The position numbers and the translations under genes were made by a program. From positions 310,001-374,000 of the forward strand of contig RSEE01000016.1 in NCBI GenBank assembly GCA_003971905.1: a DNA stretch of 64,000 nt, in the 5' to 3' direction. The notes under the pieces were generated by a model. It was not told the origin of the DNA. It saw only the letters and a list, made by a program, of their open reading frames with translations, and made no database searches. This DNA comes from Moniliella sp. 'wahieum'. Taxonomy: Eukaryota. Every line of letters begins with the position of its first letter. The first letter of the stretch is position 1. This document shows positions 1-64,000 of this stretch, piece after piece.

Positions 1-1132
1 TGAGCCTCAGCGGTGTGCTGGATGGGCAGCTCAGCTGGCTGGCGCCCTGCCGAGCCGCGCCTTCAGCTGCATGCACCCATGTCACATGTCAGCCTGCTTA
101 GCTTGGGCTCAGCGTGCGCGCGTGACGCTGAGCCCGCGTGACGCTGAGCCCCGGCCGCCTCAGCCCTGGCGAGCTCAGCCACTCAGTAACTCAGCGCTCC
201 GCTGGGTAGTGGCTCAGTGTTGTTAACTCGTGTTGCTGGTGTTGTGTCGGCCTGCAACCAGGTCCCAGCACCCACCAGTAACTAGTAACCCAGTCCCAGC
301 GGCATCCCAGTGCGGCCTCAGACCGCGCACCCACCCGACCCCCCAGCCCCCGCCATGCGCGCGGCGAGCGCGTCGCTGACATCATCCTCTTCCCGCCGCG
401 CATAGGCGCTGCTGCTCCCGTGGCCTGTTCTGCATTCTGCCTCGACCAACGCGCCTTCTCGTAGCAGCGCCTGGTAGGCATGGTGGATGGCCCGACGCGG
501 CAACCCTAGCCAGCACCGCAGATCATGCATCATGCATGTGCACCATGCCCCATAGCATCATGTGACTCTGTTGCGTGGCAGCGCTCTGGCTGAACGAAAT
601 GGTACCAACAACCTTTCACATTTCACCCCTCTCGCATCTCCGGCCTTTTGACGCGGCCAGCTCCTCCCTTGAAGCTTGAAGCTTGAGCCGAGGCAGCGTG
701 CCCTGCACTATCAAAAAGCACATCCCTCCCTCCAGCGCTGCAAGCGGTTGGGGCATGACCCGCGTGGGTCAAGCTGGAGATCCGAGATCTGAGAGTGTCT
801 TCCATCTACCCCATCTCAACTTCTCTGCGCGAGACAAGCAGGATTTGCCGAGGCCCCTTGTTTATTCGAACGAAAGAAAGATACATGGGGACTCAAGTGG
901 AGACAGGCAAAAGTGTGGATGGTCCACGTCGCAAAGCAAAAAATGGCAATGATGGCCCTTGGCGTATGCGGGGAGGATAGATCACGCTAGCCACTTCGCC
1001 GCTCAACTCTTAAGATCGCCCGTTAGAGAAAGGGGAGAGAGGATGGCTGTTAAAAGAGAGTCCGCGGAAGCGCCAAATGCCTGAGCTTCCCAAAGCAGCA
1101 ACAAAAGCTGCATCGCGCATGGCGCTCAGGGA

Positions 1133-1831
1133 TCAGGCCTTTGGCGGCGGGGCGTATCCAGCAGGAGGATAGCCCTGCGGCGCACCATACGGCCCTCCGG
1201 GCCCGCCGTACCCCCCCGCGCCGGCTAGAGGGGGAGTGAAAGATCCGCCTGCATCGGCGCGCCATTGGCAGATCCCACAGACCCAGATGTCGTGAGATTT
1301 GAATGGCTGCAGAGCAAACAAGGGGGTCAGCAATTGCGGTTTCTCGAAAAAGACACCACGTACGATCAAAGGAACCCAGCAGAGGGAGAACCATTGGCGG
1401 GTGCGAGCCGAAACAACTTGAGCATTGTGGCAACGCGGGCTGAGGATATGGGAGAGGGACAAGTCAGTATGACGCGCAAGCGAAAAAGGAATGATTAGCA
1501 AGCGCGGGGATGCATGGGACGTGGGGAGCAGAATAAGACGGACCAGACTGAGTAGTACACAAGGGACAGGAGGATCGAAACCGGGTTAGTACAACGCGAG
1601 AGGGGGGAGGAGAGGCAGCGCACCATGGGGTGTTGTATCAGTCTGCTTGAGGTGCTCATCGCAGCCAAAGATGATTGGAATGCCTGTAAACAAGAAGGGT
1701 CATCATGCATCACGACGATGGAGGTCAGCGCGTCAGCCTCAGTACCGAGTTACCATGAAGCTTGAGGCGTGCAGGTTGGAGCTGCCCCGCGACAGGTTAG
1801 CTTGCTGTTACGCACAGAAAAAGATGTCCAT
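1133..1831 (-). CDS. Small zinc-ribbon protein (zinc_ribbon_15-like; CPRC...CGIC) with Gly/Pro/Tyr-rich tail; 5 exons
   Basis: Exons 1831-1816, 1683-1624, 1547-1544, 1439-1364 and 1306-1133 (330 nt, all GT..AG introns) give MDIFFCIPIIFGCDEHLKQTDTTPHVCPRCHNAQVVSARTRQWFSLCWVPLIPFKSHDIWVCGICQW...GYAPPPKA*. Family assignment is from motif recognition. Confidence 0.8.
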
Positions 1832-2592
1832 TTCGGGGTTGGGCGATGGAGGAGGAGGAGGGAGTGGTGGTGGTGGTGGCGGCGGGGATGGCGACGGTGA
1901 AGCGAATCGGGGCACCGGGCACCCTTGGGCAGCCGATCAAAACGCCAAGCGTCTTGTCGCAGCCAACCTTGGGGTCGCTTGCTGCTTGCTCGCGCACCCG
2001 ACAGCCGGGCGAGACTGGTGCTGTGCACACGTGATGAGTCCAGGGAACGGCTGCAGGGAGCACTCTTGTTCTCTGCGCCGCATTCCGCACTGTCCCTGTC
2101 TTCCGTCCCGCCGCTCTGCACCCCAGGTCTAGGGCCAGGAGGGGCGCTACTAGCAACGCCAGCCCAGTGTACGTTCACATTTCAAGTTTGAATTTGAACG
2201 TTGAACGTTGAACGTCGGTGTTTGAATGTTTGAAATATCGTCTCCCTTGGTCCTACGCCTACTGGGCCTTGATGCATGATGGACTGGGATGATCGATGAT
2301 CGATGTGCCTGGCAGAGGCGACTCGTCCAGTCCGTCTCAGGATCCCACCTCCTACCAGCCACCCCCCACACTGCCATCGATTCCATCAAGTACTGTCTGC
2401 GGCGAAGACGCCACTATCGTACAACGCATTATACGACAGGATACCTCAGGGCACAGAATGAACGACGGTCTTTCCGCGCTCGTCCAATGAATAACCACAG
2501 AGGGAGGCATCCTACGCTCACGCCGGTGGCACAAGTGGGCACAGTCATGGGGTCCGATGGGGCTGCTGCGCAACACATGATACACGGAATGC

Positions 2593-4765
2593 CTACACGT
2601 CCGGTTGGGAAGGCATGGGCACGTCCTCTGTCTGCGTAGTCGAAACATCGACCGACCTTCTGGGCCGATGCCCGGACAGCTTGCGCGCCAGGCGATTCAC
2701 ATTTTCCGGTGCCTGCGCCGGGGCCCCATCCTCATCAATCATCGCTTCCTTGATCATCGAAATCGTAGACTCAATCGACCGCCGTCGGTTGGATGGCGAG
2801 GACATGGTCGTGCCCAGGGAGGAAGAGCGAGAGTGATGATGCGCGCCGGGAGGACGGAAAGCGGTCTTTTGTCCACTCAGGTTGGCCTTTCCGCCGGCAT
2901 TGGCAAACGAAGCAAACGGGGCCGGCTTGGCTGGCGACGCTTCCGCCTCCGTCGAGGCTGCAGCGGAAGGACGGGTGAGGAGGGCGAGGCCGAGCCGGTC
3001 GGGGAGTCAGTCAAGACACTTGGCTCTGCCGAGTCGATCGACATCATTGCTGCGTCGGGCGAGTTGGCATCAAACAGATCGGGAGGCAAGCGCTCGTTCT
3101 CAATGTCCACCTTACGCGCGTCGTCAAAGCCGCGAATGTTGTCTTTGACTTCCTCGGCACCAAGTACGAGGCTGTCGTACGGCAAGCTCGTCTCGCCTGC
3201 CGCCGACCGAAGTTCCGAAGACCGTTCGGTCTCTTCACGCAAAAGCGCGAAAACACACGGGACATGCGCCCGACCGAGAGAATTTTGTTTTTGATGGCGA
3301 CCTGACGCTCGCCATGCTCATCGACAAAGGACTCCTCGTCGTCCACCTCGACGTCTTCATCGGTTGCCGGCACACCCTCGCCTTCTTTCTTCAGTTATGA
3401 TGTCCTCCTCATCTTCCTCTTCCAGTTCCTCCTTGGAGCAAATATTGAGCAGAGAGATAAGCATGTCGGTAATCTTCTCCCGACAAAGGGGAGAGACCAC
3501 GTAAAGACATCCATAAAGTTGGGAAGCCAGTGGGGGGGGGAAGCATTGAACTGGCGAATGTTCATGACGTTGTTGTCGTACTTGAGCACAGCAGCCTTGT
3601 TGTTGTACACATCGAGGTAGTTGGGAGCCGAAAAGATCGTCATGACCGAAGGGAACCCGGTTGTCTTTGTTTTGCGATACATGCGATAGCCAGCGTCCTG
3701 CGCCTCGTGAGCTCGAATGACTGACAAAAGGTTGTTGCGCTCAAGGAACTGGCAGGTAGCAGCATAGGTAAAAAAGTAACTGCAGCCGCGGACGTGGTTG
3801 TGGAGGAAGAGGTCGTTGGTCTTTTCCGAGCCAAAATCTTCACATGGATCCGCCCAAAGGAGGTCGCACATGAGGCCATGCGTCGGCGGTTCCCGGAACG
3901 GTTCAAATCCCGCAGATCGTCCAAAGTTTGCAGTTCGGGAGACAAGCCACCATGTATGCAGAGGAATTGCTTGTTCATCAATGCGCCAAGGGGTAGGGTG
4001 CAAAATGATTCCATACACTCATCGTAGATATGCTCTGAATACTTGTGCTTGCCTGAAGAAGAAGAGTCCCATAGAAAAAAGAACATCGCAATCAGCAGCT
4101 GCGCGCAAAAGGGGCAGGAGGGAGGGGGGGGAGAGGTCAGGTGAGTGTGACGTACACTCGAGTTTGAAGGTGAAGTAGTCGGTCAGGTGGCGACACTCAT
4201 GGTTCCCGCGCAACAGGAACACCGATTCGGGGTAGCACATCTTAAGGGCCCACAGGTACAATACACACTCGATGGAGAAGTAGCCACGATCGACGTAATC
4301 GCCCAAGAACAAATACCTGTTCTCGGCTGGGTCACCTCCGACTTCAAACAACTTCATCAAATCGTAGTACTGCCCATGAATGTCGCCGCAGACAGTGATG
4401 GGTGCGTCAACTTCGAGCAGATTAGGCTCGGTGCGGAGGAACTCAGTGGCACCATGAATGATAAAAAGTGCCTGCTCGTCGGTCAGACGCCCTTCGCGGT
4501 AAAGGTGGTTCTTGAGGAAAGCCAAGTCGGGCTTGGTGTGCTCAGGGTCAGCATAAAATTGCTCGTCGGTGGGTAGGTGAAAGGCAGGCGCTTGAACATC
4601 CTTGACAACACGCTCTTGGGTGGAGACCTCGGTGCCATCGTCGAGGACGTGGACAGTGAAGTCAATCTCGGGCTTGGGCAGTTCGCTTTTGCGCTGGATC
4701 TCACCCAGGGCAGCGTGAAGATGCTCCTTGTGAGCCTGGGCCTGGGCCTGGTTGGAGGAGGCCAT
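2593..4765 (-). CDS. CNA1: Calcineurin catalytic A subunit (PP2B)
   Basis: GDIHGQ, GDYVDRG, LRGNHE and SAPNYLD motifs; CnB-binding [17 protein letters not shown]; calmodulin-binding [15 protein letters not shown]; autoinhibitory [16 protein letters not shown]. Intron 4155-4053. Several frameshifts. Confidence 0.95.
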
Positions 4766-6242
4766 GGTGGAAGAACAATAAGGTGGTGATGAGAGTAGGA
4801 TAGGGTGGGAGGCGTTGGCGCTGGTGTGGGTGTGGGTGCGGGTGCGGGTGTTGGTGTTAGTGTTGGCGATGATGCTAGTCTTGCTTGCTTGTCTTGGTCT
4901 TGGCCTTTGCCTTGATGTGGGTCCTGTGGTTGCCGCTATTGCTGCTGTTGGCGGTGGCTAGTGGCTACCGCCCGTCCCGGCTTGTCGCACTCAGCCTCAG
5001 CGCTGAGCCTCAGCAGTCAGCCATAGTCAGGCCTCAGGCAAAAACAGCAGGCGAGAGGCGCGTGGAGCAGCGAGCAGCAGCGGCTCTCAGTGCCGCCGTG
5101 CCAGCGCCCTACGCTTACGCCGCTATTGTGCCGTGTCGTGCGCTAGCCTGCCCAAGCTGCCACGCCCGACTGCCCCCATGCTGGATGGATCAACGCGCGG
5201 ATTCGTATTGAGCGATAGGGTTGGCGCGGGGCGATGAAATTAATGAAAGCTATTACTAGCTACTCGTTGCTGCTACGTACAACTGTGGCTACGTAACGCC
5301 GACGCGCAACGCGTAAACATACACAGCGTCGGCGAAGAAAGCGCCGCGGCCACATTGCCGGCACAAGTCACTGGTCATGTGGCTGATTATCGATCGCCTC
5401 TTTCTCTCCCGCCTCGTTTCCGACTCGCACCCGCACACCACCATTAAATATTAACACCCCATCGTCACACGACTGGCTTGGCTGCTTAGCGCTTAGCCTA
5501 AGCGCTTAAGCCACTACAAGGTGTATCACCTCAGATCTCATCTGCCTACCCATTGACCACGCAAAGGCCATGGTGTGAGTGTGCCCCCGAGGATGAGAGC
5601 CGCAACGATCAATTCCTATGTCGATCGCGCGCGGCTGATGATGAAGATAGTGGGGGCGGGGGCTCGTTGTTATCATAGTATGACTTTTTTGTACCGGCAA
5701 GCACGCTTTTTTGTTCTTTTGTGACATGCAGGACATGTACCGCAAGAAGAGAGGTCGGTTCACCCAGTGGTACTTGAACTAATACCTCCAGGAAAGCTAT
5801 ATAGCAATGGGAAAAAATGAGTGATGCAACTTCCTGATGCACACATGAGGTATTTTGCGGGAGACGAAACACCACAGCAGATTGGTTTGCTTGAGCCTTT
5901 TTGCTGGCTTTACATGATGCATGACAGGGGAATGATTGATGTCTGTCTCTTCTTTCGCCCATCTCATCACTATAGCACAGCTGGCTAATAGCATCAGCGC
6001 TCTTCGATTGGCAGACATCCGTAGTATAAGTATTGTATCAACAAACATTACCAAGAAGGGAGGAGATCATGCCGATCATGCAGCTAGTATGTGACATGAA
6101 TGCCTGCGTGGTTGCTGGGAAGATTGTCCGTTAGCGTCGAACGTTGATCAGGTGAGCATGAAACAGCAGACTGATCATCGCATAAACATATCATGCGCTC
6201 TGCTTGACCGACAGGTCTGAGTCGATTGGCAACGCCTTCTCT

Positions 6243-8314
6243 TCAGACAAGAGAGAATTTCTGTTGGTTGATAGATATGCCAACCTGGGTTGAAGACGAA
6301 GCAGCCGACGTGGGTGCCCGTTGTCCCAGAGCACCACGCACAACCTTGACGATCAAACCGCGTCCTTCCCAGGGGGGCACAACCAACACATAAAGAGTTG
6401 TAACCACCGTGCCCATCAGCAGCACCACCACCCACCCGTAGAAGAAGGCACGAGAAAAGATGTAGCGTGAGCCATACAAGGCGAAGGGAACCAGCCCCCA
6501 AGCCACAAGGAAGGTCACTGCACTAACCGCCCCTGCCAGAATGGCAAGGCGACGTAAACGGTTGTCGTCTTGAGGAGGGATATCAACATTGACCGAATCG
6601 AGCGAGTCCAACGTCAGCTTTTCCGTTAATTCGGACCAATGGAACGTATGTTTAGAAGGAAAAGCAAAAGAAATGATGGGAGAGAGAATGGCAGGGAGAC
6701 AGGCCGCGATAATGGTACCGTACAGACAAGGTGTAAGTTCACCAGCCGTGGCGACGGATACGGTCCATGTGCCACTGTAGTACGCGAGTGTGAGCCAAGA
6801 CGCCATTCCGGCAGCCACGCCACAGAGAGGAGCAATGATGGCTGCCGCTTTGGTTTGCCCCCGCCAGAGAACGGTGAGTACAAGAGGGACCATCCCAGGT
6901 GTGGTGACGATCCCCAGCATGTACAGAAGCCATGTCAAATTGAGATTGATCTTCCACAACGCAATGCTTACCCCTGTTCCTACCAGGGCAAAGAGTACCA
7001 CTCCCACATGAGTTGCAATGATCGTTTCCCTCTCCGACGCACGGGGACGTCTGTAAAAAAGAATGAAAACGAACATCAGAGAGTTAGTCAGGACAGTTGT
7101 TCCTAAAAGGTTTGCGGGGCACGGAATAGGGGAGAAAGACATACACGTAACGCATCAAGTCCTCTGCAAAAATTGTCCCCGACGCCACAAACTCAGCGCT
7201 GGTGCTCGACGTAACAGCCTGGTAGATCATCCAGAGCAATGCAAAGCAGCCTCCCTTGCCCGCGACTGGAAAAAACAGTGTAAGCCAGGGGCATTCCATT
7301 GTTGATCTCCGACTCGGTCAGGGGCCGGTCAACGGGCCAAAGAGGGGAAGCAGAGGTAGATAGTGCCACGGCGGACAGGCCCATAACTCCTCCCAAAAGG
7401 ATGGGACGGGAAAGTAAAGAAAAGAACCAAGAAGGTAAGCTGGTACCACATTTGGGGGCCCAGCGGCATAGGCTTTTTGCCAATACGAGTCATCCAGACA
7501 GACAAGTCCGGCATTGCCCAACAGGTGAACAGTAGCAAACTTGAGGGCATCCGGGGAGGTAAAGAAAGGTAGGAACCCTTTCTGTTGCCATCCACCGGTT
7601 TGATATTGGCCGCGTGTGAAACAGCTGGAAAAGGCCAACGACCGAGCCAATGGCATCGCTGGCAAGTGTTTTGGAAACAAGGTAAAGAACAATAATCAGA
7701 AGGCTGGCGGTGTGGAGGTAATCAGCAAGGAATGTGGATTTGAGCCCTCCAGTGAGGACAAAGAAAACCGTGGCAGCAGGAACTAGCCAGAGGCTGGCCA
7801 TAGTATCGATTCCTGTCAGCGCCGAGATGGTAGCTGAAGCAGCCAGTGCCATGTTGATGTAGGCAATTAGGTTGTTTGCCAAGGCAAGAATACAATAAAG
7901 AATGTGCGCCACAGTTCCATACCTGAGCCGAACCACTTGCAAGATGGTCAAAGCACTTGGGGTACGTCTCTTGGACTGGACAGCAGCCAGGGAAAAGAAA
8001 GCAATTTGGACGATACAACCAGCACCGAACCAATAGGCACCAGCAAAGCCGAAGTTGTATGTCACCACTGTTGAACCAAGTAGCGCATTGGGCCAGAGCC
8101 ATGAAGCCAACACTGCCGTTGTTGTCAAGCCCGTTCCCACACGGCGCCCGGCAACGGCAAACGTCTCAATGGAATTGTTATTTTCTCCATTGAACTTCTT
8201 GAGCCAATAGGTGCAGAGCAGCATTAGCAACGCATAACCTGCACCCAGTCCGACAAGGACACCGTACCCAGCGCCCTGAGAAAGGGGGGCAGATACTGTA
8301 TCGCTGAAGCCCAT
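6243..8314 (-). CDS. DUR3: Urea/polyamine active transporter (DUR3 family, sodium:solute symporter)
   Basis: PLSQGAGYGVLVGLG, TGLTTTAVLASWLW, GGLKSTFLADYLHT and YWQKA motifs with many TM helices. Probable intron about 7145-7051. Frameshifts. The exact paralog (DUR3 vs DUR4-like) is uncertain. Confidence 0.85.
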
Positions 8315-9694
8315 TGTACCACAACTTCAGAAACGGTGGAGGGCCTAAGCCAAGAAGATGGGCTGGGGAGAGACTATATTCTTCTCCAGGCTCCCATCGC
8401 TCGCGCGGCCTTTCATATATGGCAGGAAGGCGTCCGGTGGCAGGTGTTGGAGATCCCAAATCCCACAATCAGTAGCTGCGACTCACTCATGAAGGAGGTT
8501 AACTCGTCGCCTCCTGTTGCAGGAGGCGCCCTCCGGCCCTATCTGCCGTGCGCACGCCACCGCTTCGACCGACGTTGCTTATATCCATGGTACGGTATAA
8601 TATAGACCCTTTATTCATCAAACCTCGACCGCCCAATCCTGCGGACGGTATGGCATAGTATAGTAATAGGATAATAGTCACTTTGAACACCTCCCCGCAT
8701 GTCCAGTTCTCCGGCAGCAGCTCTTCGGAACATGTTAGTCCTACCTGTTTCTGATTGAGGGAGAGAGCGATGCGGTTATCAACGTTTCAGTAGTCGCTAT
8801 ATACATAAGCAACTGCTAACACGACGCAAGTGGGGCGTATCTCGACTTTTGTTGTGCTTTCTTTCAAGTGCATCCCTTTCATTCTGCTACTCTCTCCATC
8901 TGCCAGGTTTTTGCATCATCCGCGTCACCGTGTCTTCTCAAAGGACCCTTTTGCCTCCCTTCCCTTTTCCCGACGAAGAAATGTTGTGATGCCGCGCATC
9001 TGGCTGAGATGGAGTATGATGTCTTCTTCACAACCTCATAACCTCCCCCCCCCCCCCTTACACACATACACCCACCTGTTTCATTTGAAGTTAGTACTAC
9101 CTTCTCTCTTGAAAAGATCACCTTTTCTTTCCTCTAGGTCCTCCCAGATTTTCTCCGTCCCGTCTCGTCAGCGCATCAACCATACCTGTATCTGTGTTAT
9201 CTCCATTGTGAACATGTCTCGGGAGCCGATGCTCAACGACTCCTAAATGTGAGTTGTATATGGAGACCTCCAGGACAGAGGGATGGCATAGGGCTGCTTT
9301 TGACTCGCCTACTCAGTAAGTACTCACACTATAGTCATCTGTTACGCGTTATCCAAGCGAAGACGTGCTGGAATGGCGGAGCAAAAGGAGAAGATCTACT
9401 AAATTTCAAAAGTGTGTGCGGTCCGATGTACATGTAAAGACGCGAGGTCGGAAGCACGCCAGATGGCGGTGAAGTGATGCATGCCAGGAAGCTCTTGTTC
9501 AATCAATGCCTGAGGCGGAGGAGAAATTGACCAGTCCTTTGTTGGCGATGAACATTCTAGTAGAATGTTGCTTGACCATTGCATTAGGACGAAATGCAAG
9601 CACACCAGAGCTGGCTTCACGTAACTCAAATCTTGACGTCAAACGTGGTACTTGATAGGTGAAGAACTAATTGACGTGGGCGTGAACATCGAAT

Positions 9695-9790
9695 GGCAAT
9701 GTGCCCGAGCGGTTAAGGGGATTGATTAGAATTCTGGTTCTAACCATCAATTAGGCTCTGCCTGCACAGGTTCGAATCCTGTCATTGTCG
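9695..9790 (+). tRNA. tRNA-Ser(AGA) with ~14-nt intron
   Basis: Acceptor GGCAATG/CATTGTC, anticodon arm ATTGA-TT-AGA-A..A-TCAAT, long variable arm, GGTTCGAATCC, followed by a T-run. Confidence 0.92.
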
Positions 9791-12328
9791 ATTTTTCTCT
9801 CCGGCGCCAACGACGCGTCCTTTTTGACACCCGACGTGACTTGGCCTGTACAAAACACGCAATAGAGGTGGGAAAAAAAGCCATATATACAACAGACCGG
9901 AGAAAACGTGTCGATCTTGAGCCTTGTTTGTAAATTTTGGGAAGAGGCGCCACTGCATGTTCGTGGGGAGGAAACAAGAGCAGAGGACATGGTGCTAAGC
10001 GGAAGAACAGGGAAGAAGCGAGACACTCGGGACGAGAAGAAATTGGAAATGGGAGCGAGATCAGCCAAACTATGGCAAAAGGTGAACATATTCTGTACCC
10101 TGATGAACTGGACAGAGGTTGGACGATGAGTTATTACATGTCATCAAATACGAAGAACCGGAGGACAATGGGCGATACCGCATCGTCCCTGTGTGGAGCA
10201 AGAGGGGGGGTAAGTGGAACCGGCACACCTGGGCCAATGCCGGTGCCCTCAGAAATGGAGGGGCAGCCTTCATCTTGCTTTTGTGGCCTTGCTCATGATG
10301 TTTGTTTGCGGGCTATCCTATCCTGACTCACTACCGCCACCATTCGGACTATTTGAGGGGGCTAATATGTGGACCAGGCGGCACCAACAGATCCAGTCAA
10401 GTGGGCAGCAATCCCTGCGTCCGTATTTTTTCCCTCATCAACCCCGACACACCACCCCTGCACTCGCCTCAGTCGCGATGGCATTTTACCACCTTGCACC
10501 TCGTATTTTCGCACGAATTTGAAAGTCCGCGGGCCGCAGCTCTTACTCGGGCGATGTGTATGCATCTCTTGGTCCGCCATCTCCTCTCCCTTCGAATCCA
10601 TATCATTGACAGAGCTTAAGGCTGGGACCCTACCTTTCCCATCTATCCTCCCGTACGCTCATTTCACTGAGGTGTGGCAGAAAGCTTCGGCCTGCACCAG
10701 GGGCACCATCGCGATTATATTGCTCTACATCTCCCAGGGCTCTAGACACAAATCCTTAGTAGGTTCCTCCGGTTTCTACATCCTCTGCTCCAAGGTACCC
10801 TCTGATTGGGGCTACATATAGCGCTTGCGTAAGGCCCTACCCTCTTTCACATCGCTTCATGTAACTCTATGATCTCTTCAGAACCAACATCTTCCATTCT
10901 TCTCGTCGTTTTGACGCTACAACATTTCGCAGCTCTCTCGGGCTCCACAGGGGTGCGTCCATGAGGCTCCTGGAAGGATCGACACAATGTACCCACTGTT
11001 TTGGGTATCTCTTGAACTTCAAGCTTCAAGCTACAAGCTTCAAGCTCCATTGAACATTGTGTGACTTCTGGCGTCAAAAGCTTCTAAAGCGGATGTGAAC
11101 CTGTAACCGGTTAGTGGGGGCCATGCTCAGCGCTCAGCCTGAGCTCTGACTAATGATTGAGGCCTGATCGATGATTGGTGACCTCAGAGGCCCTGAGGGG
11201 CCTGAGAGAGCTGGGCCTGAGAACCCTGAAGAGCGCCTGAGCCTTGGAGCTTGGTGCCTGATGCTGGAGGAGAGTAACTAGTAAAACCGCGCCAAGGGTG
11301 CTGACACGCTGACGTTGGACGCCATGAGTACACTGAGGAGTGACTAGTGACTAGTGAGCACGATGATTCAAGAGCGAGCGCTAAGCGCTAGGCGGCTGTA
11401 CCCTGAATATAGAAGCTCTTCTTGGCACTTGTTAATAGGCCTTGGGTCCTTAGGCCTTACCGGCCTTACCACAGTAGGCCCTTAGATTTTAGAGACCTTG
11501 TTTAGTTAGGCCAGTTTTGAGCCACAGTTAGGCCTTAGGCCTTGAGGCGTCAGAGACACGAAGCTGGAAGTGGAAGTGCGCTCTAGCTTGTTTTCGCACG
11601 CTCCCACACGAGGCTACAGGGTGAGTTGCTGGAGCCAACGCCTACATACAAGAGCTTAATTGTTAGTCGTTTCTGGTTTGGATTGGACGTTGTTGGTATA
11701 TATTTGGTGGCCCTGTGGATGTGGTCTGCTGAGATCTGCGGGTCTGACATCGACTGAGATCTGGCGTTTGGAATGTGCAGCCAGAGAAGCCAGAGCACGG
11801 CAGCCGCCGCTTGTCAATTGCTGGTCAATATCCAAAATCCAGCCGTACCGGGCACAACGGAGGGCGCACGAGGGCGCAGGCAGCCCCAGCAGCGGCCAAG
11901 GGCGGGGCCTATAACGCGTGTCTAAGGTCCAAGGCCCAAGGCCTAAGCGCCAAGCGCTCCCTCAGGTCTGAGCCTGAGGCAGCCGCGCGCAGGAGCTTCG
12001 CGCTGAGTGCGCTCCGCAGGGCCCAGCGAGGCGCCAGTGTCCCCCTCGCATCGGTTCCCCACTCGCTGGTGATCGATGATTGGTGGCCCCATCCCAGGCG
12101 GTGGGTGCGAGGATCCCGGCGCGCTTGTTCCGAGTTTCTGAGTTCTGTTCCAAGTCCTCCCAGTCGAGGTTGAGTACGTTGAACGTTGAGTGTACTGAGT
12201 TCGGGTTGCGTTCGGCGTTCTGAGATCAGACCCCAGCGCGAGCCTGAGGCTGTCTGGCGCCAAACCCATCCGTTTGCAACCACGCACCAGAGGAGGTGCT
12301 GCTGCTGCCGCACCTCACCACCACCTCC

Positions 12329-15300
12329 ATGCTTCGCCCCGTCGCGCGCCGGCCGGCTGCTATCGCCTCTCCTGCGGCGGGCGGCGGCGGAAGCGACTGT
12401 GGAGACGACGAGTATCACTGCAGTCAAAGCCCTGCTGGCCGCCCATGGACTCGAGTTCCACTCTGCCCTCCGCAAGATGGGCGAGGGGGGCGATGTGGGT
12501 GCAGGAACACCGTACGAGATCCAGTGTGTCTCTCATCCTGAAGGCAAGACAGTCTGGCACTTCCGCCCCCCCCCGCCCTACTCCTCCCGCTCCCCGCGGC
12601 GATCCGTCGCTCCTGCCCTTGGCCGCCCCGAGGGTGCTGCGCTGCAATGTGGAGACATGCTCGGCGCCATCCTTTCCACCCACCCTTCCTGGAAACGGAC
12701 TACTTCAACCCGCCCTCCTCCCCCCTTTGACGCCCCGCTGGGCCCCAGCGTCCACTTCCACCCGCTCACAGCCGCTCAGTGGGCGACCCTGCCCCACCGC
12801 ACCCCTCCGCCTCCAACACAATTGGACGTCGACGGCCGGGACCGAATCAAGGCGCACTTTGATTTTTCCATCCTTTGACGCAGGGCGAGCAGCATAATTG
12901 GACAGAGGACCCTCGTCTTGCCATTTGGGGGGTTGCTCACACCGACGCTCCTGGCCGGGTGCTCCAAACCTCGGGGCCATGCTCTCCTAGCACAACGTTC
13001 CCCTTAATGCAGGCCCACTCCTCCCCGGCCCTCTCCTGCAGCGCCCACTCTACCCCCGAGAGTGAGGTGGTGCCGCCGCTTCGGGATTGGGAAATAGCAG
13101 CGCTCTTTCCACAGGGGAAAGCAGCCTTATTGGCAGCGTCACTCGAACGCCTCGTGGCCCAACTCACTTCGTTCCTCGACACGCGCCTCCAGGCTGATTT
13201 TTTTTACACGTTTCGTCTTTTTATGTCTCCGGACCACTGCTCGATCTCTTGTTGGCCCGCTTGGAATGGAGCTTCCTAGTCCTGACGGAACAGAGGGCGG
13301 AGAAGATAAGGGAAGCCGAGCTGTCGTCCGAGTCAGGACCATGGTCCTTCTCCGATGTTGGCTCTTCCACTTTTTCGAACAAGATTGGTATCCATCCCCT
13401 GCGCTGCGATCCAAGCTATGCACTTGGCTCAATACATATGCTCAAGCACCCCACGGTGCAGAGGGAGTTTTGGCTGCGCTGAGGAAAACGGTGCGCTCTC
13501 TTCAACAGAAGTATGGTGCGGCCGCCTGCCCTGACTCGCTCGACGCTCCCCTATGTTTGGAGGAACTACTTCCCCGCTCTCTCTTTTAGAGCGGAAGCTA
13601 CATTCGCTCCCCCTTTGCTTTTGAGGGAGAAACGAAGCCTTCTTAATACGAAATGGGGGTCCACCCTTCGCATGCCCCGCCCGGCAGGAAGGCGAGAGAT
13701 TAGGCTCAACACCCAAGCTTCTTCCACTGCACCTGCCCAGGTTCTGGATCTCCTGTCTTCCCCAGATGAGTTACGGTCCTACCTTCAATCGTGTGACGTG
13801 ACCATGTCGTTTGAGCAGCCGGACTACGGATCCCGTCCCAACATCGAGAAGGAGCCAGAAGGGGACGAAAAAACCATCATCCCTTCTGTCCAATCTTCCG
13901 CCCGAACTACAAGGGACCTTTCCTCTTGTTCGTCCTGCTCTTCCTCTTTTTCATCCCAACCCAGATCTGAGCGGTCGTCTCGCCATTCTCCCCTGCCCCC
14001 CGCTGATCCCTCCCAACAACAGTCAGGCATCACTCCCCCCCCTACCGCCCAAGATTCTCCCACGAGGCCTTACGTGCCCCCTTCGCCGCCCCGCATGTCC
14101 AACCATCCCGACGGATGGCTCGAAACTCTGATCCCTCAACACGAACTGGAATCTGTCATGACTGGTTCGGTCCGATCCACCTCGGTCCAATCGTTTACAA
14201 CTTATGACACCCAAACTTCGTCCGCTCGTTCGGCCGCGCCGTCGGGGGCCACCTTTGGTGTGTACTCCGATGGATCACATGGCGTCTCCCCCGAGACTCG
14301 ACCCAAGACTTTGTCGAGGAGCATGTGCGTTCCTTCATCCCCCCCCGCAATGCTTTCTTCTTATGCTTACCTTCTCCACCTCAGATTATGGGGCAGGGAG
14401 CGCCCTTGAGAAAAGAACAGCCTGCCGCCCTGGATCAACCTGTTGTTTTTGGCGATGCAACGCATACGTTGAGCGGGAGAAGCTCGACGGCTTTGACTGA
14501 GCACGATGTGGGTAGCAGCAGAGACGAAGCAAGTGGAGACAGAGAATGGTTGTTCCCTTCACCATCGCCATCCACTCAGCAGGTAGCCGAGTCTACGGCT
14601 CTCCCCACGTCTCCTTATTGGCCAAGGAAGAAGCGACAAGAAGCGTGACCCCTACCGACGACCTAGGCGTGGGCGATTCGGCTGGGGCATCAATTCCGAT
14701 CGCCGGGGCGTCTCGTGCCAAGCAAAATGAGGAACGGGCCCTCCTGAGCGACCCCCTGGGCCACCTGCGATGGAGACAGGGGTGAGTTGCCCTCTGTGAT
14801 CGATGAGGCTCCCATCCTCTCCCCCAGTGCAGCGACCGAACCCAAGACGGACCACGTTGATCCCAGCAAACCTGCCTTTCTTTCACCAAGCGACATTTTG
14901 GGTCCGGCCCACATGCCTCGAAGGGGTTGGGCCAAGCCCGAGCTTTCACTTGCCGAATCAAAGCAGCCACAGTCGTGGGCTCCCCACCGCCGAGCAAAGG
15001 GTCCTGGAATCCCGCGTGACGGAATGGGAGGCAGAGCGTCGCCATCCCAGTCAGCGGGGGAGCCTACGGCGGCAAGTGGGTTTGATCGCACCCTTCACTT
15101 GGATGACTTAGATCTCTCCAGCGACGAAGATGGGGAAGTGGTTCGTCGAGCGCTTCGTCGTCTGCCTGGGGCGACACAGTTGCGGAATGCGCTCCCTGTT
15201 TCGGCCTCGTCCAGTGTTACAAGTGTTGGCGAGCTCCCGGAAGAAGGGGATACGGGCATAGGGTGGTGCGTTCGGTGCTGCCGTCGAACCAGCGGAGCCT

Positions 15301-16756
15301 TCCTTATGGCTTCCTCACCAGCACTCTGTTTGACGATGAAATTGCTCTGGCCGGGTGCGAGATGGTGCAGGGATTCAGCTTGGACGGATTTGAGTCGGAG
15401 CAGGACGAAGGGGGCGGAGTGGCAGACGCCTTGGCGCGCTTGGAAGGAATCATCTCCCAGGAGAAGCTTGCACGAGCTCGTCAAGTGGACACGTTGCTGG
15501 CGGCATCTGCCCAGAGGATGGGGAAGGATCCGGTTGCCCTGCCCACCAGGGCTACCGGTCTCCCTGCTGCTTCCTCGAAGCCCAAACCAGGAAAGGGCAA
15601 AACGCGCGCCACCATTGGCCTCGGCGCCACCGCTCGTCGTAGCCCCATGTCCCCTGCCATGGGCAAACCGGACCAACTCGCATTGCCTCCCTCGCACCGG
15701 TCGTTTATTTTGGACAGCCGTTCAGAGGAAGTGGCAGGCCAATGGTGCCTGATCGAGGCTGAGCTGTTCACCAAGATTGCTTGGTCGGAGCTAGCATCGG
15801 GCGAATGGCGCGCCGTTTTTGACCTGCCGCCCGTGTACGACTGGGAGGCGTTTTACCGGTTGCGGATGCGACGGCGCGTAGAAGCAGAGGGCCAACCCAG
15901 CTCGGACGACTCGGCATTGGCGGTGATCGCGGCGCGCTTCAACTTGTTGGCCAGCTGGATCGCATCAGAGATTGTGTTGACGTCCACGTCGCGGGCCCGG
16001 GCCGGGCTGGTGGCCAAATTTATTCGGATCGCGGTACGCTGCTATGAGCTGGGCAACTTTGCTTCGGTGGCCCAGGTGGTGTGTGGGTTGCAGTCGCCTT
16101 GGATTGCCCGCTTGTCGCGCACGTGGGCGTTGGTTCCTCCGCTGGAGAAACGGGCGCTGCGCGACTTGGGCACCCTCGCCTCGCCAGCCTATGGCTTCCG
16201 CCAGCTGCGGCGGGTGTGTGACAATTTGATTGCCCAAGCCGGCTTGGAGGAGCACACCAACTCGGCCGGCCCGTCCACGTCGCACGGTGGGGGGACACGC
16301 CTTGCGCCGTCGCAGGCGTGTGTGCCGTTTGCGGGGCTGCTGCTGTTGGACCTGACCGAGGTGGACCTGCTTCCCTCCATGCTTAGTGCCACCGAGTACC
16401 TCCCGCGCCTCACGCCGGCATCTCCATCGCCCCAGCTGTTCGGCCCTGATGGCGCTCCCACCCGGGTGCCCACCGCACCAGCCTCTGCCCAACCGGCCGC
16501 GGACGCATTGGACCTCATCCTCCCCGCGCTCCCGGCGGCGGTGGATGGAAGGGCAAGTCTGGTCAACTTGTTCAAATTTCGCCTGTTGGCAATGAAGATC
16601 AAGACTACCTTGGCGTTTCAGGCATGTGCGCGGGCGTATGCGGTGCCAGTCAGTGCGCCGCTGTACTCGCGTTGCCTCAAGCTCCGATGCCTTCCGGCCC
16701 CCATTCTTACCCAGTACGCTTCTTCCTTGGCCGCGGTTTGGCACATGCCGTACTAA
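12329..16756 (+). CDS. RasGEF (REM/N-terminal + CDC25 domain), LTE1-like; frameshifted, start uncertain
   Basis: REM-like ASLERLVAQLTS..QADFFYTFRLFMSP..VRVRTMVLLRCW at ~13140-13430. CDC25 domain SEEVAGQWCLIE..ARFNLLASWIASEIV..KFIRIAVRCYELGNFAS..CVPFAGLLLLDL in 15263-16756, separated by a long Ser/Pro linker. Confidence 0.8.
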
Positions 16757-18107
16757 TCGTCCTTGCTCTTGCTCTTCTTACTCGTCTAGACTTTCGCACA
16801 TGCAAGAGTAACCCCGAGGCTTTCCTGACCCGTTTTGGCCATCGTTCTTCCTTTCTTATGCGCTCTTGCCCTCACTCTTTTCCTTCCCTCCTTCCCTCCC
16901 ACCCTCCCACATTGTCATTTTAACATCTGCTCGGATAATTCACCTCACCTCCCTCCCCCCCTACACGCACGAGCTCTTCACCTGTCTCTGCCTTTTTGTT
17001 TGTCTTCGCATCGCGCTGATACCATTTCTTGTTTCTGTGCTCACCTTTCTTGTCCACCTCATCTCTCGCATGTCTTATGCTGAACATACATTCCTTGCTT
17101 CCGTTCGTTTTGCCTGTCCTTTTTTTATTGTCGTGGACCATGTAGCTCTCTCCATGGTCGTCGATCCGCATCCTGTCATCATCACCACGCCTATCTCTCT
17201 CCTTGGCGTCCCCCCAACACGCGATTGCTCTGTCCATGGCGACCTTCTTTGCTGTGCCCATGGCGATCATCGTTGGCCGATCAGGTGCTGGGGGTGAGTT
17301 GGGGGCGGGAGGAGCAAGAACGGGGCCCGATGGAATCGATTAAATTATGTACTCGTTGATGGTCATCGGGCGGGACGGTACCCCTCCCGACCAGCTGGTC
17401 CGAGGAGATTATGGCCACTGCCAGGCATTCTCCGGACTTTGCCATCCCGTGCCCCCCCGAGCGTGCCTCAACCAAATCCAAGTCTCCTTGCGAGACGAGG
17501 CGAGGTGAGGTGAAAGGGCTCCGGCAGGACGCCTCGGTCCTCGGTACAATCCCAACCCATATGTGCTGTTCCACTCGGCGCGCCCAACCTGCTCGCTGCT
17601 CGGTTCCTCGCAATTGTCACGACCACTTCTGGAATCATGCGATCGCGATCACTGTAACTACTCCCGCCGAGCGCCGAGGACCGAAGTGGCTCTTGGCTAC
17701 GGCAGAATATGCTGTCCCAAACACATGTTTTTTTTACATACCATGTACGTGGTACCATGGGCTGGGGGAGGCGGATTGGAAAGGGGAACGGATGTCGAAG
17801 CACAGAACTACTAGCAGCTGCGACGAATGTGGAATGAAGCGGATCGGGAAGCAGCAACAACGAATGCCGGTGTGGTGCGCCGCCGAAGGAGAAAGGCTGC
17901 GGTAGGTAGCCAAACCACGATGCAGGGGCGAGGCACCCGGAGCCTAGGTCCAGCCATGGCACCCACACCACCGGCACAACTGTGTCGGGATGCGAAGCGC
18001 GTCTGGGAGGAAGAGCTGAGATCAAAGATGATTTGGGCATACGAGAAACGCCTTGCCGGTACAGCAGCGGTAGAATCCCGGTATCATTCGCTTGCACAAT
18101 CACTTCT

Positions 18108-19418
18108 TTAATCCAACGACACACGTAACTCTCGAGTGGATTGGCTCAAAGTTGTGCACGTCGATTCCCTGTGCCCTGAGTGCCGCCTCAGCATGGCTAG
18201 GGACGAGCTTAGGATCAAATCGGGACGGACCGAGAGCTCTTCCCGGTAAAGTTAAAGAGCGGAGGGAAAGGCCGCCCATTGGGAAGCAAGTGGGATGTCT
18301 GCCCTTCCGGCGGCGGCTGGCGCAGCTCGTTAAGTAGGGGTGGGCCAGCGCTTCGGCCGCCGCGTCAAGCGAGCGGTGGGGGTGTAGTCCAACAGGCGCG
18401 AGATGAGGTCAATCGCATCGGCTTCCGTACGGGGACGGAAGACCTTGCTGAACGGGTGCGGACGGATCTGGGGGAACTTGTGTTCCATGTAGTTTTGTTC
18501 ATTTGCTTGATTTGTTTCGAGTGGGCGTGCCGAGGATCTTGATGATTTCAACCAGTTGGTCGATCCCACTTTCACCTGGGAAAAGAGGTTGGCCTTGCAT
18601 CAGCTCGGCCATGACGCATCCGGTGGACCAATGTCTGCAAGCATACAACATAGGTCAGCTACCAGAAAGCAAGACAAGTTAGGGCGAGGGCGTCGTACCG
18701 ATGCTCGTCGTGTAGTGGTCGCACCAAAGATGAGCTCGGGAGCGCGGTAGTAGCGGGAGCAAATGTACGACACGTTGGGCTCGCCCGCACGAGGATCTTG
18801 GCCGAGCCAAAGTCCAGAGCTTGAGGACACCGCCTCGGCATTCAGCAGCAGTTCTGCGCTTGATGTCCGATGGCAAATGCCAATCGAGTGAATGTAGGCA
18901 AGAGAGCGGAAGAGCTGGTACATGTAGAGTTTGATGAGGAGGGTGGCATGTTCTGCTTGACCTTGACGTAGTTGCGCAGGGAGCGGTAAATGGTTTCCGG
19001 CATATACTCCATCACCAGGTTGAGATACACTTCGTCCTTCTGCCAGGGGGCAAGAGAGGTTAGCAGAGGGCACACCCCAGCAAAGACAACGAGGACTGAC
19101 CTTGCTCCCGTTCGAGTAGAAAAAGGCGCGCAAGGCACACACGTTGGGATGGTCGATGATGCGCATGATCTGGAGCTCGCGGTTCTTGAAGCGCTTGTCC
19201 TGGAGGACCTTCTTGATGGCAATCTCGTTGTGGTCGTCGGGGCCCGACTTGGGCTCCATGCCGGAGGCGAGCTTGGCCTGGAAGACGACGCCGAAGGAGC
19301 CGTTGCCAATGACCTTGCAGGAATGGTAGCCAATCTCGGTGGGCTCGCCCGACTTGGCATCGGAGGCAAGCACCTTGATGACCTCGTCACCGGTTGGGGG
19401 CAAGACGCTGCTGGACAT
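18108..19418 (-). CDS. GSK3: Glycogen synthase kinase 3 family kinase
   Basis: [53 protein letters not shown] and [13 protein letters not shown] motifs; stop TAA at 18110-18108. At least two introns plus frameshifts. Confidence 0.93.
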
Positions 19419-20512
19419 GGTGGGTTAGAGGGGAGCAGCCGGGGCCAGCCGATGGGGGTTGGTCGCCTGGCGGGGGGGGGGGGGGGGGGGGCACACGCGT
19501 GCGCACTGCCCGGGTGCTGCCTAGCAGCCGGGCCGGGAGCGTGGCGTGGGTCGCTCACGCTCCGATGGCTGAGAACGCAGCTGGCCGCTGCCCGGCATGC
19601 GGCCCTGCAGCACCGCACCGCCGCACCCGTCGGCCCTCGTCCGCGTCACTTAGCTGATGCCCAGCCACGGCCCCCCGCCGCCCCGCCCCGCGCCAGCCAG
19701 CGCCCAGCGCCCGCGTGCAGTACGTACACTGCCCGCCTGCGGCCTGCCTGGTGCGGCCTGCCTGCTGCAGGGGGGCAGTTTGAGGTCACCGCTCAGCCCC
19801 AGCGCTCACCTTTCAACATCACGCGTCATCCTGCATCATGCATCACGCTCAGCGCACCGCAGACGACGCTGCTGGGGCACGAGGCTGGGCCAGTGCCTGG
19901 CCCCAGCAGGCGCCCCAGCCTGCCCAGCTGGCAGCTGCAGTTGGCTCATTGGGTGTCGGGGTGCGACCGAGGCGCGGCTGGCCACTGCCCCCCTGCCGCC
20001 TTCTCTCCGAAATTTCATCCATGCTCCCACTTTCCTGGCGCCCTCCACTTCGCGCTGTTTCGCACCGCAACCCGCACAGGGGCAGTGTCCGCACCCAGCC
20101 GACGTCACTTGTTCCAATCCTGCCTGGCTGGCCAGCGCTGGCTGCTGGCCACTGCTGGCCCCATCAGCCCGTGCTGAAACTGAGCCACTGAACGCTGGAC
20201 GTGCACGGCACGTGCTGAATTGCCAACCAGTGTGTTGCCAAAATTTTCCGCCCACCCACACGTGACCGCGTCCCCCGCTGGACCAACACGTGTCTCCCCG
20301 TCAACTGGCGGTCCCAAACAGCTTCGAGTCGTGCTACCTGTGCCAACCGTACCACTCATGGGGAGCGAAGAAATTCACCCATGCATTCATTCCTCGTCGG
20401 AAAAGATCGATGGCACGCTCGGGCGCCCCGTGTGCGATGCCGAAAGTACCACCGTCTTGGTTCGCAGTGACGCCGATCGCCCCCAGGCCGACGGGCGAGG
20501 AGGCCGGGTCAG

Positions 20513-21690
20513 ACGCCCAGGGCGGGGGTCATCACCGACGTCTCGTTTCTAGTACTGGCCGATAAACCACGGGGCTGGTGAGGAGGAAGCGAGGGGGATG
20601 GCCCAGTCAGTTTCTCCTCATCCTCGATCGTGAGACCAACGACCTCAGTCGCTGGCGCGATATGTCATCTTTTTCCTCGCTGCGAGCACGTGCGGTGAAG
20701 ATAAGGGAGGTGGAGGGGAGATACTGGCTGGAGGATGCGAGTTGGTTTCGCTGGAAGAGCAAAGAACAGGGTTGCGTCCGCACCGCTCCCCTCTTTGATT
20801 GGAGAAGACTTGGATTGAAAGATTTGCTGGGCAGGGCAATGAGGCCGAAAGAGAGATAGCTGGTGCTGTTCTTGGGGGAGAGAGTTGGGTTGAGATGAGC
20901 AAACGGGAGCAGCACGAGGCACAGTCGGTTCCGGCAAGAGGGAGGTCACCGCTGGAAGCAATGCCTCCACAACGGCATCGTCTCCATCCCTTGGCAGCGG
21001 GGAGGAGGGGCCAGTGGGTTGAGGCAGGAGCGGGATGAGGTCCGAGGAAGAGGTCGTGGCAATGCGCTCGTCTCCATCCACTGCACTAGAGACATGCGAA
21101 CCTCCCCCAGGTGAAGGAGAGGCTCGAATCTGCGCCAGGCGCATGCTTCTTCTCCTTGGAGTGACTGCTGCTTGCGAAGACGCTTCGGGCTTCCCGGCCG
21201 GGCTGCTGAGAAAGGTTGCCTGTAGACTGGGAGGTCCACTTTTTCTCCTCTTAAGACGTCGGTTCGGACGTGCCTGAGTGGGATGCGAATGGAGATCCTT
21301 TTGGTCGAGGAGCACTCCTCCTGATCGGGGGATGGGTCCGATGTCGTGGTAGCTCCAAGGCCAGACTGCGATTCAGTCGTTTTTTCGCCTCTCGTACCGC
21401 CTCCTGGGGCTTGCCGCGGGTTGGGCCTCAGGGCGAGGGTTGGACTCGGGCTTCGAAGCGGTCCGCTCGGTCTCCTGGACCTCAACTCTCTCCTTGGATG
21501 AGTCCGATATGCGTTCTCGTACCCCTGTTGTGCCGCAGGAAGAACGCCAAAGCGCGACAGAGAGAGGCGGGCTAGCTCCCCACTTCTGAGTGGAGCAACA
21601 GATGCTGGCGGGCGAGGTACGCGCTAGGTTTAGAAGCAGGGGGGGTTCGCGCCGGGGGATCCAGCGTTTGGGGGCTCGAGGGCATCGATG
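20513..21690 (-). CDS. Hypothetical low-complexity Ser/Pro/Arg-rich protein (frameshifted)
   Basis: Chain of overlapping minus-strand ORFs (20946-21485, 20665-21315, 20607-20915) with coding-like composition. No domain recognised, and the ends are guesses. Confidence 0.3.
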
Positions 21691-21833
21691 CGGATATGCA
21701 ATGGCACGCGCAGGAAAAGCACAGTACTTCGTGTGGGCAAGGGTGGTGGTAGATCGGATACAGTTTTGGATTCAACACATGGACTGCGGATCGAGGGCAA
21801 GCGAATTTGGCAAGGTACACCCGCCAAAAAATG

Positions 21834-21933
21834 TGCTTCGTGCCAGGCTCGAACTGGCGACCTCAGGATGACGTGGTTTCCCACTCATACAGGCGTATGA
21901 GACCTGCGCGCTAGCCAACTGCGCCAACGAAGC
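21834..21933 (-). tRNA. Elongator tRNA-Met(CAT) with ~26-nt intron
   Basis: Reverse complement: GCTTCGT..CAGGT-CT-CAT-A[intron]A-TCCTG..AGTTCGAGCC..ACGAAGCA. G1:C72 pair and U31:U39 are typical of elongator Met; T-run follows. Confidence 0.9.
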
Positions 21934-22147
21934 AGATGAATGAGAGTGGAAACCTGAGCCTACATATATGCTTTGCCGGTTTCTTATACATCTCTCAACA
22001 TTTTGCTTATGGCTCTTATTCACAGTTGGACGCACGCACTTCGTCTATGACTTCTGATGACAAAGGAGACGTATGAGCATGAAGGACAAGACAATGAGCG
22101 ATCGTGGACGGGATCATCCATCCAAGCTGACTGCGAGGAGATGGGGT

Positions 22148-23584
22148 TTACTTAGATGACGCGCTCGCGCAAAACTGATCAATCTCTTCCTCTTGTCCAA
22201 TCTCTTCGCGCCTCCACCCCCGAGCGCGCTCGACTGCCCGTTTCCAACCTAGAACACCAGCCGCACGAACCTCGTCGGAGATAATGGACTCAAAGGTATG
22301 TCTGCCCTTGGTATTGATATCCTTCCGCGTCAACGGCTGGCTCCGGTCCCACCCCTCCAGCCCCACCGCCGAGGCCGCCATGAGTGCCGACCCAAGCGCA
22401 GTCGGCTCGCGCATCTGCGGACGCCTCGCGATCCCGAGCAAGTCGGCCTGGATCTGCATCGCTTCGTCACTGGTTGTCATTCCCCCACCCACCACCAGCG
22501 ACTTGAGCTGAATCCGGCTGTCCAGGGCGCATGTGTTGAGCCACCGGGTGGCTCGTGCTTTGGCCAATGTCCCTTCAGTTCCTCCTCAGGCCTAGGAGTT
22601 CCGTTGTTTTTCTCTCCTGTTTTTTCCTTGTTCCGCAGCTTAGCCCCTGGTGGCGACTCGCTGTTTGATGTTCCTCAGTAGGCGTTGCTAGTTGGCTTAG
22701 ACCATCACCACCACCATCAGTGCGATTGCATCACCTCGAGGACATCCGGACTCCAGGTCTCATCAGCATGGCCTCAAGGATGGCACGCATTGTGTAGCAC
22801 GCCGCTTCGACGCTTTTTCTCAGAGTGCCGCTGGTCCACATGCATCTTCTCTCCTCTTCGTCATCTGGCTCTCCAGGGGCAAGCCAGTCGCGGGTCAGGT
22901 AGAGTAGGCCAGGGCGAACCCGTACCGTGTGGGTGGATGTGCCGCACTCGATGAAAACGCACCTTGTTCTCTTCATTCTCGTTTCGGTGTCTGTGCCAGT
23001 GCACCCCAACACGATCGCCCCTGTCATTGGCAAGCTGCTTGGTCGTCGGATTCGCCCGCTGGTCTGGGGCCGCTTTCCTCGTCCTCGTTTCGGGCCCCCC
23101 CAAAGCCCAGTACCCCGTCTCCCGCACCCGTACTCCATCTTGTCCAGCGCCTTTTCCATTGAGGCTCTTTTGTCATGAACATGGCGACCCCGAACGTGGG
23201 ATTACAGAGAACCAGTGCCAGGATGGTCGCCTTACCACCCTACCATCTCTCCGCACCAGAGAGTGCCTGCTGGGAACAAAGGTCCATGGAAAGGCACGTA
23301 CGGCGTAGACGCATGGGGATATACATATCCATACCACCGGCGCACCCACCTCGCTCATACCACAACGTGACCGCCGCCGCGCAAAGCGCGGGCTGCTGCT
23401 CTTCCTGTTCAGGCGGTAAAGGGGTGGACAGGTGCTGAGCAGTGGCGGCAGCGTCGAGGGTAGCGCGATCCAAATGATCGGCCCAGCCGGAACGGTGGAG
23501 GCGTTGGTAAAATGGGCGCGAGACGCATCCGCTTCGTCGGCCGAGCTGGGTCCAGGGGCGGCGCAGGGTGAGGTCGGCTGGCAC
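22148..23584 (-). pseudogene. Degenerate glycerol kinase-like (FGGY family) gene; C-terminal domain recognisable
   Basis: EAACYTMRAILEAM, LKSLVVGGGMTTSDEAMQIQADLLG, RRPQMREPTALGSALMA and WKRAVERARGW resemble the glycerol kinase C-terminus. The N-terminal half is barely recognisable and too short. Confidence 0.6.
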
Positions 23585-23602
23585 GGTCCAGCGCGCGTAG
23601 CA

Positions 23603-24616
23603 TCACTCGTCGGATCGTGTAGGGAACAAGAGCGTTTCGTCAGGGTACAGCGCTTGCAATGTCGCTGATGAGGCCCCAGCGGGAGGTGGGGGGGCCCGGA
23701 TTGCACCACCTGTCGGCGTCGGTGGGCAGGACGTCCCACATGCCTTGGCCTCGATGGGCAGGGCGGGCACAGAAGCGCTGGCTCGGGTCTGGCTGGCTAG
23801 CCGATGACCACGTGCAACAATGTCCGGGTTGAGGAAAAGACCAGCGAGAGATGCGCTGACTCTTGCTTCCCCTCTACGGCCCGGCAGACCATGCGGACCA
23901 TCCTGCCGTTGCGCCGGCGCTGACGCTGGGATGTTTTCCGCGGGCGTGGATGCGTGGAGGAGGAAAGCGGCAGAGGTACCCCGTCTTGGTCTGGGTCCTG
24001 TGTCAACACAGGCTCGGATTCGGGCGGCGGGGGCGGGGGGAGAGCAGGCTGCCAAACGAGCCGAGCGACGAGGAGCCGGGGCCGGGGCCGGGGCCGATGC
24101 AAGCAGGGGGTCCTCGTTGGTCTCTGGGACAAGGGGGGGAGCAGGCCAACGGCGAACGTGGTGACATACATTGCACCGGACCTGGATCATGCGCGTATGC
24201 GGACCCGAGGGCCGGGTCCGAATCGAAGCGTCAATACCGGGGAGCAACAGGGCACTGCATTGGGTGCACACGAGTCGTTGGAGGGAAGGGTCGAGGGGGG
24301 AGAACGTTTTGCGAGCGACCTGCACCGCCGCTACAACCGAGGCGCGCGAGGCGGTAGAGGCGGCGTGGGCTCGCTTGCGCAAGTGCACACAGTGCTCGGA
24401 TGGCGGTCGGACGAAAGCGCGGCGTGGACAAAGGCTTGGCGCATGCGCACCGCCTGGCCCGCGTACGTCACCGCCCCGGCAGGTACTCGTTGATCGTTGC
24501 CATCTGGTCGGTGTGGGGCATGGTGCGGGGCAAAGGAGGTGCGCGGAGCAGCGCATCCGATCCCCGCCTGCCTTGCGCGCCGCCTTGCCCCCGCCCGCGG
24601 GTGGGTTGGGCGGCAT
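23603..24616 (-). CDS. RNase P/MRP subunit Rpr2/Rpp21/Snm1-family protein
   Basis: QVARKTFSPLDPSLQRLVCTQCSALLLPG..IRTR..VRCNVCHHVRRWP, with the two CxxC pairs of the Rpr2 zinc ribbon. Ends are approximate. Confidence 0.75.
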   Translation of the reverse strand: MPPNPPAGGGKAARKAGGDRMRCSAHLLCPAPCPTPTRWQRSTSTCRGGDVRGPGGAHAPSLCPRRAFVRPPSEHCVHLRKRAHAASTASRASVVAAVQVARKTFSPLDPSLQRLVCTQCSALLLPGIDASIRTRPSGPHTRMIQVRCNVCHHVRRWPAPPLVPETNEDPLLASAPAPAPAPRRSARLAACSPPAPAARIRACVDTGPRPRRGTSAAFLLHASTPAENIPASAPAQRQDGPHGLPGRRGEARVSASLAGLFLNPDIVARGHRLASQTRASASVPALPIEAKACGTSCPPTPTGGAIRAPPPPAGASSATLQALYPDETLLFPTRSDE

Positions 24617-25038
24617 GGTGGCTGGCTGTGGTGGTGGTGGATGGGAAAAAATTAGCTGGGCCGTACGAAGCGGCGAGGTTACTTGAACGTTGCAATTGGG
24701 TAACCGCCTCCGGACCGACAGTCCTTTGGTTGCAAAGGTGAAATTCTCCCCTATCAGTTTCCCCGTCCTCGCAATCGCCCTCTGGAAGGATGTATATGGC
24801 AAGCTCAAGAGTCTGGGTCCAGAAGGCGGCAGCGGACTGGGGCTGCCCAGGGTTATGTTGTGAACGAGGCGAGAGACGACGGTGCGTATCTTTGGTCGAG
24901 TGCAAAGCGCGCATTTTCAACAAAATGATCAGAAATCGTACAAAATCGTGTGCGAAGAAAGCATCGTCAACATCATGCAGTGAGGTATGTATAAGCGGGG
25001 ATGATCAGAACAATGCAAGAGAATGGCACCTCGGGCGA

Positions 25039-28000
25039 CTAGGTATCTTCCTCCGTAACGTCGAGCAGGAGCGGTCCCGACGGCCCTCGTCCCAGCTGGG
25101 CGAGCTGGCGCGAAGTCCAATTGTCGGCCAGGATGCGAGCCTGGGCCGGGTCGCGATAGGTCATTTCCTGGGGGCGCGGACCGGGGGGCGGAGGGCGGGC
25201 ATCTGTGTCCCTTGTCCTGCCTTCTGGGGCAGGAATGGGTTCCAACACGTCTTGCTGCACCGGAGGGAAGGGGGAGAGCGTGTGCAGCGAAGTAATTTCC
25301 ACCTCTACCTCCGTGTTGGATGTGGTGTGGAGAAGCCCATTGCCGCCGGTCGAGTCCGAGTCCTGCTTGCAATGCATCTCCACCTTCTCGTCCGAAGCGA
25401 CGGGCGGCGGCATCGGACTCGGTGGGGCGGGGCGCGTTGTGGTCCCGGTAATGGGTTCGGTATGGGATGAGTTCCAGTCTTTTTCCTTGGTTGGAGCAGC
25501 TGGCTGGAAACTGGGGGTCGTATCAAGTCGAAGTCGGGAAGTTAGTTCATACGTCTCGGGATTTTGGTTGCGGCGGGACCGGGGCCTGCGTGCCGGTCGT
25601 CCAGGGGCCGAACTGCCAGTTAGCCTACTGGTCCGGCCTGCGCTACGCGCAGTGGAGCGTTCATCTCTCAGGGAGGATCCGAGCCCTGTGGCGGCGGCCA
25701 GAGCGGCGAGCGGCCGTCGTCCGGAGCGGGTCCACGACACGGGGCTTTCCTCCACCTCGTCCGCTCCAACGAGGTAGGCGTTGGGGTACTTTCGCCTCAG
25801 TTCCGCCGCCACCTCGGTTTCAAACTGATCCGACTGCGCGCCCCGAAGCATCATCATTTGAGCCTTGGAGAAGAGGTTGTACGGGGAGAAGAGAAATGGG
25901 GTACCGTTGGAATCTGTCTCGGTCGGGATCCCCGCAGGCGGTACCTCTTCTTGGTATCCATCGCCACGATAGTGTTCTTCTGCCGTGCCTTGGTACGGCC
26001 GGAGAAGGTCGGTTTTGCTCGGCAGGAGGAAGCACGGCTTGTGCCAAGACCATTTGGGCAGGCGGAGAGGAATCGTCGAGACTCGAAGGTACTTCGAGTA
26101 CATCGGCAGATAGACGAGCGAGTTTGCTAAGATGAGGATAGAAGGACATGGCATTGACCAGGGCGTCCATCGCAACGTAGAGGGCCATCTGGAACTGAAC
26201 CAATTCTTCCTCCTGTTCGGGGGCCAGGTACTGGTCTGAGGGCAAATAGGCGCGCCGCTCGCCCGAAGAAATCGATTCGCGCTCGCAGATCCGCATCGCA
26301 TCGTCCAGTGACAGTTGATCCAGCACACGCAAAAAGGCGCACATATCTGCATTCACGTGTCGCACGTCGGGAATGCGGTAGGAAGGGATCATCTGATGGG
26401 CAAAGGCATACGTGAGCACGTCCAGATGCGACCCAGCCGAGGGACGGACGCCAACAGACCAAGGTATACGCCGCCCGGCTGGACTATTGGTTTGGTCCCG
26501 CGTTTGGCATACAGTTTCAGAGCGTCCAGCATCTGCGTCATATCGGGCTTGGGAACCGACAGACGGTCCGACAAGATCCGGGTCAGGAAGCGGGTCTCGG
26601 CAAATCGGTATCCCTTCTGAGCATAGTGCGCCCATTCCTCTTCTTCCGACGTCTCGCCGTCCAAGCCTACTTCCCGCACGAGAAACAACAGCAATCCCTC
26701 TTGATCTTGGCCGCGATTGTCGTCGAGGAACACGCTGGAAACGGGAGCGGTGGAAATCGATCCTTCCTCGGTGGGGAAATCGGTCATACTGGTTGTGTCT
26801 TGCTCCGTTTCAGTAGTGGGATCCTGTTCCTTGTTGCCGCGCGATGGGTTGAGACGGATCAATTTGCGCTTGCGCCGTTGCACGTAGCGGAGCAGGGTAC
26901 CATTGGGGAAACAGCGATCAAACAGAACTCCAATGTGGTCCATGGGAATGCCCAGTTCGTCACTCAGTTCGTGGGCGGCTGCAATGTATTGGTCCTTAAA
27001 GTCCGACAAGTCCATGTCGGTGAAGACTGTGTTCTCCCGGTCGTCGGCATGGGGGCCCTTTTGCCGGCGGCGGGGTGAGAGGAGTTGACCAAGGGTCCGC
27101 TTCTGTTCCATCAGACTGTTGGCGCCACCCGTTGACGACGAAAGCGGGCATCAATAGCACGGACAAAAGGCAGGACCATGGACCAGTCCCACGAAACCGA
27201 AAAGAGCCAGAGGAAGAGAGGCGCACGTCGGTCCAAGTAATGCAGCATTTCCTTGGGTGGTACCTTGGAATCGATCACCACCATAGGCATCGTTCCGTCC
27301 GGCTTGACCAGCAAACGACCTTGGCGATCAAATGTGGCAGAACAGACCGCGATCTTTCTCGCCTTGTCACGTACCGCGCGCACATTGAGATAGTCGCTTA
27401 AGATAACAAGGAACAGGAAATGACAATCGTTGCACACATGGCGCCCACGGCCCCGGCCGTTTTGACACTCTGTTTCTCGTTGGTTGTCAGCACGGCAGCG
27501 AGACGATGCGGTTCACTGGGCACAAAGTAAGATGTCCCTCCTTGGCCGAGATAGTGCATGGTCGACACACCCGTGGCCAGCAAAAAAGCGCAACCGCCTC
27601 GCTTCCACCACGAGTCTTCCCAGTGTGCACGCAGACGGAAGAAGATGACAAGGCACTGGATGTGGAGATACAGGCAAACAAGATGGAGAAGACGAGAAAG
27701 ACGGGTTTAAAGTGGGCGTTAAAGTTGATTTTGAAGGAGGCCGAGTAGTGCATCAGGGCCACCGTGCCCCCAGTCAATGGGCCGCCAAAACAAAGCGCAA
27801 GGCGATGTGGGTTTCGGCGGTGAGCAGGAGGAATGCAATGACGAAGGCTGCGAGAGGGACCAAGAGGGAGAAGACGGTCCATCCTGCGTTGTAGGTGAGA
27901 TACCAGTGGACGTTGGCCAGAGGGGTAAGGCTCATGTGCATTCCGATAAAGTGCTGGCATACAGACGGGTGGGGGTTAGGGGGTGCATCTCTGGATGGAT

Positions 28001-28334
28001 ACGAGCAAGGGGAGGAGGCCTGGGACATACCATGCTCCATACTGCGACGCTGGCCATGGTTGTTGCAGCAAAGAGGAGCCATACATGGCTGAGCAGGCCA
28101 GAGGAGCCGGTGTGTTTGCTGAGCAGCGTCAGCGTGGAGAAGCACCCAGGACGGAGACCAAGACAGAGGCGACGACGATGCCTGGGCTGTAGGACTGGGG
28201 GACGGCATGGTGGGTGTAGTAGAGGGCGACGGCGGTGAGGTCTGGAGAGCCGACAGGCGTGGGCGGTAGTACGTGGGGGGCGAGGGCGCGGGGGTGGGGC
28301 ACACACTGGTGGTGGAGGGCACGCCGCCGGGCAT
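25039..28334 (-). CDS. MHYT-domain integral membrane signalling protein with long cytoplasmic C-terminus
   Basis: Three MHY-type repeats in TM context: AVWSM|HFIGM (across intron ~28030-27954), VALMHYSAS and VSTMHYLGQ, followed by IAVCSATFDRQGRLLVKPDGTMP. Frameshifts; start uncertain. Confidence 0.8.
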
Positions 28335-29126
28335 GGTGGTGGGGGAGAGGCCGGGGGCGGCGAGGGCAGGGGAGGCGGCGAGGGGGGCCAGCGCTTAGCC
28401 CCTGCCGGGCGGCGAGACGAGACGGCGGGCTGGGTGGCGGGGGGGCTGCATTGGATATTGGGGCCTGAGGGCTGGGCATGTATGTATCCGCGCCCAGGGT
28501 GTGCGGGGGCGGTGGCTGGCGAGGGGCGTACCAGCAGCAGCCGTGGCGTGGCTGATTCTCGATGATCGATTGCCTTACCACTCCTGAGCCACTGAGTACG
28601 CACGGAGTCCTGGTCCTGGTGCCAGTGGCTGATGGCTGATGCTGATGCGTGATGGGATGCACGGGGCATGGGCATGCATCATGCATCCGGCCGGCGACGG
28701 CTGATGTGCTGACAATCGCAGTGCCCCCAACAACCCCACAGCGCACCCCGGCCGGAGCGGTGCGGGCGGTGGGGACGAGCTCGGACGCGCCGCAGCAGCA
28801 GCCCCACCACCACCACCCCATGCACAGCCCCGACCCCCGCCCCCCGCCGCCCCCGGCTTCTCTGACCCCCCCCGCTCCTACCGCGCCGCCCGCCGCGCCA
28901 TCGTCCAGCACACCTACCACTACGCCCCGCCCCGCCCGCTCCCCTCCGCAGCCCCGCCCCCGCCCCGCCCCGCCCCCGCCCCCGCCTCCTTCCGCCCGCC
29001 CCCACCGCCGCGCGCCCCTCCCGCCCCACCACCACCGCCCTCACACCGCCCACCACTTCCCCGCCCGCCCCGCCTTCCCGCCCGACCCCGACCCCGGCAC
29101 CCTCGCCGCCCATCCCGCCTCCACCC

Positions 29127-32100
29127 ATGGCTACCGTGCGTGCACGCCTCCCTCCCGCTGCCCCTCCCCCACCGTGCTGACCTTGCGCTCCCTCACATAG
29201 CGAACGGCTCCCACACCCGTTCTCGCCCCATCAGCACTCTCGCTGCCCCAACACGTGTCCCTACTGATTTCGGTCCGCCCCAAGCCCACCCAACGCCCGC
29301 TTTCCCTCCCGCCCTCGCGTCCTCATGTCGACTCCCCTACCGCGTCGCCCAGCTTGCTCCGCCGCCTCTCCCGTCGCCTACGCCCGCCCCACCCCCGGAA
29401 CAGTCCGAGCCGGCGCGGTCCCCAGTGAGGGAGCGTCATGTGCCAAGTGACTATGGTGTTCCTTCTCCTGCGCGGTCCCAGTGAGGGAACATCATGTCCC
29501 TGTTCCTTCTCCTCCTCGCCCTCATCGTAACCGCGACGACGACGATCGTCCCGGCGTTCCAATGTCGAAGCGCCGTTCGTCCTGGAAGCCGTCGCCGCCA
29601 CCGATTGTTGCCGCTCATGCTCCAAGTCAAGAGCAGCACCAGCTGCCGCCCCGTGCGGCCTCTCACACACGGCGGGAGCGCGAGTACCCTATCCAGGCCG
29701 CGGCACAGACCGAGCCCACGGGCGAAAGAGGGAGATACCCAACAAGCAAGGGAGGCGCTCGGCCAAGCGCTCGCTGTCACCATCCAAAACGGATCCGGCG
29801 TTGGACAAGCAATCCGTTCCCCAAGAGGAAGATTGGGACCAAGGCGTTGTGCGTGCTCGGCGTGGCGCACCGGCTCGTCCACGTCCAAAGGTGGCCCGTT
29901 CCTCCCAGCCGGAGAACATCGCACATGAGTCCGCCCGATCCTCTCGCTCCAAACGTAGTATGGCGGTACAGCCCCCCTCGGTACAGCCCTCCTCGGTACA
30001 GCCCGAACCCACGACGAGCGCATTGCCTCGTGCGGCGCCTCGTCCATCTGCAACCCGCCGCGGCCATGCGGTGCCTTCTCCCGACGTCAGCCGCGTCCTC
30101 CTCAGGTTGTCCCTGAAGCAGAGTCGGACAGGTCTCGGCCCAGGCGAGGCCCACAGCCTTCTCGTATTTCGTCAGAATCAGGCGGGCGCCAATGGTTGAA
30201 CCAGAAGCAGTGGACGAACGCGAACCAAGGAGCCAACCCGAACCAAGGAGCCAACCCGAACCAAGGAGCCAACCCGAACCTGTGGACGAAGAGGCCTCGT
30301 CCAAAACCCTTCCCACAACGATTCGGACCTGATGAAGGTTTCTTCCGACCTGGTCGACCGGATGGCAGGTGGTTCTGCCTCCCTCCATCCTTCTGAGAAG
30401 CAAGGGTGCAGACACCCTGAATTTGATGCGCCCGTGCATTCTGGCCAGGAGGCACAGGATGCTACCGAACAAAACGCATCGCTGGACACCCCACTCCAAA
30501 GACAGGGTGGAGTGGGCGCAAGAACACTCGTGGCTTCAAAGCAGTACCGTTCCATTCCCGGTGGGTTGTGGGCCGCTGAGTCTTCCTCCTCCGCATCAGA
30601 GACAGGGGGTGGAACACTCCGGTTCCCTCTGGCACCAGTTTCGAGAATGTTGCTAGCCTTCCGCCCCCTCCAGTATTGGAACCTGCTGTGGTGCCCGAAT
30701 CTGGACCCTCATGGCGGTGACGGCTGACCCCGAGATGGAGATTACCCGCCGGCTTCTTCCAGACTTCGTGATCTCCCCTCTGTTGCACCTTTCGAGGCCC
30801 ATTCAGAGCTCGCCGCCGACGCTGTTTCGACCCCTCCCGCCAACGGGGCCGCCGGGATGGGAACATTGCTCGAGGCCACTTCGTTGGAGAACAGTATCCA
30901 TCCCCACATTGCATCGAGGATGGACAATGTGCCCGTATCCCCGCTCTCTATGAGCGACACGGCCGAGTCCAGCGAGTCGAGCGATGCCGGCGAAGAGGAA
31001 GAGCAAGCACCACACAACCCCTCTATCTTCTCCCTTCCTGACGCTGGTGTATCCAAAGAGAGCTTAGCCAGCTTCACCTCCTGGCCCACACACTTGAAGA
31101 GGAGCCTCATCTGCCTGGTTCCTTCTTTAACGCCCAACCGCCAGGTCCCCCCTTGGAAACGGATTTGCCCCAGTCCCGGGATCCTTTACGTATTCCTGGG
31201 GTGGTGGGGCAAAGCCAACCAATGGCCCGGGATGGTGCACCAGCTCTCTCGCCTGTGCATATGGAGGACAGACGTCAAATTTCTCCTGCACTTTCTTCTC
31301 CATCGGAGACCTCTTCGGATCGGACTTTAGTGAGCCCCGGAGCGGGCCCAGTTCCCCGTCCCAGTCCGACTCTGATGCTGAATACGAGTCCGAGTCTGAT
31401 TCGGACGACGAACCTCCCCGAGGCATATCGTATATGCATCGCGGCCCGTCCGGCATGCTGGTGGAGGTTATGACCCCGCACGAAGAGGAAGAGGAGGAGG
31501 ACACTGATGATTCGGACTATGACCATGCTCGCCCCTGGGAACGACCTACCTCTCCCCTCTTGGCATGGCAGCCACAGTTATCCCATGTTCAACCCAATCC
31601 CGAGCCCATGGAATCAGACGCGCCCGAGCCGGCCGGCTTGGATTCGATGCTTGCCGTGCCCCAGTTTGACGGACCGGACTTTGAGGGAGGTGATTTCGGA
31701 GAGCCCGGATCAGACGAGGACTTATCTGCGTTCCTTCTTCCGGGCCTTTCGGACGAAGCGGCAGCGGCAGCCTTGGCTGCGATGGAAGCGACGAGGGCGA
31801 TGATGACCCGAATGGGGTCGGATCTGGAAGGTGTTTACATGGGCGAGTTGCCAGGGTCGGATGACGACCATGGGCCGTCTCCCACCGAGGAGGATGGATC
31901 TTTGCCAGAGCGTGATGCCGTTGCCTCGCAGGAGCCGAGGAGTTCCTCGACAAAGGCAGTTCGAGTGGCTCGGATGCCAACCCGGTGAACAACTCACTTC
32001 CCGCCAAAGAGGATGAAGGGAAGGAGGGAACGACGCCCCTGTCTCCCACTTCAAGCCCACTGGGTATCCCTGCAGAGACAGATGATGGCGGTGACGTTGC

Positions 32101-35100
32101 CTCAGACCAAGGATGAAGAGAATGCCCTACTGGCATTGGCACATGACCCATCGTCGCCGCCAATCAGTCCTCTGGCGCCGCCTACCCGAAACGTAGCTCA
32201 TCGTCTCCGCCCGTGGCCTCTGTGGTGCATCCTCCCTTCCCACCAACCTCAGGAGGTGATTGACCACATCTCTTCCCCTCCCGTCACGGCACTGGCATCC
32301 TCTTTCTCGGCGCGTTCCCGGGGTCAGGTTCCTTCTGCCACTTTCACGGCACCTCCCGCACCTGAAGAAGCGGCCTCCTCCCACCCACTAGGATCTCCGT
32401 CTCGCTCGCCTGACTTTTGGAGAGTCCGGATCCCTCCGACATCAAACCTCTGGCCCTGGCACGAGCACCGGCACCCCATCCTTCAACCTCTCCCGCTCCG
32501 ACGCCCGTGGAAGACGCGCACAAAACGGAGGGAACGGATGAGGATGCGGAGCGGACGATGAGGAGGAAAAGGATGGGGAGCGCGAGGGAGATGAAGACGG
32601 AGACGGAGAAGGGGTGACAAAATTGTCCGAGTACCCCCACTTTCGGTCCCAGCGGCGGCCCAGCAAGACCAAGTGGGACCCGTCTCGTGCTTTGGCCTAT
32701 GCTCGGGCGCATCAGGTGTCCTCGTCGGAATCGGAGGGGGGGGTTACGCTTGGTGACGAACCTGCTGCGCCGGCTCTTGAAACAACACACCAAGCGCTGA
32801 CATTGTCCGACCGAAATACACGGGACCACGCGCATCCGAATGGTCTCCAGGGACAAGAAGATCTGCCGCCTCAGTATGTGTGGCCAAACGCGTCGCCTTC
32901 GAGGTACGAGTCCTTGCCGGCGGATAGTACGGCCCATCCGCGCGTTCCTCGCGCATCCCCACCGGACGAGGCGGGTGCATGGGATGCGGGGACAGGCGAT
33001 TATCCCAGTGCGAGTGCGAGTGCAGCGCAAGCGCCACGAGAGGGAAGCAGTTCAGCGACGCAAGACCAATCCAGTACGTTGACCACGGAAAGCGGGGGTT
33101 CTCCCCCGGTTCCCTCCCTTGCTCTTTCGGCCGTACCCGCTAGGTCGATGCATCCCCTTGCACCCCCGCCTCGAGCACAGAGCGAGTGAGTACGACTCAG
33201 ATGCTTCGTCCGAGTACGACTCGGAGTACGATAGCGAGTCCGACTCCAGCGACCAAGAGGGTGAGCGCCCTCTTTCCCGAGGGTGAGCATCTGAGCGAAA
33301 ATCAGGACGGGACGCTGTCGGAATCGAGTGCATCTACCTCCTCAGAGTCCGAGGAGCAGGAGCAGGAGCAGGGGCTGGAGCAGGAGCGGATGCGCTCCCC
33401 CCTCAGCCACTCCGAATGCGCGCAAATGGGGTTCCTACTGGGCTGCCCTTCAAGCGCGTTGGCATCGGATGGCCCCCGCTTCCGTCAGAGGCAGCTGTGC
33501 TTACAGGGCAGCATGCTCACGGGGCGCCCCAAGGAACGTCAAGCTCTTTTCCGGCTAAATCGCTGGGTCCTGCCCTGCTCCCGGTTGCCCCCGTGCCCTT
33601 TGGCCAAAGTGAAGCAAGGGCCGAAGGGGTGCGCAGCTTGGCGCGAGAGCATGGACATGGACTAAGCGATTCGGAGACCCTCAAAGTGGCCGAGGTTCGG
33701 AATGGCCTTTCGTTTGAGCACCTGGCAGACAGCAGCGTGACCATGACGGCCTCGGAGGAGAGCGAAGAGGAGTCGTCGTTCGAGCAAGTAGCTCGATACC
33801 AGCCCCGCGTCTTGCCCGACGTGCCGTGGGAGCGAGGGGACCTGGGCCGGGCCTGGAGCGGGGGCACTCGGTTGAAAGCAGTCCTGCCACCCCTCGTAAG
33901 GGCATCATCCGCCGCCCATCACAACTACCGTCTCTCCATCTGCCGTCTCTTCCTCTTCCGATTCGCGTGTCATGGGGGAACAGCGCGCTTCGCCAGATGT
34001 CAATGGCATCCCCAACGTTTCTCACTCCCCGCTGATTTGGGGCTGGTCACTTACCGCACGGGCCGGCTTGGGGCCAATGCTCGATCCGCCTCGCCCGCTA
34101 ACCTCAGGACAGCAGGTGAGACCCTGGATTCGATTGGTTTACAACCACTTTGGGTCGGGCTACGGATTCGGTGCAGGACTCCGCCGCTCTCCTTCCTCCC
34201 AAGTCTCCTTACCCGCCACTGCCAGGGACCATTGTGTTTGCAGAGGGGGTGCCAAAGCGCCTCTATCGAGTCACAAGGCAAAGCGCCTCTCGCCTTCTGC
34301 TCTCCAACCTTTGCTACCGCGGGAAAGTCGTGGTCCACCGCCGCTGACCATTCCGGACCATATTTATGTCCCGCGGACGCCGCAAGCGATCTGCACATGA
34401 GGCTACTCCTTGACTTGCAGCGCTCCATTCCCTTGCACCCCAAGCCCCACCCGACCGCCGAGGAGGCGGCGCCCAAGCTTCGGGCGGCAGCCAATGGGGC
34501 GTGGCCTATGGCAGGCTGGGGCAATGCCAAGCAAGGATGGGGCCAAGGGTTTGATCCCAACGACTTGAAGCAGCGGCTCGAACCTGTGCTGCGCGCCCAC
34601 GCCCAGGGCAAGAGTTTGTCCAAAGCGGCGATGCGGCGGGACCAGCAAGCGTCCCAACCGGGCCCCGTGCCGGGCTTTGTCGGTGCCGCTGCCACCAAGG
34701 CCGGACCGGGGCCCACCAGGGAGTTGCTCCGACGTATGTTGCCCCTATGCCGCCGACGTTGGCCGGTGCGCGTGCGTCTCACCCTACGGGCATGGTAGGT
34801 GCCCTGTTCCCCTTGGCCGCACGGGCCAAGTCGATGAGGATCCGGCCCGCTTCGCTCAGCTCGGAACTGCGCCGTCGCCATTCGACGGGCGCCCGCCGTG
34901 CTCCGCGGGTAGTGGTGGTGCGGGTGTACATTGTGACCAAGCAGCGCTTCGTTGACTTGGACATTTACCCCGACGCGATGAATGCGCGCGAACTGGTGGT
35001 GGACGCGATGGCCAAGGCCTCGGTCCACCCGGCGGTGGATGACCCGGCACCCGGCGGATGGTGCATGTTTGACGTGAGCGTGGAGCTGGGATTGGGTACG

Positions 35101-35692
35101 TTGTCATTCCCGCTTCTCTTTGTGTTGGGTAAATACTAACCTGCCCCCCCCCCCTCCCTTCACAGAGCGTCCTCTGCGTGAGTATGCAAACATTGGTCAG
35201 GTCCTTCGCTGCCGCTGCAACCCCCTGTCGGACTACTTTTTCCTTCGTCGGACCGAGCTGTCCTCGAGCCTGACGATGCGCTCGGTACCTGTGGTGCCGC
35301 CCACGTTGGGGGGGTGGGTGCACCTGCGCGACCGAAAGGGCAAGTGGAGCAAGCGTTGGCTCGAGTTGCGGGACCAAGCGCTGTTCCATGCCCGCAACAT
35401 GGCTGGCAAGGACGAAGTGTTGATTGGCGGGTTGCACGAGTGGGACATTGAGTTGATTCATGCCCCCTTGGCCACCCTGCCCACGCTCAAGCTGCCCAAA
35501 GCATGTGGCTTTGCCGTCCGCCGCCAAACCTCCCGCCCTCCCGGGCCAGATGACCATCGCTACCTCGTCGTCGTCTCGCTCATGGACCCGGCCGCGTACT
35601 CTGATTGGGTCCGTTCCATCCTCTTGGCCCGTACCTATCTCTTGAAGAAGGAGTTTCCCCACCTCTTCTACAGCGGCGAGGCACGGCACTAA
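29127..35692 (+). CDS. Very large Ser/Pro/Glu-rich protein with C-terminal Ras-association-like + PH domains
   Basis: ATG GCT ACC|GTGCGT intron 29136-29200, then ~5.5 kb of low-complexity frameshifted coding. C-terminus VVRVYIV..GGWCMFDV..LGL|ERPLREY (intron 35096-35165) and GWVHLRDRKGKWSKRWLELR..SDWVRSILLARTY. Could be two genes. Confidence 0.6.
30220..30280 (+). repeat. 18-bp coding tandem repeat (GAACCAAGGAGCCAACCC)x3
   Basis: Three exact copies read directly; probably encodes EPRSQP repeats. A 15-bp GTACAGCCCyCCTCG repeat (VQPxS) lies at ~29966-30005. Confidence 0.85.
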
Positions 35693-36302
35693 GGTGGCCC
35701 TATCGTCGTGGGTGAACGCGGATGCATGGTGCGTCCGTCGCTCTGTGGCTTTCGTCGGTGGCGCGGCGGCCGTTCTGCCGGGCTTTTTTTTTGTTAGGGT
35801 GGCTGGTGGGGTTTGTTCTGTTCGTCCATATGCACACTTTTGATGTGATCCATCCCTCGTTTGTTTCTTTTGCCGTTTCTCCGATCTCCCCCCCACCGCC
35901 ACCCCACCGTGCTCTCCCGTTTGACTATCCTTTCTCTGTATCGACAAAATGTGTGTGTGTCCCTATATTGGTATGGCTGGCAGAAGCGACCCACCTATTT
36001 CCCTCTGCCGTCTTTCAGCATTTCTCCCCCTGTGGGTCACAGAGCAGAGCAATTTAAGGCCCCGATTGGGGAGGGTTGTAGTGACCGGTGGCCAGTGACT
36101 AGTGACCAGTGACAAGGCACTGCGACGCAGTGCAAGCCAAGCACCCACCAACTGTGCCGGCGCTTGGACCCACAGAAGCTGGCTGCGCCATGGGCAGTCG
36201 CTCGCCAGTCGCCATTCCTGCTAACGCTGGAGCGAAATATGTATGCTCGCTTCCGTTCCTTGCACTCGTCTGCACGCCCATTAATACAAGCCCAAGACAT
36301 GA

Positions 36303-36397
36303 GCTTCAATGGGTTAGTGGTATACTACATCGTTGCCAGACTGGCCCTGTGCCTGTGAGACGTCGATGTGACAGGGGTTCGATTCCCCTTTGAAGCA
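36303..36397 (+). tRNA. tRNA-Gly(GCC) with ~24-nt intron
   Basis: Acceptor GCTTCAA/TTGAAGC-A, CATCG-TT-GCC-A[intron]T-CGATG, GGTTCGATTCC, T-run terminator. Confidence 0.9.
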
Positions 36398-36790
36398 TTC
36401 TTTTTGCCCGACAAGCTGAGCTGCTCTGAGGCCGGGCGGAATCATAATCAGACCCGGCGGGCCCCAGCCTACGGCCCCTAGTCTCTCCAGATGTCTCCCG
36501 AGGCTGCAGATGGGGTGAGTGCATCAGGTTGGCGATAACTTGGGCCTGATGCTGATGGGCTAAGGCTGACCTCAGCGCGCTGAGCCTCAGCCCGGAGGCC
36601 TCCGAGGCACACTCGGTCCTCCTTCCGTCGGCGTACTCGAGTAGTTAACTAGTAACTAGTCACCCGCACTGGGCCGCTGTGCTGATGCGTGAGACGCGCG
36701 ATGACGCAAGCAGACACGCACGCTTCCCCCCACACCTCCCACTGCGCATCCCTGCCTCTTTTTACCCCGCCGCCACCGCCACCGCCACCC

Positions 36791-37493
36791 ATGCCAGATC
36801 CCCAAAGTCGCATCCACACCACCGGCACTCCCTCCCAGGTCCTCACCACCGCCCCTCCTCCCCTAGCGCGGGACCCTCGGTGCGCCTGGTGTTGCGGGGG
36901 ACGCAGGCCCCCGAACCGAGCCGGTCTTCTCACCGCGTTGTGTGGACCGAAGATACAATTGATAATGAAGGCTTAGGCCGCAAAAAGTCCAAAAGTACGT
37001 GGCCCTTCCCCTGCCCTTTGCGTCTGCCATGGCCGGACCGATTGGAAGTGCGAGACTGACCACATCGCTGATTACCCTTCCAGTCTGCTGCATCTACCAC
37101 AAACCACGCAACTTTGATGAATCTTCCTCCGAGTCCGGCTCGGACTCATCCGACAGTTCCGACTCGGATTCCGACTCGGACCAATCCGACTCGTCGGCTT
37201 CCTCAGCCGGTGCGGCTGCCGATGCGCGAAGGAGGTTAAAGGGAAAGGGTCGTGGCGGCGACCCCGCTGGTCATACGCATGGCCCCGATCACAACCACGG
37301 CCACGACCAGGCGTGTGCAGGTTCTGACCCAGACCACCATCTTCCCATTCCCCAAACCCAAGAATCTAAGGCCCGTCGCAATGGCGGCGCGGGCACCATG
37401 ACCATCACGCGCACCGAGACACAAGAGGAAGAACAGGAGCAGGACGACGGCTCGCAACCGTTTCGCAAACCGAACAAGTATGAGCGGCCGTAA
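36791..37493 (+). CDS. YPI1: Type 1 phosphatase regulator Ypi1 / inhibitor-3
   Basis: HRVVWTEDTIDNEGLGRKKSK|ICCIYHKPRNFDESS (intron 36995-37083), Ser/Asp tract, terminal PNKYERP. Start is approximate. Confidence 0.9.
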
Positions 37494-38729
37494 GGACGGG
37501 TGCGTTCCACGCGCTCTATTTGTGCGCATTGCATGCCTTTGGGCTCCCGCCTGCATGCTTATTCTTTGACTCTCTCTGTGTTCCCTCTTCAAGAAGAGGG
37601 TGCGGGTGGGAGCATGCTCGTTTAATTCACGTACTCCTTCGCGTGTTCGCACTCCTTCACAGTGTGAACAGCGTCTTTCATGCGAAGGTGAATGTGTTCC
37701 GCCACGTCGCAACCTTTGACTGTTCTCACTCATCACGCCTTTCATCGTGCTTGCCAGTCCTGTAGCCGGTGGCTATTCCTGTATGACTCGTTACAGACCA
37801 TATTCGCCTTTGTGGTGAGGTTCGGTCTCCAATGGTCTGCATCTCACATATAGACTAGCGTTTTCAAGGTTCTGTACGCACCGCCCATCTGCTTTCACTG
37901 TCGCACCCGAGCATGGAGATGAAGCCGCAAACCACTGCCCGTAGATCAGCCTCCGCAAATTTGGCTGATTCACTCGAATTTTGGGACCTCTGGCGCTGCA
38001 TATGGACAAGGAAGGGAGGAAGTATCGACCACGCGTTCACTCTTAGTTCACAGCATACTACTACTGCCTTCCGTAGATCAACAGTGAGGTCATCACGCCT
38101 CTCGGCACCCTATGTTTGCTCGAGTTTGTTACCCGGCGGATGGCTTCATCGGCTGGCACCTGAACTCTGAACACCGATACTATTATACTCTTCCTCGCTC
38201 AAATTTATCCCCAGTGGGCTCCAGACCACCGGACGCGTCAATCACCCTCGACCACGTATAGCCAGCCACCCTTCCGTTAATCTCATAGTTTTGCCCAGGA
38301 TCGCTACGCCGGCACCCATCCGTCCTCAATCTCAAGACAACAACTTGCGCAGGAAGTTCGCCTGGGTCAAAGCGTTTGTGTCAGTTGTTCGCTGTTCTAC
38401 CAGGGCGCATGCCACCCTCCAAGACTGCCTTGTTGAACTTCAATGCAGTATCCAGTGAAAATAAGATTGGGGAAGGGGAATACGACCTTTATCTCCCGTG
38501 CACTCATCTCACCCCATGCGAATGCCCTCATCCCTCGGGCCTGGGCTTCCCCCACCAGAACCACATGCTTCCCAGCACTAAATGCGGGTTGCGAGCATGT
38601 TCTCTGGACCTCGTAGGTTACCTGCCGGGAACCTGTCCGCTGATAATGTTTGTGAGTCGACGTGGTATGCAGCTGCCGAAGCAAATGGAACGAGTTGCAT
38701 GAAATGGAATGGGAGAATGGACAAGCGGA

Positions 38730-39407
38730 TCATTCGGTGGCTGGTATTGGGGTTGTTTGAAGTGCGGTACCGAACCATTGGAGAGGAAGTAGCTGCAAAC
38801 AGGGGATGGTGTGAGTAACAACTAATGAATCGCACACAGCAAGGAGACCGACCCACCCTAGCTACTACACGTCCCGCACGAGCCCCATGGGTACCGGGCC
38901 ATAGTGCCGCGAATCGGTCGAGTTGTTGATTGTCGCCGGCGAGCCAGACATGACCGCGAGGAACGGTGACCATGGGCGATTGCTCGTCACGCGGGTCGGA
39001 CTGGAGGGTTCGTCCCTGGCAGGCCCAGCACGCGCTTGCACAACGGCCCGGGCTGGGTTGGTAGGCGAGATGGCGACGACTAGCTCGCCCAGTTCGAGGT
39101 CAAGGGTGTTGCGGACTTTTCGAGCGTACGCTTGGCGTGCCAACTCGGCCGCGTCCGGCTCGCTCGAGTTAACCATAGCGACGAGGGCGCGGTACTGCTC
39201 ACGAAGACTGCGAGGGCGTTGTACACGGGGAACTTGACGCACACCACCATCTCGCCCGAGGGCGACATGGTGGGCACCATGCTGCTGCCAACCGTGATGC
39301 GGGCGTCGGCAATGGGGTGGTGAAGAGATGGGCAGCGGCCATGAGCTGGACGGCTGCCACCGACACATGGCCGGCTGTCGGAGGAAGCTGACGGAGAGGA
39401 CGGCCAT
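38730..39407 (-). CDS. IMP1: Mitochondrial inner membrane peptidase subunit 1 (S26)
   Basis: GSSMVPT (catalytic Ser), SPTNPARAV-CKRVLGLPG (Lys, across a frameshift), VPRGHVWLAGDN, STDSRHYGPVPMGLV. 3' intron ~38858-38793. Confidence 0.85.
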
Positions 39408-39750
39408 GGCGGGGGGGGGGATGGGGGCGCGACGGACAGCAGGGGAGAGACGCGGGATGGGCGGCACGTGAGAGGCAGCGGCTGGCGTCCCAACCAGCGC
39501 CAGCGGTTGATTGACTACCTGGCTGCGGCCCACCCCAGCACTGGCAAGTGGCGCGGCAGCGGAACTGCGGCCGGCAACATTGAAACCAAGAAGTTTTAAT
39601 TAGCAGCAGACAATTTTGCTGGCCACCACCACACCAACCCCCCCGGCCCCGTCGCAGCCAGAGGCGAGCCAGGCCGAGCGAGATGCTGCCTCTCCGCCTG
39701 CGCCTGTTCCGGCAGGCGGGAGGAGTCCCCTCCGCCCACTGTCTGCTGCC

Positions 39751-42700
39751 ATGTCTGTCCGCACACTCGCCGCCAGCAGCCGTCTGCTGCCTCGGCCACG
39801 CAGCAGCAGCGGCAGCAGCAGCTGGCCCCGCAACCACCTGTGTCCGCGTCGTCTCCACCGCCTTCCTCCCCTCCCCTTCTCGCATTCCCATGTCTGCATC
39901 GGGCACGCAGGCGACGCTCCGCCTTCTGTGAGTGTTCAATGCCCATTTCTCTGTGCCTGTGTAGCCACATTCATTAACAAGCCCCCGCACCCAGTCCTAC
40001 GTCTTACATCGTCCTATCACTCGCCGCCCGCCTATGGGTCCCCAAGCACCTCTGGGGCCCCGAAAAACCAATAAACCCCGCCCCTTTATCAGCCACAAAT
40101 TCTTAGACCGCCAAAGTGACAAGCTGCGAGCCCTTCTTCCTCCACGTGGCACCGCAGTGCCTTCACTCGAATCGCCGTCCAAGTCGGTTGCTCACGAAAG
40201 CAGCGAGTCGGACGAGGGCCCCAGCCGCACTACCCGGAAATGGGAGAGCTATATGACCTCAGTTTTCATACCCGGCAATTAGTTATCCGCAGCAAGATTG
40301 AGCGTCTAAAGCCGCAGGACGTTTTGGACGCCCTGTGTGGCCCTGGGCACCTAGGTGATATGTCACGCCTGGATCTGTACATTCTTCTTCGCATATATGC
40401 TTCCAACGGTTCGATCAACCTTTCGGGTGTTGACATTGAGGTGTGGCACAATGTGCTTCGTGAGATTGTTGCAGGCAACAACCTCAACCTCCTCAAGCTC
40501 TTCTTGTGCGACATTGACTCATCGTCCGCCGCCTGGCTGTTTGAAACAACCAGGGTCTTTCCTCCTGGGAGTTAATCGACAAGGTGCGCCTGATGCGGAA
40601 AAGGCATCGCCCACAAACCCCAATTCCCACTTTGACCACCCTCGATCTTCTCCGGCCACTTCACATCCAAGGTGGTCACTTTGGAGCACAGCCTGATTCG
40701 GATGCGTATATGACGCTCTCGGTTTTGTCGTTCGTGAAGCGGTCATGCCATCGCAGCACTCTGAATCCGAAGGGGACCAAAAACTCTTCACCCCCAACTT
40801 GGTAGCCCAGGTTCTTCGGATGTTGATCAAAGTTGATCGGATTCAAGCGGGACTAACGCCCGAAGAGGTGCCCCATTCCATCCTCGAGCCGTGGCTTCTC
40901 TTCCCCCAGTACCGATGCGGCGACTCTTTAATCTCTTGATCCGTTCCGACGAGACGGATGTCGACCTATTTTACCTCGTCGATGGTCTTCGTCGGAAATT
41001 AGGTACTTTATTTCCCTCTGGGAATAGGAGGACACCCACGTTCCCTTCCCTGCAGGAAGGTACCGACTTGCTACTATACTACATGAACCCGGCCGTCTTC
41101 CTTCGAGCATCGCATCATGCACGGGTCCTTGAACACGAGGCGGAGCAACCCGAATCTGTGGACACTTTCGATACCGAAAAGCGACGACCGCGGGCCAAGC
41201 CTCCTCAGAAAGTGCCTGAATCTGACTCTCTGTCCCAATCGCTCGAGAACCAACGGCAAATCCAGATGGTTAGCTCAGTGCTGAAAGTGTTCCGGAATGT
41301 CCTCGCTACTGGTGCCACGGATCATGTGTCCCAGGAGATGAGCGATAAGATCATGGACCTGGCCTCGGCCGATGCCGATGCGTTGGTCCCCTGGTTGCGC
41401 ATCGAAGTTGTGCGCAAACTTTCGGACCGCGTTCGTGGCACCACAGGACCCACCCTAGATCAGATGGAGACCATCAAGTTCCGTCTGATGGTGCGCTGTG
41501 CCTGCTTGCGTCTTCTTCTCTGCACTGAGGACTCTGAAGCTTCAACTCGCAATCTACTTTGCTAGCGGACGATCTGTTCTGGATGCGGCGTACGTTGGAG
41601 AAGATTGTTACCCCCGGGGATGATCCTCCTGGTCCACCCCAGGAGGAAGTGGACGCATACGAGCACCTGCTGGCTGAAGTTCTTCCGCAACAGATTGCTC
41701 TCTCGCCAAACATCCAACGCCTCCAGCGGTGCAAAACTTCATGGCCGCGCTGGATTGGATCCCACGCAGACACATTTACCTTATTCCCACCGAGTTTGCT
41801 CACGCCTTGCTCCGCTCCTTGCTCAACGCTGGCCACGCTGAGGCTGCCGCAAGGTTCGTCGCGGCCTGGACGGGTCTCAATGCGCGAGGGGAATATGAGC
41901 CTGACAGAGACTCGTACGCGGTAGACTTGGCGCAGAAGTCTCTGCCCGAAGATGACGCTGTTAACCTAATCCGGGCGGCCAATACGACTCTGAATGTCAG
42001 TATGACACGCAAGCTTGCCAGCACCTTCCGATTGGCACGATATCCCGGTCGCCGGTCGTTCGACTTGCTTCTGACCCATCTTGGTTTGTATAAACTTAAA
42101 TGGTCCCACTCCGGGGCCGGACGGTCCATCCACGCCATCGAGACGATGGCCAGCTTTACTGCTGCTGAGAACGCGCTTGCTCTCGCCAACACGGAGGCGC
42201 GGCGGCGGTCGAATCCTCACACGGAATTGGTCGAGCGCATGTACCGCATGTACCTGAACAAGACCTTTGGCCGGTCATGTGTGCCAGAAAGCTGTCTTCC
42301 TCGATTCCGACCGACGACCTGGTCAGCCTCTTCAACACGGCCCTGTTGCTACGGGAATATGACGATGCGTTTCAATGCGCCGAGCATCTGCGCCAGCGCC
42401 GTCCCATTGCCTACCAACTCGATTGCTTTGAATTTTCCAGGACTTTGCCCGGTCGAGCCCAGATGATGCGAGCGAGGCCGTGTCGCTTCTGGCCAAGGAA
42501 AAACACTCCGGCTCTCCCAGCTACTGCCAGGCTTGACCGACATTCTCCCACCCCGTATCTCCACTGTAGCTGCGGCCAACATTGTGGAAAATGTCTTCCA
42601 CACCCTTTGGGCCCGGCGGTACTATGCGGCGGCTTCAAATCTGGCCGAGGAGGCAGCCAAAGTGCAACTGGGCATCGAGCTGGGCGCGCATCCGTATATG

Positions 42701-43755
42701 CGCTGATGACCATAGCAAGTCGATGCCTGCGCGCCAGTTTGCCCACTTTGCTCGCTACCATCTCGATGAGGGCGACGTGGAGTACTTTGCCGGTGTGCTG
42801 ATCCACATCTCGCGCTGGTGGGCACGAGGCCAGTCGATCCAATCCATTCTCAAAAGCACCCGTGCTGGCGCGTCCGAGTGGGGCGCCTTCTTCCTCGCGT
42901 ACCCATGGCGCGAGCTCGTTGGTCCTACCTACTGGATCACCAAGCTTCTCCCTGCCATCTCCCTCTTCCGTACCGTCTTTATCTCGGGCCAAACCGTCGA
43001 GTACCGCAACTGCGCTCTGCTCGTCAAGCGCATCCGCCAAATGGCCGACATGGCCCAAAGCAGAGAGGAACGGGACTTTTGGAGCCTTCAACTGTGGAAG
43101 GTGATGGGTGCTTGCTGCTGGCCCGACGCGGCGTGCCGTACATGCACTTGATTTCCATGCTTGGCAAATTCCGTACCTCGATGCTCACAAGCTGCAGAGC
43201 ATGGCCTCCGACCATCTCTCGCCTGCCGAGGCCGGGGTTGATCGCGTGATTGACGATGCGAATCGGGAGGTGGTGCAGACGGCGCGTCGCTCTCGCCATA
43301 CATCTGGCTCCTCTTCCGTTTCGGCCACCTCGATGGCGCTCTCATCATCCCAATGGCGCTCCCACAAGCACGGTCAGGAGTTGCAGAGCCTGGCCGCGTT
43401 CCAACTGCCCATCCCGCCGCGGCCCTTGGTCGCCCACGATGAGCAAGGCCTAGGACCGGTGTACCAGGGCAGCTTTGTCGGGCCCTTCCGCGCGCCCTTT
43501 GTCATCCTCTCCCACGCGGCCCAAGGGTTTGGCACGCTGGGCGCCTACGAACGGATGCAGTGCACCCTCAATGTCATCCACTCGTACGGTCTCAACCCAG
43601 TCAAAACCGAAGCACGTGCCAACGCGCTGTACCAGCAATCGCGCAAGGGCGTGCCGCGCTGGGACCAAAACGAGCGCAAGCTCCACCACATCTTTCCCCG
43701 CTACTCTGGGAAGCTACCGGCGCAGTCGGACGAGCCACCTTCGTCGGGGCCCTGA
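39751..43755 (+). CDS. Large helical hypothetical protein, possibly mitochondrial (PPR-like); frameshifted
   Basis: Continuous relay of plus-strand ORFs (40034, 40240, 40891, 41729, 42582, 43108) with helical character and an Arg/Ser-rich N-terminus like a presequence. No diagnostic motif. Confidence 0.5.
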
Positions 43756-44042
43756 CCGCTTCACCTCCCTTCGCCTACTTCCGCATGCATGCTTACCCTT
43801 CCTTCTGCCTCCTCAAGCGTGCTTGGTCATAGTCCCCGCCCTACTCTCCTAGCCATGGTAGACAGGAATGGGGCAAGCATCCTACGCAGTAGGAACGTAA
43901 AACGGCACCTGCCATTCATTGGCGCGAGAGCCGTGAGCACTGTAGACCCCCCCGCCCCGCTGCCTATCACATCCACTGGGTCCCTGCCCCGCCTATCTCC
44001 TTTCCATCTCGCATAGACCATGGGATCATCGATAATACAAGC

Positions 44043-47000
44043 CTAGTTCTGCAGAAAGCTCTCGAGCGAAGTCGCAAACCAAGAATCAAAGCCGGGCGAG
44101 CCAACGCCGGCGTTGGACGCAAAGCTAGCCCGACGCGAGGAGGGCGTAAACGGATCAAAAGGACCGGCGGCCGCGACGGCGGCCCGCGATGGTGTCATGG
44201 GCGTCTCTTGTCGTGCAGGCAGCGGCGTGCTGACAGGAGAGCCGGTCCCGCCGCCCACCAGGCCAAATACCGAGCCCATCGATCCGATCGACCCGACGAC
44301 GACAAACGCCGTGCCCGCTCCTCTGGGTTCGGCGGATCCGTGGATTCGGCCCGGGTCGCCCCAGGCGCCGGAGAAGGAAGGAGGGTGCCGGTCAAGACCG
44401 GCGCCCCGCCCGCATAGCGCGACCAATAACTCTCTTGTTCCATCGGGTCGTGATCCGGCTCAGATGTCTCGACCGGGGCAGCAGTCGGGTCGGTAGGGCC
44501 GACGGGACCGGCAGAGTTGATTCCGTCTTGGGACAGAACCCAAGCCCAAAAGGAATTGAGGCCTGTCCCCTGGTCCGTGGAAGGATCAGCCGGAACGGAA
44601 GGTTTGGTAGGCGCAGGAGGTGGAAGGAGCGGGTCCTGCACAGGAACATGAGGTCGGTACGGGCAATGGGATGGGGTCCAACGCCATATCCTCTTTGCCT
44701 TAGATGGTGCATTGGACACGCTTTCAAACGACGAGATGGGGCTTGTATTGGACCCGCTCGAGTACGAAGCGAGGAAGAGGGCAAATCGAACATGCCATCG
44801 CTCTGCCCTGTCGGAAGTGTTCCATTGGGTGCTACCGGGGGTGGGTCGACGTGAGGTGGGCCAAGGAGGTAAGGGAAGTCCCCCGCTGGTGGGAATCCGG
44901 CGGCTGGAGCTGCCGAGCCATGGACCGACCCCGGTGCCGTTTCGCTCGGAGCACGGGGCGGGGAGGCTGGAGCAGGGCGCGGCGCATGGTCGTTCCCACC
45001 GCATGCTTGATCTTGACAGCAAGGGAGAGTACATTTCTTGGACTTGTATGAGACGTCGAAGATGAAGTTGGGTTAGTACTGCGCTGTGTCCATTGGGTTT
45101 CTTCTTCCTCCAACATGGCTTGAAGGACGGATGGAGCGGGTCACATAGGGTGCGGTGTGCCGTATCGCAGAGAGCGAATCGACAGCTTCAGCCACTTCGC
45201 TGCGTACCCGTAACCGGTCAGCCTCCGATGGGACAGTCGATAGCAAGTCAAGCATGAGCACAACCGCAGCATTGAACGATTGAATGAGGATGAACCAAAG
45301 ACGATCGACAATGGTCTGAGACTCCCGTAGCTTCTTCTGCATATCCAAAATGGAGGAGCGAGCAGCACGCACGAGTTTCGACTCGCCACATGGGTGAATA
45401 GGGTGACGCGATGGAGACGCAAGAGCTTGCTAAACACGGCTTGATGGAGCAACCAACGTTGGACTTCCATGTCCGTCCCGGCTCCTTCTCGGCACCAACA
45501 CTGAAAAACTTAGGGGCTGTGTCAAGAATGGAGCGGTAGGAGGCATCAAGGTAGCGCGTGTCTTGGCACGCAAGTCGCCGCCGGCTCCCGTCTCGAGACA
45601 TTTCCATATCATGCTGGTTACGCAAGTCCGTGTCTTCCCGACACAGCAGCAATCATGAGCTTGGATAAAACGAAACTCATCTCGGTGTGTTCGTCCATAG
45701 CATGGGGCGGAGCGAGCGTATCTTGACACAGGTCCAAATCATTGTAGTTGCCTGGATAGGGTGGGTTGAACTCGCCCAGGTGGATACTGTAGGCCCCCGT
45801 ATTCTCGCTTGCGCACCAGTCTCGCCAGACAAGTGTCCACCAGATTCGACGATACACTTCACGGAGAATGGTTGTGCCTCTAGGCTCCCGGTTGAGGGAG
45901 ACGATGGGCATCACCGAGGCGGTGGAGCCCCATAGCTTGAGCATTGGCAATGGCAATATGCAGCAGTGTCGATTGTGTTTGGTCGGACTCGGCCGAGTAT
46001 AGCTCAGAAAGGAGGATTGCTTGAAGAACCGACAGCGACCGGGAGGACATGTAACCTGCCAACACCAGAACCGATCGATACGCGCTGTACCAGAGGTGGA
46101 TCGTGCGGCCATCAAAGAGGTAGTCAATGTCGGCATACTCCGCGGGCGGGCGGCTGGATAAAACTGAAGCCCCAATACGAGCCTGTGAGCAACAAAGCCA
46201 GCCAGCCCGGGTCAACGTGGTTGAGTACCTTGGCTTGCTCTTCGACAGAGGGGAACTCATAGAAACGTTCGATCTCCCCAATGAGAGAAGGAACATGAAC
46301 CACATGGCCCGTAAGGTAGTAGACACGAGTGCGATATACATCGACCAATTGTAATGTCACGTCTTTGGGCGGCAACGTACGGATGATCCCACGCAAGACC
46401 GCCTCTCTTTCAGGTGCGCCTGGACAGCCAAACCCATTCCCGATCGAATGGAACTCACCAGCTGCTTCAGCCGCACCAAACGCCCAGCCCAGCCCCAGCC
46501 CAGCGAAAGCGTATCAGGACCCTGCTTGAGCCGGAAAAGACCAGTGTTGGAGCAGGCGATCCTGCAGGACGTAGTGTACGATCCACACACACGCTCATTG
46601 GCTGGGGTTCCTTCGCTTGCATCCGCCTCAGACATGTTTGTATCCTCAGCCTTGTCTGCAGACTCACTTGGTTCATGCGGACGTTTCTGCGCTTCCAGAC
46701 AGGGGCCGAAAGAATCAATCCGTCGAGGATCAAGAATGTCGGTTCGAGCAACCTCGTCCTTGGGTTCCTCATCATTTGCCGGGCAATTTGTTTCGGCCTG
46801 AATGGGAGAGGAGGGCGAGCCAGAGGCGCGATCGACATTCTCACCACCGTTCATCGGGTGCTGGGCAGACATGCGGCCACTTGAGCGAGAGCCCAAGTCA
46901 GGCCGAGTTTGCTTGGAACCACTCATGGCCAATCCCTCAAGCACCGCCGCAGCATCTTCCGCTTCGGTGCCAATGTCAAGGTGGATCGCGCCGTTGGGCA

Positions 47001-48401
47001 TGGTCACAAACGGCACTTCCTCATTGTTAGTGGGCCGTTGACTTGGCTGGCGGCGGCATTTGCGGGGAAAGGATAGCTGGGGCACACTGAGGGCTGAGTC
47101 GTCGATATCAGGGGTCTGAGCGAAGAGGTGGTGCGACAAGGCAGTCGAAACAGGTTGCGTACCACCGCGAAGCGTTTTCATTTCATCCCGCGTCGAGGTC
47201 AGATCGGAGACATCGTACACTGCCCCGACTCGGGCGGTGTCAGATATCGTAGACATCCGGGGGATCGCTGAAAAATTGAAGGAGACCAGCCACGAGAGCC
47301 TGGGGCGGGGGTAGCGGTCGAGGCAGGCCCAGCTGCCGTAGTGGCGGGAGCAGAGTAGGAGCAGGATCGGATGTAGCAACTTGAGTACGAGTACGACCAT
47401 GATCAGGACCAGAACCACGACCACCACCACGACCAGTACCAGGATCAGGAGGAGCGGAAGTAGTAGTAGTAGCAGTGGGGGGCACTCCCTGTCCGGGGGC
47501 AAGCTGCAACAGGATGTGTTCCAAGTGAGCCAGGCGGGCCTTGACAATAGACAGCTCGTTTCCAGGGTCCGCAGCCGAGGAAGACGGAGGGGCGGCGATG
47601 GCGGCGGGTGAAATCGCAGGCACTGGGGTAGATGTCGATACAGCCATGGGTACAGGAGGTGGGATGGAACCGTTGAGACCAGTCAACCCAGAATGAGGCG
47701 CAGCGGATGAGGGTGTTGTAGAGATGGCCAGGTGGGTCTGGTGGGACGGTACAGAGGCCAACGTAGAACCAGATGCGGAGCGCGACCCGGGACCGGAGAG
47801 CCAATTCGGCGTGGGCGGAAAAGCGGGGTGTGGCAAAGAAGCAGCATCGCCCGACGACGAGCCGCCGACGGACGAGGAACCAGAGGATGAGGGCCGGGGT
47901 TGGCGAGAGCCGGTTGGCAACCTGGGAGTGTCAGAAGCAGCGCGAGGAGCGGAGGGAGCAGATGAGGCACCGCCAGGGCCGCGGCAGCGTCCAACGCAGA
48001 GGTGGAAGATAAGGAGGTAGTACTAGCGCCGGCAGCCTTGTACTTGAATGGTTCAACGTGCAAAAAGCAGACTCGCCACGCTTGATGCATTGGTCGCAGG
48101 GCACGGAGCGAGAACACTTGATCTTGCGCTCGCTGACAGACGACAGGAGTCAGCACTGGGGCCGCAGACAACAGCGGGTGAAGCGGATGGCCGGGCACAG
48201 GCAGGGAGGCACGGATGAAAGAGGGGGCACGGCACATACCGACAGTGGGTGCAGCTCAAGGTCAGACGGTTGCGCTTCTTGGGAGGCAGGCGGCCATCGC
48301 GGTCGTTCGGACGAGCACGGGGGAGGGGGGGAAGCAGCGGCGGCGGCGGCGGAAGTGGCGGCAGCGGCCGGAGGCGACGGCGCGGCGTGTGGGGGCGGCA
48401 T
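44043..48401 (-). CDS. Zn(II)2Cys6 transcription factor with fungal-specific TF domain
   Basis: KKRNRLTLSCTHCR|ERKIKCSRSVPCDQCIKRGESAFC (intron 48239-48133), AEDAAAVLEGLA, AQAMGLHRLG and REVYRRIWWTLVWRDW motifs. Confidence 0.9.
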
Positions 48402-48450
48402 GTCGGCAGCAGCCTGGGTGGTGGGGATGCTGGGGTAAGATGCTGGGCCG

Positions 48451-48546
48451 GACGCTGAGCACGACGCTAAGCACGACGCTAAGCACGACGCTGAGCACGA
48501 CGCTAAGCACGACGCTGGGCACGACGCTGGGCAAGATGCTGGGCAA
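48451..48546. repeat. 12-bp tandem repeat (GACGCTRRGCAM) x8 upstream of the TF start
   Basis: Eight units read directly, drifting from GACGCTGAGCAC/GACGCTAAGCAC to GATGCTGGGCAA. Confidence 0.9.
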
Positions 48547-48917
48547 GAGGAATTTTGTCGGGAGCAGCCACGGCGAACCCCAATCGAGCGCTCGTGCCCA
48601 TCGTCAATAGCCGCGGCCAAGCTTTCAAATAGCTATGCTCACCGCTCACCGTTAAACGTTAAATGGCCCCCCGCCAACGCGCCTACGTCACCCATGGTTA
48701 CCTAAGCATCCTGACGGTGACCCCCTTCGCCACCAGCGCCCCGGCGCTTTCCGCCCTTCTCCGCCCCCGCGCTACAGCCGCGGGGATGGCAGCCATCGGA
48801 ACCGGAACCGCCGGACCACCACCCCCAACTACCCCCCGCTCTGCATTGCTCGCTGATCCGTCTGGGCGCGCATTCCATTTTTCATATGGGTCTCTCTGCA
48901 ATGAGACGCATCAGTCT

Positions 48918-50424
48918 TCAAGGCCCAACCACCCCATCAGCCCGCAGTTGGCTAACCTCCTGCGGCGAATAGCCAGCCTCAGCCAACACCTCGTCCGAGT
49001 GTTGCCCCAGCACAGGCGGAGCGCGGGTCGTTGGCATCTTTCCTTCTCCATACGCAACCGCAGGCGAGGCCAGCTTAATCCATCCAGCACGAGGGTGGAA
49101 GACACGGCGCACCACTCCCCGGGCCAAGGCTTGCGGGTGGTGGAAGGTGCCCTCAATTGTACGGATCGGAGCAGCCGGCACAGTATCTTTGCGGAGCTGG
49201 ACCAGCCATTCTTCAGCAGGACGGGTGGTCAAGCGTTCCGTAATGAGCGGGATGAGCTCGGCACGGTGTTTGACCCGAGCTGCATTGGTCGCAAATTTGG
49301 GGTCTTCTCCCCACTCGGGCCGGCCCAGGATGCGAGCCAGACGTCGAAACATCGCATCATTGCCCGCGCCAATCATTAAACTCACATCGGCGGTGGGGAA
49401 CGTTTCGTACGGTACGATGGAAGGATGGGCAGTGCCATGCCGGCTAGCCTCTTGCCCGGCAATCAGATAATTGCTCCCAATGTTGGCAAGGGATGCAACT
49501 TGGGACTCAAAGAGCGACGCATCGATGTGTACCCCCTTACCAGTCTTACTTCTCCCAATCAAGGCTGCCATGACAGCACCGTGGATGTAGAGCCCCGTCG
49601 TCAGATCGGTCAAAGCGACACCCACTTTGACAGGGGGACGGTCTTTCTCTCCCGTGCTAGACAACATCCAAATCCGGTCAATAAACGAAACGCACCAAAC
49701 ACAACGGAGAAGAGAAACGTACATGTGGAACAGGCCAGCGTCAGCGGCCACAATCACGTCGTACCCCGCATCCTGGGCATACGGCCCGCTCTGCCCATAG
49801 CCCGAAATAGAGGCGAAAATGATAGAGGGATTCCACTTTTTCATTTGCTCATACCCCAAACCCAGTTGGCTCAACTTGCCCGGTATGTAATTCTCAACAA
49901 CCACATCGGCTTGACGGACCAGGCGCTCAATCACCTTACGGCCTGCGGGGGACTTGAAGTCAAGCGTCAAGCTACGCTTACCCCGATTGGCGGCAAGAAA
50001 GTAGGCCGACTCGGGGGCAGAGTGGACCAGTACTTTGCCTTGTCAGCAGGCGGTGCCGGGACGTCCTTGGGGTCGGGCAGAGCAAAAGGTGGACCCCAGG
50101 CTCGGGTGTCGTCCCTCCACGAGGGTTCTCCACCTTGACCACGTCCGCACCCAGGTCGGCAAGGAGCATAGTTGAGTACGGGCCGGCTAGCACACGACTC
50201 AGATCTAGTACCTTGATGCCATCGAGAGGCGGAGGGATGGCGGGCGCAGGAAGGGTGGCCCATGGGAAGGCCGGCGCTTGCGGCGCTTGTGCTTCAGCCT
50301 GAAGGGGGAAGGGAGGTGCGGCAGCCTGATGCTGCAGACGGACCAAAGACTGGGTGGGAAGGCGGCAGGGGCCTTGGATGCGCAGGCGGGGATGGAGCAC
50401 GCGGAGAATACTGGGCACGGACAT
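48918..50424 (-). CDS. CoA-transferase family III (CaiB/BaiF; succinate-hydroxymethylglutarate CoA-transferase-like), mitochondrial presequence
   Basis: [61 protein letters not shown] and [13 protein letters not shown] motifs. Intron ~49721-49658. Confidence 0.9.
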
Positions 50425-50673
50425 GGTGGTGGGTGGGTGGGGATGGGGGAGAGGTGGGGTGAGAAGTGGGGTGAGAAGAGGCGGGACTGGGAGGAAATTG
50501 CTGGGGTAATCGGTAAAATCATGGGCGCCGTGCCGAATCGGAGTTACGCGCGTTACGCGTTACGGGTGGTCTTGCTTCGCTTGCAGACCATGGGGGCGTC
50601 GCGGGCTGCAATGTTCACATGCTTACGTGACACTGCCGTAAGAACAGGTGATCGCGCCGACCGGCGTCGGAGG

Positions 50674-50738
50674 GTGACATGTGACATGTGACACGTGCCA
50701 TGTCAGCGTGATGTGGCATGTCACATGTCACATGTCAC
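50674..50738. repeat. Perfect 20-bp inverted repeat in a divergent promoter
   Basis: GTGACATGTGACATGTGACA (50674-50693) and its reverse complement TGTCACATGTCACATGTCAC (50719-50738). Confidence 0.9.
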
Positions 50739-51036
50739 ACGACGTGTCAGCAGCTGAATCAGGCGCGGAATACTGGCGCTGTGCTGCGCTGCGCTGCTCG
50801 CAGCTTGTGTCTGGGATCTGGGCCAGCTCCTCGGGGCACACGCAGGCACCCGGCGGGTCTGGCGGGCTCAATATAGAACGGGCCCTGGCTGATAAGCGCT
50901 CCCTTTTTAAGCACCCAGTCGCTTATCGCTCGCGTGGGCTCCGCAGCCGGCACCAGCAAGGGAACAGGCAGCAGACAAACCCATCCCCCCTTTTCCCTCG
51001 CACGCTGCTCACCATCCCCAACGCGACCACCATCTC

Positions 51037-53477
51037 ATGCAGCATCCATTCTCCTCGGCCTACTGCTCTTCCTGCTCCAGACACTGCTCATACCGCTCCG
51101 GCTCAGCCCCTCCGCCTGGACCGCCGTCGCCCTCGTCTTCTCTCCCTACCTGCCCTCCGAGCAGGCCGAGGACGACAAGGACGACGGCATCCCCAGTCGC
51201 CACCAGGTCAAAGGGTAGTGTCCAAGCCGCATGTTGCCCATTGCGGTTCCTCAGCTGCGGAGCCTAGTTGCCACCTACTGCCCCTCCCTCGGCCCACGGT
51301 CGCACTACCGCCCCACGCCGTTCCTTGCCTCAGGCCATCTTCAGACCATCTGGAGTGCCAAGATCAAACCCATCGCCCCGACGCGGTACTGTACAAGCGC
51401 CGCATTCTCTTGCTTCCCGACGGAGGCACCCTCTCCCTCGACTTTAGCCCGCCTTCCCTTGCCGAAGATGATGCCAACAGTACGATACCCACCGTGGTCT
51501 GTCTTCATGGTCTGACTGGTGGCAGTGGCGAGACGTATGTTCGTAACGCCGTCAAGCAGATCTCCTCCCCTGTCACAGAGGGTGGTCTTGGTTACCGCAC
51601 GGTCGTTGTCAACTTTCGCGGCTGTACGTCTGTTCTCCCGATTGCGCTTCATATTGCCGCTCTTGACATACAAAACCGACTAACCTCCCGCATATATATA
51701 TCTCTGTTAGGTGGCCATACACCCGTCACATCACCCCAACTCTACAGTGCCAGCAAAACTTCCGACCTGCGATGCGCTCTTTTGTTTCTCACCAGCATCT
51801 TTGCGCGCTCCGCATTCGCTGGTATCGGCTTCAGTCTGGGTGCCAATATCCTTGCCAAGTACCTCGGCGAGCAAGGTGAGGACACACCCTCCGTGGAGCC
51901 TGCTGATTCTAGGCACACCTTTGACCTCTCCCTTGGATTTGACCTGTGCGAAAACAACCGGCCTGGTTCCTCCCGCTTTAGGATGGGACTCACTACCGAA
52001 TTATATACCCGCACCCTGGCCTCTAACTTGGGCCGCGTTGTGATGCGCAATGCGGATGTGCTGAGCTTAGACCCACAAGTTGCCAAGGCCATCGCCAAAC
52101 TTCTTCCGCGTCAATTGCCTGTCATAGCCCCCTCGGGGCTCTTGACATGCCCAAGAGCAAATCCCTGCCTAGCACATCCTTTGCAACGGACAGCCGAGCG
52201 AGACAGGCGTGGAACCGATTGGCTCGTGGAGGGGCCCGTATTCGCAAATCGTCCAAGCCTACCGAGTCGACCATCCGGAGCATCCACCCTCCCATCCACG
52301 CACCATGCGCTTTATTGATGAAACAAGCACTGCGATCCTCGGTGGTCATCACAAACCCTATGGAGAATTTCCCTTTGCCTGTGCCGAGGACTATTACGCC
52401 GCTGGCTCCTCTGCCCGGGTTATCCATGGGGTGCGTCGACCGCTGCTGAGCATCCATTCGCGCGATGACCCCGTGGTTCCTTTTGCTCTTGTTGACCGCG
52501 TTAAGCTCGCCATGGGACTCGACTTGGGTCCTAACCCTGTCCCTGGAACCGAGGTGAACCCCAACTTGGTCTTGGCCAGCACGCTTCTGGGGGGCCACAT
52601 GGGTTGGTGGAGTGGATGGTGGCCGCGCCGCTGGATCGGCCAGCCAATCAAAGAGTTTATTCATCTGCTCCTCGCCGCGCCTGAGTGCGCTCACCTGACG
52701 GATCTGCGTACCTATGCCTCCCCACCACGGTGCACTCGGAGCCCGTGACGATTGATATTTTACCCCTCGAAGCCCTCAAGCCCCTTTCGGACAACAACCA
52801 TACAAACCCGCCCCCCCAGCAGCTCAATACCCACCCCTATACTCCTACCCCTATCGCTGCGGCCCATGTGCACCCCACCCTGCACTCGCTGGACCGCGCG
52901 CCCGTGCCCCCCCTCGTCCGCAGCCGCTCCTTCAAGCGCGGTCGCTACGGGATGAGGAGGATGTGTCCTCGCTCCTGCCGCATGGCACCGAGAGCCACAG
53001 CTGCCGTTCAGAGCACGGCGCAGACCGTTTACACGCGCTGCCATGACGGCGCGCCGAGCAGAGAAGGCGCACGCTGAGCGCGGCGACCCGAGGCACGCGT
53101 GCTGGCCAACGTGGTGGCGCGACAAGATGCAGAGAATGCCGAGGTAGGTATCTCCCCGCCTCCCTCGACGCCCTTGGTGGGCGAGGGCGTGAGTTTGCTC
53201 GATACCCCGACGTAGGAGCCGACCACTTGGCCTGGCTCACGACCAAGGTACTCGAACACGTGCCGCTCATTCACCCGTTTCACCATGCTTGGTACACCGA
53301 CCCGCTTCATGGCAAGGAGCGGAGGCAGGAAATGCTGGAGCGGGGGGGTCGCGCTTAACCTTGACCATGCACCGTGACCCGCGTCGGCCCGAGGTGGGGT
53401 TCACAGAGATCCCGCCCCATACCCGGGTGGCCGGGGCAGGGGATACCTTCCTAGGTGGTGGATGCTCCGGGACGTAA
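51037..53477 (+). CDS. Alpha/beta hydrolase of the EHT1/EEB1/MGL2 (ABHD1/3) family
   Basis: PTPFLASGHLQT, LPDGGTLSLD, LHGLTGGSGETY, VVVNFRGC, GFSLGAN (nucleophile), SIHSRDDPVV and GGHMGW motifs. Intron ~51625-51710. Ends are approximate. Confidence 0.85.
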
Positions 53478-54329
53478 GGTGCCAGGGCGCAAAACGTATA
53501 TGGTTGACGTGGTGGCGGGGCTGTAGGCGGTCGTCGTCGTCGTCGGCTCCGTATCCACCTCCATCGTCTTCTTTTTGTCGTTCCATATTCAAAAAAAGAC
53601 TTAAGCTTATGTGGGTAACCCCCATGTGGATACCAGCTGACAGGCACCACACCGGTGAGGATCGGACCACAATGATGGTTGATTGATACACACTCAGTGT
53701 GGTCTGACCTACTTGGTGGTCTACTGACTTACTAAGTTCTTTGTTTAAGTCCTTTCTCTTCTCTTCCCTACTTCGCATACTTGTAGGATGGCCCGCTCGT
53801 GGGTACAATGATATTCACTGCCACTTCCACCCCACTTTGCCTTGCTACTAGTAGACTCCGCTACCTTCAATATCAAGATGCACAGCTGATGCCGTTGTGA
53901 ACATATACCTCTCAAAACACTTTACGTTTTCTCAACTGATAAGAATCCGCATCATTGATTGACTTCTACACGTGCTCCCCTGTCCAAAGCGGTCGTCTGT
54001 TGGGGTTCTTTTAGTGCTCGCCCTTGCGGTCGCCGGAAGGGCCGCCGGGTTTCGGGGGGGGACGAGAGGGGAGCAGTGCCAAGGTTGGATGTTGAATAGA
54101 CTCCAGGGAGACCAGGTTGGATCTGTGATCCGTCACGAGGAGAGACGTTATTATCGAGTCTCCGGGTTGGCTCGACTCATTCGACCTGAGAAAGCATAGG
54201 CCCTACAAAAACGGAGGAGCTTCAGCATGCACCTACAGTCGTCACAGGTTAAAAGGAAACATCGAACCACTAACCGGCCAACCCACCCCACCTGAATAGA
54301 GGTTGGTCCGATTGCCTCTCTGGAGATCA

Positions 54330-56005
54330 TTAAAATGTCCAGACTAGCGAGAGGTCAATAGGGTGCGGACGAAGAAAGCTGAGCAGAAGGTCAATTCATA
54401 ATTCAGACAACAACCGGAAACAAGCCCAGAATGTTATTGGGAAAGAAGACGCACCTGTGGCTTTTGCGAATACTTGGCCACCAACTCATCTCGCACCGCA
54501 TTCAGTAGACCTTGGTAGGTGATACGGGGGTATTTGTTCATCACGGTGATAAAAGCCCAAGAACAAGCCCCGACTGCTTTCTGAGCTTCGAACGCGTCTG
54601 CCGACGTTTGCGAGTCTTGCATCCGGAGAGCATCACCACCTGCCCCCGAGGAACGAGTTCGCCTGGTAATCTCCGCTGCCGAGTTTCTGTTCTTGGCGGC
54701 GATCGGTGGTAACCAATCCCCTGGCCACCTGGGCCAGGTCACCCCGGGCATAATCCAGCGCGGCCCCAGCACACCCTGGCCAATGTCTTGAAGAATGGGG
54801 ATCTTTGATTGCCACTGGTGAGTAACGTAGGGCAGGTCCAGGGCCGTTCCCGAGTGGCATGAGTCAAATATCGCGGTCAACCGACATCCCACGGGCAGTC
54901 GACGGACCATAATGGCATGCATCTCATCATCTTCAATTTGTCCAGCGCGTTCGTAGTCGACCGGAATCACCGTCTCGTTCAATCCGTCTGATCAAAGGAA
55001 GAGAGAATACGGCACACACAAATGTACAATCAGAATCAAGAACCAGCAGGAAAAAGCAAGGCGCGATCGGTAAGACTCATAGAATCGAGGCACAAGTAAA
55101 CGTACCGTCTTCATCCCCATCGTGCGAGGGTGCTTGCCCTCCATGTCCCGAGTAGTGAAAGAAGAGGGCATCGCCTTGCTTGGCGCCTGATACCAACCAG
55201 TGCATCCCTGCTGTCATGTTAGCACGGGTGGGCAGGGTACGAGGATTGCGGTCGCGGTCGGTGAGGATGACAATGTCCTCTTTCTTGTAGTTGCCACGAC
55301 AGGTAAGGAAGGTGAGGATGTTATCCACGTCGTTCCAGCATCCCTTGAGCGCTACTTTGGTGCCGACATAATTGATCCCAATCAGGAGAGCCTTGCGCTT
55401 GCCCGTCATGCTGGAATACTCGTATGGGATCCCATGGTCCATCTTCTGCCCTCTAGGGCGATCAAAGCGAACAGGCAGCTGTTGGTACGCTGCAGGGCCA
55501 ATTGGATCCCGCTCTGCATGGCCCCAAACCCACAAGAGAGGGCTGACAGTAGGTGCGGCGGCTGCATGTGGCGGTACGTGCTGGTGGGGCGGAGAATGAA
55601 GTACGTGGGATGATGATGACCCGTGTTGGGAAACAGGCCCAACCAGGGGATTGCTGCCTCCTTGATGGCCCGTAGTTCCGTTAGGACCTGTTCCCATCAG
55701 GTTTGGGACAGGGGGCATAGGAGGAGCGGCTGGAAAGTTAATCGGACCGCCAGGGAAGGGAACATGTTGCAGGTGGGCGGGCTGTGAGGGCTCAAGTTGA
55801 GCTGCGAGCGGAGGGGAATTGCCCCCAAAGCTGGAGTGATCAAGTCCACATCAGTGTTAGTAAGGTTGGAGACGCATGAGGGTGGTTCTGTCGCCAGAAG
55901 AGCGTTTGCGGTGATGTGAACATACCCACCAGAAAATCGCGCCTGGTGTTCTTTGACGCGGTTCTGGTGCTCCTTGATACGGTCCTGAATGGCCGTCGGT
56001 CGCAT
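54330..56005 (-). CDS. MCA1: Type I metacaspase
   Basis: GKRKALLIGINY, LKGCWNDV, FFHYSGHGGQ (His), IFDSCHSGTALDLP (Cys), QTSAD and YSQKPQ|LSS motifs; Pro/Gln/His-rich prodomain; several introns. Confidence 0.92.
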
Positions 56006-56940
56006 GGTGTGCAAAGAGACAAGGAGGAGGAGGAGGAGGGTGGTGGTACTGGGGGTGCAATGGGTAAGCTTCTGGTGGGTGGAGAAGAGAAATGAATGTC
56101 TTTGCACTTCTATGTGCTGACTATGAGCTGCTTTTTGGCAGCGCAGCAGTGGCGCAGATGGCACCGGGTCAGCGTTCGGGCAGTGTGGGGTCGGCATCAG
56201 GGGCCAAGAGCGACTGCTGCGCCAGGCTAAAATCGGCGTCTCGCGCCAAGAACTAGCGACTCATCCATCGATCATCACCTGACATGCACCACCACCGCCG
56301 TCGTCGTCGCTGCCGCAGCAGCTCAAGACGAGGCGGTGCCCAGGTCTACCAGCTAGTCTACCTTTTTAGCATCTTCTCCTGAGCTGACCAATCCGTTTCC
56401 CACTTGTGTGTCTCAACCAGCTCGTCCCGAGGAACGTTAACGACGAGAGGGTGGGCGGGAAATTTGTTGACATGCGGGGCGAGAGAGCGAGATCCCCGAT
56501 GGGTTTTCCAGCACTAAGAACGGGGCGCCTATTTGGGGGTGAAAGGGGGACACACCCTCTCTTGCTCCATAGTCCGCCCCTGACTCTTGTGTATTCATTC
56601 ATCCAGCCCTGCAGCGCCCGAAGGAGCGTTCCTCGCTGATGACCTGAACCCAGCACCCACCCTTCCTTATTGTACTTGGCCTCCCCACAGGGCACTCTCT
56701 GCTCCCGAGAGCATTGCGGTCGGATTGAATAAAAAACAATCATATTGATTCAAGCGACCAAGGACATGTCAATGGGGCATGGTGCATCCGGCATCATGCC
56801 AGAGTGGCCTAGGAAGCCTCGGTCGACAGTGAGAGTGACGATGACAGTGACAGTGGCAGTAGGGGCGGCTGCGTCGATGACCAAAGGGCGTGGTGGGCGG
56901 TGATGCGGGGTTGAAGCGAGAGTGCTGACGAGCGTGACGG

Positions 56941-58256
56941 CTACAACAGAGTAAAGTGCTGTACCGACCGCCGCATATCGAGATCAATGCGCAGCACATG
57001 CTGAGGCGGGGCATGGGCGATTGCCTCCATCGTGGTCCGCATTTGCTCATCTGCATCCTCCGGCAGCTTCAGCCCCTCCAACCTCTCCGGGTCCCGGCCT
57101 GCCCATGAGCCAGGCAAGTTGGGCCCGAGCATCGTTGCTCTTGCCAGCGGTGCAATTTGCCCCGTCGACGCCCACATCTCGTATGCGGGCATGTAACGCG
57201 CAACAAAGGTTTCGATCTCTTGGTCACTCATCCCCTGGCCCAACTCGGCTTGCATCTTATGTTCCGCTTCCAAGCGCCATTGGAACGCATACTCCCACAT
57301 GGGGGTTTGCGCTTGGCGAAAGTCGCCTGCCTGCGCCGCAGCCCGAAAGCCCTTGACGGGCCACAGTTGGATCATGGCATCCACATACCCGCACCAGTGC
57401 TTGGCGTATTGCTCCACCTTGGTTTCAATGTCCTCCAGGTCAGACCTTCTGTGGTTGGACAGGTAACGGGATTGGCTCTCATCCTGAAGCAGCTCATTGT
57501 ACCGCTTGATCACCCCGTCCACACCTAGCGGAGCAAAGCCAAGACACCAGCCTTCAATCAGGAACACGTCCAACTCTCGTGGGTTGGTCACCACACCGAC
57601 CTCGGTCGAACGGTCGCCTTGGCCACCTTGGGCCGACTTGTCGTACACTGGCAAATGCGCCACCTCGGCCGTTTGCGGATAGTGCGGGTACTCACGCAGG
57701 CCAGGCGGCGGGTCCACTCCACGCATATTGGCCAAGATCCGCTCCCCCAGGTCGACGTCGTGCGTGCCGGGCATGCCGCGGCCATCGTACAGCGGGTTGT
57801 GCGGGTGACTCGCACGTACCGCCGCGAGTTCTTGGGCAGGGAGGTAGAGGTCATCAATACTGAGAACGGCGACGCGGAGTCGGTAGCCGCCCGAACTCAA
57901 CTCTGTGGCAAGGCGGCGGACTAGGGTGCTTTTGCCTGAGAAGGGAGACAGGGGGCAAGAAAACGAACGCAAAAGAGAGAGAGAAAAACAGAAAAAGAAA
58001 GGTCAGAGGAAAGGATGGAGCAGGAATCGATGGTGGCGCAGTACACACCACTACCTTGGGGGCCCTGGACACCAACGATGAGTGGGTGGGTGCGGGCACC
58101 AGCGGGGCGGAGGGCGAGTTGGGAAAGAACAAAGTTGCGGCACAGCTGCCAGGTCGCGACGGGCCACATGTGGGACGCGTCGCGGGAGAGCACAGCCTGG
58201 CCGTCGCGCCAAGCAAGGGAGGGGGCAGCAGTTGGGTCGCGTCGCGGACGGGCCAT
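56941..58256 (-). CDS. TDA10: TDA10-like / D-glycerate 3-kinase-like P-loop kinase
   Basis: IVGVQGPQGSG|KST across an intron, plus SIDDLYL, GRGMPGTHD, EGWCLGF, WRLEAEH and FVARYMPAYE motifs. Confidence 0.85.
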
Positions 58257-59517
58257 TGGATTGTTGGGAGCAGGGAGCAGGGAGCGGGGGGCACAGGGGC
58301 GTGAGGAGCAGCGTGCGCCAGCAGCGACGCGGGGAGGCCGGGCGGGGTGGGGGGGAGCCGGCGCGGCGGGTGGGGGGCAGGGAGTGGGGGCGCGGTGGGG
58401 GTGGGGCGGCGGGGGGGCGGCGGGAGGGGGAGGGGAGGGAGACGTGGCCGGGTGTGCTGATGGTGTTCGCGGGGCGCGCTCGAGTGGAAATTCCACTGCT
58501 GGGCGGACTGGCGGCCGTTCGGCCTGGACGGCGCTCGGCGCGGGCGAGCAGGGGGCCGCACAGGGCCGCACAGGGCCCACAGCCGCCGCGTGCTGCCGCC
58601 CTGCCGCCGCCCACCGCGCGCTGCCCCCTGCTGCGACCGGCTGCGACAGTGCCCCCGCAGCACGCGGGCCACGTGTGCTGAGGTAATCTGCGCCCACCTG
58701 CCGCTCAGGGCGACCGGGAGGGCCCAGGCGGCTTTTGCGGCCGCAGCCATCGCAGTCGACAGGCCTCACCTCAGGCCTCGACGCCTACGGCCTGATCCTG
58801 ACCGCGGGTGGGCGCATCCATCGATCTGCCTTGCCTCTCTTGCCATCCAGCCAGCCTCCTGGGCGACGCTTGCAGCTGGATCGAGATGGCCGATTGCTGG
58901 ACTTGGCCCCTTGGCAGCGACGATTCAATATTCATTCGGCGGCCAGGCATTCAGCCTGACAACCGGCCTGAATCAATCCGGCCGGCGTTGGATGTTGGAG
59001 GCCAGTTGAAATTGCAGGCCCCTCGGACATGCGAACGTGGTCATCGAGGCCATCGATCATCGATCATCTTTGATGGGAACGCTACTGCGCGTACTCAGTA
59101 CTCGAGCACCGAGTAACTGAGACTGAGTACTCAACTGAGTGTACCGAGTGTACTCAGACCGAGCCAGTACACGGATTGGCAGTGCTGACCGTTTCAACAT
59201 TCACCTGTTTGCAAGGTAGAATTTGGATCCCTAGGCTGTGATTTGCATGTGATTCATGGCAGCAGCATGACATGATGACAGCGTAGTGCAGACAGGCACA
59301 GGTAGGGTTACACGTTGAACATCCATTAAATATTTCACGCGTCACACTTCAAGCTGCTCATACACGTGGCAGGTTGGCTGTGGCAGGGGACACTGCCAGG
59401 CTGCTCCCAAACCCTACGAACGCGTACTGCCCCGTCCCCTATAATGTCTTCTGTTGCTCATCTCTCACAGGCATCGCCCTGGCCCGTCCCTACTCCTCAT
59501 CGCCAGTTTTCGACACC

Positions 59518-60093
59518 ATGGCGCGCGCCCGAGGCGGACCCCTCCATCCCCGTTACCATCATGTTTCGTGCAAACGGGGGTGGGGTCGGTGCCTCGTCGG
59601 CGCTAGCCCCAAAGATTGGTCCGCTGGGTCTGATACGTAACGCAGTGCAGGTGTTCTTTTCGCGCCCGTCGGATAGCTGACCGGCCCCCACTCTCCCCTA
59701 CAGTCCCCAAAGAAGATTGGTGAGGACGTTGCTATAAGGCTACGATCGAGTGGAAAGATCGGCATGTGACGGCCAAGTTGGTGGTGCCGAACCGCCAGGC
59801 AGCCGTGTCGATGGTGCCATCGGCTTCGTCGTTGGTCATCCGCGCGCTGAAGGAGCCCCCCGCGGGAGCAAGAAGGAAAAGAACATCAAGCACGGCGGCA
59901 ATATCCCCTTTGACGAGATTGTGGAGATTGCGCGCACCATGCGCCCGTGCTCGTTTGCCCAGGATCTGTCTGGTGTGGTGAAGGAGATCCTGGGTACAGT
60001 CCAGTCGGTTGGCTGTGCCGCGTAGACCATCGCCCTCCCCATGACATTATTGACGCCATCAATGAGGGTGAGATTGAGGTTCCCCAAGAGTAT
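59518..60093 (+). pseudogene. RPL12: 60S ribosomal protein L12 (uL11) copy, apparently decayed
   Basis: [52 protein letters not shown] and KEILGT.QSVGC motifs. The intron donor reads ATACGT, there are frameshifts and substitutions at conserved sites, and TAT sits where the stop is expected. Confidence 0.75.
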
Positions 60094-60403
60094 CCCTGCA
60101 CCTGCCCTGGCCCTGGCTGGCTCCTCTCTTTTTCATCTCCATTGTACCATGTCTTTGTTCGCATTCTCTTTCCCTCCCACTTGCACATCCCCGCTGCCTG
60201 GCCACCTCCGCCAGCCGTTAGGCCGAGGCAGGGGCAGAAATGAGTGGATCCATCATCGCATCGGCCTGGCCCGGCTGACTGGCACCTATACAGGCGGACC
60301 GTCTCCTTCCCCACATTGCGTCCTGAATCTGCATACCTACCCCGACGTGATAGAACGCAACTTGGCCATGACTGCATTGCGCATCATGCGCCAACTTGAA
60401 CTC

Positions 60404-62825
60404 TCACCGTGTCGCTGGCCCAGGTGAGCAAGTCGCGTACAAACCCTGCCAGTCGGACTGGGGGAAGCGAAGGTGAGTTTCCAGGCGGGTGAGGGTGTCC
60501 GAGTCGGGCTGGCAGACGGGCCGGGCAGCGCCGGCGTCGGCGCCCGAGGGAGAAAGGTGATGGCCTGCTGCCATGCGGGGCCATGAGCGGTGAGACGGGC
60601 AGAGACAGTGTAGGCTAGAGGCCCCTGCCGAGGACGGGGGCAAAGACGGGCAGGCGGAGCTGAAGCCCCACCTCGGTGGAAAGCAGCTCAATCGCCGTCC
60701 TTATCCTTCCTCCGCGAGGAACTTGAGGCGAGAGCAGGGCATCGAGCTCAGCGTCCAACTCGGCTGGGGTACTGGGAGGGGGCCGTGCTGCCTCCGCGTC
60801 CGAGCGAGGGTACACTGCTGCTTTCAGGAGCGCATTGAGTGCGGCTTGGGCTTGCAATACTGCCACCACCCGCGTTGCCGCCGCTGCCGCATCTTGGTCA
60901 GGCAGGGGATCCAGTCCACCAAAGCCCCCCCTGGCCACCTTGGGTGGCCGCAGCCGATGAAGATGCGGGCACATCCCAGATCAAGTCCAAGGTAGGAGAG
61001 GCGGCTGGCGTACTGGGAGCGAGCAAATCCACCAACTGAGTTGAGGGTCCTGTGACGCTCGCAACCGGAGTCGGCGTAGGCACTCCCAAGACAGCTTGAT
61101 GCAATGCATGGATCCCTGTTGTGTACGTGGGGAGGGCAGGACTCAGTTGCAAGCCCGCGACGACTCGGTTGCCCTTTAGGCGAAGGGTAAGCTCGATCTT
61201 CAACTCATCCTTGCTCTCGGAGCGATCGGGCTGGTCCAGTCGGTCCAGAGCTGTTTCCCAAGGTTGGGACGATATGACGATGGTCAAATACGGCCGGGGA
61301 AAGTTGACAAGGCAAGCGGCAATGCCGAGGCTGGAGATGGAAGGTTAGTCCACCGCATTCAAAACGTATCGTGCCCCATATAGACTCACTTTTTCAATCC
61401 AACCTGCAACAAGGCATCGCGAATCTGCTCCGTTCGCTGCTGAAGGAAGGCAAAACAATCCTTCTCCGCCTCAGCCGAATACGATCAAGTTGGGCCAAGA
61501 AGGCCAGGTTGGCACCAAAGCGGGCAAAGCGGCGCTGTACGTCCTCTAGCTCCAAATCCACCGATTCCGGTGAAACAACGGTGCCGGGAACCCGGCCGAG
61601 CGCGCACAGTGTAGTAGCAACATATTGCATGTCCGCCTGGAACAGCATGGCCAAGTCCAAGGATCCCACGTGCTCGGCAGAAGACACAACCTGTGCCTTC
61701 AAGGGACCAATCCCTGCATCCTGGTTGGCCTCCGCATTAGGAGGATCGGAAGGTACGGCGGACAGATCGGGCGCAAAGGCAATCCGAATGCGTACCACCG
61801 GCTTCCAGTGCAATGTGCCAGCTACCGGAGCCACGTAAAACTCAACTTCGACAAGCATCCCCCCAGCCAAGGTGAGCGTTTGACTCAGTTGGGCCTGCCT
61901 TTCCCCTTCCTCGCCAACGGAGGACAAACTCATTTTCTCCTCCAAATGCTCCAGTCCCACATGGGTTGCTTGAGCAACGATCCGATCAGACAGGCTGGCC
62001 AGCAGGCTGCAACCTCTGCCCGACCCCTTATGGGGGTGGTAGTTGCTTACCCCTGCTCAATGTGTCGAGAGAACGGGTGAGCGACATGAACTCGACCAAA
62101 GCAGGGAAGAAAACAGATTGGCTTTCTCGGCCTCTGTCTCCTTCTCCTCGCCAGGCGCAACGGAAACAGAAGCTGACGCTGTTGAACTGGTACTGGTGTT
62201 GAAGAGGCTCACCGCTCCCACCCCATCACGATTGTTTGCAGAGGGGGTGGCGCGGTCGGTTTCCAAGATCAAAGGCCGTACCAGGGTGGAAGCCGTGGCG
62301 CTATCGGCGCCAGCTTCTTGCAACAGCAGCGCCAGCCGATCACGTCCCCCCGGATCGGTTGGAAGGGTAGCAAATGGCTGAGGCAGTAAGAGGGGAGCAA
62401 GGCTTGTGCTGTGTGCTGCAAGCGCCTGTCCAACAGACCAGAGCGTGTCCTGAACCATAGCCCGTGTTAGCGGTGGGGCCGCCCGCCCCCGCCTATCAAG
62501 GCTGTTGGTAGAACCGGAACCCAAGGCTGCACTGGCGCCCAGTCGCTCAGCGGTACGACCATCAAAGGGATGCATGTAGACCCCTGGGCTTCGCGTCCGA
62601 CCGGTCTCTTCGTCTGCCCGAGAGGAGCGCTTCGACGCTCAACTGCAATGCAGCCAACTTGGCATACACCGAGGGCGCCTCCACCAGGCTGGCGTCCGCC
62701 TGCGGCGGTGGCGGCAACAACTGGGGCGGGACAAGGGGTTGGAGGTGGAAGTGAGAGCAAGCACCCCTTCCATTCCGTCCGGCACAGCGGTGCCAGTGCC
62801 AGGAAGATGCTCGTTCAAGGCCATG
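60404..62825 (-). CDS. Hypothetical protein, possibly Mediator subunit Med1-like; frameshifted
   Basis: Relay of minus-strand ORFs. GLEHLEE..QTLTLAGGMLVEVEF..VRIRIAF resembles the fungal Med1 N-terminal pattern, but this is a weak resemblance from memory. Confidence 0.4.
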
Positions 62826-63070
62826 CTGCCCTGCACGCCAGAAGGGTGGTGGTGACGAGGAATACGAGGTGCTGGGCAATGTTTCTTCGCACGCCACTGC
62901 GCGCTGATGGAGACGCGATTGCCGCCTGCCTTGTCTGTTTCATCTGGGCGCTGCGAAATTAAAATCGGGGCGATCGTTATTGATGCCCCGCTATGCATTG
63001 GAAACTTCGGCGTCCTAGCTTCGGCAGGGCTATTACATCCTGCCAGCCCAGCTGTCCAATACGCTCCATT

Positions 63071-64000
63071 CTATTCTTCCCCCTCATGGGTCTCCAGCCA
63101 CTGACCGAACGCCTCTGTCCGAGCTTGCTCCTCTTGTGCCTCCTCCTCTTCGTTGGCTCCACCTCGGATGCCCGAACGACGAAACTTGGGCCGAACGGCG
63201 GTGGTAATGTAGGCTTCGACTTTACGTTTGTCAAACCAGCGACCGTCCATCTTGTCCACGCAGAGCTGCGCGGCTTCGGTCGTAGTAAAGCGCACGCTCA
63301 TCACGCCTTCCTCTTCCTTGTCGTAGATGATCACGTTGGTTACTGCACCGACAGCTGTGATATTCTCACACTCTTCTCGCACGTCCGTCTTCAGGTCGAG
63401 GAGCAGTGCTGGATCGGACTCCAACTCGGCGAGCGTAAACATGTGCTTGAGCACCACGGTCCTCCCACCAGCCTCGGCAGGCGTAACGACTGCATACGAC
63501 TGGCCTGTTGGGTCAGAAATCACCTCCTCGTCCGAATCCCAATCGTTCACTTTCCTAGACACAGACGAGTTGGTTAGAGACGATAAGCTTGGGCACAGAG
63601 CAGAAGACGCACTCGTTCAAGCGTTTGTTGCGGTCCTTGATGCGTTGTTTTTCTTCCTCGGTTCGTTGCTTGGGAGCAGGTGGTTGCCCTCCTTCTACCG
63701 AAGGGGCTGGCGCCTCCTTAAATTGGGCGCGTTCAACATTCATCAAGGGCTTGCTCGTCCCCACCCGAAGCGGGCTTTGGTCCAACACGGTAATGGCCAG
63801 CTCGACACTTTCCGGTCGAAAGTAGGTCACCAAAGCCTCCCCTTTGAACTGACCTTGGTCGTCGTAGTAGAGTTTCACCCTCGGTTTCCCCGGCTCGTCC
63901 TCCAGCAAAACCCCGTACCGGCCAAACACATCAGCCACCTCCGACACACTCACATCCGACGGCAAGCCCGAGATGAAGACAGAGCTACAGGGCGCGGCTT
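63071..64000 (-). CDS. CUS2: Cus2/Tat-SF1 (HTATSF1, Uap2) splicing factor, 5' part outside window
   Basis: RRM1 VFISGLPSD..KPRVKLYYDDQGQFKGEALVTYFRPESVELAI; UHM RTVVLKHMFTLAEL..DVREEC..MDGRWFDKR. Intron ~63612-63555. Confidence 0.9.

Follow-up and report, generated by a model that had tools for sequence, protein, structure and literature searches.

Palindromic heptamer repeats in the genome of Moniliella sp. 'wahieum' as probable excision scars of a DNA transposon with a 7-bp target duplication

A 64-kb window of the Moniliella sp. 'wahieum' genome (the whole stretch analysed, 64,000 nucleotides) carries palindromic hexamers that begin with A, end with T and recur every 7 bp, while their inner four bases vary freely. 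What makes them? The original prediction left two possibilities: a binding platform read by shape or spacing, or a fold-back or template-switch process acting in open promoter DNA. The statistics cover 624 kb of the 69.5 Mb genome and six genome-wide pattern counts with controls, and allelic contigs were compared over ~194 kb of aligned sequence.

The heptamer pattern is real and genome-wide in this species. Its repeat unit is T-N-A, any 4-bp palindrome and an identical T-N-A. Across the genome, AAGCTTNAAGCTT occurs 3362 times and its reversed control TTCGAANTTCGAA once; against the same 3362 stand CAGCTGNCAGCTG with 13 and GTCGACNGTCGAC with 10 matches, and TSAAGCTTSA was counted 8700 times versus 65 for its control. 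In the window we found 42 TNA-palindrome-TNA sites (200 dinucleotide shuffles in 1-kb blocks: mean 2.2, maximum 7). Identical palindromic-hexamer pairs at period 7 had A..T ends in 12 of 13 cases, other spacings from 6 to 15 gave 0–2 pairs each, and dinucleotide shuffling (n=200, 1-kb blocks) produced a mean of 0.01 and a maximum of 1. All 16 palindromic cores are present among the 507 sites of the 624 kb. The predicted grammar of at least 10 cores, A..T ends and a 7-bp period was borne out, and the observed counts far exceeded those of dinucleotide shuffles and of other spacings. Every array stretch quoted in the prediction was found in its place, although those at 11021–11047, ~50546–50563 and 59091–59131 are degenerate, with imperfect hexamer pairs. 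Arrays exist but are a minority, because 327 of the 403 runs are single sites (all sites, single or in arrays, are called scars below). The interrupted palindrome xT-N-Ax' expected at all junctions holds inside arrays, whereas single sites usually show it on one side only.

Alleles that differ by ~3% (5833 mismatches over the ~194 kb) reveal the form of each new scar. Where one allele has an empty ab-TNA-cd, the other has ab-TNA-cd-d'c'-TNA-cd (right type, R) or its mirror ab-TNA-b'a'-ab-TNA-cd (left type, L). The new sequence consists of 5 copied bp and two further, inverted bases, which slippage cannot produce. Among indels of the aligned sequence the 7-bp length forms a peak (60 cases; lengths of 6 and 8 bp have 26 and 19). 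Allowing one mismatch, 38/60 of the 7-bp indels carry a scar, versus 2/26 and 5/19 of the 6-bp and 8-bp ones, and 22 of the 60 are not scars. For these 60 the scar model fitted better in 26 and duplication in 4, with 16 ties and 14 fitting neither; in 9 of the 26 best-fitting scar events the empty allele has no perfect TNA centre. Fully asymmetric targets gave 79 R and 69 L scars, 14 perfect duplications and 216 cases for the remaining 252 words together. Minor classes keep the whole 7-mer, followed by one inverted base (44 versus 22) or by two (net +9; 23 versus 32 other). The target duplication is retained together with flank-templated inverted bases, as expected of a flank-hairpin excision footprint. 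Triple arrays were mixed in 24 and uniform in 80 cases, where repeated hits predict 1:3 (P=0.73), and the mixed ones carried the predicted 5' flank in 21/24 and the predicted 3' flank in 17/24. A 'double-P' scar class, with 24 members at first, fell to 0/378 under strict criteria and was dropped. A 5-bp-duplication model was rejected because few sites fall into its mirror class, in which N'A is inserted (8–10 unshared cases versus 242 for d'c').

In the window, an exact left-type scar, AG-TAA-CT-AG-TAA-AA (11273–11286, plus strand), faces AG-TAA-AA in the allele, and tandem duplication is impossible here. Conversely, the empty target CA-TCA-AC (10436–10442, plus strand) is an exact left-type scar in allele C4 (0 mismatches to the scar model, 2 to duplication). 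The same rule (5 bp copied, two bases inverted) also holds at a non-TNA centre, TG-TTC-TG (426–439, plus strand), where the allele is empty (0 mismatches to the scar model, 1 to duplication). Single changes separate the scar model from a left-type site at 9340–9353 (C>T; C4 empty, CG-TTA-TC) and from right-type sites at 11480–11493 (C>T; allele empty, CC-TTA-GA) and 28457–28470 (allele empty, AT-TGA-GG), all on the plus strand. The divergent gap at 11017–11543 is a dense hot spot with AAGCTT, AGCGCT, AGGCCT, ATCGAT and ACTAGT cores, several sites of which differ by 7 bp in the allele. It includes a right-type scar (11163–11176, plus strand; allele empty, CC-TGA-TC) within the mixed array TGA-GGCC-TGA-TCGA-TGA, and the net +9 form CCTTACC-GG-CCTTACC (7-mer, two inverted bases, 7-mer; 11455–11470, plus strand).

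The other sites of the window are unstranded. The allele is one unit longer (C4) at an ATGCAT array (522–537) and shorter both at an AAGCTT array with three TGA (668–686) and at the left-type scar AG-TGA-CT-AG-TGA-CC (36094–36113). Near the start lie TCA-CATG-TCA (ACATGT core, 78–91), TAA-CTAG-TAA (277–289) and a cluster at 2194–2305, made up of an AACGTT array (2194–2215), TGA-TGCA-TGA (2270) and an ATCGAT array (2288–2305). Five single scars (5027, 5445, 5486, 5531 and 5915; span 5027–5924) lie upstream of a calcineurin-like gene, TGA-TCGA-TGA and TGA-ACGT-TGA (12070–12189) precede the next plus-strand gene, and two scars (19819–19845) lie upstream of a minus-strand kinase gene. Further along are an ATGCAT pair whose first TNA has decayed (28673–28687), an ACTAGT pair (36646–36660) and TAA-ACGT-TAA (48650–48663). 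One divergent gap holds an ACGCGT scar with two ACATGT arrays (50549–50739) and another holds scars and decayed arrays (58925–59344; at 58925, 59051–59068, 59091–59160 and 59335). A TGA-TCGA-TGA at 14797–14806 is probably inside a RasGEF gene and may be a chance match.

Over the 624 kb, divergent gaps contain 150 sites (4.88 per 100 TNA) and convergent gaps 31 (1.18 per 100 TNA; odds ratio 4.3, P=1e-16), with 6 in coding DNA (0.07 per 100 TNA), 212 in tandem gaps and 108 at unclassified edges. The four convergent gaps that had been named as free of arrays are indeed empty, with 0 sites among their 162 TNA sites. Restriction to promoters was not borne out, however: the 31 convergent-gap sites, spread so that 13 of 37 such gaps have at least one, leave an upstream enrichment only. 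Density is flat from 200 bp to >2.5 kb upstream, with no peak relative to start codons. Newly arisen scars numbered 25 per 1233 TNA in divergent gaps, 1 per 814 in convergent gaps and 0 per 2919 in coding DNA.

The same genome harbours a TIR transposon family with ends 5'-CTCACTG...CAGTGAG-3' that targets ab-TNA-cd and, on insertion, duplicates the full 7 bases. A BLAST census gave ~12 element sites as a lower bound; 5 of 19 end-pattern matches were dropped as chance (core mismatches, missing from the census). Five of six two-ended copies have a perfect 7-bp nn-TNA-nn duplication, matching the target predicted from the scars; the flanks of the copy in C11 are unmatched. T-N-A occupies flank positions 3–5 at 19/20 ends (background 4.2%), and one 7-mer is common to three two-ended copies and one single end. 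Element targets are narrower than scar targets, with CATCA/TGATG in 8/13 element flanks versus 33/282 inferred scar targets (P=3e-5). Three full copies differ by 0.25–0.56% substitutions, compared with the ~3% between alleles, and the family is therefore younger than the alleles. A truncated copy lies within a left-type scar that predates it, and the ~194 kb of aligned alleles contain no copy. Both element ends carry 11-bp subterminal repeats, and one non-autonomous copy is 378 bp long. The transposase was seen only in pieces, 0/6 of which matched Pfam, and we therefore infer its chemistry. A transposase remnant scored 0.96 in Atlas to a DUF4218-named cluster (of low recognition value) and 4e-6 by BLASTP to a Tnp2-like gene; two further hits were weak and unnamed. 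As candidate scar sources, a polymorphic CACTA element in C62 and polymorphic TG..CA elements were rejected, with duplications of 2 bp and 5 bp, respectively.

We propose, with a probability of roughly three in four, that the sites are healed donor sites from which a cut-and-paste DNA transposon, one that duplicates a 7-bp nn-TNA-nn target, has departed. Rather than a promoter code, the scars most likely preserve a history of repaired DNA breaks and show one way in which tandem repeats arise. An agent of this kind was absent from the original prediction, whose mutational branch is supported as a process in open upstream DNA but not as a plain fold-back copy, since N is direct and only two bases are inverted. 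During excision, transposase would seal each flank as a flush hairpin, and a host nuclease would then cut most of these hairpins two bases 3' of the tip and so leave the 3' overhangs cdd'c' and b'a'ab, each of four bases. Joining of one overhang to the opposite duplex end would add 7 bp, of type R or L equally; alternatively, both overhangs might be ligated across a 4-base bubble and resolved by replication. The minor classes would stem from flush hairpins cut at a distance of one or two bases from the tip, as with RAG and Transib, and arrays from repeated hits at the same TNA. Any four inner bases are possible because they would be copied from the flank, and the A..T ends and the period of 7 would follow because the target is TNA. 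The upstream bias may reflect a preference for inserting into open 5' intergenic DNA, the elimination of insertions that fell in genes, or both. Artemis opens RAG hairpins mainly at +2 and often at +1, according to the available text of PMC2175297. Several observations count against this reading: ~56,000 scars genome-wide (extrapolated from the 507 in 624 kb) stand against the ~12 element sites, a lower bound; element targets are narrower than scar targets, and the C11 copy has unmatched flanks; some best-fitting events lack a perfect TNA centre, and some 7-bp indels are not scars; and the footprints here are uniform, whereas those of Ac/Ds are varied in the part of PMC5873905 available.

The scar-to-element ratio, in the thousands, and the mismatch between element and scar targets would favour a source outside the CTCACTG family using the same hairpin chemistry: other or extinct families with 7-bp duplications, elements that integrate and leave again at once (hit-and-run), or a Tnp2-like enzyme retained by the host. 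Two Tnp2-like genes (C17 and C34) do lie between host genes, without TIRs within 10 kb. However, comparison of the C17 alleles gives no sign of purifying selection (14/18/16 mismatches at the three codon positions), the CTCACTG family is itself young and has exactly the target that was predicted, and the narrow targets of its surviving copies could be retention bias. The C17 protein had no hit among 1325 candidates. We regard such a source as improbable but not negligible. Less credit is due to a transposon-free error of repair or replication, in which TNA undergoes a staggered break or a template switch and two bases are templated from the opposite strand. It needs no element traffic and suits the clustering of scars (50% lie within 100 bp of another, versus 22% for random TNA picks). 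Yet fold-back predicts a complementary N, and N is copied directly (443/845 sites with the same N were palindromic, versus 38/197 with the complementary N). Moreover, 3-base analogues are absent (3 versus 110), and such an error foresees neither the exact whole-7-mer classes nor the presence in this genome of an element whose 7-bp target is the same.

The idea that selection maintains a platform for a protein that reads spacing or shape draws on the four-fold enrichment of divergent over convergent gaps. Scars are not conserved between alleles, which argues against this branch of the original prediction: 57/134 are identical, below the 56–60% of other non-coding 10-mers. The flat density without a peak at start codons, the upstream bias already seen in newly arisen scars and the templating of inner bases by the flank also make it highly improbable. 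Ordinary slippage of heptamer microsatellites has the least to commend it. Uniform arrays do vary in unit number between alleles (window 538 and 11528, where the models tie), and the runs, which reach up to six scars, may include slippage. But de novo events are mostly not duplications of the empty allele, at many sites the match continues for only 2–3 bases on one flank and for 0 on the opposite flank, and mixed-core arrays cannot be produced in this way. Slippage is thus refuted as the origin, with a minor part in long arrays possible.

Transib and RAG make 5-bp duplications, and PIF/Harbinger elements a 3-bp TNA duplication. A TNA-only duplication of the latter kind was rejected, as two more flank bases are duplicated here, and all 7 in the minor classes. 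V(D)J coding joints (RAG hairpins, Artemis, P nucleotides) and Transib excision resemble the scars in having an even palindrome with the junction at its centre, in the one or two bases that are inverted and in the dominance of +2 (PMC2175297 and PMC5499845, as far as available). Unlike them, the scars would be transposon donor sites with a 7-bp duplication; they occur genome-wide in a fungus and show little trimming in the counted classes. Ac/Ds (hAT) footprints share the proposed flank hairpins and a retained target duplication with inverted bases at the joint (available part of PMC5873905), and hAT7 families of rust fungi make 7-bp duplications, as the CTCACTG element does (excerpted text of PMC12730594). 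However, Ac palindromes are odd, with the adjacent base's complement at the centre, and this class is at chance here (26/97 versus ~25%). The CTCACTG remnant points to EnSpm type; searches with PF05699 (the hAT dimerisation domain) and PF13960 were blank in this genome and equally so in control genomes. Fungal CACTA/EnSpm elements (CNIRT6, CNEST; CMCT clade) resemble the CTCACTG element in a CACTG core near the end, long TIRs, subterminal repeats and a DUF4218-like remnant. Their termini begin CACTA or CACTG, whereas the ends here read CT-CACTG, and every copy read places this CT inside the boundary of the duplication. The length duplicated here is 7 bp, compared with 3 bp for CNIRT6 and 2 bp for CNEST (PMC12810828, available text) and 2–5 bp for CMCT (PMC12730594).

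If the excision reading is right, hairpin opening and end joining can be read from tens of thousands of natural products in one genome. The footprints would also be the first to hint at flush-hairpin chemistry in an EnSpm-related element, one whose 7-bp target has not been reported before. Tandem repeats would then be born through repeated transposon visits, and scars would map past insertion sites, biased to upstream DNA. A bolder idea, which we consider unlikely, is a standing hit-and-run mutator, formed either by a few EnSpm-related elements, as founders of a CMCT lineage with a 7-bp target, or by an enzyme that the host has kept. It would add one stereotyped 7-bp insertion per ~150 substitutions, almost only upstream, with no rise in copy number, and its scars would be a source of regulatory variation and of tandem repeats that need no slippage to start. 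On the excision reading, upstream-enriched palindromic motifs of scar type can also mimic regulatory elements. Two metagenome scans, for a two-core pattern and for the element end, gave 0 matches, and a literature search with thin coverage of subscription journals returned no account of the TNA-palindrome-TNA grammar or of an EnSpm-like element with a 7-bp duplication. In Ustilago maydis, numerous small intergenic 10-bp repeats have been suggested as transposon footprints (available text of PMC4081816, citing another paper), a suggestion for smut genomes that would become testable. In contrast to those repeats, the scars described here are sequence-variable, rule-based, allele-polarised and tied to a resident element.

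The heptamer pattern is real and genome-wide, and it most likely represents a family of transposon footprints. The original prediction described arrays of palindromic hexamers with A..T ends at a period of 7 bp, and the stretches it quoted were found at their positions in the window. Twelve of the 13 identical palindromic hexamer pairs spaced at a 7-bp period in the window were of the A..T type, whereas dinucleotide-shuffled controls contained a mean of 0.01 pairs per shuffle. In one example counted genome-wide, the A..T class occurred 3362 times, compared with 1 (T..A), 13 (C..G) and 10 (G..C). The unit is better written as TNA, a 4-bp palindrome and the same TNA (scar) than as an array of hexamers. 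We determined scar statistics in 624 kb (the window, the next 100 kb of its contig C16, 60 kb of C17, four 50-kb blocks and twenty 10-kb pieces) and TNA-pair spacings in a 524 kb subset. In that subset, 443 of 845 same-TNA pairs at spacing 4 enclosed a palindrome, compared with 13/463 at spacing 6 and 5/285 at spacing 8; the highest count for a trinucleotide other than TNA was 51/475. All 16 possible palindromic cores were present among the scars. The 507 sites in 624 kb extrapolate to ~56,000 in the assembly (69.5 Mb, 223 contigs), in agreement with a genome-wide count of 8700 for one core alone. Sites were clustered, and 327 of 403 scar runs were single sites.

The window (C16:310001-374000; G+C 59%) has a fungal, probably basidiomycete, gene content, with fungal best hits for a calcineurin-like phosphatase; it also encodes an SSF transporter, a RasGEF, a kinase, a CoA-transferase and a caspase domain. 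Its allelic partner is contig C4 (93–96% identity with gaps, ~3% substitutions), so empty and filled versions of one site could be compared directly. Comparison of the window with C4, of C17 with C62 and of C10 with C47 showed that the assembly contains homeologous pairs with 83% and 72% DNA identity besides the allele pairs, which suggests a hybrid or polyploid genome.

The alignment of the alleles, which covers ~194 kb, has a peak of indels 7 bp in length (n=60). A scar within one mismatch was found in 38 of them, 31 without a perfect scar in the empty allele, and the structure of the scars leads us to infer that filled alleles are derived. At window position 11273, for example, AG-TAA-CT-AG-TAA-AA faces AG-TAA-AA in C4; the added CT, which the empty site lacks, is AG reverse-complemented. 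With ab-TNA-cd as the empty site and primes for complementary bases, a right-type product (R) reads ab-TNA-cd-d'c'-TNA-cd and a left-type product (L) ab-TNA-b'a'-ab-TNA-cd. Compared with any tandem duplication, the R/L model was better for 26 of the 60 indels and worse for 4, with 16 ties and 14 fitted by neither. Fully asymmetric targets gave 79 R, 69 L and 14 perfect duplications, compared with 216 for the remaining 252 words in all. The whole 7-mer also occurred twice with inverted bases between, either two (23 vs 32 other) or one (44 vs 22 other, several being repeats of one word). These fits and minor classes imply that an event would duplicate 7 bp and add inverted bases whose template lies at the joint.

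If a fresh scar were hit again, our derivation gives four possible outcomes, one mixed-core and three uniform. Triple arrays were mixed in 24 cases and uniform in 80 (P 0.73 against 1:3), and the flanks that the re-hit model demands were present in 21/24 and 17/24 of the mixed triples. Slippage may have lengthened the longest arrays, but it cannot make mixed-core ones.

A search pattern demanding TNA beside the motif CTCACTG led to an element of 4.85 kb on C11 (L094:234-5096), whose terminal inverted repeats (TIRs) span at least 83 bp and which also has subterminal repeats of 11 bp. A later flank read-out, which did not demand TNA, gave 20 element ends: five full-length copies (C11, C23, C29, C34, C35), a two-ended copy of 378 bp (C20) and otherwise single ends. 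T-N-A stood at flank positions 3–5 of 19 ends (background 4.2%). Five of the six two-ended copies had an exact 7-bp duplication (GATCATG, GTTGATG twice, CATCAAC, GATGATG); the C11 flanks did not match, although both fit nn-TNA-nn, as may follow inter-copy recombination or rearrangement. At the exceptional end, on C8, a surplus of two bases matches the inverted flank as well as the start of the element, and a rejoining of inverted flank bases would therefore read the same as a dinucleotide slip. This one-ended copy lies within an older scar and is allelic to one on C23 (L098:187-200 and L095:196-209), with the extra bases in C8 only. The C11, C23 and C34 copies diverge by 0.25–0.56%, which places movement of the family after the divergence of the alleles. 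An element coding piece weakly resembled EnSpm-type proteins and had no match in a Pfam search. Element reading frames are broken as assembled, which may or may not reflect the elements themselves; the 1712 1-bp indels between alleles in 194 kb and the frameshifts in conserved genes of the window point to an unpolished long-read assembly. A dispersed repeat of ~250 bp (window 22534-22765) is absent from the allele, occurs in at least ten sampled loci and is nested inside transposon copies.

On the established target, product, R/L symmetry, minor classes and re-hit statistics, we would build the following mechanism. Excision would leave flush hairpins on both flanks, as PMC5499845 describes for RAG and Transib; these would be opened mainly two bases off the tip, which is chiefly where Artemis cuts according to PMC2175297, and sealed by end joining. 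The odd-palindrome footprints ascribed to Ac in PMC5873905 occurred among our scars only at chance frequency. According to PMC12730594, RAG1-related CMCT elements make duplications of 2–5 bp, in contrast to 7 bp for the CTCACTG family, and hAT7 of rusts makes 7-bp duplications; CNIRT6 and CNEST are fungal comparison elements (PMC12810828). In the literature searched we found no description of the pattern, the nearest printed idea being the 10-bp repeats of U. maydis (PMC4081816). The present analysis contributes the comparison of alleles, the 1:3 ratio among arrays, the test for position and a census of the element family.

The aligned allele span of ~194 kb contained no CTCACTG copy. With a scar every 5 kb between alleles, the events would number in the thousands, against a minimum of about a dozen element sites. 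Moreover, CATCA/TGATG flanks were far more favoured by surviving elements (8/13) than by scars (33/282). This mismatch could stem from retention bias, from other families or from another source of enzyme. As to the last, the genome carries two Tnp2/Transposase_21-like genes without TIRs between host genes, at L091:3940-7240 (C17; allele L093) and L092:3260-6870 (C34). The upstream region of the C17 gene is itself rich in scars, and the gene showed no purifying signal between alleles; the two may be either decayed or host-kept. Separately, L066:2430-6490 (C62) is a canonical CACTA element of 4.06 kb with a 2-bp duplication, missing from the C17 allele.

The arrays had also been described as promoter-restricted. 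Using a simple coding/non-coding HMM trained on the sample, which is approximate and merged most introns into coding, we obtained scar densities per 100 TNA in 624 kb of 0.07 in coding DNA (6 scars), 1.18 in convergent (31), 2.96 in tandem (212) and 4.88 in divergent gaps (150), with 108 of the 507 scars in unclassified edges. Density was low within 200 bp of coding starts and then flat past 2.5 kb. Scars are therefore upstream-enriched rather than promoter-restricted, and they have no fixed position. They were identical between alleles less often (57/134) than neighbouring non-coding 10-mers (921/1635). New scars had the same upstream bias as all scars (25 divergent, 10 tandem, 1 convergent, 0 coding, 2 edge), which fits open-DNA targeting or early loss of gene insertions.

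Other insertions were seen beside the scars. On C16 beyond the window, L074 and L077-L079 hold polymorphic, LTR-like TG..CA insertions, 1.4 and 5.3 kb long and flanked by 5-bp duplications. In the window, 400 and 216 bp (53884-54286 and 59274-59490) are missing from the allele, with no evident TIR or duplication, and two short multi-copy elements (9695-9796 and 9959-10080) may be a tRNA gene and a 5S rRNA gene of the dispersed type. At 50549-50564, CGCG-core scars create ACGCGT, which in yeast is the MCB motif of cell-cycle genes, and such scars might in this way be co-opted for regulation.
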